Source of the DNA: Catajapyx aquilonaris
Taxonomy: Eukaryota
Reading direction: 5' to 3'
Length of the DNA: 52,230 nt
Assembly: GCA_000934665.2 (NCBI GenBank)
Contig: KZ538712.1
Coordinates: forward strand, 1 to 52,230
The translations under genes were made by a program, and so were the position numbers. Position 1 is the first letter of the stretch; each line of letters opens with the position of its first letter. The notes under the pieces are model-generated. The model was not told the DNA's origin. It saw nothing but the letters and a program-made list of their open reading frames with translations, and did not search any database. Of the stretch, positions 1 through 52,230 are shown piece after piece.

Positions 1-1052
1 TGAGTCCAGAGTTATTGTAATCTTTCCGACTTGTTTCAGATTCAGAGTACCCAAAAGAAATGACTTATCTTCAGACACAGGGGACAATATTTTTTTTTTC
101 CCGTTCCCATGGAATGGCAGAAGAAAGACGTCGAGGTAATTTGCACTGCCATTTCATAGATTGTACTCAGCTCCATTTTTCACTACTCATTACTCGATTT
201 TTCATTACTTGATTGTATGATGATATGCTCACCTGTTGATGCCGCTTGTTTCTAGTAGAGAATATTGTGAACTTGTAGCTGCATAAATATGGACACACAA
301 GTCAGCTTGTGGTTTTAAAAACCTTGGCTCATCCCATATTAACATTTGCAGGATGTCTTCAGGCAGTACATCATGGATGAAATTAAGGTTTGGTTTATTT
401 GGAAGAAGCCAAAGCAACTGTGGCTATCTGGCTGTAAGAAGAAGCAAAGGTGGAAGAAGCAAAGGAATTGAACGTAAATAAGGTTAACAAAAAGCCTCGC
501 CAGTCTGGATCCGTCACATTTGCTAAAGATGTAGACTCAAAGACGATCATGAAGATGAAGGTTAGTTGCCTTTGTGGGTACTGTGCAGTTTTATGGCGTG
601 CTTTGCNNNNNNNNNNNNNNNNNNNNNNNNNNNNNNNGGGCATCACCACCACCACCACCACCAACCCACCCCACCCCACACCCACCCCCCCGCGCAGGTC
701 CTCGTCGGTGTCCGTAACTCTCCGAGGCTGGGTGCAGGTGCACCCGGCCGCCCCACACTTACCCCACTCTCCGATGCGAACAGAGCAAGTATTTTTACGC
801 AAAATTTGGTCGGATTGGGGTGGCATCCGATTACAGGACCCGTGACGTCACGGTCCACAAAGGTGTGGAGTATCATGGAAAAGGCACTGATGTGGTATTA
901 GAGTAGATCCAGATGCGGCGGGTGGGGAGGGGACTCCGGAGTGGGAGTGCTATTGTTCTCCGGCGGCGTGATGAGAAGCAGATGTGCAAGGTCGCACGTG
1001 CAAAAGTCCACATTTAACTGCAGTGTCCTAATATTTCCCTATTACAGGGATA

Positions 1053-1358
1053 ATGCACACACGAATTTTAGCCTTGAGAAAGGACAGTGCTTCTCATGTC
1101 TTTGGCAGTCATGACAGATGCTCCGACTACTTCTGTGGTGGACCTGAAGTACACAAGACAGACTACAATTGGGTGTGTGACTTCGAACTTGCTGGAATTG
1201 GGCTTGACATTCAGGAATCAGTCCACAGGTTGAGTGACCATGCGAAAAGCCTCATTCACAACACATCTAACAGCCCCTGTGAAGTCTTCAACAGCGTTAC
1301 GGCGAAAGTTCTCTACCACCTTCATCCTTGCATATATGCAACCCAAATTACATCATAA
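1053..1358 (+). pseudogene. Mutator-like/Kolobok-type transposase fragment
   Basis: HVFGSHDRCSDYFC and LIHNTSNSPCEVFNS resemble the HxxC and NxxESxN motifs of this transposase class; truncated. Confidence 0.5.
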
Positions 1359-1916
1359 TGTTGCCAAATCGTGCCCGATGCATCATTTATTTAAAAAACT
1401 CCCAGCCACGGGGAGAAACACAGCAAGTTATCTCCTTAGATTGGAGACAGGCCGACAACCCCTAAGACATCGGGTAGGCACTAAGATACCTTAAAGGAAT
1501 CAGGGTGATGGATCACTATAGGCTATCACTATAGGCTACCGAAAAGACGCAGCTCCAAAGTACAATTGGTTAAAACAACTGGACAAGGAACTGCACAGGT
1601 TTGGGCCTTCGGTATATAATTATTTAACTTCGGATGACAATTGGTGTAGAAAAATAGTTAGTCTGAAGCAAACTATGCACGGAGGTCGCAAACGACAACC
1701 AGACTTAAAATCTCAAAAACAAATTTCAGTAAGTTTGGCTTATAATCGGAGAACAGATAAACCTAACAAGAATGTTAGCATGCCTACGATTGGGGGCTCG
1801 GTGTATGCCACTGGGAAAGGAAAATTAATATCAGCCTGGAGGAGAACTGTAGCGTATGCTATCGAGGTAACAAAGGGAACTGGTTTCACTTATGGTGGGA
1901 ATGCAAATTGTTCGAA

Positions 1917-2020
1917 GGAGGGAGAGGGAGACGGAGGGAGAGGGAGACGGAGGGAGAGGCAGACGGAGGGAGAGGCAGACGGAGGGAGAGGCAGACAGAG
2001 GGAGAGGCAGACGGAGGGAG
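1917..2020. repeat. GA-rich minisatellite, ~16-bp unit GAGGGAGAGGCAGACG
   Basis: Degenerate tandem copies seen directly. Confidence 0.9.
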
Positions 2021-2029
2021 GATTTCGCT

Positions 2030-2690
2030 GAATTTGATAGGGACAACTTATGGAGGGCCCGAGCTGTAAAGTTCCCTACCAGCTTGATGATTTGGGGGTG
2101 TATTGGGTACCGATGTCCAGGAAAACTCCCCTTCGTGTCGGGGACCTTCAACGCATTGGCGTACAGTGTTGGTCATAAATCGAGGCAACTGCCAGCGACA
2201 TTTTCCGAAGCGGCAGAAGAAGGAATCGAAGATAAGCACACTTACAAGCCGGGGGAGCAAGATTCCTTCTTCGGAAAATGTCGCTGGCGGTTGCCTCGAT
2301 ATATGACCAATACTGTACCAAGCCATTTTGGAGGAGAAGCTTCTCCCTTCAATCTCTACACTGCATCCAGAAGGAGAGTACATCTTTCAGCAAGATGGAG
2401 CATCCTGCCACACAGCAAAAACCACGAAACGGTGGCTGGAGCAGCACGAAAATTCATGTACTGCCGAACTGGCTCCCCAACAACCCCGATTTAAACCCGA
2501 TCGAAAGTGTATATGGCGGATTATGAAGAAAAGACTGGGGCACCTCCGTCCACGAAACAAGAAGTCATTAAGCTGTATCACAGAGGCTTGGGACAGTATT
2601 TCCCCTGAGAATTGTGTGCAGAGCTGCTGGCGTCCATGCCTTCCCGCATTGAAGCAGCTATTGCTGCGAAGGGTGACGCAACGCGGTTTT
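2030..2690 (+). pseudogene. Tc1/mariner transposase relic (frameshifted)
   Basis: VKFPTSLMIWGCI, YIFQQDGASCHTAK and WLPNNPDLNPIE motifs spread over several frames; internal duplication at ~2160-2220 / 2265-2330. Confidence 0.85.
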
Positions 2691-3630
2691 AAATGGACCT
2701 GTTCCAACTGTTTTGAAGCGGTCCGCGCGGAGCCATACACTTGTGAAACAGTCCGCAAAAGTACGTAAGTGTAAATTTCTCAAATGATAAAACTTTTAAA
2801 TAAAAATATATTCCACTCCAGCTTCTCTATGTTGTTCCATTTACTTTTGCAATAGGGTTGTATTTCTTATGGGCCTGATTATCGGAAAACTTGAACGGCA
2901 ACTAGAAATCAGGGTGTAATCATCTTTAAGCTGATGACATCTCCTTAGGTACATTATACGTTTTTTCCTTGAAGCCCGACGACATGACATTGTAAGGTCA
3001 TTCAACTTTGCAAACAGGGGTCCTGGTGTACGGATGAAATTGAAATGTTCTGTCACATTCAAACACCAGTAGACTCGCCAGATCTAATATCAGTAGCGGA
3101 ACTTCACATCCAAATGCAAGGGGTTGTGGAATGAAATAGAAATAGGGCGGCCTTTTCCAAATCTTTAAAGCCGCTATGTGTACTGTATACACTTTAAGTA
3201 CATAATGTCAATTTCCAGTATTCCTGGAGCAAACTTTGCTGCATTGTGCACGGCAACTGAATAAAACTGTAATACACGGACTTATTCCCGCTGTTTTAGT
3301 ATGTGTGGCAATTCAGTACAAGGATCATTATAAATTTACATGCATATTTGATGTCCTGAAAGTGGCATATTATTTCCTTGTCAGCCTCGGAGCTGCGTTG
3401 CTATACTATGACCTCTGAAAATAAAATCTAATTTACTCATATGTATTAAATTAGTTTCAGCAAGACATCTGGCCACCATAAATTGCAATAAAATTACATT
3501 TTCCAAAATGGTACATATTTTTCCCCCCAAAATATCTTCTACCCCAACAACCAATTCCTTTCAGCCTGAATTAAGCCAAATTGAGCCAAAATCTGTGCGG
3601 TTGTGGCCTATCTGGTAGCGAAGGGGTTAA

Positions 3631-3960
3631 GAACTTGGCTAAGCTGTGCATGTTAAGTGCTTGGTTGCTGAATGATGCCCCCAAGTCAGTGACAAAAATT
3701 GAATTGTTCTTTCCAGTCAGGGGTCACTCCTACATCGATCCTGATTGTGTCTTTGGACTGATTGAGAAGCGGCGAAGGAAAGTAAACATTGCGAAAAGAG
3801 AAGAATATGAAGATATATTTGCATGATTTGGCGCCGTCCGGCGCATTGAACGCGATTGGCCGATTAGTGACTGGAAGGAATGTGCGACCAATGTTTGTAA
3901 GAAACCTGCACAGTTTCACTTTACAATATCGGCATGCAAGCGGATTTTTAAGACCTTCTG
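3631..3960 (+). pseudogene. Sola1-like transposase C-terminal fragment
   Basis: FFPVRGHSYIDPDCVFGLIEK aligns by eye with FFLPGHTRMPCDRDFGAIER of the element at 34363-37684; preceded by a piggyBac-like end GGGG-TTAA at 3623-3630. Confidence 0.65.
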
Positions 3961-4472
3961 TTCATTTAACGTTGGGATTGGGGTGGCATAGCCTGCCCTG
4001 CCCTACAACGTCACAGGCCATTGCCGCTGTTGTGACAAAAAAAAAATCCCTTTTTTGGGGGTCAAATAACCATTACATTCTAGTGAATATTGATAATGGC
4101 TACGATTATTTCACACCCACTTTACTGCCCGCTACCAGGCCGCGACTAACAAAAAATGCTCTCGTGAAATGTTGACTTACATGGCACTTAGGTCCCTCGC
4201 CTAAAATCCTGTACTAAGGATAATTTTCTATTTCTATACGATATGGCCGCCGGTCGCATTAGTTGGAGATAATACAAGAGATGGCTCTCTCTCGCCGATA
4301 CCACCTATACCGTGTGCCTTCAAATATTATGTTCACGGAATTCATGACTTTAGTATACAACTGACTTCAACTCCTCTGCAGTCAGCTCAGGATCACCTTC
4401 AGACTCATCAACCTCAATGTCGCCACGAGCGTCCCACGAGCCATCATCACGAGGGAAATATCTCCCCAGCCG

Positions 4473-4806
4473 AGACGGAGTGGCGCCGCGGTAACGCGTG
4501 TGCCCACGGAAGTTAAGGTCCCGGGTTCAATCCCCACCCGGGGTTCCCACCTTCTTTCGTGCAGAGTGAGACCGTCTCTGGCTTCGTTTCGGGTGGCGAT
4601 CCTTTCACATATGCCACCCGGGGGAGTTCACAAAACGGCACATCAACGACATTGCACACGCACTTTGCACATCCCCTCCTACCTACCCTTGGAACACACT
4701 AAATACTATCTTAGTATACCGGTTCCACCCAAATGGTGGTATTTCCACCCCCCTAAAGGAAATGTAACTCCCAATGGGGTAATGCAAAAAAAAAAAAAAA
4801 AAAAAA
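4473..4806 (+). mobile_element. tRNA-derived SINE, full length
   Basis: Pol III A box (TGGCGCCGCGG) and B box (GGTTCAATCC); poly(A) tail ~4786-4807; target-site duplication ATCTCCCCAGCCG at 4460-4472 and 4807-4819. Confidence 0.9.
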
Positions 4807-5023
4807 ATCTCCCCAGCCGGGCTGTGTCCAGTTCCGCAAAGGGCTCGGAAGAATTCAGTATGTCCTGATTAATCCTAGTGACCTTCCTACCTTTTTGTTT
4901 CTGGTCAGGTTTGTTCTGAGCTTGAAGAAAGAGGCTGTTTAAGAAGACTCTAAGACTGAACCATGGCTACGGGAGGTGCAGGAAACGACCCTGGACACAA
5001 CTTGAATTCATGACTGGTGAACT

Positions 5024-5247
5024 TGTGACGTCCCACTCACCAGGGGGTTGGGCTAACTCAGTTCTTCCCCCCCTGGTGGGTGGGGCCCCAAGAAGGAGCC
5101 TTCTGCTCCTTCCCTTTTTGCCCTGAATAACAGTTGTAATCCAGGCCCTTTTGGGGCAAGTCCTTAATAAATACCTGTGTGTTACGGAACCTACTGTGTC
5201 TCATTGAGTATAGCCGGTAGTACAACAAAAACAACGCCAGGGTCACA
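5024..5247 (+). mobile_element. Short LTR-like element
   Basis: TGTGAC...GTCACA termini and internal AATAAA (~5166); no TSD visible. Confidence 0.45.
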
Positions 5248-5256
5248 TATGCTCAG

Positions 5257-5751
5257 GTGTTGGCTGCTTCCGGGGGTGAGGAGGACCAACCATTCCCCGT
5301 GATCAAGACGGCCACCCCCCGGGACATCTGTGAGGGGCTCAAGATACACCCCATGCCTTTTCCCTTGGGAATGCGGTCGGTGGGGACCGGATACCTGGCG
5401 GCCTCGGAGGAAGAGGAGGAGGCGTCTGGGCCTCCCATTCTTATGGAAGCTGCAGGCCCAGGGGAGCCCGTGGTGACCATCGCCACACCCGCAGCCTACC
5501 TGCGGGGTAGGCGGGACCGTCAGCGGGTGGAAAAGGAGAGGCTGGAGCAGGTGGCCAGAGAGGAGGCTCTACGTCTGGTGGGGGTGGAGGCGTCGGCTGG
5601 CGTCTCCGCCGAAGCGGCAATATCCATCCTGGCTGACACCATCGCCCGCCTGCAGCAGCAGCTGCAGGAGGCCTCGCCGAAAGATCATGAAGAGGAAGTT
5701 CCGCCGAGTGCCCAGGGAGTTGCCGGCAACGGCCAGGAAATGGACATATAG
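5257..5751 (+). CDS. Orphan 164-aa ORF with acidic and coiled-coil segments, probably TE-derived
   Basis: Uninterrupted ORF directly after the LTR-like sequence; no recognisable domain. Confidence 0.3.
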   Translation: MLAASGGEEDQPFPVIKTATPRDICEGLKIHPMPFPLGMRSVGTGYLAASEEEEEASGPPILMEAAGPGEPVVTIATPAAYLRGRRDRQRVEKERLEQVAREEALRLVGVEASAGVSAEAAISILADTIARLQQQLQEASPKDHEEEVPPSAQGVAGNGQEMDI

Positions 5752-5999
5752 TGCGGGATTGTTCCTTTTAATATTGAGGAATGTCCCCCCTCTGTTTCCT
5801 CGTGCGCACTTTCATCTCCCTTACACACACACCCCCTCCCTCCCCCTATTTTTTCCTCTATTTAATGTTAGTTTAGTTTGGTTTAGTTTATTGGGAAGAT
5901 GATCATGGTGCTGGCCCTCCTTCCAGAGGACCACATACCACGGGAGTTTAACGTAATCAAAGCCCGTGAGGACAGGGAGTGGGGCCAGCATGTGCCAGA

Positions 6000-6566
6000 T
6001 TCCTGGACTATACGATCAACTGCTGGCTGACAATGTTTTGTTTTTGGACTTGCGCGAAGGGCAAAATTCAACCTAGCTAGGTTGCCTCAAACCAGGGATG
6101 CTGCTCAGCTGCATACCATGCGTACATATATCACCAAGTTCAGGCGTGGCTAGGCATGAACAAGGACACGTTGAAGTGGGGCTAGGTAAGTACTCCGCAG
6201 GCACTCTTCCCGAATAAAGCCAAGTAGGACCCAGCTCCACATTCGATCCTTCACACCATCTCTTACGCTTGCAAGAAAGGCTGTTCTAAAGCAGGTGGGT
6301 GTCGAAAAGCAGGAATGAACTGCACTACCATTTGCAAACATTGCGATGGGCAGACCTGCGAAAATAATACACCGCCACTAGTCCTGACCTTTGGCGCGGG
6401 GGAAGAGGACGCCCTTGAAGAACCCATCGACATGCTGGGTGAAAACATAGACGAAGACGGTGATATTCAATTGGTGGACATTCTAAACACTGGCACAACA
6501 GTGGACAAAGCCATTGAAATTCCCGAAATCAATCGCGCGGGCCCTTCTAAGCGCCAAACATTGTAA
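6000..6566 (+). pseudogene. Academ-like transposon protein C-terminus with Cys-rich finger
   Basis: LPQTRDAAQLH motif followed by CRKAGMNCTTICKHCDGQTCEN; frameshifted. Confidence 0.45.
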
Positions 6567-6999
6567 ATTTCCTTGAAATTTATAAATTTACGTGCAGATT
6601 TTTATAAATTTAATTGTGTTTTACCAGGTGAATAAATCTCTTAGGATCGGGCCAACTGAGCTCATTTAATCCTCTATACACCTTGACCACCATTAATAAT
6701 ATTTCAGAGGAACATCCTGGACCAAAAACTCCCCTGCCCAAGTCAATGAGAGTGAAACGCGTCCTAAGGCATTGAAATCTTCCACGATCCTGCGCTCTTG
6801 CATGAAAAACCTCATCAATACTATATCATACAATAGGTAAAAAACTGATCACTCGATTATTATACAACCTTATCTACCTGCAATCATGTATAGCTATAAA
6901 TGTGGAAAAATATATTGAGGCGGGCATACATTATTTTAAGAGCCCCTTGTTACATTATCATTTTCATAACAGTGAAGAAAAATTATGCATGCAGAAAGT

Positions 7000-7208
7000 A
7001 TGCAAGGGGGACTTTTTACAGTTGTCGTCATGTCGTGGATGAACGAAAACGTGTGCAGAGGAAGTCCATAATGTGCAGCAAGGTGCGAAAAGTCCAGCAA
7101 AAAGCCCGCTGGTACTGCACAGGGTGCGGAAAAGACACAGTGCTGTGTGGCCCATCCACAGGTATAGAAGAAATACTAGGCCATGTGACAAGCTACGATC
7201 TGGCATGA
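7000..7208 (+). pseudogene. piggyBac-like C-terminal Cys-rich domain fragment
   Basis: SIMCSK...ARWYCTGCGKDTVLC. Confidence 0.45.
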
Positions 7209-7417
7209 TTCAGACTCTGATTCGGACGATGACATTGCGACAGCCGATTTTCCACTGCCACTTCTGCAGAAAATTTGCCTCATGAGGACACAGTGAATAC
7301 AGAAAAGGTCTCATCAACTTCAAGAGACATATGGATGCAAAAACATGTCAAATGACATTAACCTATCACATATGTGACAAATCCTTCAGACACCAACAAC
7401 ACCTTTTGGCACAAATG

Positions 7418-7525
7418 AGAAGTGGTGGGAGAGGGACGTAATGCAGGTGTGACAGGATTCAGTGGCTGGAAAACTTCACGATAACGAAGTCATTGTTTAG
7501 GAAGGTTTGTGAAAGTGTGAGGTTC
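7418..7525 (+). pseudogene. PIF/Harbinger transposase N-terminal fragment
   Basis: KWWERDV...QWLENFTITKSLFRKVC. Confidence 0.4.
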
Positions 7526-9367
7526 GGTTGGTGAGGAGACGAAGTGGAGACTTCACAGCTCTTTGGCACACTTTTCAGCAATCTCTGGAAATGTCTTTGG
7601 CCAGCCCGGAGGACCAAATTGGCATGGACGACAATGAAAACGACACAAACTATGACTCGGAATGCATACATGGAATGGGTTGCATAATTTGACAGCAGTT
7701 TCAATACAATATCTCTAACAGCAGATTGGCTAGAATACCGAGACTTCCTCCAAACAAGAGCCATCACTTATTTAGCTTGCTACCTGTTCATGCAATCCAC
7801 CAACTGTATACTTTTTTTTCATTAGTAGTGGCGCTGCTGCAATTTTGTGATATTGTTTTGTAAATTGTATGTTTGGAGTCACAAAGTCTCTCTTTTTATC
7901 TGGGCTGCTGCAGCAATCCAGTTCTTCGGACAGAAGCGGAAGACAAAGATCCACCATTTACCTTCTGAACAATGCGGCATCGGAATAAATGGGCATTGAG
8001 TGACAACTGACGTTACCTAGCTCTGATAATATAGCAATGAATGCCGAGGAACGAGATTATTATTATTATTATTTTTGCCAACCTGCATAAAACGACAATA
8101 ATTCATAGGCCTCAGGAGATTGCCTTGTGCAGAAATGTGAGGTAAAATTTGGCAGCCTCCTTAACATAATGCACTCCTATTACTAGTGCTAATTATATGC
8201 ATAAGTGTGGCACACTGGTACAATTCATATCTGTTTGAAGTCCATCACGACACGTTTTGACAATATACAGTAAACCCATCAACACTTTAAATGATATATT
8301 ATCTCTCTCCCATTACATTTGGACTTCTAGCTATATTGCAGTGCACGCAAGGATGGATTTCTGTCCGATGAGGTAGAGAGTGAATTCGAGGGCTCCGTGC
8401 TGTATTGTCGTAACTCCAATTTTGGTGCAATTTGAGTTAGCAATATCATAATGTCGTATCTGCTCCAACCTACATGCTGGCAAAATCGCAGGAGTAACGA
8501 TACTGTTGGTTCTGAGATACTGAGTGTCACTTTTGTCGTATCTCCTATTCAACCAGAGATGATGGCGCGCACATTGTTGTAACTCCATAATGTCAACAAG
8601 GTGGACACTGCCATTCACAAGGTGGCTATCATGACAAAGGTGGGGACACGTAGGCCACGCTACCATAACGAGGTAGTGAATTTGCACCATCTAGTATCTG
8701 CACCAGTCAAGCCCATAGACCCATTAAAAATCAGAGATACCAGGGGCTGCTTCAAATATTTTGAACCAGTACATAAGGATTGTTGGAATGCCCTGTTCAA
8801 GAGTCCAAGAGAATCAACGCCTTTCTGGTAAACAGTAAAGACTGTAATATCATCTTCAATGTAACCTGTATCATTCACTATTATAATTATATTAAGGACC
8901 TCAGTTTCTTTCAGGTTTTTTGAGCTGCAGAGATTAAGAGTGTACTGGCTGAATAATTTTATTGTGAGAAATAATGTTTCGTATTTATATTTTAGCTGTG
9001 GCTGATCTTTGCTTATGGTAAAAAATCATGTCAAGATTATTCAGAACAATAATTTATTATTCAATTGTTCTTGTGTGTGGTAATGGAAATTTAAAAAGGA
9101 AATATAGAAAATAATGAACAGATACGTGCAGTATGTTGTACAATCAGCACAATGAGTAATCTTCTAGGAAATGAAAAAATAATGCCTTAATGAGTGAATG
9201 AATAATGACATGCATGTGAAAGTAAAAGTTCAACTCCGAGGCAGACACATTATACTGCAGTCAAAACCTTAACTTCAACCGAACCAAGAATTCATCATCT
9301 GGTTACAACTCGCGGGCTGAGAATCATCTTCGGTTATCTCCACTTCACAAAATGACCAATATGAGAT

Positions 9368-9508
9368 TTGCACTTGCACTTTGCACATCCCCTCCTACTT
9401 CCCTAATTGTGAATGAACTTAGTAATGTAATTACACACACGGTTCACACATGGTGGTATTCCACCCCCCCCCCCCGACAAGCCAGACAGGCTATCAAGGG
9501 GTAGGATT
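9368..9508 (+). mobile_element. Truncated 3' part of the SINE family seen at 4473
   Basis: Shares GCACTTTGCACATCCCCTCCTAC and ATGGTGGTATT(T)CCACCCCCC with the 4650-4755 region. Confidence 0.7.
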
Positions 9509-9518
9509 NTTTTTTAAA

Positions 9519-10644
9519 TCTACTTAACCTTAATTAGGCCTCTAATGTCAACACAATGTCACTAATGCGTCACTTTTTAGAAGCTGGCACACAGGAAGCT
9601 GGCAGCCACTCACCCCCAGTTCCTGGAAGGCTGCACCCAGCTAAGAAGGACAAGTATGCGACTCTGCTCTATGCAGAGATTATGAGCTCCGAGGAGGCAG
9701 GTGAAGAAGGAAGGCCTCCAAGGAAAATGTTTCTGACCAAAAAAATTAATTGGCGGAATGAAAAGGCGGAGAGAATGCTGGCGAAATTGGACAATTTTCA
9801 TTATCAAAATTGCACAACAAAAAGAGGGAGGGCACTCTTGGTAGAAAGGAGAACTGGGGAGGGGGTGTCCGTTCGGGATGTACCCAATAATGTGAACATC
9901 AAGTGGGCAATAAAAAAAAGCTTGAAAAACATTCGGATGATTTATGACAATGTCACTTTCCCTTGATCCATAATCCTAATTGATCATTATTTTTTTAACA
10001 AAGTTCTAATATTATCAATCAAGTTTGCAGCAGTGTACAATACATGCATTCTCATAGGCCTATCAAGTCGATTAATTTAGAATTTAAAAAACTACCAGTA
10101 AAGATTTGTGAATTTATTTCCGACTTATCAGGAGAGGAGGCCATATCCCCTGATCATCTCAAATGAAAATAGCTTCTTGGTGGCTGGCAACTGATGTCTC
10201 TGGTCATCTCTCAGCAGACAGCAGGTAATAAGTAACAAATCACATTGATATTGAAGATAATTTTGAAAAAGATTTGAACCATTTTTAAAGCAATTTAAAC
10301 GTGCCAATAAAGGCGCAAAATGAGGCATTTCAGCGCGAAAGGTCACATTTCGAGTACCTATATATGGTGCCAGTAAAGGCGCAAAAGGGGACATTATTTT
10401 CAGGTACCTATACCTGGCCAACCTAAAGGAGTAACAGGATAGCTATCACGTACCTGTATGTGGTGGCAGTAAAGGCGTAAGAGGACACCTTTCATATGCC
10501 CCTACATGGTCCCATTAAAGGTGTAACAGGCCGCCTTTCATGTTACTATGCGTACCTAGACGGATCTGTACATGGCTGGTAAAGGTGTGATAGGTCTTAC
10601 TTCATGTGCCTTGACTAAGTAATATAGCCATGGAAAGGTACCTT
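9519..10644 (+). mobile_element. CACTA/EnSpm 3' region, copy 1 (accessory ORF 9556-9966 plus subterminal repeats)
   Basis: Near-duplicate of 11073-12121; MSSEE...INWR...LD ORF; repeated AAAGG(C/T)G motifs. Confidence 0.7.
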
Positions 10645-11072
10645 AGCATAATTAACTAATGTTGCTAAAAAAATGCTCCAGTCTATCTGCAACCCAAGTG
10701 TATGGGAATTTAGCTGTGCTCACGGTCAGAAAATAGGAATTATTCACGCTCATTACACAGTCAGTTGTTGAAAATACATGTAGCATGTGAGTTTCAATGT
10801 GGAAGCACTGTGTGTGTGCAATTCCAAGAAATGTAAGACATAAATGGAAATGGAACACTCCACAAATGTACCCGGTAGCAGAAAAACAGGATTTTATAAT
10901 AACACCTTGAACTAACTTGGCGATCGTTGAGAAAGTAGTTTTTTCTTTTCTTTTTGATAACGAGAAATTGTAAGAATTTTGTAAGAAATATAACGCATAA
11001 AATTTGTAATACTGTATATACAGTTTTCATTTAATTGTTTCATATTCCAATATTAACTAGTGCTCTCTATAT

Positions 11073-12323
11073 TCTACTTCACCTTAATTAGGCCTCTAAT
11101 GTCAACACAATGCCACTAATGTGTCACTTTTTAGAAGCTGGCCCGCCGGAAGCTGGCAGCCACCCATCCCCAGTTCCTGGAAGGGTGCAGTCCAGCGAAG
11201 AAGGCCAAGTACGAATCCCTGCTCCAACAGGAATTGATGAGCTCCGAGGAGAGTACCGAGGAGGAAGGGGAAGAAGGAAGGCCGCCTAAAAAAATATTTC
11301 CGACGAAAAAAATTGATTGGAGCCATGAGAGGGCAGGGAGGATGCTCATGAAGCTGGACACCTTCCACTACAACCATTGCACGACAAAAAGAGGGAGGGC
11401 ACTTTTAATAGAAAGACGGACTGGGGAGGATGTATCAGTCCGGGCTGTCCCCAGGAATGTCGCCATGTGGACAATAAAAGAAGCTTGAAAAACATTAGGA
11501 TGATATATGACAATGTCACTTTCCCTTGATCCATATTCCTCATTGATCATTATTTTTTTAACAAAGCTCTAATATTATAAATTAAGTTTAGCAGTGTACA
11601 GTACATGCATTCTCACATCAAGTAGATTAATTTAGAATTTAAAAAACTACCAGTAAAGATCTGTGAATTTATTTCCGACTTCTCAGGAGGCCATTCCCCT
11701 GATCATCTCAAATTAAAATAGCTTATTGGTGGCTGACAACTATGTCTGGTCTTCTCTCAGCAGATCGCGGGTAATAAGTAACAAATCACCATTGATATTG
11801 AAAATAATTATGAAAAAGATTGGAACCATTTTAAAGCAATTTAAACGTGCCAAATAAAGACGCAAAAGGGGACATTTCATGTACCTATACATGGCCAACC
11901 TAAAGGAGTAACAGGATAGCTATCACGTACCTGTATGTGGTGGCAGTAAAGGCGTAAGAGGACACCTTTCATATGCCCCTACATGGTCCCATTAAAGGTG
12001 TAACAGGCCGCCTTTCACGTTACTATGCGTACCTAGACGGAACTGTACGCGGCTGGTAAAGGTGTGATAGGCCATACTTCATGTGCCTTGACTAAGTAAT
12101 ATAGCCATGGAAAGGTACCTTTCCGTGGGAAATGAAAGGTGTTATAGCAAGCCTGCATGTACCATAATGTACTCGAGAAAGGTACTTAAAGCTGATATAT
12201 CCAAATTGTAAAGTTGATGTAAACGTGCCTGTCCATGGCTATAATGTACCTCAAATACTGTATACCTATTACGTGCCTTTCTTGGGAAGGATAGGCTTAG
12301 AAAGGCATACATTTTTCCTAGTG
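11073..12323 (+). mobile_element. CACTA/EnSpm 3' end, copy 2, with terminal inverted repeat
   Basis: Ends ATTTTTCCTAGTG (reverse complement CACTAGGAAAAAT) at 12323; ORF 11234-11488; subterminal repeats. Confidence 0.8.
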
Positions 12324-13924
12324 GTGGTAATCAGAATACAAAAAGGTGGGACCAGGACTTGTGCAAACTGACGCGTCCACACAGGGTCATATGAAGAATG
12401 GTGATACTGGGCCTCCTACTTCAGCTACATTATCACTGGTAGCATCCACATCTGCTTCATCAACGTCATCACTGGTGGCGTCTGCGTCGGCAAGAGCTAA
12501 TAACTGAGAGCCTCCGAGTCCCCTATCCCTGCCATAGAGCTCGGTTCCCCATCCTCTCCGCGGAACTGGCGACTCCCCAGACGGGCACGGCCGAAGGAAG
12601 GCGGCTCGGTTAACACGGGAAGGAATATGCCCGTCTGTCGTCATCAGGGCACAGTGCCCCACCTCCAACACGGCGATTGAGGCACCCCCCCCCCCCCTCC
12701 TTGGAATAAGGCCCTGCCCACTCGGCCAGTGGCCAATCAGAGACCAGTTCCTCCANNNNNNNNNNNNNNNNNNNNNNNNNNNNNNNNNNNNNNNNNNNNN
12801 NNNNNNNNNNNNNNNNNNNNNNNNNNNNNGGGGGGGGGGGGGGGGGGGATTGACAGGGACACAGGGTGCTAAGTGGACTGAGACCTCGGGGCGCTCTATT
12901 TTGGGTGACCTACCCACTTTACAGTATCTATACCACCGTGCTGCTTAATCCGGGGAGGAATTTTCATTGACGTCACTAGAAGATTGGGCTACGTCGCCTT
13001 GGGACAGAGGACAGGCAAACGACCCCAGTTGTGAATCACCTGATGTGAGTCAGCAAACCATCCAGCCATCCACTTCTTCCCAGTGGCCTTCCGAGGAAGG
13101 CAGCGATGGAGCACAAGGAAGAAGTAGGACTTTTAGAAAGTGTGGCTAACATGTCGGCAAAACATTTGCGCGAAAGCGAAATCAGGAGCAGGTGCCACTT
13201 AGCATTCATCAAGTCGGGAAGCTTCAGAAGTGCCATATTAGAAATGTACAACCGACTGCTGCAAATTGTAGAGGAGGTGAAAGACATGGCCCAATTGCGC
13301 AATAAGTGGTACCTTCGGGAGAATGGACTGGCTGGGTCCCTGAACGTCATCAGGAAGGTGGTCGAGGAAGCAGGGATAGACACCAGCAGTGGGACACCCG
13401 CAGCGAAGGAGATGACTGCCTTGCTGCAGGTGTATGGCCGGGCCATATTTGAGTGGCACGCTGGAGAACATATGAAGGAAACAAATTCAGCAGGTGCAAG
13501 TGATGGTGGCGACAGCTCCGCTGAACTGGCTGAAGATCGTGACAGGATGCGACAATTTCTTGTCATTGGCGGCGGTAAGCATTTTTTGTGTCATACAGTT
13601 GCACATAGTGTTATTGCATTCCAAAAGTAGGCCTACGTAGCGTTTGGCCGCAATTTAAAACAAATCCCGCAAAACTCAAAATTTTATACTCACAGTAAAA
13701 TTGGTGGCAGCTCTTTGTGACAGCAACCTACAATCATTAGGCGTTTTTCAACATGTGAACAGTTTCTGTTGATAAATTTATCCCACCGTGACATTAAATA
13801 TGCCTTGTCCGTGCACCTCCTGATAGCGCCTAGATAGCCTTTCGATTTTTTCTTCTTCTGTACAACCCTCGACCCACTGGGTAAGTCCAGGTGTTCCAAA
13901 AATGCATAACACCCTTAAATTTTC

Positions 13925-14312
13925 TTATTTATCGGAGATTTGGTACACGAAATTTCACCGACTACCTTAGCGTATTGCGTGATTATCGGGTGTCTGCTGG
14001 GACCGACAGGTCACGACTGGGGTCAAGGTGAAAAGTGGCACGTAGGAATAAACATGTCACTATTATCTCGCTACATATCTCGGTATAACCAGTAGTTCTA
14101 TCACAATAGTTTATATGCCAATCGAATCCAAGTGGTTCCGGGATTAATAAAACGTGCATTAAAGCACAAATTTAAAATAGGCAAAATATTTGACTTCTCA
14201 AATATTTTTCATCTTGACCCTAATCGTGACCCGTTTGTCCCGGACGCCCGAGAATCGCGAATTACGCTAGCGTAGTTGGCGAAATCTCATGTACCAAATT
14301 TCAGACAAATCA
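13925..14312. repeat. Imperfect ~110-bp inverted repeat (DNA-transposon subterminal region or MITE)
   Basis: ATTTGGTACACGAAATTTCACC...GGGTCAAGGTGAAAA pairs with TTTTCATCTTGACCC...AAATCTCATGTACCAAAT. Confidence 0.65.
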
Positions 14313-15284
14313 AAAAACGTGGAGTTGCATTCAGGATTTTTTTTTTGTTGAACTCTCCTGGACTTTATACCCTACTGCACATTTGCTGTGCCCCGCCCAC
14401 TATAGCAAGTTGCTAAGGACAATGATTGTGCATGCCTAGACTTTTACAGATTACCAGAGTTGTGCATTGATTACTGTACCTCCTTATGTAGTTGCATGAA
14501 TATTACAACATAGTTTATTATTTCCCAGGTACCCTAGGGCGCATGTTGAAAACGAATCGAAGGCGTAGAAATAACCAGAAACTATCCCGAGTGCAACGGC
14601 AACAGGCAGCCCGCACGGTCAACATTATTCAATTAATCTCAAGAAATAAGGAGGAGAAGACTGAAATTCCCAACAGCCTCCGGCAAAGAGACCGGGGAAA
14701 TATGTTGCTCCCAAGAGAATGTTTCGTCCCATTTTTGAAAGTTGCACTTCAGTGCATTGAAGCAGAACTGCATGAAGAAGGGTTGCAAAAGCATTCGGCG
14801 AACTTCATCAAGGTAAAATACGGTAGTTGACATGCGCACGTACTAACACTTTATGTGGTGACATTGTAGAGTTGCAGATTAGGGGTGGTCGAAAACACAC
14901 TTTTTTGAAGGTGGTATTGTAATAGTGAAAAAAAGTTGTGTTGGGTGATCCTTATGACGTGTAGTGCTTTGATCAGTTGGCTTAAAGGCGAAGGAGCAAA
15001 AGTAGCCAACGTCAAACATTTGCCTGGGAATCAGGCTAGAACCAACGGCAACGGGGCATAATCTAAAGCCTGTAAAAGAAGATGCATCTGGGCCAAGTGT
15101 TTTATCTGCTGATGCAGCAGACACCCTTAATCCTTTGGAAGAGGAATAACCATCAGTACTAACTACTTTGTGTTCTGAGATGTAAATGCGGATTTCAGTA
15201 AGGCAAATAGGTCATATGGCGCCCGAAATTGGTCTTCCCATGCTTTAAAAGAAAACTAGTTAACGGAGAGATCGGTAAGCGCAG

Positions 15285-15720
15285 TTGGTTGAACCAGTAG
15301 TCTCTCTTTTACAGTTTTTACCAAATACCGGACATAAGGCTGAAGATTTATCTAAGGCAGTCATGAAAACATTTGAAGACCATAATCTCGATATACAGAA
15401 CTGTCGCGGGCAGTCCTACGACAAGGCGTCCAACATAGGTGGTATTTACTCAGCTCTTCAAGCCCGCATAAAAGAAGTCAATCCTCTCTCTGTATATCCC
15501 TTGCTCGGCTCACTCCCTCAATTTAGTGGAAACAAATGCTTCAGATAGTTGTTAGGAAGCTGCTCTTATTTTCGGACTTCTACAGGAGATTTACAATTTA
15601 TTTATTTTTACAGAAGGTACAGTACACATAGATGAGAGGTACTACAAAGCTTCATACCTCGTGCTGGGGTTATGCCAAAGAGCCTGTCTGCGACTCGCTG
15701 GTCAGCAAGGCTGGCCGACT
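15285..15720 (+). pseudogene. hAT (ZMYM1/Tip100-like) transposase fragment
   Basis: LDIQNCRGQSYDKASNIGGIYSALQARI, followed in another frame by CSAHSLNLV and SATRW. Confidence 0.8.
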
Positions 15721-15724
15721 GCCA

Positions 15725-16282
15725 ACTGAGGCCGGAATTACAGGTCTAAATGTTCAGCTCATTTATCGTTTGAAGGTTATCCTGGAAGCAATGTCATCTG
15801 GACACAAAATTGACACAGAGAAGTTTGCTGCTTATGCCATGGACACAGCAAAACTATATGTAGAAGAGTGTCCATGGCATCCAATGTCTCCAACAATGCA
15901 CAAGATTTTGATTCATGGGGCAACTGTCATAGAACACTGCCTTTTGCCTATTGGGCAACTGTCAGAAGAGGCTGCTGAAGCAAGGAATAAGCACTTCCGG
16001 GCATATCGGTTATCGCACTCCAGAAAGTTTTCCAGGGAGTCCTGCAATGTAGATGTGTTGAACAGGCCCCTTTTGACATCGGATCCTCTTTTCACTGGAA
16101 TGAGACCTATCCCAAGAAAAACCACTCAGCCTTTTTTTTTGGAAGAGACTGTAGGACTCTTGCTGCCTTCTGAAGCTTCAAATGTAGAAGACGAATGTGA
16201 AACAGAAGAACAAGAATTTTCAAGTGAAACAGAAGAAAGTACTGAGGAAGAATCCTGGGAAACTTATAATTCTCATCAGTAA
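15725..16282 (+). pseudogene. Transib (RAG1-core-like) transposase C-terminus
   Basis: PWHPMSPTMHKILIHG...LPIGQLSEEAAEARNK; acidic tail and stop codon. Confidence 0.9.
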
Positions 16283-16869
16283 AATTGTATGAAATCATAT
16301 TAACATGTAATTAAATTTAAACTTAAAATTATTATTTTTCAGAAAGTAGCATGTCAGTTAGAAATAGTATCAGTGGTTTTTACTAGAAAAACCGTCATTA
16401 CTACTATCAATGAATTGATATTTGTTAAAATTAGGACTAATTCCCACAAATTGATTGTAAGCAATCTCTTCACCTGCCTTTCATCATCTTTACATGTAAA
16501 TTTCAGTTGAAAACATTAAAGAAAACTAAACTTTAATTACAGTAGGCCTAATTATTTCTTAGTTAGATACCAAATTTGCACCTCTCTTCGGGAAAATATT
16601 ATTTCATTACTATCGAGGTTTTTTCTGCAGAAATAGGATTTTTATCACCAAAAACTACTTCATTTCCCATATTACTTTATAAATTAATGAATCAGAGCAT
16701 TTTAAAAGCAAAAACCTGTACAAATAATTTGACCTGTAGGGCAATCCGGCTTCATGTAATTGGTGGCATCTTCACACCAATAACATAATTCATGTTTGAA
16801 TATGTATAATACTTTGGTGTAGACATTGCATAGTAATATTATCCCGCAATTACACTCATTAATCTTCAC

Positions 16870-17400
16870 TGAGAAAGGACCAACTGCAACAAGGGCTCAT
16901 GGAAGGCCTGCCAAAGTGATTGGGGAGGCCAGTGAGAGGACCAAACGAAGAAAAACTGAAGAGCTGAGGTCAACTACCCCTACTGATGAACTGACATTTG
17001 CCAGCACTATGTCATTAAGAGCTGCAGGAAAGGACTCGGCTGCCAAGCTAGTCAAAGAGGCTACCGCAACAACCCCTACAAGACCAGACAAATATTTCAC
17101 CAGCTATAGAAAGACACTAAGGGGAAAAAAACAGGCAGCAATGACACAGGAAGAAGATGTGTGCTTAATAATAAAGTGCGACCTCACACTAAGACACTAA
17201 GGCAATGAAACAATCATCTCTTACCAGAGGATATTACAGGCAAAAAAGAAACGTTACCCGCATGGAATAAGTGCCTCCGAAGGGAAGTGTGAGGTCCAAG
17301 TGCCCTTCTAGACCACATATGCAAAAGGATTTTCGAAATTATCCGTCCACCAGCAGATGACTCCACCCTACACTGTAAGTGGGGATTACAAGCAGAAGTG
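16870..17400 (+). pseudogene. Transib transposase N-terminal fragment
   Basis: GRPAKVIGEASERTKRRKTEELR...ATTPTR; later LHCKWG. Confidence 0.75.
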
Positions 17401-17933
17401 GAGCAAGCACTGGCTCCCAAAGACACCACTTTAACTGCCTTCTTCAACCTGTGCCAGGATGATCCATTCCATATGCTGCAAACAAATGCATAATAATTAT
17501 GTTTGCAAGTTTTTTCTCCTCTTGAAAAGTCTGCCACGAAGGCTTGGAACCTTAATGGGTGGTAAGCCTTAAAAACACCTTAAATGCCATAAAGGCTTGG
17601 CTAGCTTGCATGGGGTATCCAGTAAGCGGATCACACTGCTGGGCCAAGAGTCAAGATAATGTCAGGCATCAGTGGAGAAAAGAGGGCTTAAGAGGGAACC
17701 CAGGCCTGGATGGCCTTCCGAAGCAAGAAAACCTGCCTTCACATAGCACGTGATTGTGAGCTTGTTAAACGCGATAACAGGGTGGTATTTTTGGGAGATC
17801 ATCTATAAAGTGCTCCATACCATATGATAAGTTCAATTTTGAAATATTACGCACTGCACGTGCAAAAATAAATCGCAAATTCTGGCTCAGAATTTATAAT
17901 TCTAGGACTCTACAGCCTACCAGCGCGTAAGAT

Positions 17934-18116
17934 TTGGAGGTGAGGCAGCACAAGTGCTATAAGGACTGGAGTGGGTCCTCTCCAGCCATGGAGCAATACA
18001 TGGAGTTTGTCGGGGATGGGGACTCCAGTGTCCACAAACAGCTTGTGGAACGTGTGCCTTACGGTCACCTAATAAGGAAAATTGAGTGCGCCAACCACTG
18101 GTTATTAGGAACTTAA
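17934..18116 (+). pseudogene. Mutator-like/Kolobok transposase core fragment
   Basis: KDWSGSSPAME, FVGDGDSS and KIECANH motifs. Confidence 0.75.
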
Positions 18117-18289
18117 TTTTGGTTTTTAAGAATAAGTGTTCGATACTCAAAAATTATTACTTTTGTTTTCAATATTATCTTACAAAAACTGTTCTATCCA
18201 TTGTTGTAAGCTGGGGTAGCCTAATGGACCTAAACAAATAATAGCTTTTCCCATTTCAAAATTCACTTAATTTCAATTTCTTGTTGCAG

Positions 18290-18649
18290 TTTTCTGGCAG
18301 CATGAAACTTCAAGTTGGACATTGCAGCTGCAAAGCAGGGGTGAATGGACAGTGCAAGCATGCGGCAGCCCTTGTTATAGCTACAAACGACTCCACCAGC
18401 AGAAGCAAAACGTCAAATCCTCAAACCTGGGGTTTGCCAACCAAACGACAAATGTACAAGAAGGCAGCGACTTTGAAGTCCCCTTTTGGTGCGCCGAAGA
18501 TGGAAGTCGCAGTGTCAAAGAAGCTACGCCATGATGAGATTCTGCACTCATTTCCGGACATGTCTTGCGCCTTCATGAATGTGCTGCAACACAAGAAGAT
18601 AGACCCTGCAGAACATGACATACGGAACTTGATGGAGGAGATGATTTGA
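18290..18649 (+). pseudogene. SWIM zinc-finger TE protein fragment
   Basis: CSCKAGVNGQCKHAAAL (CxCx6CxH) then SKTSNPQTW. Confidence 0.7.
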
Positions 18650-18654
18650 TCCCA

Positions 18655-19835
18655 AGTCTGATAGTATTGAAGGATATGAGGATATTCCACACTTGGGCAG
18701 GACTGGCAAGATTGCCAATCATGCCCTTGTGTTCATGCTCCGTGGCCTTATGCGGAAGTGGAAGCAACCAGTTGCTTTCTACTTCAGCCGAGGTGGAGTG
18801 AGTTCCAAAACCATTGCAGAACTCCTGCTTCAGGCCTGTGACAAGGCTGGATTTAATGTTGTAGCCACAATATGTGACATGGGACCCACCAATGTCACAG
18901 CTCTGAAGTACTTGGGTTCCTCCTACCTGCACCCTTCCTTCTCCCTCAATGCCCGAGACATCATCACCCTCTTTGATCCTCCCCATCTGCTAAAATGCAC
19001 AAGAAATTTGTTTCTCAAGTATAACGTGAAGGGGGTGCAGGTGAAGACAGGCAGCATAGAATTTGAGGGGGTGGAAAAACTGGAGGTACGCCAACAGGAC
19101 ATGCAACAAGTAGGTTTCAGCTGCCTCTACAAACTCTCCGACGACCACCTTAATCCCAACAGCCCTTTCAAGATGAAGGTGAAGCCGGCAGCACAGCTGT
19201 TGAGTCACAGTGTTGCCTCCACGATGACATACGTTGCACACGGTAAGTGAGGACTGAAAGGCATGATATGTAATACGAATAAGTGCATCATATCGGTTAT
19301 CATGGTGTTGATTTTTCATATATGTTTCATTGCAGGCAAGATGAGCTATATGTCTGTTTAATTATTAGTGTATTGAGTGTACTTACATTTGACCCTATAA
19401 TTGTCGAAGCTCCAAAAGGGCCTTTGGTCCACTGGGATAATAAATAAATAAATCAATCAATCAAATCATTGCAGGCAAGATTGGAGCTGAAGCCATGGCT
19501 ACTGCACAATTCGCCAAATTTGTCGACAATCTGTTTGACTCTCTGAATGGCTACACGGAAGACCCAGACAGCGGCAAGGAGCTACGCTGCTGCATAACCA
19601 GTGACAGCCCTCACCTGGGCTTCTGGACTCTGGAGGGAAGCCATTCAACAAATAGACAGTTGGAAGTATGTGTCCCGAGATTCAGCCGAAAAGGTCACCA
19701 GACCACCCTCGCAGGATGGCTGGCTGGCTACGCTCAGGGGTATGCTGCTGCTTTGGGACGTGCTGCACAATGGCGATTTAAAGCTGAGGTATGTCGCACC
19801 CCGCTCCCTGAATCAAGACCCACTTGAGAATATGT
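18655..19835 (+). pseudogene. P-element/THAP9-like transposase fragment with intron
   Basis: ALVFMLRGL..KWKQPV, ICDMG, FDPPHLLKCTRN, KMKVKPAAQLLSHSVA, DNLFDSLN and LNQDPLENMF motifs. Confidence 0.92.
19343..19465 (+). mobile_element. 5'-truncated non-LTR retroelement tail
   Basis: (TAAA)n(TCAA)n tail; 16-bp TSD TCATTGCAGGCAAGAT at 19327-19342 and 19466-19481. Confidence 0.75.
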
Positions 19836-20132
19836 TCACTCCTCGCTTCGCAGAGTTCGCTCGCTCTACTGCTTGGACCACTTTCCCCGCTTTTTTCTAT
19901 GACGTAGATGCATGGCACAGAAGAGCATTAAACACTTTTTCGGTGGTTGTAGAAGTAATGCGCCTTCTGCCGCTTCTGGGCCTTCATCGAAGCTGGACAG
20001 AACAGCAGAACAGGACAGAACTTAAGCAAGAAACCTTAAGTACACTGGCACTGCTTGAGGGCCTTCTTCTGGATGCTCTTGGAGGGAAGGTACCAAATGA
20101 GGAAGGTATTAAAGAGGTACGGGGCCCATTTA

Positions 20133-20258
20133 GGGGCCGGTTTCACAGAGCTCAGTATATGATAAAACCAGGGTATTTCTCAAAATCCCTATCTATTTGT
20201 ATGGATTTTCCTAAAGAAACCTGGTTTTATCATATACCAAGCTCGGTGAAACCGGCCC
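20133..20258. mobile_element. PIF/Harbinger-type MITE
   Basis: TIR GGGCCGGTTTCAC(A/C)GAGCT, flanked by TTA on both sides. Confidence 0.7.
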
Positions 20259-20401
20259 TTACTGAGGACTTCGATATCGACAGTATACACAGCTTCAAAT
20301 ATTGAAGAACCAGCCTGGCGAAACTCCTCTTTCCTGCAGTGGTCTTGCTGAGAAGTTGAGTAAGGAGTCCGTCACAACTAAAGCCCTCGTTCAGCAAGTT
20401 A

Positions 20402-20602
20402 GTGATGTTGCTGTTGACCATGACTAGCCCAGCTTCAGTCGCATCCTCTGAGCGCTCTTTCAACGCACTTCGGCGACTTAAAACCTACCTGCGTTCAACT
20501 ATGACCCAAAAACGCGTGACACACGGCGTTCTCCTGCACGTTTCCAGAACTGCGGTGCGTCTCAAAAAGTTATGTCCAAACGCGTTGGGTAGAGAGGCAT
20601 GA
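20402..20602 (+). pseudogene. hAT C-terminal dimerization domain fragment
   Basis: PASVASSERSFNALRRLKTYLRSTMTQKR. Confidence 0.9.
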
Positions 20603-20619
20603 CGCAGTAATAGTCTTTC

Positions 20620-21295
20620 TTGAGCTGCTGACGAGTGTGGCCGACTCTTTAGAGGACATGAGTGGCTGGTCAGATAAGAGACACTGCATCCTCAGCCAAC
20701 CACTTGCTTTGTGCAATAAAGAAACCGGCATTTCTGGTTACAGTTCACGTTCTATCGAAAGTACTGGCCATCATTCTGCCACTTAGTAGGTTTCTACAAA
20801 CTGAAAACATCGATTGATGTGTAGCTCTAGAAATGACCGTGCAGGCGCATCAGACCGTCCAGCAGATGCGCGACCAAGGCAAGGAAGTGTTTGGGAGCAC
20901 CTTCACAGAAGCGGAACGGTGCAGCGAAGATCTCGGGGTTGTCCTGAGCATTCTACGGAGAGTAGCGCATCAAACTCAACGATGCAACATTTCCACAGCA
21001 TCTCCAGAAGAGTACTACCGCTTGTCGGTTTTCATTCCTTTTCTGGATACTGCCATAAGCGAAATCAACGAGAGATACATCCAGCACAAAGACACCCTTC
21101 AAAGCTTCACATGCCTACTGCCTCACGGCGCGAAAGTAATGCAGCCAACTGAAGCCCACAAAGAGCAGATGAGGCAGCTGCATCACATCTATGAAGACGT
21201 TCTAGGATGCGGGGAATCTGAAGCTCTGGGGAGCTGCATTTATGGTAGCGGAAGATTACGGCGATGGACAAGCCACCAAAAAATGCCATGGAAGC
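20620..21295 (+). pseudogene. hAT transposase central fragment
   Basis: QTQRCNI..SPEEYYRLSVFIPFLDTAISEINERY. Confidence 0.8.
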
Positions 21296-21319
21296 AGACA
21301 GCACGGAGCTGTAAAGGAT

Positions 21320-21580
21320 CCACTGTAAATCAACAAGACAGTTGCACGAAATGGCAATATGTATGTCACAGATCTGGAGTGTACCAGCGACAAAGGGACA
21401 GGGAAAGGTGCCTGAAATCACAGGGGTCATGTAAAATTGGAGCACAATGCCCTGCTGGCTTTGAAAGGGAGATGTTGAGCGATGGCACAATCCAAGTGAA
21501 ACATTGGAAAACACACCTGGGCCACAAAAGGAATCTGGAACATCTGAGATTGTCACAAAAGGACAGTCTGCAACTGGCAG
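21320..21580 (+). pseudogene. MULE/FAR1-like N-terminal zinc-finger fragment
   Basis: YVCHRSG...SCKIGAQCPA...THLGH. Confidence 0.6.
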
Positions 21581-22259
21581 GTGTGTGTACAGGGATGATA
21601 AATTCAGCTTGCAAGCTGAAGCAGAGGTGGAAACAATAGTGGAAACCGAAGTGGAAGCACTGGAGCAGAAAAGTCGTGGTTGCCTCTTTTCTGAAATCCC
21701 TCGCTCCCACCCTCTCACCTTTCCTCACCTGGCCTAGCGCTCGTTGTAGCTGCTACATAGGCATAGAGTCCCTCCCTCTTCAACTCCGCGCTTATTACCT
21801 GCGGGGTGAACCCTCTCCCCATCGCTCTACGCCTTGTGGCTGCGGGCTGTAACCCTGCCGACGCCCATGCCCTGCCCCCCAAACTCTCCCGCTCTTCGCC
21901 CCGAGGAGCAACAGCCGGGTGGAAAGAAGACCAAGTGGCCGGGGTGGTCGACAGACCACGGAGAAGTTGCTGCTGCAGGAGGCGGCACGAGAGGCAGCGA
22001 GGTGAATTCGTCCACCAGGTGGCTGTACTAGCCGCAATCCTGCGGGAAGCCCAAAGACGGTGGCAAGAGGAGTTGACCAGTCAAGCAGCAGCTAACCCCC
22101 CTGTCTCGAAGCCCTCGCTACCTCCCCCTCGTCCCTTCCTTCACCTAACCCTCCCCCCCACCCCCCCCCCCCCCCCNCCCCCCCTACCCCCCCCCCCCCT
22201 CGCAGGTCCCTCGTAGACATCGGCCCCTGACACCCCCCCCCCAAGTCCCACGTGACACA

Positions 22260-22580
22260 AGCGAAGGAAGAAGACAAGAAGCGCATAATGGAAGACACAA
22301 GAGTGGCAGTTCTAGTTATGGACCTGCAAGTAGTCAAACTATGTCCGAAGCTGCAGGCCAGTCGCTTTTTGTTATAAGACGAAATTGTGCTGCTACAATT
22401 TTACTATTTACAATATGAAGGATCACCAGGTGACATGCTATGTCTGGCATGAGGGCCAAGGGGAAGTAACTGCCAACTGTCAAACCCGCAATATAACATT
22501 GGCGAATACACTTCTACATATCGCTTGCACTGAAATGTTCACAATTTATCAAAAGTTCCTTGAAAAGGGGCACACGCCCG
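22260..22580 (+). pseudogene. Sola1-like transposase fragment
   Basis: VMDLQVVKLCPKL..YKTKLCCYNFTIYN..YVWHE..FLEKGHT, matching the 35050 transposase motifs. Confidence 0.75.
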
Positions 22581-23089
22581 GTTGCCATCCGTACAGTGAG
22601 TGAAGGCAAGTATTGTCTGATTGGTTGATCATAAATGTCATTTGGTGCGGCAAAGACACGTCCGAGGAAGTAACCAACGTGCACTGCTGCAAATCTTCTC
22701 TCTTCAGCATATTCATGACCAATTTGGTCACCTCAAAGTCAGATGCAGACTCCTGATGCATTCATAGTACGGATGACAACCTTTCCGTACAGTCACCTGG
22801 ACTACCCTTTGGCTCAAGAGTCAGGACCAACTCCTGGACTTCCAGACATTCCCTCCTCACATTTTCGTCCAGGTCATGGGCAGGTATACAGCCTGCACTC
22901 TGCATCTCCTGATGCCCTCCACACCTTCTGGTTTTGCTCACCTGCGCATGTGTACACTGGGTAGATTCTGAATTACGGAATCAGTCCCACCCTTCGCTGA
23001 CACTTGGTGAACAGTCCAATATTTCTGGGCACATGCTGTAATTCTTCATGGGAGATTGGACTACAGCATGTGTCCAATTTCAGTAGAAA

Positions 23090-23490
23090 TCATTGAAGAT
23101 TTTCGTGCATACTGACAACATTGAGTTACGGTCAGGAGATTGATTCTGCGAAATTTGAAGCATACGCTAGAGAGACAGCACAGCTTTTTGTGAAACTCTA
23201 CCCGTGGTATTATATGCCTCCATCAGCCCATAAAATCCTAATCCATGGGGCATCTGTGATTAAGGAACTTATTTTGCCAATTGGTCAGTGCCTATTGCTT
23301 TCGGTTTTGGTAAAATCGTAAGAGAACAGCACAACATAAAGAAAGTTATGCTTCATTCCGGGAGAATTATCAGAAGCAGCACTCGAAGCCTCAAACAAAA
23401 TTGTACGAAAATACAGAGAACACCATGCAAGGAAATCTTCCAGAACAGCAACAAACCAAGACTTGTTTTGTAGATTGCTTCACTCTTGTG
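23090..23490 (+). pseudogene. Transib transposase C-terminal fragment (second family)
   Basis: LYPWYYMPPSAHKILIHG..LPIG..LSEAALEASNK. Confidence 0.85.
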
Positions 23491-24279
23491 ACACTGCATT
23501 TTAGCCGGCTCGAGTGGGACTCACTCTGTCTGTGTTCACCATGAAAACGTCAGACTCATGACAGAAGCTGTCTGTCCGCCCTGATTCGGAATTGAAAGCG
23601 TGAATTGCCAAAGGGCCCAAGTCCACCATTTTACGGAAATGGAGTTAATGCCACCAAAATGTAGCTAAAGCACAGACGCATCCACATGCAAAAGGATAGG
23701 ACCCATCTCATGATTTGTCAAAGGTCCCAAGTGCAGGACATGGGAGTTGTAATGGAGGAGTGAGGAAAAGTTTAAAGTCAGCAGAATAAAGGACAAGGAT
23801 GTGAGGGATTATATGGGGACTTTATCACAGTACTACAAAAAAGGAACTGTTAAGCAGGGCGAAAGATTTCTCGTAACTAAGTACAAGTTCTTTGCTTTTG
23901 ATTTAATAATAAATTCCTTTAAAGATTTAAATTACTTCCAGGATAGCCATTACGTCAGGTCACTCCCTTCCACAGCACCAATTTACCCTTTCAGTTCATG
24001 TATAATTCTCATGATTTCACAAAGGGCCCAAGTCCTCGANTGTAAATTCTTGTTCTTGATTAGCCTTTGAATAATTGTGGATGATGAGATACATTGGCGC
24101 GGGGCCTTTATGGTCGGGTCGCCGTAACTCTGACACAGTGTGCATTTTTTGGGGCATCATTGTACTAGCCATACAGGAATAGGCCAGTTTTTTTTGTCTC
24201 GTGAAAAATTTTCTTGTCCGGACTTGGGCCGTTTGGCAATTCATGATTTCAATTCTGCACTGCCGCTGCAGACTTATCA

Positions 24280-24888
24280 TCACTGCGTGCAGATGATTAC
24301 CTGTGAGAATCCCACAACTGCTTGCTATCTAAGCGAAGGTGAATCCTGTCCAGGGCCTGAGAAGCTACGACGCCCCCTTTTGGACTTGCTGGAAAGAAAT
24401 GGCATCGAGAGCGTGGAGTTTCACCTGTGGACTGAGGCAGATCGAGCATCTTTGAAGACAATGGTTGTGTGACGGAAGCAGACGGTATGCACTCAAGGTC
24501 CCTTCCCCCTTTTTTTGTGCCCCTCTCAACCCACATGCTCTGACGTCACTCCCATCATGCTTTGTGTTTTGGTAGCATAAAAAGAGGGGCTCTCTGTGTA
24601 CTCATGGCCAGTCGTTGGGAGAATACCCTGATTGCTGGTCGTGGCCAGTTTTACTGTGCCGGTTTCCTTATACCTATCCTGACCATTGTTATCCTTTATT
24701 TTCCCCCTTTTCTCCTTATGTTTCTGTACTCTCGTACGTAATAAATATCTGTACTGAGCATTGAACCTACTGGTGTCTTTTAAACCCGCTACGGTCACAG
24801 TTGCTTCCAAAGAGGAGTTCGTAGCGGACCTGGGTGAAAGTCTATTGGTGTTGAAGACGCATGCATTCATTGCACGACAGCAGTCCAC
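24280..24888 (+). pseudogene. DNA transposase fragment (Sola2-like, tentative) split by a solo LTR
   Basis: Removing 24468-24803 restores ...WTEADRASLKTMVASKEEFVADLGESLLVLKTHAFIARQQS. Confidence 0.55.
24468..24799 (+). mobile_element. Solo LTR (332 bp)
   Basis: TGTGAC...GTCACA termini; 4-bp TSD GTTG; CATAAAAA at ~24576 and AATAAA at ~24740. Confidence 0.88.
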
Positions 24889-24914
24889 TTATTTATTATC
24901 ATATTTATATTCAG

Positions 24915-25720
24915 GGAGGAGCTGCAGCTAAGTGTGTCCTCTGCAACAGTGCGAAATCGCCTGAGAGAGGCAGACCTGTATCATCACATTCCAGCTGAAA
25001 AGGAAGAGCTGACTGAAGAGCACAAGAAGAAGCGGGTGGCATTCGCCAGGAAGAACCTGAACCGGGATTGGAGTGAGGTCATCTTCACAGATGAAAAGAC
25101 GTTCTCCAGTTCCGGAAAGGTACGGAATATGTTGCATTCTTACTAGACTCTATGTAGCTGACATTTACATCTGTTCAGGTTACTCGTCACTGCTGGCGGC
25201 CCAAGGGAACACGATACCAGCCCCAAAACATAGCCGCTAGGCAACACAGTGGCAGGAGGTCTGTTCCTGTTTGGGGATGGATGTCTCGTGAAGGAGTAGG
25301 TCCTCTCCAGATGATCCAGGGCAATTTGAACCGCTTCCGATATACATAGAGATTCTGGAAGAGGTCTTCCTGCCTACGGTGTGGGAGCGCTACCCACATG
25401 CTATGAAAATTGAAATGGTCCAGGACAACAGTGGCGTCCATACAGCAGGCTTGGTGAAAGACAGGTTTCGGAGCCAAAATGACATCGTCAGCATCTCTTG
25501 GCCACCCAGGTCTCCAGACCTAAATCCCATTGAGAACGTCTGGGGGGATATGGTACGAGAATGGAAACCGGTGCGACATGGAGGCAAGGATATCATTTTC
25601 CATCAGGCAATGACTGTGTGGGAGGGTGTCTCGTCCACATTTTGCAGAAAGGCGGTGGACTCCATGCCGAAGCGGCTGCAGGCTGTGATAGATTTGGGTG
25701 GAAGCCGGACAGGCTATTGA
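24915..25720 (+). pseudogene. Tc1-like DD34E transposase with a GT-AG intron (25120-25178) and a frameshift
   Basis: VIFTDEKTF, VQDNSGVH, WPPRSPDLNPIENVW and SMPKRLQAVI motifs. Confidence 0.92.
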
Positions 25721-26059
25721 AATAAGGTTAGGGGCTTTGTGACGTGTCCCCTTCCTATGACATCCATCAGGCCTGGATCTTTACTCACAGCGTGATTCCA
25801 TAATGGTATTCTGGATCTGGTTCCTCTTTCCGAGTCACGATACAACTTTTTTCCAAGTGCGCCTTACCCAATAACACCGTATAATAGCTTTACTTAAATA
25901 TGGTACCAATATCTGAATATCTGAGAAAAATTTAGCTGCCAACAACAAGGCCACATGGTTTTCGCGACCTGTAGAGGATGCTCCAAGAAAGCGGGTCGCT
26001 CTAGTTAAGGGAAATTCCTTCGAAACTATCGAAAATATGACGAAGGGAAACCCAGACTT

Positions 26060-26765
26060 GACGGAGGCAGGTGTGGAAAAGGCGCTACGGGACTGGTGGT
26101 ACTCAACGCCAGAGGTGAGGACCTTCTACGAAAGGCTGATGAGGGACCAGAAGGTGTTTTACAAGATGGTAAGTGACCCCAATTGGAAATAGGGTGCCAT
26201 TTTTAAAGGAACTTGTTTTCACTAGATTCTTCTGATCTCAATGAGTCTTAATAGCCTTCAATACTGACAACGGACCTTTCCTGGGGGATAATACCAAGTA
26301 ATTAATATAAATGATGGATTCTACTTTCGTCTACTGATGTTTGATAGTACCATTGACTCCTGATATAAACAGCATCATATTTAACAGATGCGAGTGCAGA
26401 AACTAAGCTAACCCTCAGTTGACCATGGAAGCCGTTAGCAAGGAGCTACGGGAGTGGCGGGAGTCAATCCCAACGGTCCGGAGCTTCTAAGAAATGCTGA
26501 TGGAGAAGCAGAAGTTGTTTTACGAGATGGTACATGACCCCAATTGGAAATAGGGTGCCATTTTTAAAGGAACTTGTTTTCACTAGATTCTTCTGATCTC
26601 AATGAGTCTTAATAGCCTTCAATACTGACAACGGACCTTTCCTGGGGGATAATACCAAGTAATTAATATAAATGATGGATTCTACTTTCTTCTACTGATG
26701 TTTGATAGTACCATTGACTCCTGATATAAACAGCCTCATCTTTAACAGATGCGAGTGCAGAAACT
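26060..26765 (+). repeat. Tandem duplication, ~361-bp period
   Basis: 26175-26404 is almost identical to 26536-26765; the upstream coding parts are diverged. Confidence 0.9.
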
Positions 26766-26790
26766 GAACTATTTGCAAATATGTCTCTTT

Positions 26791-26958
26791 GGGTGGATTG
26801 CAAAGACGTGGCCTGTTTAAACAGCGATCTAATTGAGCCATGGTTTAAACCTCTCTCCATGCTAATCGTGGGCTAAACCCCGTCTTTCCAAGCGAAACCC
26901 TGGTTTAAACCCGGATCTAACTGAGCTGCGGTTTGAACTCTGTCTTTGCAATCCACCC
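26791..26958. mobile_element. MITE, Harbinger-like termini
   Basis: 17-bp TIR GGGTGGATTGCAAAGAC / GTCTTTGCAATCCACCC. Confidence 0.7.
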
Positions 26959-27059
26959 TCTGAAAGCTGACTACTGGCCTCACTGAACTCTTTGTACTTT
27001 CGTAATGCTGTGGAACACGTCTTCATCATACGCCTCTTTTAGCATGCCGTTAACTGTCT

Positions 27060-27310
27060 CTCACTGTTCAGGACACGTTTGCCGCTTTTGTATGGTAACT
27101 CGAGATGAAGCTAAGTATGTTTTTGATAAGCGATTATTCGTGGAGAGACACGAGAGAAGCTACAACCGCCATGTTGCTCTAGGACAGTGAACTAGAAACT
27201 GTGTATAGACTAAAGGGTGACTAGCCTTCAATTCTCTTCATTACAACCATGTCACAAGCCTATTGCCACCTGATGTTCTCATGACGTGATGGATGGTGTT
27301 GCACCGCACA
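27060..27310 (+). pseudogene. EnSpm/CMC-like transposase fragment
   Basis: HVCRFCMV and LPPDV(L)HDVMDGV motifs. Confidence 0.5.
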
Positions 27311-27864
27311 CACTACTCTGATCATCAAAGCTTGCTTGGATAGAGGTTACTTTAACATTGATGCCATAAATGATCGTATGAGCTATCGATCCTCGAGCTA
27401 CAAAAATATTTAGCTGGAGTATTCTCCATGAAAAGTATTTGGGATATTCCGGGTCGCAACAATATAAAGAACATAATGCCTGCAATTACATACTAGAGGG
27501 AACTGGCCTTAGCGAGGAGCAACACGATGCTATGAAACCCACCCTTACCGAGCATATACGGTTGAAATTTCTTCTCTGTTGGCGAAGATGTCAAAGATGT
27601 CGAAGATGCCAGCGAAAGAATTGACATTCTTGAAAATGAACGACCAATGGCTCAAGGGATCTGTGGAAGTACCGGTACCGACCCCAGTTTTACATGCACG
27701 AGGTGATCTAGCAGTTCATTAGGAAGGCCTCGGACTCTGAGGATGCCAGGGACAGAAGCAAGAGAAGGAAAAGTGAATCACTCAGATCCAATGTGTCGAC
27801 AGCTGAGCTGTCCTCTGTCACCTCTATGGCACTTCGGGCTGAAGGTGATGACTCCTCTGCCCAA

Positions 27865-27980
27865 TATGCTGACAACAGTCAACAAAGAAGGACTGGTGAC
27901 TACAGGTAAAACGGACTATAAAACTGGTATGGAAATAAAGAAACCTCTCTGCGTGATGGACTACAATGAGAACATGGTTA
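27865..27980 (+). pseudogene. piggyBac transposase fragment
   Basis: EIKKPLCVMDYNENM. Confidence 0.7.
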
Positions 27981-28146
27981 AAGAAGCAACAAATATTACT
28001 CCAAAGAGAGGCAATCGGATTCTATCATGATGGCGCGATTATATACGCGGTACTCTCGAAGGCCACTCCTCGTACACCAAAATAAGCATCATCCATGACT
28101 GTGTCATGCGACCTATCCCAAAAGCAATACGAAACTATCCGTACGG

Positions 28147-28780
28147 TTGCAAAAAAACACAAAAAAAACACAAAAAAAACATGATATTTATCCGTCATAC
28201 GAAAAGATTCTGAAAGAAAAGCAAGCCGATGAAAGCTTATTTACGACACCCCTGGTTCCTCTCTGTCTCACTGATGACAACACCGGACAACACTACTGGG
28301 AAAACCCTCGCCCGTCCTCGACTTCATTCTGCCGCCCCATCCACTTGTATGGATCCAAGAAACAAAGGAAACAATTAAAAAATAAGCAGAGTACATCCAG
28401 AACCAAATCACCAACCTGCAGCCCCTCAAGTGAAACCTGACGTCATCAATGTTTCCATCATGATGACAATGGTGGACGGAAAGGTCAGTATTATTAACAT
28501 TAATCCATACACGCAAGTTACGTTGAGTTATATCTAGTCTTACGTTTCTGTTATTACATTCTTGAAAGGTTTCCAGTGAATTGATCAGCACATCATCCAT
28601 GAAATGTTTCATTTGTGACGCTAAGTTGTCGGAAATTAACGACTTGGAGAGGATGATGAAATTGCCAGAGAAGAAGGAAAACTTCGGATTTGACCCCTCT
28701 CCTCTCCATGCTCGTATAAGATTCTTCGAGTGCCTCTTGAACGTATCTTATAGGATGGACTTTCAGAAGTGGAAGGTAAA
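28147..28780 (+). pseudogene. Transib transposase central fragment with intron (~28484-28569)
   Basis: WENPRPSSTSFCRPI, TMVDGK, STSSMKCFIC and SPLHARIRFFECLL motifs. Confidence 0.88.
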
Positions 28781-29139
28781 TAGTGTGTTCATTATGATGA
28801 TTGCTCTAAGTTTCAAAACCGTGATATGAAACAGCTGATCGTCGCGCATTATGGAGAATCAGTCACAATTGCTCCTAACAGTAGGATAAGTGAACCAGAC
28901 ATTTTCATTTTCTCTCATCTGCTATCAACGCGGCTGACCTATTCATCAAGCTGAAGAATCAGGACAGAATGGCAGAGGCAGGAACCATGTTGAGAGAAGC
29001 ACTTATGGACATCGATTATGGATTACAAGACAGTTTTTGTGACAGTGCTGACTTGAAGGCATCATGGGAGAAAACCATGATGCCAGCACCTCTCCTCACA
29101 TTTGAAAGTGAAATCTGAAAAAGGGGGTAAGTCAGGTTT

Positions 29140-29440
29140 TTGGTGATATTGAGTCAGCAAGCTAGGACACTAGCAGCAGAGAAAGGTATTGGTGCAATTC
29201 CCGAACAGCAGTATGGTAAGACACTGCCTGAAGACACTGTAAACCTTGTCAGGCAATTCTACCAAGATGATGAAAACAGCAGAATTATGCCAGGAGCAAA
29301 AGACAATTCAGAAAATTGTATATGAGCAGAAAAGGCTTATTATCCTTTGCAACCTCCAGGAACTTCACTCGTCTTTTACATTTTCTCGCCCTCGAGTGAA
29401 AATAGGATTTTCGAAGTCCCTTCAGCTAAGCGACATAGAT
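29140..29440 (+). pseudogene. DNA transposase N-terminal fragment (Sola2-like, tentative)
   Basis: FYQDDENSRIMPGAKD..QKRL..CNLQELH..KIGFSK. Confidence 0.55.
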
Positions 29441-29444
29441 TGGT

Positions 29445-29676
29445 AACTTTCAAAAAGGGGAAGTATGTGCTATTGAGGGTGGAAACAGTGCGCCAACATT
29501 ATGGGGCATCTACTAAAAAGCTGATGCCTAGGTTTCTGGGTCCATTTCTGGTGGAAGATAATCCCACTAAGTAGACATGTAAGTTACGTTTCCCTCTGTC
29601 GTTGCGTATTCATCCTGTAATACATGTTGGTCAACTACGTCAGTACAATTTACACAATTTGCAAGAAGAAGTTTAG
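29445..29676 (+). pseudogene. Gypsy integrase C-terminal (GPY/F) fragment
   Basis: FKKGKYVLL..KKLMPRFLGPF..IHPVIHVGQLR. Confidence 0.75.
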
Positions 29677-30269
29677 TCGGGAAAGTTCCAAGAGGAATCC
29701 CTTCCACTCTCACCATGCAGCTTCTGGGCTAGAATCCCAAGACACCCTCCTCACTCCCACCCACTGTGATTTGTGCACTTGCTCCTGTACACCTTGTACC
29801 TGACGTGTTCCATCTGCATTTCTTTCTGTTAATGGGGGAGGACCTGTACAGGAACAAGGTTTCATAAGTCTTCTACTGATCACTCTTCAGTATCAAGTGG
29901 CATCTCCATACAGTATATCCAAGGGTGTGCAAAGAATGTGGCCAGACATATAAGAATAAGAATGTATTTCATAAGCACATACAGATAGGTCAGTGTTCAA
30001 GGGCAGGTAATTCCTCCCGTCAGCCTGATTTTAGTTCCAATGAAAACGTTAAATCCACAAGTCCATCTGGTAGTATCTCCATGTATCCTAGATAGTGTGA
30101 AACATGTGGCACAGAATATAAGAATAGGAATTCTTTTAGCAAACATCTGAGGAGAAAGCAATGCTTGAAGTCAAGTAATTGCAATCAGGATTCGACTTCC
30201 ATTCAAAATGTTCAGGATGATTCTTCTTCCATTCAAATTATTAAGAATAATCCAGCAAATGAATGCTAT

Positions 30270-30665
30270 AATGTGACCCAAGGTATGAAAGAAGCAGCAA
30301 GGTATCTGAAGTTTGACTCATGGAAGGACTTTCTGAAGTGGAAGGGTGAGGAAGAGGAAGCTAATTACACATGCTATACAAAGCAGGGAGGTCCAAAGAA
30401 CAGGGGTGGGGTTGTTTATCATTATTACAAGTGTGTGTTTAATGGGAGGGAGGACAAAACTCATGTCAGACAAAGAACAGAGGAACGCCACAAAACTACA
30501 AGACAATGGATTAGAGGTCACGCTACTGTAGATCAAAACTGTCCAGCCGGCATCAATGTAAAGGTTGATGAGGAGGGCTACCATGTTAAAATTTTGAGGA
30601 CGCACAATCATGAAAATAAATCTGAGTACATGCAATTCTTTCGCCTCACTGAAAATGTCGTGTAA
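30270..30665 (+). pseudogene. MULE/FAR1-like N-terminal fragment
   Basis: LKFDSWKDFLKWK..YYKC..CPAGI..THNH. Confidence 0.55.
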
Positions 30666-32865
30666 TTAGTGAATGGAAGAATGGTGTCCCTGCGAGATAA
30701 ATTCAAAAGCAACTCATGGGTGAAGCTGGTAACTTGGCGAACCGGGATAATTTCCCATACAAGCAGAGGCATTTTATAACTCTATCGAACGTCAATTGAA
30801 TAATTATGGAACAATGCTACACATTCCAAAAATATCAGACTTGTAGGTGTGTTATATGGAATCACAAATGACGATTCTGAAGGTTTTCGCCATAATTGCG
30901 ATTACTGTTATTTAATTGTCACTACACCTGCTCTCTAAAGTATACACGTATGCTTCTCCCTATACAATGCAGTGGCTTTCGATGGTTCTATTAAAGTGTG
31001 AGCCACTTTGTTTCATTCCTAGACCTGCTCCAACTGCAACACCACATCCACGACGCATTGGCGATTCTGCGGAAGGAGGAGGGTATGCAACGCCTGTGGG
31101 CTGTATGCCACCAGGCATGCAGAAGACCGGCCTCCCAAATACTGGAAGAAGTCCCAAGGTGGTTGGGTAGTGAATCTTAAGTCAAATCAGTGTCTGTAAA
31201 AAACATGCTACAAGTTGAACTTAAAACAGCGCAATCCCTTCCACAATGGCGGCCCCCATCCGAAGTCGGATATGCAGACTCACATTAAAAAATTCTTGGA
31301 TGCTGGAGGGGGCCACTTTTATTATATTATTTAGTCAGACCTTGTTTAGCATGATACAAGGGAAGTACATGTCAATTTTCATCGGAAACCATACCATAGT
31401 TAAAACGTTATTGAGGAATGTTTGGGTTGGGAGAATCACCCTGTATAAGACATAAGCAAAAGGATTTGCAAGACTAGACACAGAAAGCTCAAAATAATGT
31501 TCTGACTTCTGATGTATGTCTGTCAGATGATATCACTGTCACCTATCTGTCCATGCCTGGACTAGGTGAAATGAAGTTTTACATCGCATACTATGCATAA
31601 ATCAAATCTTTAAGCATGGGCCATCACATCTAATGTGTGTATCATTTCCTTTCAGGCTGACCATGTTCCATTCGCCAATGAGAATAGCCTAACTGTCGAT
31701 TTTCCTACTGATGCATTGCCTGTACTGGTGGAGTTGAAGCTCCAAATGTCCAACGAACCCTGATATTCAAGACACCGTTTTAAAAGCCATGAAAATGCCA
31801 ATGATTGAAAACAAACCTAACCGTAATCCTTTGCCCCTATATGCTTCGGGCATTGGATGCGGTAGAGAACCCGAACTAAACGCAGCAAACACTACACGAC
31901 TCATGGGAAGTTCAGGGTTGAAGGGGGAAAAAAGGAATAACCTGATAAGTCTCTCACTTATTATTATACAGTGGGCATTATTTTGATATAACAAGTAATC
32001 TCATTCTGTACATCAGTGGAATAGTGTAGGTTGGTTGATTTTTCTTTCATGTGACATTCTTCACTAAAGCTGATTTTTGTGAACGCAGTGATTTTTGTGA
32101 ACGCAGTGATTTTTGCAATTCTTTTTTCACATAGGGGCAAGCCTTGTAAATGGTGTTTTACAATCGAATAATCCATCAGGTTCAGTTTAAAAACAGTTTA
32201 AGTAAAGAAGGAACTTGTAATTACTTTTATTTTTTTCATCGGTCATAAAAATTACAATTACAATATATTTACGTTTCTATCCAAATGTTTTGTTCTGCAT
32301 ATCGCTGGTTTGCAATACTCCGAGTACCTCTTACATCGTAAATTCATTATCTCTCAAAAGTATAAAACATCACCAATTGCAAATTCCAGAAAATTAACTA
32401 GGGATAGATAAAAACATAAACCAAATTTTATTTAAATACCATGTAAAAAAATACTGTACAGTTCCTGTCCAAGCGCTGTCAAGTAGCATTTACATCAAAC
32501 AATTGTAGTGGACAATGAAACATGTTACTGATTACCTCCTTTGTTTGATAATATTTTTGCTATTGCAAGCGCACAACTCCCAAATCCTACCTCTGAAGAT
32601 GTCAAAATGTAAGGCTTGACATTACACAGCCTATTATACAATTGCATTATTATTATTATATCTGGTGAAATTTACATTTTATTACACCTGGTGATATTAT
32701 GTGCAATGCACTTTCTAAGTATATGACCATCTACAAGATGATGCTCATGGATGCACAGACCTCCTATTACACACATACAAAACCCATTTAATAAAGCTTG
32801 GCACCTTCAAAGGTCATTTTCTTGTTAATTGCTGGTGCATTAATTTTTAATTAATTTTTGCTAAA

Positions 32866-33140
32866 ATGCTATCTTGCGGCAGGCAAAATAAGTTCATCTC
32901 ATTTTTGAAAGAAGCTGTATCTGTAGTGTTTACGGTGCACTGCGTAATCCAGATGCAACATTTAGTAGCAAATAACTTAAGTGGTCGCCTCCACAACTCG
33001 TTAAGGACTGTTGTCACAGCGATAAATAAGATCAAGCTCACACGTTGAATTCTCGACTGTTTCGGCAGCTCATCATCGAGAACGATGAGGACTCTGAACG
33101 CTTGCTGTTGCACAATGAAGTTAGATGCCTGTCAAAAGGG
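32866..33140 (+). pseudogene. hAT (Buster/ZBED5-like) transposase fragment
   Basis: VHCVIQMQHLV..INKIK..NSRLFRQL..LLLHNEVRCLSKG. Confidence 0.8.
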
Positions 33141-33599
33141 AAACTGCTGAAATGTTGACTTTCAATTCTGTGCAGACAATCTGTGGTTGTTGCCATACCT
33201 CTTTAGATAATTGAGACCCCCCAAATCCCAACAATGGCATTTAAATTTGCATTACATACATAGCAATGCATCTGGTGCATCGTTGGAGGTTGTGACCGAC
33301 AGCCCAGGAGATGCGGACCAGGCAAGAGGGCAACAATCCCAGGCCGTCACCCCATGGCAACACCAGCGTGACAACAGCCCGAGTCTGCTCATACAAGCCC
33401 TAACCATGCTGGCAACAAAGGGGAAATGTCGGGGGGCCAGCCTGACCACCTTGAGAAATTGCAATTTTCAGTGCGCCATTCGTTTGTGCTTCGTTTGTGC
33501 CGAAACCTGGAGCGCTCTCACTGAAGGGACCGATGGACATGGGAATGACATTGCCTGTGAGAGGTGAAGCTGTGCCGGTTTGGTCCTGCGTTATGGTTC

Positions 33600-33772
33600 C
33601 GCTGTATCAGTATGAGGACAAACCGGCAAGCAGTGCCCCAGTAGAAAGTGATTTCAATGACTTGAAAACCCGAATCCTTTCGGGTGAGAGCAAGCCCTTG
33701 AGAGTAGACGAATTTATCAAGATTCGTATGTCATCCAATGAGGGAAGGATGAAGTTGGTGTCCTCTGCCTAG
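33600..33772 (+). pseudogene. NOF/Foldback-like transposase C-terminal fragment
   Basis: ASSAPVESDFNDLK..LRVDEFI. Confidence 0.5.
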
Positions 33773-33852
33773 TTGATAGAATGCGAACATGTTGCCGCAG
33801 ACATGGTAAGAAAGCCTTTCGGCGAATGCCCAAGTGCTGAATAGGTACGACT

Positions 33853-34158
33853 TTGTTGTTTTCAACCATCAGGGGGTCGACGACACTGACTATCAGGGGG
33901 GCGGGAGGGAGGAGGGGCGACGACGACGACGACGACCAGCAGGAGGGAGGAACTGACTGTTTTGCCTGCTTCTGCTGCCTGATGGCAAGACGAACCTTTG
34001 TCTACATGCCATGCATGCATGTATGCGTGTGCGACAATTGCAACAACGTGTTGCGTAACATGGTCGATGAGGAGGGTGGGCCACGACTCCACAGGTGTCC
34101 CATCTGCCGCCATATTGTAAATAGATGCAGGAGGGTATTTTTTAAAGCCTTTAAATAA
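33853..34158 (+). CDS. IAP-type C3HC4 RING finger protein fragment, possibly viral
   Basis: CFCC..RTFVYMPCMHVCVCDNC..CPICRHIV; stop codon overlaps AATAAA. Confidence 0.65.
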   Translation: MLFSTIRGSTTLTIRGAGGRRGDDDDDDQQEGGTDCFACFCCLMARRTFVYMPCMHVCVCDNCNNVLRNMVDEEGGPRLHRCPICRHIVNRCRRVFFKAFK

Positions 34159-34362
34159 AGTTCAGCACATGAGCATATCGCTGCTTGGCCTTTAGGGGGC
34201 ACAGAGAAGGATGGAATGATCTTCTTCGAGGAAACTTCGTGGATTTGGTCTCTCTTTTGGCCTTACATTCCCCTGTTATGTCGTCATACGGTACCTCATA
34301 AAACTTCAGGGTTGCGGCAAACAAACAACACCTTTCGTGTCTTGGGAGCGCCAGAATCAATT

Positions 34363-37300
34363 GAAGGGCTCGGGGAGAGAGAGCGGTATGCCACAAAAAA
34401 TTGGATGATGAGTTATTGCCATCTGGAGGTTAACAATGAAGGTGCCCGTGCATTAAGATGGTGTTTGTCACTCGTGATCACAGGTGGCAGGCGAGGCACC
34501 TCTAGCACTATATTTCCTAGCCCTAATTTCGTCTCACTTTTGATGTCAACATAGTGGTAAGCCACAAAAAAACAAGATGGCGGGGATGGCGGAATGCAGT
34601 AGGACAGGCACTGAGTCAGAAACAAATGTCTCTGACAGTGACAGTGACCGGCTTCCTTCTGATATCTCTGGTGTGGACGATTCAGAAGATGATCCTGATT
34701 ACGAGGTCAGCAACACCGACAGCGAGGATACATCTAGTGATGGGTCAAAGGTGAGACTTTGTTTTGTGTGGCATAACATTGTGTAGTCCTAAGTTTTTGT
34801 AGCTTCAACCGAGCATCGTGGTATGCCACAGTATGTCAGTTAATAACAAGCAGTAGGTGGCAAACAGTGTCTACAGCTTCTAACACTAAAGGCATTATCC
34901 ACATCGTCCTGAAAATACGTCATTTGCCTCTGTGAATCATGTCGTTTGCAATGGCCATTGGGTTGTGGCAAGATGTGGCATACCATTTTGTTGCTTGAAA
35001 ATCTCCTGCTCCACTATTTGACTACTGTCTTTGTAGGATACGGACCTGAATGCTACACGCGCTTCTCATTCAACACCTGTCAAGTCCCCCAGGAAAAGGT
35101 GGAGAAAGGTTCACCAAAGTCAGAAAGCGAAAAGGAAATGCAGGCGGAACTTGGTGTGTTCTAAACCTCCAGTTTAAGCATCATCCCCGTTCCGATATCA
35201 ATATTCTTGATTCTAAAATAATCATACCTTTTATCTTCTTCAAGGGTCAGGCATACCGAAGTGAGAAAACAGGAAAGCAGGTTCCAGAGCGAAGGCAAGG
35301 GGCTCATTGCAATTGCAGGAGAAAGTGCACCGAAAATGTCAAGGATGCATCTGATATATTCCACGCATTTTGGGATTTGGGCAATTTTGATTCGCAGAAT
35401 GCATACCTGTTTGGAATGATGAAGGTCAGTGCACCAAAGCGCACATATCCGACAAAACGGAAAAGTGAGACTTCGAGGAGGGGATGTTCTGTTACTTACT
35501 TTGTCAAGTCAAATGGCAGAGACACAGATGTCTGCAAAAAGGCTTTTCTCAGCATACATGGGTTGCAGGGATCCAGAGGGAGGGTTGAGAATATTGTGAA
35601 GATGATTAAATCCGGAGAGTCACTGCAAAAGGACATGAGGGGAAAGCATAGTAATCATCCAAACAAGTTCCCTGACAAAACTGTAGAAAGCGTCCACGAT
35701 CATATCCGCAGCATTCCTGTATACCAAAGTCACTATAGCCGCAAAAATAATCCAGAGAAAGTGTATTTTGATTGCGAGTTGACAATAACTGGGCTATACA
35801 GAGATCACTACTTGCGCTGGTGCCAAGAAAAAGGTGTGGAGCAACCTGCCTCACAAGACTACTACAGACGCACATTTTGCACCAAATACAACATCGGCTT
35901 TAAAACACCAAGATCAGATACATGCAGACAGTGTGACAGATTGAATATTGTCATTGAAAATCCCGAAAACGAGGAACAAAAACGGGACGCTCTGACACAG
36001 AAGGCGGATCACCAAAGGCTAGCAGAAGTATTGCAAGATTCCCTGAGAACCGAATCGGAACGTGCTGTAAAGAATCCCGATTCGGTTGCACTGATTTGCT
36101 TTGATTTGCAGCAAGCATTGCCAACTCCAAAACTAACTGCAAGCCCTGCATTTTACAAGCGGAAGTTGTGGACTTATAATGTAGGAATACATGATTGTGT
36201 AACTGATTCTGCTGAGATGTACATGTGGTCCGAGGATGTTGCTAAGCGAGGAAGTGAAGAAATTGGTAGTGTTCTATTGAAGTACCTTGAAAAAGATTTG
36301 CCGGAGAACTTGATAGCATATTCCGATAACTGCGCCGGCCAAAACAAGAATTGGACAATCATTTCCATGTGGCAAGACCTAGTGTAAAGTGGAAAATTCA
36401 AAACGATCGAGCACAGGTTTTTCTTGCCAGGGCACACCAGAATGCCATGTGATAGAGACTTTGGTGCAATAGAAAGGTATCAGCGACATCACGTTTCTCA
36501 AGTGTTTGATCCGGAACAGTGGATGGACATTGTCAGGCGATGTAGGAGAAACAAACCATTTCAGGTGATGGAAATGAAACAAGCTCATTTTGTGCAAGTA
36601 AGTTTACTGGCTCAACAAATCAAGAGAGCCACTGTGTGTGCAGATGGATCACTACGCAATTTTTCTTCAGTGGTGTGTTTCCGCTTTGATGCTAGCAGCC
36701 CTAATTCCATGTTTGTTAAGCATCATTGGAGTGAGGACTTCAGAGAAGTGAAAATTGGACGAAGGGGCCGAACATCTCATTCTGCTGCTACCTTGCCAAC
36801 AAAGTACCAAGAATGTGTGCTAATCAACCCTCTGAAGTTGACAGATGTCAAATTTTTGCTGCAATTTGTACCTCCAATCAATCATGCGTACTACCTTTCC
36901 TTGCGCAGCAGTACGCAGGATGATGACTCCTTGGTTAATAATGTTGAAGTGATATAACATTATCACTTCAACATGATTAACCAAGGCATATGGTACTGCA
37001 GTAACGAAATGAAAACTTTGATAAGTACTGCAGTAATCTTATTGCATTGAAAAAACTGCCCTGCTCTCCTCTGTGTACTGACCATTATTAATGTATTAAT
37101 GTATTTCCTCTATGGTCCTGACCCATACACTCTTGCCTCCTGGCGGGACGCGGGCGTGGGAATAAAAGGCAGTCTGGTGAAAGCTAGCCATGAGTGCACA
37201 CGTTCATTTACTTGCTTCCTTCCCTTTCGTGCCTGACCTGATCCGTGACTACCCAGGACCACACATACGACAAAAACCATTTTTTTATTTCCGAATATTG

Positions 37301-37684
37301 TAGCCATTGAATACTAAATTTATTCATTAGTAAATAATATATTTACAATATCGAGGCTTTTAACCCTGATGATTATTGTGGCTAACCATAACAATACCAA
37401 AAGTATTACTTGCCAGGGGTTGAGGTGAAAAGCATGTGGCAACATAATGACATGCCACTTGGAACTGCGCATGTTGGTAGTTAAAATTCCGTAACTATTG
37501 CTATTCTTTGTCAATTGAAAAAACTACATCAGAACCAGTATCCAGAAGAATGTAAGAATAAATGGACAAAATAGTAATTAAAAATTTCCAAAATTATGAT
37601 TTCTACATTTAATTGCAACTTAAAAACCCATTTATCTCGATTCTTAGCGAAAGTGGCATACCATTTTCTCTCCCCGAGCCCTTC
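34363..37684 (+). mobile_element. Full-length Sola1-type DNA transposon (~3.3 kb)
   Basis: ~32-bp imperfect TIRs GAAGGGCTCGGGGAGAGA...GGTATGCCAC; AATT TSD at 34359-34362 and 37685-37688. Confidence 0.9.
34577..36957 (+). pseudogene. Sola1 DDD transposase, probably spliced, with an in-frame stop at 36385-36387
   Basis: CFDLQQ, YSDNCAGQNKN and GHTRMPCDRDFG motifs; ORFs 35050-36387 and 36424-36957 are in the same frame. Confidence 0.88.
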
Positions 37685-38092
37685 AATTGTATCCGCAATA
37701 AACATGGAAAGAGCATACCAGATTTTATATTCCAAGTGTAACCTGTGAGACAAATATGAATTTGTGGGTGAAGGGTCATACATAGGTCATGACCCAATGT
37801 GACACACAATATTTGGAAAGACGCTCCCCTCACCTCTTTTCTTATAATATGATGTTACCAAATTTCAATTAATTTTCTTAATTACTAAACCATTTTTTTT
37901 GTACAAAACAAATAATCTGTGTGGTTGCATTTGGGTTAATAGAGTGTGGGTTGCTTCAACTGGAACCTTTGGAAAATCAATTATCGTTTGATCTCTGGCT
38001 TCCTCTTCTACATTCATAATATTATATGGTGTTTAGTGTTGTAAACCGTATCATTACACAGAGTAGCCTACATAATATTTCTTCGTCGCTAG

Positions 38093-39602
38093 GTATTACA
38101 TGACATGGCAAAAGCCTGCAATGTACTGCGCGTGGTCGGCAGCTCTACACTTCTGCCATTTCAACGCGGCATGATCCAGTCGATAAAAGCTCTGCAGGGC
38201 CTTTTCGAAGACATGAGGAAGGGGACATGCACTTCAGGATTCTACATGCTTACATCACGTCTGAACCAGGATTGCCTAGAGCAGCGGTTCTCAAACTGTG
38301 TTCCGCGGAACCCTAGGGTTCCGTGACACCGGCGTAGGGGTTCCGCAAAAGATTTGGAAAATATAAAAAATAAAATTTTGTACCTAAAACAACAATTGCA
38401 TCATTGCCTTGACAAAAAAAATTTTTTAACATAACCTTGCCCTACCATTTAACAACAAAAATACTTATAGGTATTCCTAGCATAAATTATGAGTTAAGAT
38501 AAGTGTTCAGGGTTCCGCGAAAGAATTATGAGGTAAATAGGGTTCCGCGGCCCAAAAAGTTCGAGAACCGCTGGCCTAGAGAACTGTTTTTCACAGATTC
38601 GTGGGTTGGGGCATTTTTATGACAACCCCCTTCCCTGCGAATTTAAAAACCGCCTGCGACTTCTTCTGCTCGGAGTCAATGCTGCCGATGTCCCCCTGAG
38701 CGCATCAGTTAGTGCACCAAATGACGAAGCGATGGAGGATTCAGGGCCTTTGCTGACTGGTAAAGTGCTCCGATGTAGTGTAGACCCCCAATTTGATTGT
38801 AACAATTGAGGCTGAGGAAGAAAATCGTAGCTTCTTTGAGGTGGACGACATAGCTAAAGAGTTGGGCATCACAGTATCAGACTCCAGTGATATCACCAAC
38901 GACTCAGTGGAGGTAGTTACGCCTCTTGGCCGCAAAGAAAAGGATTGCTCCAACGAAGGCATGAGATACCTTGCTGGTTATATCGCTTTCCGAGCAAGAA
39001 AAGTAGACCAAACACTTGGCATAAGAACCAATCAACAGAGTGGGTCCAAACCTCGGGACACTTGGCTTGACTTGATTTCAAAGGGGGGCTTATACCAACC
39101 TAATGAATGGTGGCTGGAAACTGTGCGACAATTTGAAGTGGTGTTCTGGACTATTCACGGCAATTTCGCCTCAAAAGAACGGCGTGTGATTCTGTTGCTT
39201 CGCCAATTGCTGCAAAAGAAGTTCCCCAGCATATCCACCCTGAAGTGATCAGGGTGTACTCCAGGACCAGGACATTTATTCGCATTCGCCATCTCCATGC
39301 AGGAGCGAAGAAACGGGCAGCGGCGAGGCGAGGCGACGCAAAGAAGGCTCGGGGTGGTGGGCGACAGTGAGAGGTGAGTACTGAGCACATTCCCTTCAAT
39401 CAGAATACATCGTACAATGGCACATCACCTGAGTTTCAGTCTCTAATCGCAGGCACATGCGGGCACAAGCCCGTTTCCCCATGCCCAGAGCCTGTCTTTC
39501 ATAATTGGCGGGAAATATTGTCAACCAGGTGACGTCACATACCGCTGCCCTATAATTGGCCCGATCCGTTATGGCGCTACCTGTAGGCTTCTATATACTT
39601 TG
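38093..39602 (+). mobile_element. P-element-like transposase 3' part and probable 3' terminus
   Basis: LPFQRGMI, TSRLNQDCLE|NCFSQIRG, YLAGYIA and ISKGGLYQP motifs; possible end ...TTCTATATACTTTG. Confidence 0.8.
38282..38573. mobile_element. hAT-Charlie-type MITE (292 bp)
   Basis: TIR CAGCGGTTCTC / GAGAACCGCTG; 8-bp TSD GCCTAGAG; removal restores the P transposase frame. Confidence 0.93.
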
Positions 39603-40898
39603 CTTCGGACCACCTGAATAAATGATTGAATAATTATTATCCCATATAATGCCAGCAAGAATATTCCTAACGCTACATTGAAAGTCCTGCTTCCTTCAGT
39701 TCCTTGTACTCGTCGTGGTCCGCCCCCGTCCGCCCCGTGCTGGACACCAGGTTTTTGGCATCGAGTCATTGCGATTTGCAACAACGGAGACGACAAGCTC
39801 AAGGATGTGCAGCACACTGTCACTTCTGGTCCTAACCATGCATCTGGTATGGGGTAAATTTTATTTAGTTTATGTGTCCATGGGTGTGCTAGCGTGTGCA
39901 CAGTATGTATAGGCCTATAGGGCAGTGTGCAGGGGTTTCGAGAGCCGGTTTCGAGTAGGCAGAGGTAGGGCGGGGTGGACATGTGGGCTAAGTAGCTAAA
40001 TTGAAGCATACATCATTTTCAAACGACCCACGCGCGCGGTCTTTCACACTGAGACACCAGGCACGTTAGTTACAACCATGACACCGCTTCGACGCGGTTC
40101 GGAAAGGTGCGCAGCTTACAGAGCAACTTCTCGGGCATGATTGTAACATGTGAACAATAATAATGCGCATCAACTGAACTACTGTATACCATCATACGCA
40201 GCCAGTTGAACTACCATTTAGGTACCTGCGCATCAGAAGGTTTGACCCTTTAGAGGACTCCTGTCTTAGCTATCACTCGACCCTGATTCTTTCCTCCAAC
40301 TCCCAAAATTTCCCAAATTACCGTACTGGTTTTCGAAGTGGGTGAGAATCAGCAGCGGGAGGGGAGAAGGGGTGAGGGGGGCTCCACTGCTTTCAGAGGC
40401 CAGACATGCTGCTGTAACACCTTGCCGAAGGGACACCTTTCCGATTAGTATTGAAATAGTAGCGACGCAATTTTTCAGGAGTGTCTGATAAGTGATTAAT
40501 TAACTTACTGTATAATTATTAACTTATTAATAAAATGCTTTCTGCAGGCGATTCGGTATGCCCGCGGCAGACTTATACGTATAATAGCTTATATTCTTAA
40601 TACTGTAAATATTAATTAATTATAGACTATAAACTTAATTATTTATTATGCATGTAATTATTACTGTATTTTATTCTGCGGTACTTATTTGCCCAGCATA
40701 TATGCTGACACCTCGCGTATAGGCCAATTACCGGTAGGTCTATACATGTAGGCTATAGCCTTCTGTATTACTACGCACTGGATGCTCTCGCATGACCCAT
40801 CCTGTCATCCGATGGGCAGTCGCCCATAATTGCAAGTTACAAAATAAAACCTGTTTCGTGAAAATCGATCAATATTATTTTGACAAAGTTATTATTGC

Positions 40899-40949
40899 CC
40901 CTTCCTTCCTTCCTTCCTTCCTTCCTTCCTTCCTTCCTTCCTTCCTTCC
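40899..40949. repeat. (CCTT)n microsatellite
   Basis: Seen directly. Confidence 0.95.
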
Positions 40950-41390
40950 CACCACCCCCAAAAGAAGAGTGAGTGGAGTGAAGTGGAGGGCATGATTGTG
41001 GGGATGGTATACGGGAGTTAGTCCCGATGCTGGGCGGCATGGAACGGTTCCACCCGGCCAACTATACGCCTAGTCCGACCTTCGATTCCTGCTTCTCTTC
41101 CCCACATGTGCTCCCTGCTCGGTACACTGTTCATTAGGGCTGTATGAGGCGCTTATTAGAACAAAGGTGGCCCAAGTCCCAAAAAAAATACAGTAGGTCT
41201 AATTCTACAAAAATTGACCTGAAAAATAATAGGCTAATGTCCCATGGTGGAGGCAAGGCAACAGGTATAATATTCTCCTTGGAGCATAAATATGATTAGC
41301 TACTCCATCTACTGGCCAAAAATTATTAATGATGTCCAAATTAGGACCTGGGCAATTACATGATGCATCCGTCTGTTCGTTTATACTTAA

Positions 41391-41548
41391 CCCTGTAATG
41401 CCCACTAATCTAAGTAATGCCCAGCACTGGGTCATACCTGGCACATTATTTAGTGCAATTTTTGCAATTTTTGCAATTTTTATATTTCCTGTAAGTGCCA
41501 AATTGCACTAAATGGTGTGCCAGATATGACCCAAGGGGCATTACAGGG
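41391..41548. mobile_element. piggyBac-type MITE
   Basis: TTAA-CCCTGTAATGCCC ... GGGCATTACAGGG-TTGA. Confidence 0.8.
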
Positions 41549-42017
41549 TTGACACAAGTTTTGCCTATCCCAGCAAACCACGAATCTCCCAGGGAGATCC
41601 TTTTTTGCTCCCGAATCTCCCAGAAACGTCCGGTATGAAAAAAGGAGCTCCTGGGGAGATTGTATCTAGTACATTTCTAGGATATGACATTGTCATGTGC
41701 TTTGCACATGTGTGGTAGATTGCAGCAGGCGCCAGCTACCCCCATCCCCACCGCACCGGCTGCACCAACCCGCCGAAGAGTGGAGGGAGCCAGGGAGGGG
41801 AGGGAGAGCGAGCAAAGATGGCGGGGGCACATGCGGTTGTGTGATGCAGTATGTGGGATGTGTGATGTGATGTGATATATGCGGAATCCTGGTCACAGTA
41901 GGAGAGTGGAGTCAGCTCTTAGAGTGGATGAGGAGCTGCATGATATAGTCATCAATCATCATGCTGGCAGTCTCGGCGGGAAGGAACAGTAAGAAAAATA
42001 AGCCGGTAAGGGTAATA

Positions 42018-42044
42018 AGCAGCAGCAGCAGCAGCAGCAGCAGC
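42018..42044. repeat. (CAG)n microsatellite
   Basis: Seen directly. Confidence 0.9.
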
Positions 42045-42112
42045 GTGCAGCACATTCATAGCACTTTTTACTTTCCTGATGGTCATTCCAAGTGGCTGCA
42101 CTTGTATTGTAT

Positions 42113-42728
42113 TGTCACCGGTAGAACCTGTCTCCAAAATATAGCGGCACTAATGATACTTTATGAGAGGACAAGCTCCCCCTTTTTAGCCATTTGGCAG
42201 AGAAGTAAGTAAACAAAACAATTTAACCTGGCGCCAAGAAGGCGGGAGAACCATATTTGGTCCTCAGGAGGAGTTTGACTCGCGTAAGCTGATAGCACCC
42301 AGTGTCAGTTCCGCCTCCACAAGGTTGGAGTCCGCTATATAAAGGCTCCACCCAACCTACTCGGGGTTCGTTCCTGAGGGAGTCATCCAGACGGAAGGAG
42401 GGTCCTGAGGTGTCACAAGCCTCCTCTTATTCGCCCAGCCCGGGGCGGCCATCGCAGGAAGAGGGAGGAGCAGACCCCCTGTGTGGAAGACCGGCCTTCT
42501 GTACCGGCTTACCAGCAGAGATGACCCGGCCTGTTGTCAATAAGGTTAGAACTTAACTGGGGTAGCTTAAATGATCATGCTAGAAGGGCTGATTCCGATG
42601 ACCATGTTAGAAGTGAATAAACCATGAAAAAGACCCAGCTGTCCACTTATTCCAAGGTGTAACCCGGGAGACCCAAAAGAACTATACAAGAGGTCGGAGG
42701 TCAATGACCCCTGACCTTACTTGTGACA
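42113..42728 (+). mobile_element. LTR family A, copy 1 (616 bp)
   Basis: TGTCAC...GTGACA termini; TATATAAA ~42336; AATAAA ~42616; about 4 substitutions by eye versus 48615-49230. Confidence 0.95.
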
Positions 42729-43020
42729 ACTGTCGCGTACGTATTGATCTCGAAATATACGGGAAACATTAGTGTGTCTGACGGTTTTCAACGTAAGGAT
42801 TTTGGAAGGAAGAGGGTCCTGATAATTATGCCCTTGGGAACTATAGCAATGTCCAAAAACCAAAGTGTGCCCCTAAAGTGAGAATTCTTATTATGTTGAC
42901 TAACCCCTGTCCAGAAATACCCGCCTTTACTGAGGATGGCGTTGCTATATAGGGAGGGTGGATGCCCCTCTCGTGTCACTCTTAGTGAGACCTTGGCCAC
43001 CTACACCTCTAACTAGTACC

Positions 43021-43476
43021 ATGGATTGATGTGCCACACCCTCTCGCGCTTCGGCCGGAGAGGAAGATGCCGCTTCCAGCGGTTGGGACACCCCTTCATT
43101 GGGGCGACCTGAACTCAGCCCCCCAGCAGCGGTGTCCAGCGGCGCCACCAGCTCCTTCGAGCCCTGGAGCGATCGTCGTGAGGATGGAGCACGGGGAGAC
43201 AGTGCCGTGGACTTTTCCTCCACCGGGCCATCCCCGCCGATGGCGCAGAGGATTTCGGCGGCCGAGGGTTTTGAACACATCCGACGGGCCCCGATGACGA
43301 ACTACGGCCCAGCTCCACCCCTGCGAATCTACGGTATGTCGCAAGTACACGTGGTATACGGTCCCAACACATGCGTCACTATCCATATCCGAGTGGCCGA
43401 AGACCAAGTGGTTGTGATCTTACCGGAAGGCTGGCGCCAAGAGGTGCAGGCTATGCAACCTCATAGGTTCTGGTAG
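43021..43476 (+). pseudogene. Retroelement accessory ORF, copy 1 (family B; TGA at codon 3)
   Basis: ATG GAT TGA is in frame with ORF 43099-43476; C-terminal domain homologous to the ORFs at 48113 and 51353. Confidence 0.75.
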
Positions 43477-43682
43477 TAACTGCCACAAGAAAGTTAGTGT
43501 AGTGTAGTGGACAATAGGAAGTGATGTGCTCACCAGTGATGTCTCTAGGACTGTACCTTTTATTTTGTCCGTGAATATATCCGTTGTTTCTCACAAGGGC
43601 ATATGTGTGTATGTGTACGGAATCATACTGACCGTATGATATTGAAGCCGGATTGCCCAGCTTCAATTTAAGGGGGAGCGTT

Positions 43683-44313
43683 TGTCGCCCTTCAGACGCG
43701 CGCTACACATAAACGGAAACATTAGCGGGGATTGATTGTTGACAACCACTTAGGTCTTAGCAAATAGCCATTAGGCTCCATCGAAGTCACGACGCGGCCC
43801 TGTGGTGTAAAAGTAGAGTAAACAATACGCGAGAGGCCGACGTCAGCTTAGGCGCGTGACCATATTTGGTCCATCAGGAAGTATGATTCCGGTAAACCGA
43901 TAGCTCCCATTAGCAACTCTGACACATTGAGGCCAGCCGGCCTAATATAAGCAGTAAGAGCCGCGGCGACCAGAGCAGATCCCAAGGGAGGAGCACCCAA
44001 GCAGAAGCCCCTTCTGGCCACCACTCCTCAGCTGGAGCAGATCCCGAGGGAGGTGACCACCCCGTCTACGCCCAAGACAGCCATCGGCACGGGACACCTG
44101 GACCGCCATGTCGGCTCTCACCCCCACTGCTACACAGGTCAGAGCTGCTAATGAGGTAGCGTAATTTGTGACCCTCTAACCTGTCGTTGTGCGAAGGAAA
44201 TAAACCTTGAAAATGACCCTACCTGTCTTTGACTTCCTTGGGTAACCCGAGAGACGCCAAAAGAACCTAACTTGAGGCCGGGGTCGTGGTGACCCCTTGA
44301 CCTCAGGTTGACA
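43683..44313 (+). mobile_element. 3' LTR of related family B (~631 bp)
   Basis: Follows PPT AAGGGGGAG; TGTC...GACA termini; shares CCATATTTGGTCC and AATAAACC..GTAACCCG.GAGAC.CCAAAAGAAC blocks with LTR A. Confidence 0.85.
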
Positions 44314-45281
44314 CGCAGACCAAAAGGCAGAAACTGTGGCCCGGACAATTATCAATGGAGTTTTCTCTAGACATGGTATACCCCGGAAAATGCTAAGTGA
44401 CCGAGGTACCAACTTCCTGTCTAAACTAATGAAATCTATTTGCGCCATGTTATCCGGAAGGAGACGGGTTAACCGAACGCGCTAACCAGACTTTAATATC
44501 CTTGCTATCCCATTATGTAGCAGAAAACCAACTAGACTGGGATGATTATCTGGACTTGGCCTTGTTGGCTTATAGATCGGCAGTGCATGCCTCTACCAAT
44601 GAGACGCCCTTCTTCATGCTCTATGGGCGGGAAATAGAAGTTCCCATTGATGAGTTTATGACCCCCCGACGCCTTAATTGGTCGGTATTGTCCGACTATA
44701 AGGAGGAGTTAGCCTTGCGTATGCAAAGGATATTCTCAGGCGCCAGAGAAAGTTTGGAAAATGCTGGGCGAAAATATAAACGGGCGTATGACAAAAAGGC
44801 CCGTCAACGTGTCTTCAAGGTGGGAGACAAAGTGCTCCTTTTCACGCCCCAGGTTAAGATAAAGGGGATTAAAAGGAAGCTGGCAAAACTTTGGTCTGGG
44901 CCTTATCGCATTGAGCGCCAGACTAGCCCAGTAAACTTTGTTATACATGAAGTGATGGGTCGCCGTCGTCAACACGTGCATGTTAATAGATTAAAGCAAT
45001 TTTATTCCCGAGATGTATTCCCTCCACAAAGGGACGTCCCCTCCCCTGAGGGAGACACACTTCCTCCCGAGGAGGAAGGGCTCGGGGAAGATGTTGAGGA
45101 AAACTGTTTTGACCCTAATGAGACCATTACGTTTGGCCCATTAAGACCGAGAGATGAGGGTAGAGAAGAAGTGAATGGGTCCCCTGAGAGAGACGCCACT
45201 CCTCCCGAATCCCCCATAGATGTATTTCCATTGCGACGAAGCGATCGGGTGCGACAGGCACCTTCTCGCTACAGTCCTTAA
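44314..45281 (+). pseudogene. pol: Gypsy/errantivirus integrase (pol 3' end), 5'-truncated, with a short frameshifting deletion near 44450
   Basis: RHGIPRKMLSDRGTNF, GDGLTERANQTL, AYRSAVHASTNETPFFMLYGR and KLAKLWSGPY motifs. Confidence 0.92.
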
Positions 45282-45292
45282 GGAAAACTAAG

Positions 45293-45313
45293 TACTAATA
45301 GTTGTCCTTTCAG
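45293..45313 (+). promoter_or_regulatory. Probable env splice acceptor
   Basis: Branch point TACTAAT, pyrimidine tract and CAG|G just before ATG 45320. Confidence 0.65.
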
Positions 45314-45319
45314 GTTACC

Positions 45320-47383
45320 ATGATACGAGTGTTTGTGACCTTGCTGATGTGCCAGATGAGTAGCAGCTTCGGACTGGAAGCACCAGATGGAGTGAGCCCA
45401 CCGGAAAACCTTCCCCCAGGACTTTTATTTATAAAAAAGAAAGAGCTAGCTATTTCAGGAAACACTTGGAAAATAGTGGTCAATTATAATTTAGCGGAAT
45501 TGCACCGGGAGCTGAAAGCTATAGCTGGGGAGTTGTCGGCGTTTCGTCATTATGTGACAACAGCACATGATTCTTGTGCTTCTAATTTTAAGGAAACCAT
45601 GGCTTTACATGGCTCCCCTTTGAGGGAGGCGGATATAATTTATGAACAAGTATTTTGCAATACCACCACAATAGAATTAAATTATTTGCAGCAAGAAATG
45701 GGCGTATTACTGAACGAAGTAGGAGTGCTTAATGGCTTAATTGTGGAAACTCAAGGTAACCGGAAGAGACGGGGCTTGATTAATTTGGCCGGTAATGTTT
45801 TAAAATTTCTCTTCGGAGTGAGTGTTGAGCAAGATGTAATTGATCTACAAGAGCAATTGCAACAGGCCTCAAGAAAGACCTCCAAATTGGCCCATTTGGC
45901 CCAATTGCAGACAACCGTGCTCAATAAATTGCATCAAAAAGTTGAGAGTAATGCGAAAAGTATTTCTGACTTATCGGACACTATCAATTCATTAAATCAA
46001 CAATTGGTTAAGTATACGGATATGATTGAGCACCGGTTGTTAAATACCGAATTATATGATACGGCCCTGATGATCATAAATGCAGGAGCCCGGCTGTTAC
46101 ATGCTTCCTTGGCTCAAGCACGGCACGCTGTAATTGAGTTAATACAGGTGTTTCAGCAGCTAAATGTTGGCCGTTTGCACCCCTCGTTAATATCTCCCAG
46201 AACGTTGCTGGGCACACTGCATTATGTGTCGATTATTCTGTCTCCCGACTTACACTTTCTAACCCCCTTGAGTGCCAAGAATGTGCTCACATTGTACAAA
46301 TGGTGTCATACTTACCTATTACCCTCCCAAGACACCATTTCCATAATAATCGTAATGCCCTTATTGTCAGATGGAAGTACCTTTGATTTGTACAAAGTTA
46401 TTCCGTGGCCCTCCTATGTTAATGAAAATGCTTCAGCCATTATAATCCCCGAACAACCATATTTGGCGGTTTCGAAGGACCAACAAGCCTTTATGGAACT
46501 GGAAGAAGCAGACATTACTAATTGCCAAGCCCAGGACGAATTGACCTTATGTGATTTTGAAAGACCTATTTACACGAGGCCCAGTTCCTCGTGTACTTAT
46601 GCCATATTGACTGGGTTCACGATGGAAACGGACCAGCGCAATAGAGTCCTAATTCAACATATTTTACCTCGATTTGAGTTACTGAATTCAGAAGGATTGT
46701 GGGCTTATAATGTGCCTAAGCATTTGCTGTTAAAAATTCAGTGTCGTAATTCGAAAAATGAAACCCTTTTGGACTTAGTGAATACGGGAGTGTTCTCATT
46801 GCTCCCAGGTTGTAGGGCCATTCACACTGATTTCCGATTAGAAGGTAACTTGCATGGTAGTTCTGGTAAGGAATTACACCTGAATGGACATATAGTGGTC
46901 CCAGCGGTCACCTCTATGTTTAGCGGAGTAGAGTTGCAAGTGTTGAATAAGGTGATGCACACCAATATGTTGTTGGAGGAAACTAAGAATAATTTGTGGT
47001 TCACGAGAATCAATCGAGTAGAAAAAGGAATTCCTATGGATGATATCATGTTACGCATGAACGAGGCTAGCACCGATGTATTAAATCAGAGTCATGACTA
47101 TGTAAATAAGGGAGAATTGTGGTTACAACCGACCTCCTATATATCTTTGTTGTTGCTGGTCGGAACTGTGTTAGTAATTGCTATTGTTTATGCATTACGG
47201 AAGAAAATTAATTATTGTGATTTCTTTTGTAATGGCCTGGCCGGAGAGCCAGAACCTGCTGTGACATATGTATCCACTTGTAAACAGGAAATGGAAGAGA
47301 TTGTATTGTCTAGTCTTCCGGATGGTATTGTCCCCTCACAGGTGGGTGGTACACATGAAGGTGGGAGTAGGCCTGCTCCATAA
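45320..47383 (+). CDS. env: Errantivirus-type envelope glycoprotein (baculovirus F-like class I fusion protein), intact ORF
   Basis: Signal peptide; furin site RKRR (45761-45772) followed by fusion peptide GLINLAGNVLKFLFG; heptad repeat; Cys-rich region; C-terminal TM helix. Confidence 0.93.
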   Translation: MIRVFVTLLMCQMSSSFGLEAPDGVSPPENLPPGLLFIKKKELAISGNTWKIVVNYNLAELHRELKAIAGELSAFRHYVTTAHDSCASNFKETMALHGSPLREADIIYEQVFCNTTTIELNYLQQEMGVLLNEVGVLNGLIVETQGNRKRRGLINLAGNVLKFLFGVSVEQDVIDLQEQLQQASRKTSKLAHLAQLQTTVLNKLHQKVESNAKSISDLSDTINSLNQQLVKYTDMIEHRLLNTELYDTALMIINAGARLLHASLAQARHAVIELIQVFQQLNVGRLHPSLISPRTLLGTLHYVSIILSPDLHFLTPLSAKNVLTLYKWCHTYLLPSQDTISIIIVMPLLSDGSTFDLYKVIPWPSYVNENASAIIIPEQPYLAVSKDQQAFMELEEADITNCQAQDELTLCDFERPIYTRPSSSCTYAILTGFTMETDQRNRVLIQHILPRFELLNSEGLWAYNVPKHLLLKIQCRNSKNETLLDLVNTGVFSLLPGCRAIHTDFRLEGNLHGSSGKELHLNGHIVVPAVTSMFSGVELQVLNKVMHTNMLLEETKNNLWFTRINRVEKGIPMDDIMLRMNEASTDVLNQSHDYVNKGELWLQPTSYISLLLLVGTVLVIAIVYALRKKINYCDFFCNGLAGEPEPAVTYVSTCKQEMEEIVLSSLPDGIVPSQVGGTHEGGSRPAP

Positions 47384-47923
47384 CCCTCATGATGTTCCCC
47401 CTACTGAATTCAAGTAATAGTGACTAATAGACAGTCTCTTACGTTTTCTTACCCGGGATGTTAGCAATTGTTTCATGTTGTTGGTAAACTCTTGTGTGGA
47501 AGTGCTGAGAATAATTACCTGTGTTGAGACCTTAATTTTGTGTTATAAAAAATAAACCTGTTCGTAGGGAGTATGGATACTCCGTCTTAGACGCCGTAAC
47601 TCCACTCACAGGAGAATAACCATAAGAAGAAGTAGGCATAACAATTACGTTGGTGGATCCCCCCTGTCTGACCCAAAATAACCCAAGCTGTGCTTCAACA
47701 AAACTGTGATCTACATGCCCCTCCAGGGATCAGTAGAGTCAACTGGAAGTGGCAGTAGGACCATGAGACTTCCCTAAGTGTTGAGTGAAAAGTGGAAGAT
47801 GTTATTGTTGTCAAGATTGCCTGTACCTTATATAAGAAGCCTTCTTTCCCCTTTGCCCTATCACACCCGTCTGAACCCTTGAAGAAGCAGCTTCCAGAGT
47901 CAGTTCTTGCCGTCACTACCGCT

Positions 47924-48424
47924 ATGGACTTGTCTACCACTTCCTGCGAAGGGTGGGAATACTCCCCCGCCTCTCCAGAAGACCCTGAACAACGCGGTGA
48001 GATGGCAGAGGGTTGGCAAACCCCAACTCGGGAGGAGATGGCCGCTCGCTTGGAGGCCGACCTTCGGTTCAACCTGCCCCCGGCCCCGTCGGCTCGCCGA
48101 GTGTCCCCATAGATGCGGACCTCCACACCCGAACGCCGCCAAGGGACTCCGGAGATGTGGACTGCTACCCCTGAACACCGGCAGACCCGGCCACCACCTC
48201 GCTGGTCACCGGTCCAGTGGGAACATCATCAACCATGGCAAGGGACCGTCCAGACCCGGATCTCCACCCCGCCAATCGTCATCCATGGGACGGCCAGGGT
48301 TCATGTGGTGCGATGTCCCCAGGAAGACATCTCTATCAACATCCACCGAGCCTCTGACCAAGTGGTCATCGTGTTGCCGGAGGATTGGAGGCAAGATGTG
48401 CAAGTAGTGTCCCTACCTGTGTAA
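47924..48424 (+). CDS. Retroelement accessory ORF, copy 2 (family A; one in-frame TAG at 48110-48112)
   Basis: MDLSTTSCEGW start; ORFs 47792-48112 and 48113-48424 are contiguous and in frame; conserved C-terminal domain. Confidence 0.75.
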
Positions 48425-48551
48425 AACCCCCCTTTCACGTTGAGTAGGAAGGTGTAGTTGAAGAGTATGGTCCAGTTAATCGGAATCAGTCATGATGTGA
48501 GTAGAAAATGGGTTCGTCCCAGTCGTTGTAAGCTACGTGAGTCATATTGCC

Positions 48552-48614
48552 TGTCACACTGTCCGTATGACATTAAAGCCGGGTTGCACCCAGCTTTAAT
48601 TCAAGGGGAAGCGC
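48552..48614 (+). promoter_or_regulatory. Double hairpin plus polypurine tract
   Basis: Conserved at 43622-43680 and 52172-52230; PPT AAGGGGAAG directly before the LTR. Confidence 0.8.
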
Positions 48615-49230
48615 TGTCACCGGTAGAACTTGTCTCCAAAATATAGCGACACTAATGATACTTTATGAGAGGAAAAGCTCCCCCTTTTTAGCCATTTGGC
48701 AGAGAAGTAAGTAAACAAAACAATTTAACCTGGCGCCAAGAAGGCGGGAGAACCATATTTGGTCCTCAGGAGGAGTTTGACTCGCGTAAGCTGATAGCAC
48801 CCAGTGTCAGTTCCGCCTCCACAAGGTTGGAGTCCGCTATATAAAGGCTCCACCCAACCTACTCGGGGTTCGTTCCTGAGGGAGTCATCCAGACGGAAGG
48901 AGGGTCCTGAGGTGTCACAAGCCTCCTCTTATTCGCCCAGCCCGGGGCGGCCATCGCAGGAAGAGGGAGGAGCAGACCCCCTGTGTGGAAGACCGGCCTT
49001 CTGTACCGGCTTACCAGCAGAGATGACCCGGCCTGTTGTCAATAAGGTTAGAACTTAACTGGGGTAGCTTAAATGATCATGCTAGAAGGGCTGATTCCGA
49101 TGACCATGTTAGAAGTGAATAAACCATGAAAAAGACCGAGCTGTCCACTTATTCCAAGGTGTAACCCGGGAGACCCAAAAGAACTATACAAGAGGTCGGA
49201 GGTCAATGACCCCTGACCTTACTTGTGACA
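48615..49230 (+). mobile_element. LTR family A, copy 2 (3' LTR)
   Basis: Direct repeat of 42113-42728, preceded by the PPT. Confidence 0.95.
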
Positions 49231-49611
49231 ACTATCGATCGCGCCCCCCGAGCAAAAACAAGAACAGTGTGTTAATTGGTGGCCTAGCATGGGCAGGCAC
49301 CTCTTGGGCCAGTGCCTCACATGTCTGGGCTGGGGACAGGCTAGTTGTGAAGAGGTGTCGAGGCAGTCCTGTCGGAATGGGAGCACAAACAGAGCCGCAA
49401 ACGTGCCTCAAACGCACATTCTCCCTATGTCAGCCATTGCACAGCGCTCAGATTTCGGCCCTCATAGAACAGTGCGCTTCTGGCGGCCAGACCTTACGTC
49501 ACACTCACACCCCGCTAGAGGGAAAACGGCCGCAGTTTTGCCACCTTACCCTGTTTATGCATCTTGCAGTGTGTTAACGTAGGCTACCTATATACAGTAG
49601 ATTGACTGGCG

Positions 49612-49890
49612 ACACTGGCCAAATATTGGCATAACGGATGAGTCAATATATAGGTCCAATGTCGCCAGCAGATATTGGACCGACATGAAGCAGTGCACAT
49701 TTTGCCTCGCCAATCCCAATATCGGTACAATATTGGGTGACGATATTAGGCCGATATTGTCACCCAATATTGGGCCAACTGAGGCAAAAGGTTAACACTT
49801 TTAGGTTGGTCCAATATCGTCACCCAATATTGTACCGATATTGGCTCAGCCGTTCTACCTATATTGGGCCGATATGTCTGTGCTACCTGG
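49612..49890. mobile_element. MITE end with repeated CCAATAT/ATATTGG palindromic units
   Basis: Many AATATTGG and CCGATAT units; ends TGTGCTACCTGGG. Confidence 0.6.
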
Positions 49891-49935
49891 GTTGCTGGTT
49901 ATATCGCTTTCCGAGCAAGAAAAGTAGATCAAACT

Positions 49936-51069
49936 TCTGTCCTATTACCGGCTGATATGCACTTCTTAACTCCTTTGACGGAAAGAAATATATTAACACT
50001 GTACAAGTGGTGTCATACTTATATAGGGCCTTCCCAAGAATCGATGATAATAATAATTACAGTGCCTTTGCAACGAGAAGGCAACGCTTTTGACTTGTAT
50101 AAAGTGGTCCCCTGGCCTTTCTTGGTACAGGACAAATTGTCGGCTGTTGTACGAAACATAAAGCCTTTTCTAGCGGTCTCTCGAGACCAGCAAGCGTTTA
50201 TTGAATTGGAGGAAACTGATATGTTAGATTGCAAGTCAGATAATGACTTTACTGTATGTCATTTCCAAAAACCAGAGTGGACAAGACCAAGCACTTCTTG
50301 TGCCTATTCTGTTTTGACAGGATTCGGCCTGACCAGTCAATCATGTCAAAAAACTATTTCCGTACATACGACTCCTCTATTTGAATTAATAGACGCTGAA
50401 AAGGGTTCATGGGCTTACAACACACCTAACACATTGCAGCTAAACATACAATGTCGATTCTCCGGAAATAGCACACATTTAACTATTACAGGCATAGGTA
50501 CTTTTGTTTTGCCTAAAGGCTGTACAGCATACCACACAGGTTTTCGTATTAAAAGTACCGTACATGGAGGTGTACGAGGGAATTTGTTAATGGGAGGACA
50601 TATCGTAATACCTCCAATAGGATCCTTGTGGGAAGGAGAGGAAATGAGAGTTTTGAGAAATTTATGGAAAGTGAATTCACCTAATAATAGTTTACACATG
50701 AGTAAAGTATATGAGTTGCTAAATGAAAAGGAAGGCATGTCTTTGGAAAACTTAATAAGAGATTTGAATGAAGCAAACGACATGTTAATGTTTGATCCGG
50801 ATCTTGAGAATGATACAAACCTTTGGGTGCACCCTAGTAGTTATGTGTCCATGTTTATATTTTTTGGGATTTTGGCTCTGGTGGGAGTTGTTTATTTTAT
50901 GGTAAGAAGACACAGAAATATAAAAGAATGTAATATGGATCCTAGTTACCACAGAGAGCCATCTGTCTCGTATGTAACCACGCAGGAGCAGACAAGAGAG
51001 GAGATTGTGGTGTCTGCTATTCCTGGTAATGGGGGAAGCTTCCAGACTGTGAACCCAGGTGAAAATTAA
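49936..51069 (+). pseudogene. env: 5'-truncated env of a third related family (C)
   Basis: HFLTPL..LTLYKWCHTY..FDLYKVVPWP..LAVSRDQQAFIELEE aligns with the 45320 env; TM helix present. Confidence 0.92.
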
Positions 51070-51484
51070 GGTGACAGGCCTGCACCAATGTTTTCAGTTC
51101 GGTCTCCACAGACTGAGAGTTGTCATGGTTATCGAGATTGTAAGTGGGTAATTAGTGCCAATGTATGGCAAGTAAACAGGGCTTTTGGATTGTTTCAAAG
51201 GGGAAGGAGAGCTGTACACAAGCAAACCATTTTGGGGGAAAGTCAATTAGTTTGCCCAAGGGGCTAGTGCCATTTGACATTGACCTATGAACATGGAGAT
51301 TCACTCACTCCATATTGGGCAATGTTGTTGAAACGTAGTAACGCTGACTAGGATGTTCACACCCAATATTGGAAGTGAACGAAGTCATAAAAGGACCCTC
51401 CTTGTTCCGAAAAGGAGTCAGTTGCACCCAAGTCGTCAGAGACAACAGCACTTAGTGTACCTCCGGACACCTTACAACAGAAGG

Positions 51485-51874
51485 ATGGATATGTCTTCAA
51501 CCTCTAGTGGGTGGTCATTTGTGGCCCCAAACCCGCCAAAGAACGAGAGGCCCGGCGCCGCAAACCAAGCATCCTCATCGCGCGCTTCGGCGGTGCTGAG
51601 TGATATGAGCGAGGACCGACTTTCTATCGGCCCCTTGCCTCCTGCTGCCCATCGCTTTACACCGGTCGATTGGGAAGAAGTTAGAAGAGAAGGTGAGCGT
51701 AATCTTCGGAATGCTCCACCGCCCCTGGGGGTCAAAGGCCTGCGGAGAGTGGACGTTATCCGAAGATACTGTCCCATTGTGACGCTGACTGTCATCGGTG
51801 GAGCCGAGCAGATGGTGGTCACGATGCCCAGGGATTGGGATCAAGAACTTCAAGTAGTCCCCAGCGACTATTAA
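51485..51874 (+). CDS. Retroelement accessory ORF, copy 3 (family C; uninterrupted, 129 aa)
   Basis: MDMSSTSSGW start; conserved C-terminal domain; CATAAAAG and TCAGTT upstream. Confidence 0.78.
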   Translation: MDMSSTSSGWSFVAPNPPKNERPGAANQASSSRASAVLSDMSEDRLSIGPLPPAAHRFTPVDWEEVRREGERNLRNAPPPLGVKGLRRVDVIRRYCPIVTLTVIGGAEQMVVTMPRDWDQELQVVPSDY

Positions 51875-52230
51875 GTCACCCGGACCCAAAGTGCAATAGT
51901 GTCCCGTATAGTGGAATAGTTTATATAGAAGTGCAAAAGCGAGCACCTAGTAAAGGTGCAAAGAAAGTGGTTCTGTTCGACACATCATTGTGCAACTTTC
52001 CCACCACCCCATTAGTAACACGTGCAATTGTGCAGCTCGCCCTTAAAACAGTGTTTTCCTTTTTTTTTGCCGTCTACAGACGTTTTATTGTATCATAAGC
52101 CCCTGTAACTATTGCTTAAAAGATTGCCCAAACTTGTTTATTGCCATGTTGTAGTACTTCCCATTGCGTGGATCATACTGGCCGTATGAACTTGAACCCG
52201 TTAGCACCGGCTTCAAGTAAAGGGGGGGGG

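Follow-up and report, generated by a model that had tools for sequence, protein, structure and literature searches.

Transposable element relics coding on a single strand of a 52-kb genomic window: a candidate uni-strand piRNA cluster

RESULTS

DNA transposon relics

The window, by which we mean the whole 52,230-nucleotide stretch analyzed, carries domains of transposable elements (TEs) along its length; every feature described here lies on the plus strand unless stated otherwise. A Tc1/mariner transposase relic at 1871 to 2765 is broken by a 16-nt microsatellite (1917 to 2020) and a palindromic MITE-like insert (2161 to 2318). Its segment 2307 to 2765 matches the catalytic domain of Sleeping Beauty SB100X (5cr4_A residues 107 to 207, E=1.8e-7), and DDE_3 was matched in a relaxed Pfam scan (E=0.016). 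A second Tc1 relic, with HTH and DDE parts, lies at 24838 to 25717 (HTH_Tnp_Tc3_2, E=2e-12; DDE_3, E=3.9e-14). The C-terminal third of a Transib (RAG1-like) transposase was recognized at 15632 to 16279 by structure match (6pqn_A residues 335 to 481, E=1.3e-37; RAG1L 6b40_A, E=5.8e-6). Another Transib relic, at 23097 to 23501, shares 42% amino acid identity with it over 135 residues in direct orientation (E=1.6e-26) and belongs to a moderately repeated family (word depth of 250 to 570 in bin 22672 to 23338).

A Mutator-like (MULE) transposase relic with a SWIM finger (17931 to 18646; PF20700 Mutator, E=3.9e-11; SWIM, E=0.0049, under the cutoff) adjoins a P-element/THAP9-like transposase relic at 18645 to 20302 (TNP-like_RNaseH_N, E=6.1e-19; TNP-like_GBD, E=3.9e-11). 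Motifs read by eye suggest that the P-like relic extends as far as 20302, a part for which we found no PDB match. Inside it sits a palindromic MITE (20131 to 20261) of very high copy number, with a word depth of about 1e4 (bin 20004 to 20670). Further relics are a hAT C-terminal dimerization domain at 20360 to 20599 (PF05699, E=2.1e-6, above the cutoff) and the C-terminal part of a second P-element-like transposase at 38784 to 39245 (6p5a_B P transposase, E=0.002). A segment of the latter (38971 to 39013) recurs as a 43-nt copy (98%) at 49892 to 49934.

A near-intact DNA transposon with terminal inverted repeats (TIRs) spans 34358 to 37689. The TIRs are 37 nt long and 92% complementary, and the transposase frame (445 plus 189 amino acids) is split by one stop. 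This transposase has 185 homologues (best E=1.8e-122 at ~50% identity), and those with names are DUF7869 (PF25273) proteins of insects, mostly beetles. The transposase is thus related to DUF7869 proteins, and we assign the element to no superfamily; it may be what the original prediction listed as Sola.

Env-carrying Gypsy material

The right-hand 10 kb (42113 to 51871) is env-carrying Gypsy material, consisting of a 7.1-kb LTR element, a second env, and a gag-like piece. Env-carrying Gypsy is also the class that flamenco-type clusters control. The LTR element (42113 to 49237), of Gypsy/errantivirus type, has 623-nt LTRs (42113 to 42735 and 48615 to 49237) that are 99.2% identical. Between them lie a gag-like open reading frame (ORF) (43030 to 43473), integrase remains (44312 to 45278), and an open env ORF of 693 amino acids (45302 to 47380), whose one database relative is distant (24% identity). 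Pfam matches in the element are rve (E=9.5e-4), Integrase_p58_C (E=3.1e-8), and Baculo_F (E=6.7e-40); neither reverse transcriptase (RVT_1) nor retroviral protease (RVP) was matched between the 5' LTR and the integrase, and the element has no clear target site duplication.

The second env, a 5'-truncated relic of Baculo_F type (49936 to 51087, E=5e-17), is joined in frame to the 43-nt P-like copy. It shares 41% amino acid identity with the first env over 392 residues, in direct orientation, and comes from a different Gypsy lineage. The gag-like relic at 51332 to 51871 is related to ORF 43030 to 43473, also directly (tblastn E=5e-10 and E=2.6e-9). With a weak Gypsy/Ty3 integrase SH3 relic at 29326 to 29571 (SH3_Tf2-1, E=7e-4, below the cutoff), the window holds up to four co-oriented Gypsy-type relics, including two env genes. 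The original view that DNA transposons dominate, unlike in flamenco, was overstated: by bases, LTR and DNA transposon relics are about equal, at ~9 kb each in our tally of the annotated parts. With env-bearing Gypsy material accounting for about half of all annotated TE sequence, the locus resembles flamenco more closely than had been held.

Other repeats and zinc-finger ORFs

A possible retroposon 3' end, weakly supported, lies at 4652 to 4807 with an A22 tail (4786 to 4807); 36 nt of it recur directly at 9368 to 9403, and the window contains no T-runs longer than 10. An unclassified unit of ~1.55 kb with 46-nt subrepeats is tandemly duplicated at 9519 to 12121. Its copies align over 833 nt at 84% and 279 nt at 95%, and both carry an ORF (9538 to 9963 and 11135 to 11485; 59% amino acid identity over 116 residues); the unit gave no Pfam or PDB match. 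A further tandem of 361 nt occupies 26079 to 26765.

Three further ORFs are of C2H2, GATA, and RING type. The C2H2-type one at 30096 to 30662 scored 0.90 and 0.89 against C2H2 feature clusters and 0.81 and 0.78 against MULE/ZSWIM clusters, with no Pfam match in the main scan; as a lead, a MULE-type transposase may have contributed it as its N-terminal part. A GATA-type ORF (31023 to 31196; PF00320, E=1.5e-8) is carried by a high-copy repeat (30676 to 32009; word depth of 845 to 4584), of which a variant skips 118 to 119 nt from 31023. The third, a generic RING-finger ORF at 33841 to 34155 (zf-C3HC4_3, E=4e-7), has weak matches to MGRN1 and IAP RING domains and may be a gene fragment or TE borne.

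Strand distribution of coding sequence

All TE coding relics recognized in the window are on the plus strand, and none is on the minus strand. Once duplicated items were taken out, there were 11 strong independent relics (two Tc1, two Transib, MULE, P, hAT, the DUF7869-family TIR element, the LTR/env element, the second env, and the gag-like piece) and 4 weaker ones, likewise on the plus strand. By a binomial strand tally, P=1e-3 for 11 of 11 and P=6e-5 for 15 of 15. The predicted co-orientation therefore held, on a smaller base than first proposed: about 15 relics could be verified instead of some 30, and 6 to 7 superfamilies (Tc1, Transib, MULE, P, hAT, Gypsy, and the DUF7869-family TIR element) instead of at least 10. 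Profile and structure searches of the window found no CACTA, piggyBac, Harbinger, or Kolobok; Pfam is weak for several of these, so such relics may still be present.

In the main Pfam scan (E<=1e-3), every stop-to-stop ORF of 55 or more amino acids was searched, 393 in all. On the plus strand, 12 of 182 ORFs matched, 10 of the matches being above the curated cutoff (Mutator, TNP-like RNaseH_N plus GBD, Dimer_Tnp_hAT, HTH_Tnp_Tc3_2, DDE_3, Integrase_p58_C, Baculo_F twice, GATA, and the RING finger) and 2 below it (SH3_Tf2-1 and rve). The minus strand gave one match among 211 ORFs, DUF5763 (E=7e-4; 19.4 bits against a cutoff of 26.3, no passing stretch), which reads as noise and leaves the claim of no minus-strand TE protein standing. 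When we relaxed the scan to E<=0.02 and ORFs of at least 40 amino acids (two of five chunks, 284 of 708 ORFs), the plus strand gained DDE_3, SWIM, zf-C2H2, and one noise match, and the minus strand just two noise matches, UNC45-central and zf-piccolo. Neither tRNA nor Rfam RNA was found in the window, and the Pfam scan found no host gene. The claim that host genes are absent holds loosely: the minus strand has no credible hit, and on the plus strand the GATA and RING ORFs may be of TE or host origin.

The asymmetry was also visible without annotation. Of the 26 full 2-kb bins, 22 had their longest ORF on the plus strand (P=5e-4), a bias that reaches both ends of the window, and AT skew was positive in 21 of 26 bins. 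ORFs of at least 150 amino acids numbered 20 on the plus strand versus 6 on the minus strand, and those of at least 200 amino acids 9 versus 1, despite more stop trinucleotides on the plus strand (2431 versus 2313). The minus strand held the longest ORF in three full bins; in one of them that ORF (28271 to 28747) had no homologue among 1.84 billion representative proteins. In a self-tblastn, every paralogous pair within the window was direct, as seen for the two Transib relics, the two env genes, the three gag-like pieces, and the 43-nt copy; inverted matches were short TIRs and palindromes only.

An ordinary TE graveyard could take on such a pattern through chance or local history, with no function, by sampling among many windows and by local duplications that copy orientation. 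The window was chosen from a very large scan, in which rare patterns are expected; just 11 relics are strongly supported, and the two tandems and the 43-nt copy are not independent items. However, the 15-of-15 tally had such duplicates already removed, and the ORF asymmetry is an independent test. The relics also differ in superfamily and age, so one duplication cannot account for them. No neutral process known to us would give unrelated TEs a common orientation, and we regard this explanation as unlikely.

The same geometry, with all TE sense strands opposite a putative minus-strand transcript, would arise if the window were a giant intron, untranslated region, or long noncoding RNA body of a minus-strand host unit, from which sense TEs were purged for their polyadenylation or splice signals, with no piRNA function. 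No exon of such a unit need fall within 52 kb. In vertebrates, TEs within introns are well known to lie preferentially antisense to the gene, a bias that is moderate and weakest for DNA transposons. With 65% antisense insertions, 15 of 15 has a probability of 1.6e-3, and with 55%, 1.3e-4. Neither an exon nor a Pfam domain emerged among the 211 minus-strand ORFs. Polyadenylation signals speak against a host unit as well: AATAAA occurs 29 times on the minus strand against 18 expected from base composition (plus strand, 39 against 27). A host unit is in our judgment distinctly unlikely. The lack of AATAAA depletion equally runs against the crude prediction of any long, unterminated minus-strand transcript.

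Genomic origin and age of the insertions

Mis-assembly, or in silico concatenation of sense-oriented TE consensus sequences, would give co-orientation artificially. GC content swings between 0.395 and 0.524 across adjacent 2-kb bins, single Ns occur at 9509, 22177, and 24040 and N runs at 607 to 637 and 12756 to 12829 (those at 12756 to 12829 and 22177 next to homopolymers), and every data set with the sequence comes from one sample. On the other hand, contigs from three DNA runs covered all 30 bins of 14001 to 34000 at low and even depth, a fraction of 0.01 of their sequence over this region ran on into unlike sequence, and zero-difference unitigs of up to 1.4 to 1.6 kb linked neighboring relics there. 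The three runs represent one sample, probably the assembly's own source, so the long-range contiguity of the window has no independent support. Because these contigs cover 14001 to 34000 and MITEs nest inside relics, the window is genomic DNA and not a concatenated TE library. We likewise rejected a consensus library as the source of the pieces, as these are frameshifted, nested fragments, one broken by a microsatellite, and the LTR element keeps both LTRs. An artifact is highly improbable.

Over most of 14001 to 34000, the word depth was 15 to 100 in the three runs (lower values in X1), which we take to be about single-copy level, and most relics there are low copy at >=95% identity. Young insertions are represented by the LTR element, with its 99.2% identical LTRs, and the TIR element, with a single stop in its ORF. 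The plus-strand bias is common to old and young insertions, which implies that the proposed orientation filter acted over a long time.

DISCUSSION

The window combines the DNA-level traits of a uni-strand cluster: it is TE rich and gene poor, its strand bias is extreme, and it holds many families as fragments, old and young mixed. We consider a long, gene-free TE graveyard, filtered for orientation via a minus-strand piRNA precursor, the best explanation, with a probability of roughly 0.5, because TE richness and strand bias nominate flam-like clusters in Drosophila. Published work singles out flam-like unistrand clusters by sequence alone, using TE enrichment with strand bias, and small-RNA sequencing bore out such predictions in Drosophila (PMC10643416, PMC11400887); for FlaHMM, the true-positive rate is given as 0.80 and the false-positive rate as 0.011 (PMC11400887).

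In such a cluster, the minus strand would be transcribed as a single long precursor and processed into piRNAs. TEs would insert in either orientation. Insertions with their sense strand on the plus strand would yield antisense RNA in the precursor and be retained since their family is silenced, and sense insertions, being unprotective or disturbing the precursor, would be lost. Selection, and not insertion preference, would then lie behind the bias. The eventual outcome would be a mosaic of truncated relics from many families, mostly low copy and all antisense to the precursor, overlaid by a few young insertions. Besides the AATAAA counts, two observations count against a cluster. Most relics in 14001 to 34000 are low copy, so any piRNAs they gave rise to would have few matching elements today, and the bias covers at least five DNA transposon superfamilies, which makes the locus unlike the Gypsy-only Drosophila model case.

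The breadth of the bias raises the more tentative idea that the locus is a uni-strand source of small RNAs, in an animal lineage that has been little sampled, with a filter acting on TEs of all classes, at least five cut-and-paste DNA transposon superfamilies among them. It might then serve as a general one-strand "archive" policing DNA transposons too, perhaps in the germline and not in a somatic niche. If the cluster reading is true, the locus adds to an already known cluster type, its unusual trait being the extension to DNA transposons. Confirmation by small-RNA data would mean that the DNA-only signature from Drosophila works for a distant animal that has been little studied and that DNA transposons, too, can be completely co-oriented in a cluster, which is not the case in the Drosophila loci. 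It would also provide a concrete locus for studying the capture of new invaders, here exemplified by the young LTR element with its env and by the DUF7869-type transposon, which is nearly intact. Failing such confirmation, the window is an ordinary TE graveyard, if a striking one.

Intronic antisense TE bias is one parallel: transcription through a region filters insertion orientation there too, only partially, whereas here at least 11 to 15 relics show it without exception and no exon is in sight. Mosquito uni-strand "core" clusters (PMC13172572; bioRxiv 10.1101/2022.08.22.504762) lie outside Drosophila, as does this locus, and hold unrelated invaders (endogenous viral elements and gypsy/BEL relics) antisense to the precursor, here a putative one. 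They were defined from small-RNA data; the DNA transposon share is much higher here, and we saw no nonretroviral viral relic in the window. Somatic piRNA defense against env-carrying gypsy is described across insects in one of these sources (PMC13172572). Drosophila flamenco and flam-like loci (PMC10643416; PMC11400887) are TE rich and gene poor, with TE fragments overwhelmingly in one orientation, and they contain env-carrying Gypsy of errantivirus type, including a recent insertion, with old fragments mixed among young copies, all as seen here. They span 227 to 1085 kb and have a defined promoter; our 52-kb view reaches no end and shows no promoter or cluster boundary. For flam, expression and piRNAs have been demonstrated, whereas the present candidate, in a host other than Drosophila, is known from DNA alone. 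The strand bias of the Drosophila clusters is described as driven exclusively by Gypsy (PMC10643416), whereas here Tc1, Transib, MULE, P, hAT, and DUF7869-type elements are co-oriented as well.

Results

We searched all 393 stop-to-stop ORFs of at least 55 aa (182 on the + strand and 211 on the − strand) against Pfam (E ≤ 1e-3). Twelve of the 182 + ORFs had a match. In the left 40 kb, these were Mutator (17931-18113), TNP-like RNaseH_N plus GBD (18645-19247), the hAT dimerization domain (20360-20599), HTH_Tnp_Tc3_2 (24838-25143), DDE_3 (25292-25717), SH3_Tf2-1 (29326-29571; under cut-off), GATA (31023-31196; PF00320, E = 1.5e-8), and RING (33841-34155). Further right lay rve (44312-44482; under cut-off), Integrase_p58_C (44433-45278), and two Baculo_F matches (45302-47380, E = 6.7e-40; 49783-51066, E = 5e-17). 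The sole match among the 211 − ORFs, DUF5763 (E = 7e-4), was under cut-off, lacked a passing stretch, and was read as noise, in agreement with the original prediction that the − strand carries no recognizable transposable element (TE) protein. A relaxed search (E ≤ 0.02, ORFs of at least 40 aa), covering 284 of 708 ORFs (chunks 1 and 2 of 5), added DDE_3 (2307-2765), SWIM (18245-18646), zf-C2H2, and one noise match on the + strand; both of its − matches were noise.

Comparison with solved structures matched a Transib relic (15632-16279) to the Helicoverpa Transib transposase (6pqn_A; E = 1.3e-37) and to RAG1L (E = 5.8e-6), a Tc1 relic (2307-2765) to Sleeping Beauty (E = 1.8e-7), and a second P-like relic (38784-39245) to P transposase (E = 0.002). 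PDB and Atlas searches with 19598-20302, 9538-9963, and 13049-13627 gave no match. The stretch at 20818-21636 looked hAT-like by eye, but it had no Pfam match, PDB match, or longer homologue, and this reading was not supported. A match of 6228-6563 to HIV gp120 (E = 7e-5, without a passing stretch) was dismissed as a cysteine-rich artifact.

After removal of duplicated items, we counted 11 strong independent relics: two Tc1, two Transib, one MULE, one P, one hAT, the DUF7869 element with terminal inverted repeats (TIR element), the Gypsy/errantivirus-type LTR element, a second env, and a gag-like piece. Four items were weaker (P no. 2, Gypsy SH3, and the GATA and RING ORFs). All 11 strong relics lay on the + strand (P = 1e-3), as did all 15 with the weaker items included (P = 6e-5). 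The co-orientation claimed in the original prediction is therefore real, although only part of the accompanying inventory (about 30 relics, 10 or more superfamilies) was recovered. CACTA, piggyBac, Harbinger, and Kolobok were not seen in any search; since Pfam coverage of several of these is poor, their presence is not refuted.

Strand asymmetry was also evident without annotation. The longest ORF was on the + strand in 22 of 26 full 2-kb bins (P = 5e-4), and the + strand held 20 ORFs of at least 150 aa (versus 6 on −) and 9 of at least 200 aa (versus 1). This excess of long ORFs occurred despite more numerous stop trinucleotides on + (2,431 versus 2,313 on −). AT skew was positive in 21 of 26 2-kb bins. 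An A22 tail was present on + at 4786-4807, and a comparable T-run was absent from the window. The 159-aa − ORF at 28271-28747, the longest − ORF of one of the three full 2-kb bins whose longest ORF is on −, had no homologues among 1.84 billion representative proteins. A self-tblastn with every ORF of 50 aa or longer on either strand as query gave direct paralogous pairs only: the Transib relics (15632-16279 and 23097-23501; 42% amino-acid identity), the two envs (41%), gag-like pieces (43030-43473, 48266-48409, and 51530-51859), and the tandem duplication copies at 9.5 and 11 kb; the LTRs were direct as well. Inverted matches inside the window were limited to short TIRs or palindromes.

Pieces of DNA transposons, 0.2 to 1.7 kb long, form a patchwork across the left 40 kb. 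Some abut directly (the MULE/P junction at 18646; P into hAT near 20300-20360), and one near-intact TIR element and unclassified + ORFs also lie in this part. The TIR element encodes a 445-aa ORF (35050-36384) between 37-nt TIRs (34358-34394 and 37653-37689). This ORF had 185 homologues (best, ~50% identity, E ~ 1e-122); those with names are insect proteins carrying the uncharacterized domain DUF7869, with beetle among the best relatives. A literature search on DUF7869 found no paper, and the transposase group appears to lack a name or to be little documented. At 9519-12121, a 1.55-kb unit with 46-nt subrepeats is tandemly duplicated; the copies share a + ORF (59% amino-acid identity) that had no match in Pfam or PDB and may encode an unclassified TE protein. 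Immediately downstream of the second Tc1 relic, 26079-26765 comprises 1.9 copies of a 361-nt unit (92% matches). The repeat at 30676-32009 (word depth, 845 to 4,584) carries a well-formed GATA-type zinc finger (ORF 31023-31196), which would be unusual on a TE family; other copies skip 118 to 119 nt, beginning exactly at 31023.

Gypsy/errantivirus-type material occupies the right 10 kb. The 7.1-kb LTR element (42113-49237) retains both 623-nt LTRs (99.2% identical), an open 693-aa Baculo_F env (45302-47380), and integrase remains; RVT_1 (reverse transcriptase) and RVP (retroviral protease) were not among its Pfam matches. Target-site duplications were not readable for either the LTR or the TIR element. 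The env had a single database relative at E ≤ 1e-20, with 24% identity, which points to a divergent errantivirus-like env lineage and yields no taxonomic placement. A 5′-truncated second env of another lineage (49936-51087) is followed by a gag-like piece (51332-51871). Forty-three nucleotides of the P-like relic (38971-39013) reappear 11 kb downstream at 49892-49934 (98% identity), where they continue in frame into the truncated N terminus of the second env ORF. This copy resembles templated filler DNA left by the repair of a break, or else a very small second piece from that P family. By our tally of the parts list, DNA-transposon and LTR relics each occupy roughly 9 kb, so the predicted dominance of DNA transposons holds by count and not by bases.

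GC content was ~45% over the 52,230 bases, swinging from 0.395 to 0.524 between successive 2-kb bins. The window contains 108 N characters, in runs (607-637 and 12756-12829) and as singles (9509, 22177, and 24040). Long G and C homopolymers occur at 12756-12849 and 22149-22199 with N runs or single Ns alongside, and the run at 607-637 is followed by a C-rich, His/Pro-rich stretch. Problems in sequencing or consensus calling, or masking, may account for these sites. Searches of the window found no tRNA and no Rfam family.

The GC jumps, single Ns, and uniform orientation initially raised the suspicion of an artifact, either a mis-assembly or a concatenated library of sense-oriented TEs. Several features make this very improbable: the relics are frameshifted fragments, some with MITE-like palindromes or a microsatellite inserted in them, and the LTR element keeps both near-identical LTRs. 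In four apparent DNA runs from one sample, 0.80 to 0.84 of sampled words of 14001-24000 were present. Contigs from three of these runs covered 30/30 bins of 14001-34000, with a fraction of 0.01 continuing into unlike sequence, and zero-difference unitigs of up to 1.4 to 1.6 kb spanned adjacent relics. The assembly was probably built from these same runs, so their support for long-range order is not independent. A fifth run with the same species label contained next to no window words, and its contigs covered only high-copy repeats (4/30 bins). Differences between the window and contigs in 14001-34000 included more A>G (21 to 23) than T>C (13 to 15) in 3/3 runs, a mild excess that is not significant alone. 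Word depth in the three runs was mostly 15 to 100, with sharp peaks at a MITE near 20131-20261 (~1e4), 24006-24672, and 30676-32009. Most relics at 14 to 34 kb are low copy, which indicates that they are old.

Discussion

The orientation is common to young and old insertions, which suggests a filter active over a long time. The process known to filter insertion orientation is transcription through a region. A − strand piRNA precursor would favor insertions antisense to itself, as in uni-strand piRNA clusters. The probability of 15/15 is 0.21 at 90% bias, 1.6e-3 at 65%, and 3e-5 at 50%, a comparison that favors a strong orientation filter. On this basis we ranked a putative − strand piRNA precursor first, with a probability of about 0.5 judged from sequence. 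That the relics came to share one orientation by chance or local history is unlikely. An intron or lncRNA of a − strand host gene would also bring transcription of the kind that filters insertions, and we consider it somewhat more doubtful still; an artifact ranks last. Capture by a Helitron, Pack-MULE, or Polinton was dropped as a cause of co-orientation because the Pfam searches gave no Rep/helicase, polymerase, or other carrier gene.

Some observations count against the piRNA precursor. Most relics at 14 to 34 kb are low copy, so few present-day targets would match, and no promoter or cluster boundary is in view within the 52,230 nt. AATAAA was not depleted on − (29 observed versus 18 expected; + strand, 39 versus 27), and poly(A)-signal asymmetry lends no support to this reading.

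Published precedents are consistent with a − strand precursor. Flam-like clusters have been nominated from sequence by TE enrichment and strand bias and borne out by small-RNA data (PMC10643416; PMC11400887). Transposon insertions in uni-strand clusters are predominantly antisense, and there are reports across insects of somatic piRNA defense targeting env-carrying gypsy (PMC13172572). A point against the precursor is that the bias of Drosophila flam-like loci is exclusively Gypsy (PMC10643416), whereas in the window DNA transposons are biased too. If confirmed, the locus would represent a known cluster type with a noteworthy trait, an orientation bias extending to cut-and-paste transposons.

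Follow-up and report, generated by a model that had tools for sequence, protein, structure and literature searches.

Complex retroviruses carry accessory genes between env and the 3′ LTR, e.g., nef, tas/bel, and tax/rex (PMC2238898). For errantiviruses, accessory-gene "upgrades" are, according to a 2012 review, "not shown" (PMC3383448), and a 2026 metazoan survey uses three ORFs only (PMC13524379). In the window analyzed here, that is, the whole 52,230-nt stretch of Catajapyx aquilonaris DNA, small ORFs lie between env and the polypurine tract (PPT) that precedes the 3′ LTR. We propose, with a probability of about 60%, that this post-env ORF is best explained as a fourth protein-coding gene of errantivirus-like elements. 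Like the accessory genes of complex retroviruses, it follows env, precedes the PPT/3′ LTR, and is small, nonstructural, and nonenzymatic, and expression from a subgenomic mRNA, as in those genes, is presumed. However, complex-retrovirus genes belong to vertebrate Retroviridae, whereas the elements described here are Ty3/gypsy (Metaviridae-like) and carry a baculovirus-F-type env; neither in sequence nor in fold was a relation to those accessory genes detected.

Within Ty3/gypsy, the Drosophila MDG1 group (412, Mdg1, Stalker2, and Blood) encodes two small ORFs of ~70–110 aa, sORF1 and sORF2, which are conserved, show low dN/dS, and are unrelated to gag, pol, and env (PMC11952523). The sORF1 product is described as a non-membrane protein of a subnuclear compartment, thought to play a role early in the life cycle (PMC11952523). 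The post-env ORF resembles these sORFs in being a small extra ORF set apart from gag, pol, and env. However, the sORFs are upstream of gag in elements without env, whereas the post-env ORF follows env. The predicted folds differ as well, with a helix-turn-helix in sORF1 and a transmembrane helix in sORF2, vs. a disordered Trp-rich half plus a β-rich domain here.

A second Ty3/gypsy precedent is CERV of the C. elegans element Cer1, whose coding sequence is at the 3′ end of the element; it is produced from a spliced mRNA and is required for export of the genomic RNA (gRNA) (PMC10309623). Like CERV, a spliced-mRNA regulator, the post-env ORF is lineage restricted, has no detectable outside homology, and is found at the 3′ end of its element. 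But CERV is a 517-aa protein encoded by five exons sharing gag sequence, and it takes the place of env in an element that has no fusion glycoprotein (PMC10309623), whereas the post-env ORF is 129–166 aa long, additional to a Baculo_F env, and only a candidate for an RNA role. Finally, LTR retrotransposons of bdelloid rotifers contain several types of extra ORF3 downstream of pol (PMC5408684). These, too, are extra ORFs 3′ of pol in Ty3/gypsy lineages that resemble retroviruses, and in one of the lineages a paramyxovirus-F-like env is present as well (PMC5408684). In contrast to the post-env ORF, which is additional to env and has no recognizable domain, they are found in the env position and encode a GDSL esterase, a DEDDy exonuclease, or membrane proteins (PMC5408684). 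Since small accessory ORFs are known in the MDG1 group and Cer1, the novelty of the post-env ORF is narrower than first claimed.

Copies of the post-env ORF and their host elements

Three homologous frames were confirmed in the window (Table 1). In-window tblastn aligns copies 1 and 2 with 50% identity over 48 aa (E 1e-11 and 4e-12), copies 1 and 3 with 30% over 130 aa (E 6e-11 and 2e-11), and copies 2 and 3 with 35% over 72 aa (E 3e-9 and 1e-9). The next best match in the window has E ≥ 0.3, which leaves the number of copies at exactly three. While the positions and homology given in the preliminary description hold, the openness of the frames does not, since copies 1 and 2 carry stops; of the three, copy 3 alone is intact. 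Each ATG is preceded by a purine at −3 and followed by a G at +4 (ACC-ATG-G in copy 1, G and G in copy 2, A and G in copy 3). Family A copies elsewhere differ from copy 2 by an in-frame 39-nt length variant at 48095–48133, which is codon aligned, and the frame is thus kept.

Table 1. Positions of the post-env ORF copies, their flanking signals, and the host elements (nucleotides of the window)
Feature	Positions	Strand	Remarks
Element A 5′ LTR	42113–42735	+	TGTCACC...TGTGACA
Copy 1 (family B fragment) ORF	43021–43476	+	151 codons; in-frame TGA at codon 3
C-terminal domain, copy 1	43315–43455	+	Homologous blocks at 48269–48409 (copy 2) and 51719–51859 (copy 3)
Stem-loops and PPT 3′ of copy 1	43622–43678	+	Two stem-loops (43622–43667); PPT AAGGGGGAG (43670–43678)
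Family B LTR	43683–44313	+	TGTCGCC...GGTTGACA; read by eye against element A LTR
Element A pol remnant (integrase C-terminal part)	44314–45281	+	Pfam Integrase_p58_C
Element A env	45320–47383	+	687 aa; Pfam Baculo_F
Copy 2 upstream region	47829–47923	+	TATA-like TATATAAG (47829–47836), then long pyrimidine tract and several AGs, last at 47902–47903
Copy 2 (family A) ORF	47924–48424	+	166 codons; in-frame TAG at codon 63 (48110–48112)
Stem-loops and PPT 3′ of copy 2	48553–48611	+	Two stem-loops (48553–48600); PPT (48603–48611)
Element A 3′ LTR	48615–49237	+	blastn match to 5′ LTR, 623 nt, 99.2%
Element C env, 5′-truncated	49936–51069	+	Pfam Baculo_F; aligns to env A residues 304–687, 41% identity
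Copy 3 (family C) ORF	51485–51874	+	129 aa plus stop
Stem-loops and PPT start 3′ of copy 3	52172–52230	+	Two stem-loops (52172–52217); window ends here

The errantivirus-like identity of the elements is borne out by their two errantivirus-type env genes (Pfam Baculo_F, E 7e-40 and 5e-17). Contrary to the earlier statement that two of the ORFs come immediately after env, spacers of 540 nt (47384–47923) and 415 nt (51070–51484) intervene. The placement of the ORFs upstream of the hairpin and PPT stands, since two conserved stem-loops and the PPT follow 129–297 nt 3′ of each copy. The stem-loops are 74–83% identical in DNA, and 3 of their 17 pairs are compensatory.

Copy 1 had been thought merely to lack its upstream region, but it sits in a 1.37-kb 3′ fragment of family B (ORF, stem-loops, PPT, and a 631-bp LTR) nested in element A, with the leader on one side and the integrase remnant on the other. 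The family B LTR, which comes after the copy 1 PPT, adjoins this remnant, and the junction contig (44245–44670) matches with zero or two differing letters. Family A copies elsewhere hold 31 more nucleotides in the pol remnant, at 44452, and the element A LTR proper probably ends at 42728 because other copies diverge past the position matching 49230. Element A is internally deleted, family B is present as a fragment only, and the window contains no full-length element with gag and pol. In the window, copies 1 and 2 are thus dead and copy 3 is intact; the stops in the former two are expected because their host elements are themselves dead.

Conservation of the reading frame

The claim that the protein is conserved despite DNA divergence is upheld by the choice of frame, by codon positions, and by amino acid identity. 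In tblastx, the ORF frame scores highest in every pair (62.9, 55.6, and 46.9 bits) and is the sole significant frame in the two distant pairs, copies 1 and 3 (55.6 bits) and copies 2 and 3 (46.9 bits), in which other frames within the ORF reach at most 26.7 and 23.5 bits; in the closest pair, copies 1 and 2, other frames score as well (40.5 and 39.1 bits). When the regions of the three copies are compared by blastn, the stem-loop/PPT and one 47-nt piece of the ORF are the only matches. The env–ORF spacers show no significant similarity between copies (tblastx, best nearby row E 0.012, 19.9 bits), and conservation is therefore limited to the ORF and the stem-loop/PPT.

In the 45-codon C-terminal block, identities at codon positions 1/2/3 are 0.60/0.78/0.42, 0.49/0.67/0.29, and 0.42/0.71/0.36 for the three pairs, that is, the order 2>1>3 in every pair. 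Amino acid identities exceed the mean of a null in which substitutions are placed at random (24 vs. 14.4, P < 0.0002; 16 vs. 9.0, P 0.001; 14 vs. 9.4, P 0.028). Copies 1, 2, and 3 have 1, 1, and 0 in-frame stops vs. shuffle means of 4.4–4.9 (P 0.056, 0.047, and 0.005), and copy 2 has one further frame with just one stop; the ORF regions have a GC content of 57–62%, at which long open frames are not rare. As for dN/dS, the check suggested in the preliminary description, the NG86 method gives 0.25 and 0.52 in the C-terminal block for the two computable pairs, but this is only a weak number because dS is saturated (NG86 fails for copies 1 and 3, and maximum-likelihood dS values of 9–19 are meaningless).

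These regions might instead make no functional protein, being a cis-acting 3′ nucleic acid element or a decaying captured relic, with the open frame a by-product of GC content. The stops in two of three copies would fit, as would the scarcity of stops in several frames at this GC content, the lack of a known homologue, and the poor structure models. Yet a cis element would keep its DNA, as the stem-loops do, whereas the ORF is conserved mainly as protein (third positions 29–42% identical, second positions 67–78%), and the broken copies lie in dead elements, which leaves this explanation improbable. On the sequence comparisons, the signal is beyond chance, and the post-env ORF is probably a selected, genuine accessory coding gene.

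Features of the encoded protein

The protein of ~130–165 aa has the same layout in all three copies, in agreement with what had been described: an N-terminal MD..S..GW motif, a Pro/Ser/Thr/Ala-rich middle, and a C-terminal block of ~45–55 aa. It also displays a PP..R(F/W/I)(S/T)P..WE motif. The N-terminal half, probably disordered, is rich in Pro, Ser, Ala, and Arg and unusually rich in Trp within polar or acidic contexts, e.g., SSGWD, EGWE, EGWQ, SSGWS, VDWEE, VQWEH, and (E/R)(D/G)W(R/D)Q. Copies 1, 2, and 3 have 4 Trp in 151 residues, 7 in 166, and 3 in 129, respectively, and one GW near the N terminus is conserved in all three. By eye, the three translations contain no long hydrophobic run that would fit a signal peptide or membrane segment.

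AlphaFold2 models place β-strands in the C-terminal part only, with a pLDDT of 49.8 for the whole protein and 64.3 for the domain. The ~50-aa domain, for which an all-β fold had been suggested, is predicted at low confidence as three to five strands. The protein has no Pfam family, the models have no fold match at E ≤ 0.001, and no homologue was found either in protein libraries by a word-indexed search of ~5.8 billion sequences or in the scanned metagenome and viral contigs. Three matches from a profile search of 1.84 billion representatives were repeat proteins aligned over 5–8 stretches and were judged spurious.

Candidate expression and function

No ATG is present ahead of the ORF start in the copy 2 upstream region, which contains both a TATA-like motif and AGs (Table 1). 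Upstream of copies 1 and 3, we found by eye TATA-like TATATAGG (42946–42953) with an AG at 43015–43016 and TATA-like CATAAAAG (51386–51393) with an AG at 51479–51480, respectively. The TATA-like motifs are 75–99 nt, and the acceptor-like sites 4–22 nt, 5′ of each ATG (by eye), and these motifs are candidate internal promoters or splice acceptors. In addition, a textbook acceptor-like signal precedes env A, in which a branch-point-like motif and a polypyrimidine tract lead up to an AG (45312–45313) 6 nt 5′ of the ATG, and a donor-like AAC/GTAAGG is present in the leader at 42793 (both by eye), which makes spliced subgenomic expression plausible for the lineage.

We propose that a lineage of Ty3/gypsy endogenous retroviruses with an F-type env would have a fourth gene between env and the 3′ stem-loops/PPT, which would have been retained during the divergence of the three families (~41% identity between env A and env C). 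A separate subgenomic mRNA would serve for its translation and would most likely arise by splicing of the leader donor to the pyrimidine-tract/AG acceptor before the ATG, a route that env also appears to use, with the internal TATA promoter as an alternative. The product would be a soluble adaptor in which the Trp motifs bind a host factor, while the β domain gives specificity or self-association.

As viral precedents, GW/WG motifs are described in the P1 protein of SPMMV, a suppressor of RNA silencing (PMC2904775), and in HIV-1 Nef, a retroviral 3′ accessory protein reported to bind Ago2 (PMC3762824). The post-env ORF resembles such Ago-hook suppressors in that its probably disordered region contains Trp residues next to Gly, Ser, Asp, or Glu, but it shares no homology with them and, having one to three GW per copy, is only a candidate for binding. 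We rate antagonism of host small-RNA silencing, by hooking Argonaute/PIWI in an Ago-hook manner, as the likeliest mechanism, although as a speculative lead it may well be wrong. The short Trp motifs on which this mechanism rests also fit an acidic activation domain or other Trp-pocket ligands.

The fourth-gene product could also be a Rev/CERV-like regulator, made from a spliced mRNA, which binds structured unspliced gRNA (e.g., at the two stem-loops) and aids its nuclear export or translation. The env A acceptor and leader donor suggest splicing, and since the elements appear to splice, unspliced RNA needs an export route. The stem-loops, with their compensatory pairs, are 3′ of every copy, and CERV offers a precedent for gRNA export (PMC10309623). 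However, inspection of the three translations by eye revealed neither an arginine-rich RNA-binding motif nor a leucine-rich export signal nor a classical NLS, the sequence is unrelated to anything known, and the stem-loops adjoin the PPT and may serve reverse transcription instead. Such a regulator is accordingly a doubtful candidate.

Complex retroviruses have internally promoted regulatory genes. Were the protein a Tas/Tax-like transactivator, the Trp motifs would serve as its activation domain, with the β domain docking on either the LTR or a DNA-binding factor of the host. The acidic contexts of Trp and Phe (GWD, DWEE, GFEH, and DWDQE), which we take to resemble acidic activation motifs, and the TATA-like motifs upstream of each ATG would fit such a gene. 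Internal promoters are present in the env-carrying Ty3/gypsy-like Tor elements (PMC4402516). This role is nonetheless very unlikely, as no DNA-binding domain was detected in the protein, the TATA-like motif of copy 3 (CATAAAAG) is weak, and that of copy 1 is right at the junction with element A. Equally slight is the chance that ATG and ORF limits are misread and the ORF is only the final exon of a larger spliced protein with a gag- or env-derived N terminus, like CERV, whose N-terminal exons are common to GAG (PMC10309623), for although acceptor-like sites precede each ATG and the copy 3 frame is open for 153 nt further 5′, from 51332, the MD start and strong initiation context are kept in all three copies, similarity starts at the ATG, and the copy 2 frame is closed 41 nt upstream of it.

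Three related reading frames and their probable coding character

The preliminary description had proposed a selected fourth gene, represented by three homologous small ORFs just before the 3' LTR of three errantivirus-like families. Translation with the standard code reproduces the three proteins as described, with the correction that the frame is open only in copy 3, copies 1 and 2 each carrying an in-frame stop; the observation itself is real. Copy 2 belongs to element A, copy 1 to a fragment of a second family (B) and copy 3 to element C, of a third family. A tblastn comparison within the 52-kb window relates the copies to one another, with 50% identity over 48 aa for copies 1 and 2 (E 1e-11 and 4e-12), 30% over 130 aa for copies 1 and 3 (E 6e-11 and 2e-11) and 35% over 72 aa for copies 2 and 3 (E 3e-9 and 1e-9). 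With every remaining match in the window at E 0.3 or worse, the number of copies is exactly three. All three share an N-terminal MD..S..GW motif, a middle rich in Pro, Ser, Ala and Arg, a PP..R(F/W/I)(S/T)P..WE motif and a C-terminal block of 45 codons that aligns without gaps, and each start codon has a purine at -3 and a G at +4.

Coordinates of the ORF copies and of the retroelement features around them
Feature	Position	Details
5' LTR of element A	42113-42735	623 nt, 99.2% identical to 3' LTR; ends TG...CA
Donor-like site, leader of element A	42790-42798	AAC/GTAAGG, at 42793 (by eye)
ORF copy 1 (family B)	43021-43476	MD, TGA at codon 3, then 148 more codons
Stem-loops, family B	43622-43667	two, adjacent
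PPT of copy 1	43670-43678	AAGGGGGAG; downstream of copy 1 stem-loops
LTR of family B	43683-44313	631 nt; family related to A but distinct
Integrase C-terminal remnant of element A		Pfam Integrase_p58_C, E 3e-8; SH3_Tf2-1 under its cut-off
Acceptor-like site before env A	45286-45319	TACTAAT, pyrimidine tract and CAG, the CAG 6 nt from ATG (by eye)
env A	45320-47383	Pfam Baculo_F, E 6.7e-40; begins 39 nt past pol stop
ORF copy 2 (element A)	47924-48424	TAG at codon 63
Stem-loops, element A	48553-48600	two, adjacent
PPT of element A	48603-48611	AAGGGGAAG; before 3' LTR
3' LTR of element A	48615-49237	623 nt; ends TG...CA
env C	homology from 49936	5'-truncated; Pfam Baculo_F, E 5e-17
ORF copy 3 (element C)	51485-51874	intact, 129 aa
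Stem-loops, element C	52172-52217	two, adjacent

Five independent checks agree in favouring a coding character for the ORF. When the three post-env regions are compared by tblastx, the ORF frame scores highest in all three pairs (62.9, 55.6 and 46.9 bits). In the two distant pairs it is the sole significant frame inside the ORF; in the closest pair additional frames score 40.5 and 39.1 bits, as expected because the DNA there is still 60% identical. The spacers between env and ORF show no significant similarity to one another, the best tblastx match nearby reaching 19.9 bits (E 0.012). Within the 45-codon block, identity at codon positions 1, 2 and 3 is 0.60/0.78/0.42, 0.49/0.67/0.29 and 0.42/0.71/0.36 for the three pairs. 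We also compared amino-acid identity with a null in which each pair kept its number of nucleotide differences and their positions were randomised. The first pair has 24 identical amino acids against a null mean of 14.4 (reached by 0 of 5000 nulls), the second 16 against 9.0 (P 0.001) and the third 14 against 9.4 (P 0.028). Shuffling gives an expectation of 4.4-4.9 in-frame stops, whereas copies 1, 2 and 3 have 1, 1 and 0 (P 0.056, 0.047 and 0.005), at a GC content of 57-62% that makes open frames not rare, one alternative frame of copy 2 likewise having a single stop. With dS saturated, NG86 yields a dN/dS for two pairs (0.25 and 0.52) and none for the third; maximum-likelihood dS values of 9-19 are not meaningful.

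The best explanation, to which we give a probability of about 0.65 on the basis of three copies from a single window, of which two are dead, is that the ORF represents a real, selected fourth gene. That it is instead a non-functional relic or a cis-acting element strikes us as improbable; the disrupted frames of copies 1 and 2 stand on one side of this question, and the coding character to which the five checks point stands on the other. Matches at the DNA level (blastn) are limited to the stem-loop/PPT segment (74-83% identity) and one 47-nt piece of the ORF.

At 48095-48133, within copy 2, contigs of other family A copies have a 39-nt joint that "goes back." The variant is codon-aligned and in-frame, and covers the position of the copy 2 stop codon. 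Its reading as a 13-aa repeat unit was dropped: neighbouring 39-nt units agree at 13-14 of 39 positions, and Tandem Repeats Finder detected no repeats in copy 2.

The elements carrying the ORF and their putative cis signals

Element A is delimited by its LTR pair, and no target-site duplication is evident by eye. From left to right, its short leader is followed by copy 1, the stem-loops and PPT of that copy, the family B LTR directly adjoining the C-terminal part of the element A integrase, and then env A, a 540-nt spacer, copy 2, stem-loops, PPT and 3' LTR. In element C, env C, which is 41% identical to residues 304-687 of env A, is followed by a 415-nt spacer, copy 3 and, at the window end, stem-loops and the start of the PPT. 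The position of the ORF relative to the 3' end is thus alike in all three copies, two of which lie downstream of a Baculo_F env. The integrase remnant is the only part of pol within the window, gag, protease and reverse transcriptase being deleted or outside it. The errantivirus-like features present here are the LTR pair with a PPT before the 3' LTR and, downstream of pol, a class I fusion env of the baculovirus F/paramyxovirus F type.

The interval 42736-44452 shows element A to be nested and deleted, with a 1.37-kb family B 3' fragment (ORF copy 1, stem-loops, PPT and LTR) between the A leader and the integrase remnant. In the simplest history, element B would have inserted into the integrase of element A, and one later deletion would have taken A gag and most of pol together with all of B upstream of its ORF. 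We compared this arrangement with public contigs of the same organism label from four runs (three labelled "DNA?", one of unknown kind). Contigs over 42942-43648 and 51518-52198 differ by at most 2 letters, and those over the junction at 44245-44670 by 0 or 2, all at low depth (13.8-31.9). Over the region of the A integrase, env and ORF, contigs differ by 4-8% and have a higher depth (67-110), and other family A copies in the public contigs have 31 extra nt at 44452. These DNA contigs support an arrangement that is unique and postdates the insertion; we read family A as multi-copy only tentatively, because depth in a contig run is not copy number.

The sequence past the 5' LTR (42729-42748) lacks, by eye, an initial TGG, with which a primer-binding site for a tRNA 3' end would begin. 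Also by eye, the 7 nt past each LTR of element A are alike at 6 of 7 positions (42729-42748 and 49231-49245).

Known errantiviruses make env from a spliced mRNA. Upstream of env A there is an acceptor-like sequence, and the leader of element A contains AAC/GTAAGG; these are likely splice sites for a subgenomic env mRNA, and env is therefore probably expressed from a spliced message. By eye, an AG also precedes the ORF ATG in each copy, by 4 nt in copy 1 (43015-43016), 20 nt in copy 2 (47902-47903) and 4 nt in copy 3 (51479-51480), with pyrimidine-rich sequence ahead of all three ATGs. TATA-like octamers, TATATAGG, TATATAAG and CATAAAAG, are located 75, 95 and 99 nt upstream of the ATG of copies 1, 2 and 3, and no ATG was seen between this motif and the ORF start in copies 2 and 3 (both by eye). 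Judged from sequence, these upstream features would be compatible with a separate spliced mRNA and also with an internal promoter, such as those documented for env in Tor elements (PMC4402516). A last exon of a longer spliced protein seems to us very improbable; each copy starts with its own MD in the start context common to all three.

About 170 nt past the env stop of element A, at 47551-47556 in the spacer before copy 2, there is an AATAAA that is similar by eye to the AATAAACC context in the element A LTR.

Directly 5' of the PPT, all three families carry two adjacent stem-loops, with the pattern TCATAC-loop-GTATGA followed by TTGAAGCCGG-loop-CC.GCTTCAA. Of the 17 predicted pairs, 3 show compensatory changes, and the window contains exactly 3 instances of the core motif ACTGNCCGTATGA, for which the expected number is 0.17. 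The DNA pattern gave 0 matches in viral contigs. The stem-loops probably act in cis, in reverse transcription, packaging or RNA export.

The protein and its possible role

No Pfam family matches the ORF protein at E<=0.01; the sole entry at E<=10, Tmemb_55A (E 0.053), is far under its cut-off, at chance level. A sequence profile search of the PDB returned 0 matches at E<=10, and recognition in the ESM Atlas was low, with no named family above 0.9. The preliminary description had suggested an all-β fold. AlphaFold2 models the whole protein poorly (pLDDT 49.8), with strands confined to the C-terminal part, and the C-terminal domain alone at pLDDT 64.3 with three strands. Neither model contains a helix, which weakly favours the suggestion at such low pLDDT; Foldseek with the domain model found 0 matches at E<=0.001 in the PDB and BFVD.

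Searches for relatives were equally sparse. Copy 3 had 11 candidates among ~5.8 billion word-indexed proteins, 0 of them at E<=0.01. Three profile matches among 1.84 billion representatives (E 1e-8, 1e-5 and 6e-4) are long repeat proteins aligned over 5-8 stretches, and we judged them spurious. For the ORF, 98 pattern matches in JGI metagenome contigs and 29 in IMG/VR viral contigs left 0 confirmed. The env profile was confirmed in 0 of 24 cases in metagenomes and 1 of 77 in IMG/VR viral contigs, at a locus (L001) with only a weak env-like stretch and neither an LTR nor an ORF homologue; the protein collection held only two env relatives (33% and 26% identity). Because the collections searched are mostly prokaryotic and viral, this absence of relatives says little about animals. 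Profile-profile comparison of the ORF with env gave a probability of 0.03.

Tryptophan is the most unusual compositional feature of the protein, at 4 of 151, 7 of 166 and 3 of 129 residues in copies 1, 2 and 3. Most of it sits in the low-complexity half, beside Gly, Ser, Asp, Glu or Gln, and all three copies have a GW near the N terminus, at residues 21-22, 10-11 (also 30-31) and 9-10, respectively. Composition and low pLDDT suggest that the Trp-bearing region is disordered. Such Trp motifs mediate Argonaute binding by GW182-type proteins and by several viral suppressors, and the features of a GW/WG Ago-hook are present here: Trp motifs flanked by small or acidic residues, in a region predicted to be disordered. 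We take this likeness as a lead. The functional reading that we rank first is a Trp-motif adaptor for a host factor, within which antagonism of Argonaute/PIWI would be the leading specific idea, a tentative one that we hold to be rather unlikely. Less likely again is the full proposal that this would be the first accessory gene in an env-carrying Ty3/gypsy (errantivirus-like) element and its product an Argonaute/PIWI "hook," with Trp motifs in a disordered arm blunting host piRNA/siRNA defence. If true, an animal transposon would encode a suppressor of small-RNA silencing, at the genomic position that nef occupies in lentiviruses. Small-RNA pathways are the main policing of errantivirus-like elements, so an element-encoded countermeasure would make transposon resistance to piRNA/siRNA silencing directly testable.

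After the host-factor adaptor, we rank an RNA regulator comparable to Rev or to CERV, which lies at the 3' end of Cer1 (PMC10309623); we consider this role quite unlikely. The ORF shares such a 3' location. Inspection of the three translations by eye showed no arginine-rich motif, leucine-rich NES or classical NLS. A transactivator is more doubtful still. If the product regulates RNA export or transcription instead, it would represent an independent origin of retroviral complexity, beside CERV and the MDG1 sORFs.

Errantivirus-like elements are treated as simple gag-pol-env retroviruses. With a conserved fourth gene, if true, at least one lineage would count as a "complex" invertebrate retrovirus, and the product would be a new homologue-free protein family with a host factor as its probable target. 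Accessory ORFs are already known as a concept in Ty3/gypsy elements. The env-less MDG1 group has accessory sORF1 and sORF2 upstream of gag, the first with a predicted helix-turn-helix and the second with a predicted single transmembrane helix and a polybasic stretch (PMC11952523), and rotifer elements have diverse ORF3s (PMC5408684). Unlike sORF1 and sORF2 as described there, the ORF here follows env, its low-confidence models contain β-strands only, and no hydrophobic run of signal-peptide or membrane length was seen by eye in the three translations. For errantiviruses, a 2012 Drosophila review states that accessory-gene "upgrades" had not been shown (PMC3383448). A 2026 metazoan survey annotates three ORFs, and "accessory," "ORF4" and "downstream of env" occur nowhere in it (PMC13524379). 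For gypsy elements that carry env, we found no description of a fourth or accessory ORF in the open-access literature, PMC12992720 included; a further conserved 3' gene combined with a Baculo_F env, and this protein family as such, appear to be undescribed there.

Other repeats and probable transposon remnants in the window

Between the 3' LTR of element A and the truncated env C lies a high-depth repeat (49238-49935); it contains numerous CCAATATTGG-like palindromes as well as an inverted repeat of 37 nt (49716-49752 and 49808-49844). Its CACCCAATATTG motif is found again at 51345-51371, within a stretch (51311-51371) of the spacer between env and ORF in element C. The repeat is possibly an insertion of MITE type or else a regulatory module. 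Farther upstream, ORFs at 18645-21639 with Pfam TNP-like RNase H N-terminal (E 6e-19) and GTP-binding insertion (E 4e-11) domains resemble a remnant of a P-element/THAP9-like transposase. At 35050-36957, open frames of 445 and 189 aa follow one another; the first has a weak DUF7869 match (E 0.0024, under cut-off), and together they are possibly another transposase-like gene. Finally, a tandem duplication of ~1.55 kb (78% identity) lies at 9519-12121, and a 361-nt tandem repeat (88-92% identity) is found at 26079-26771.
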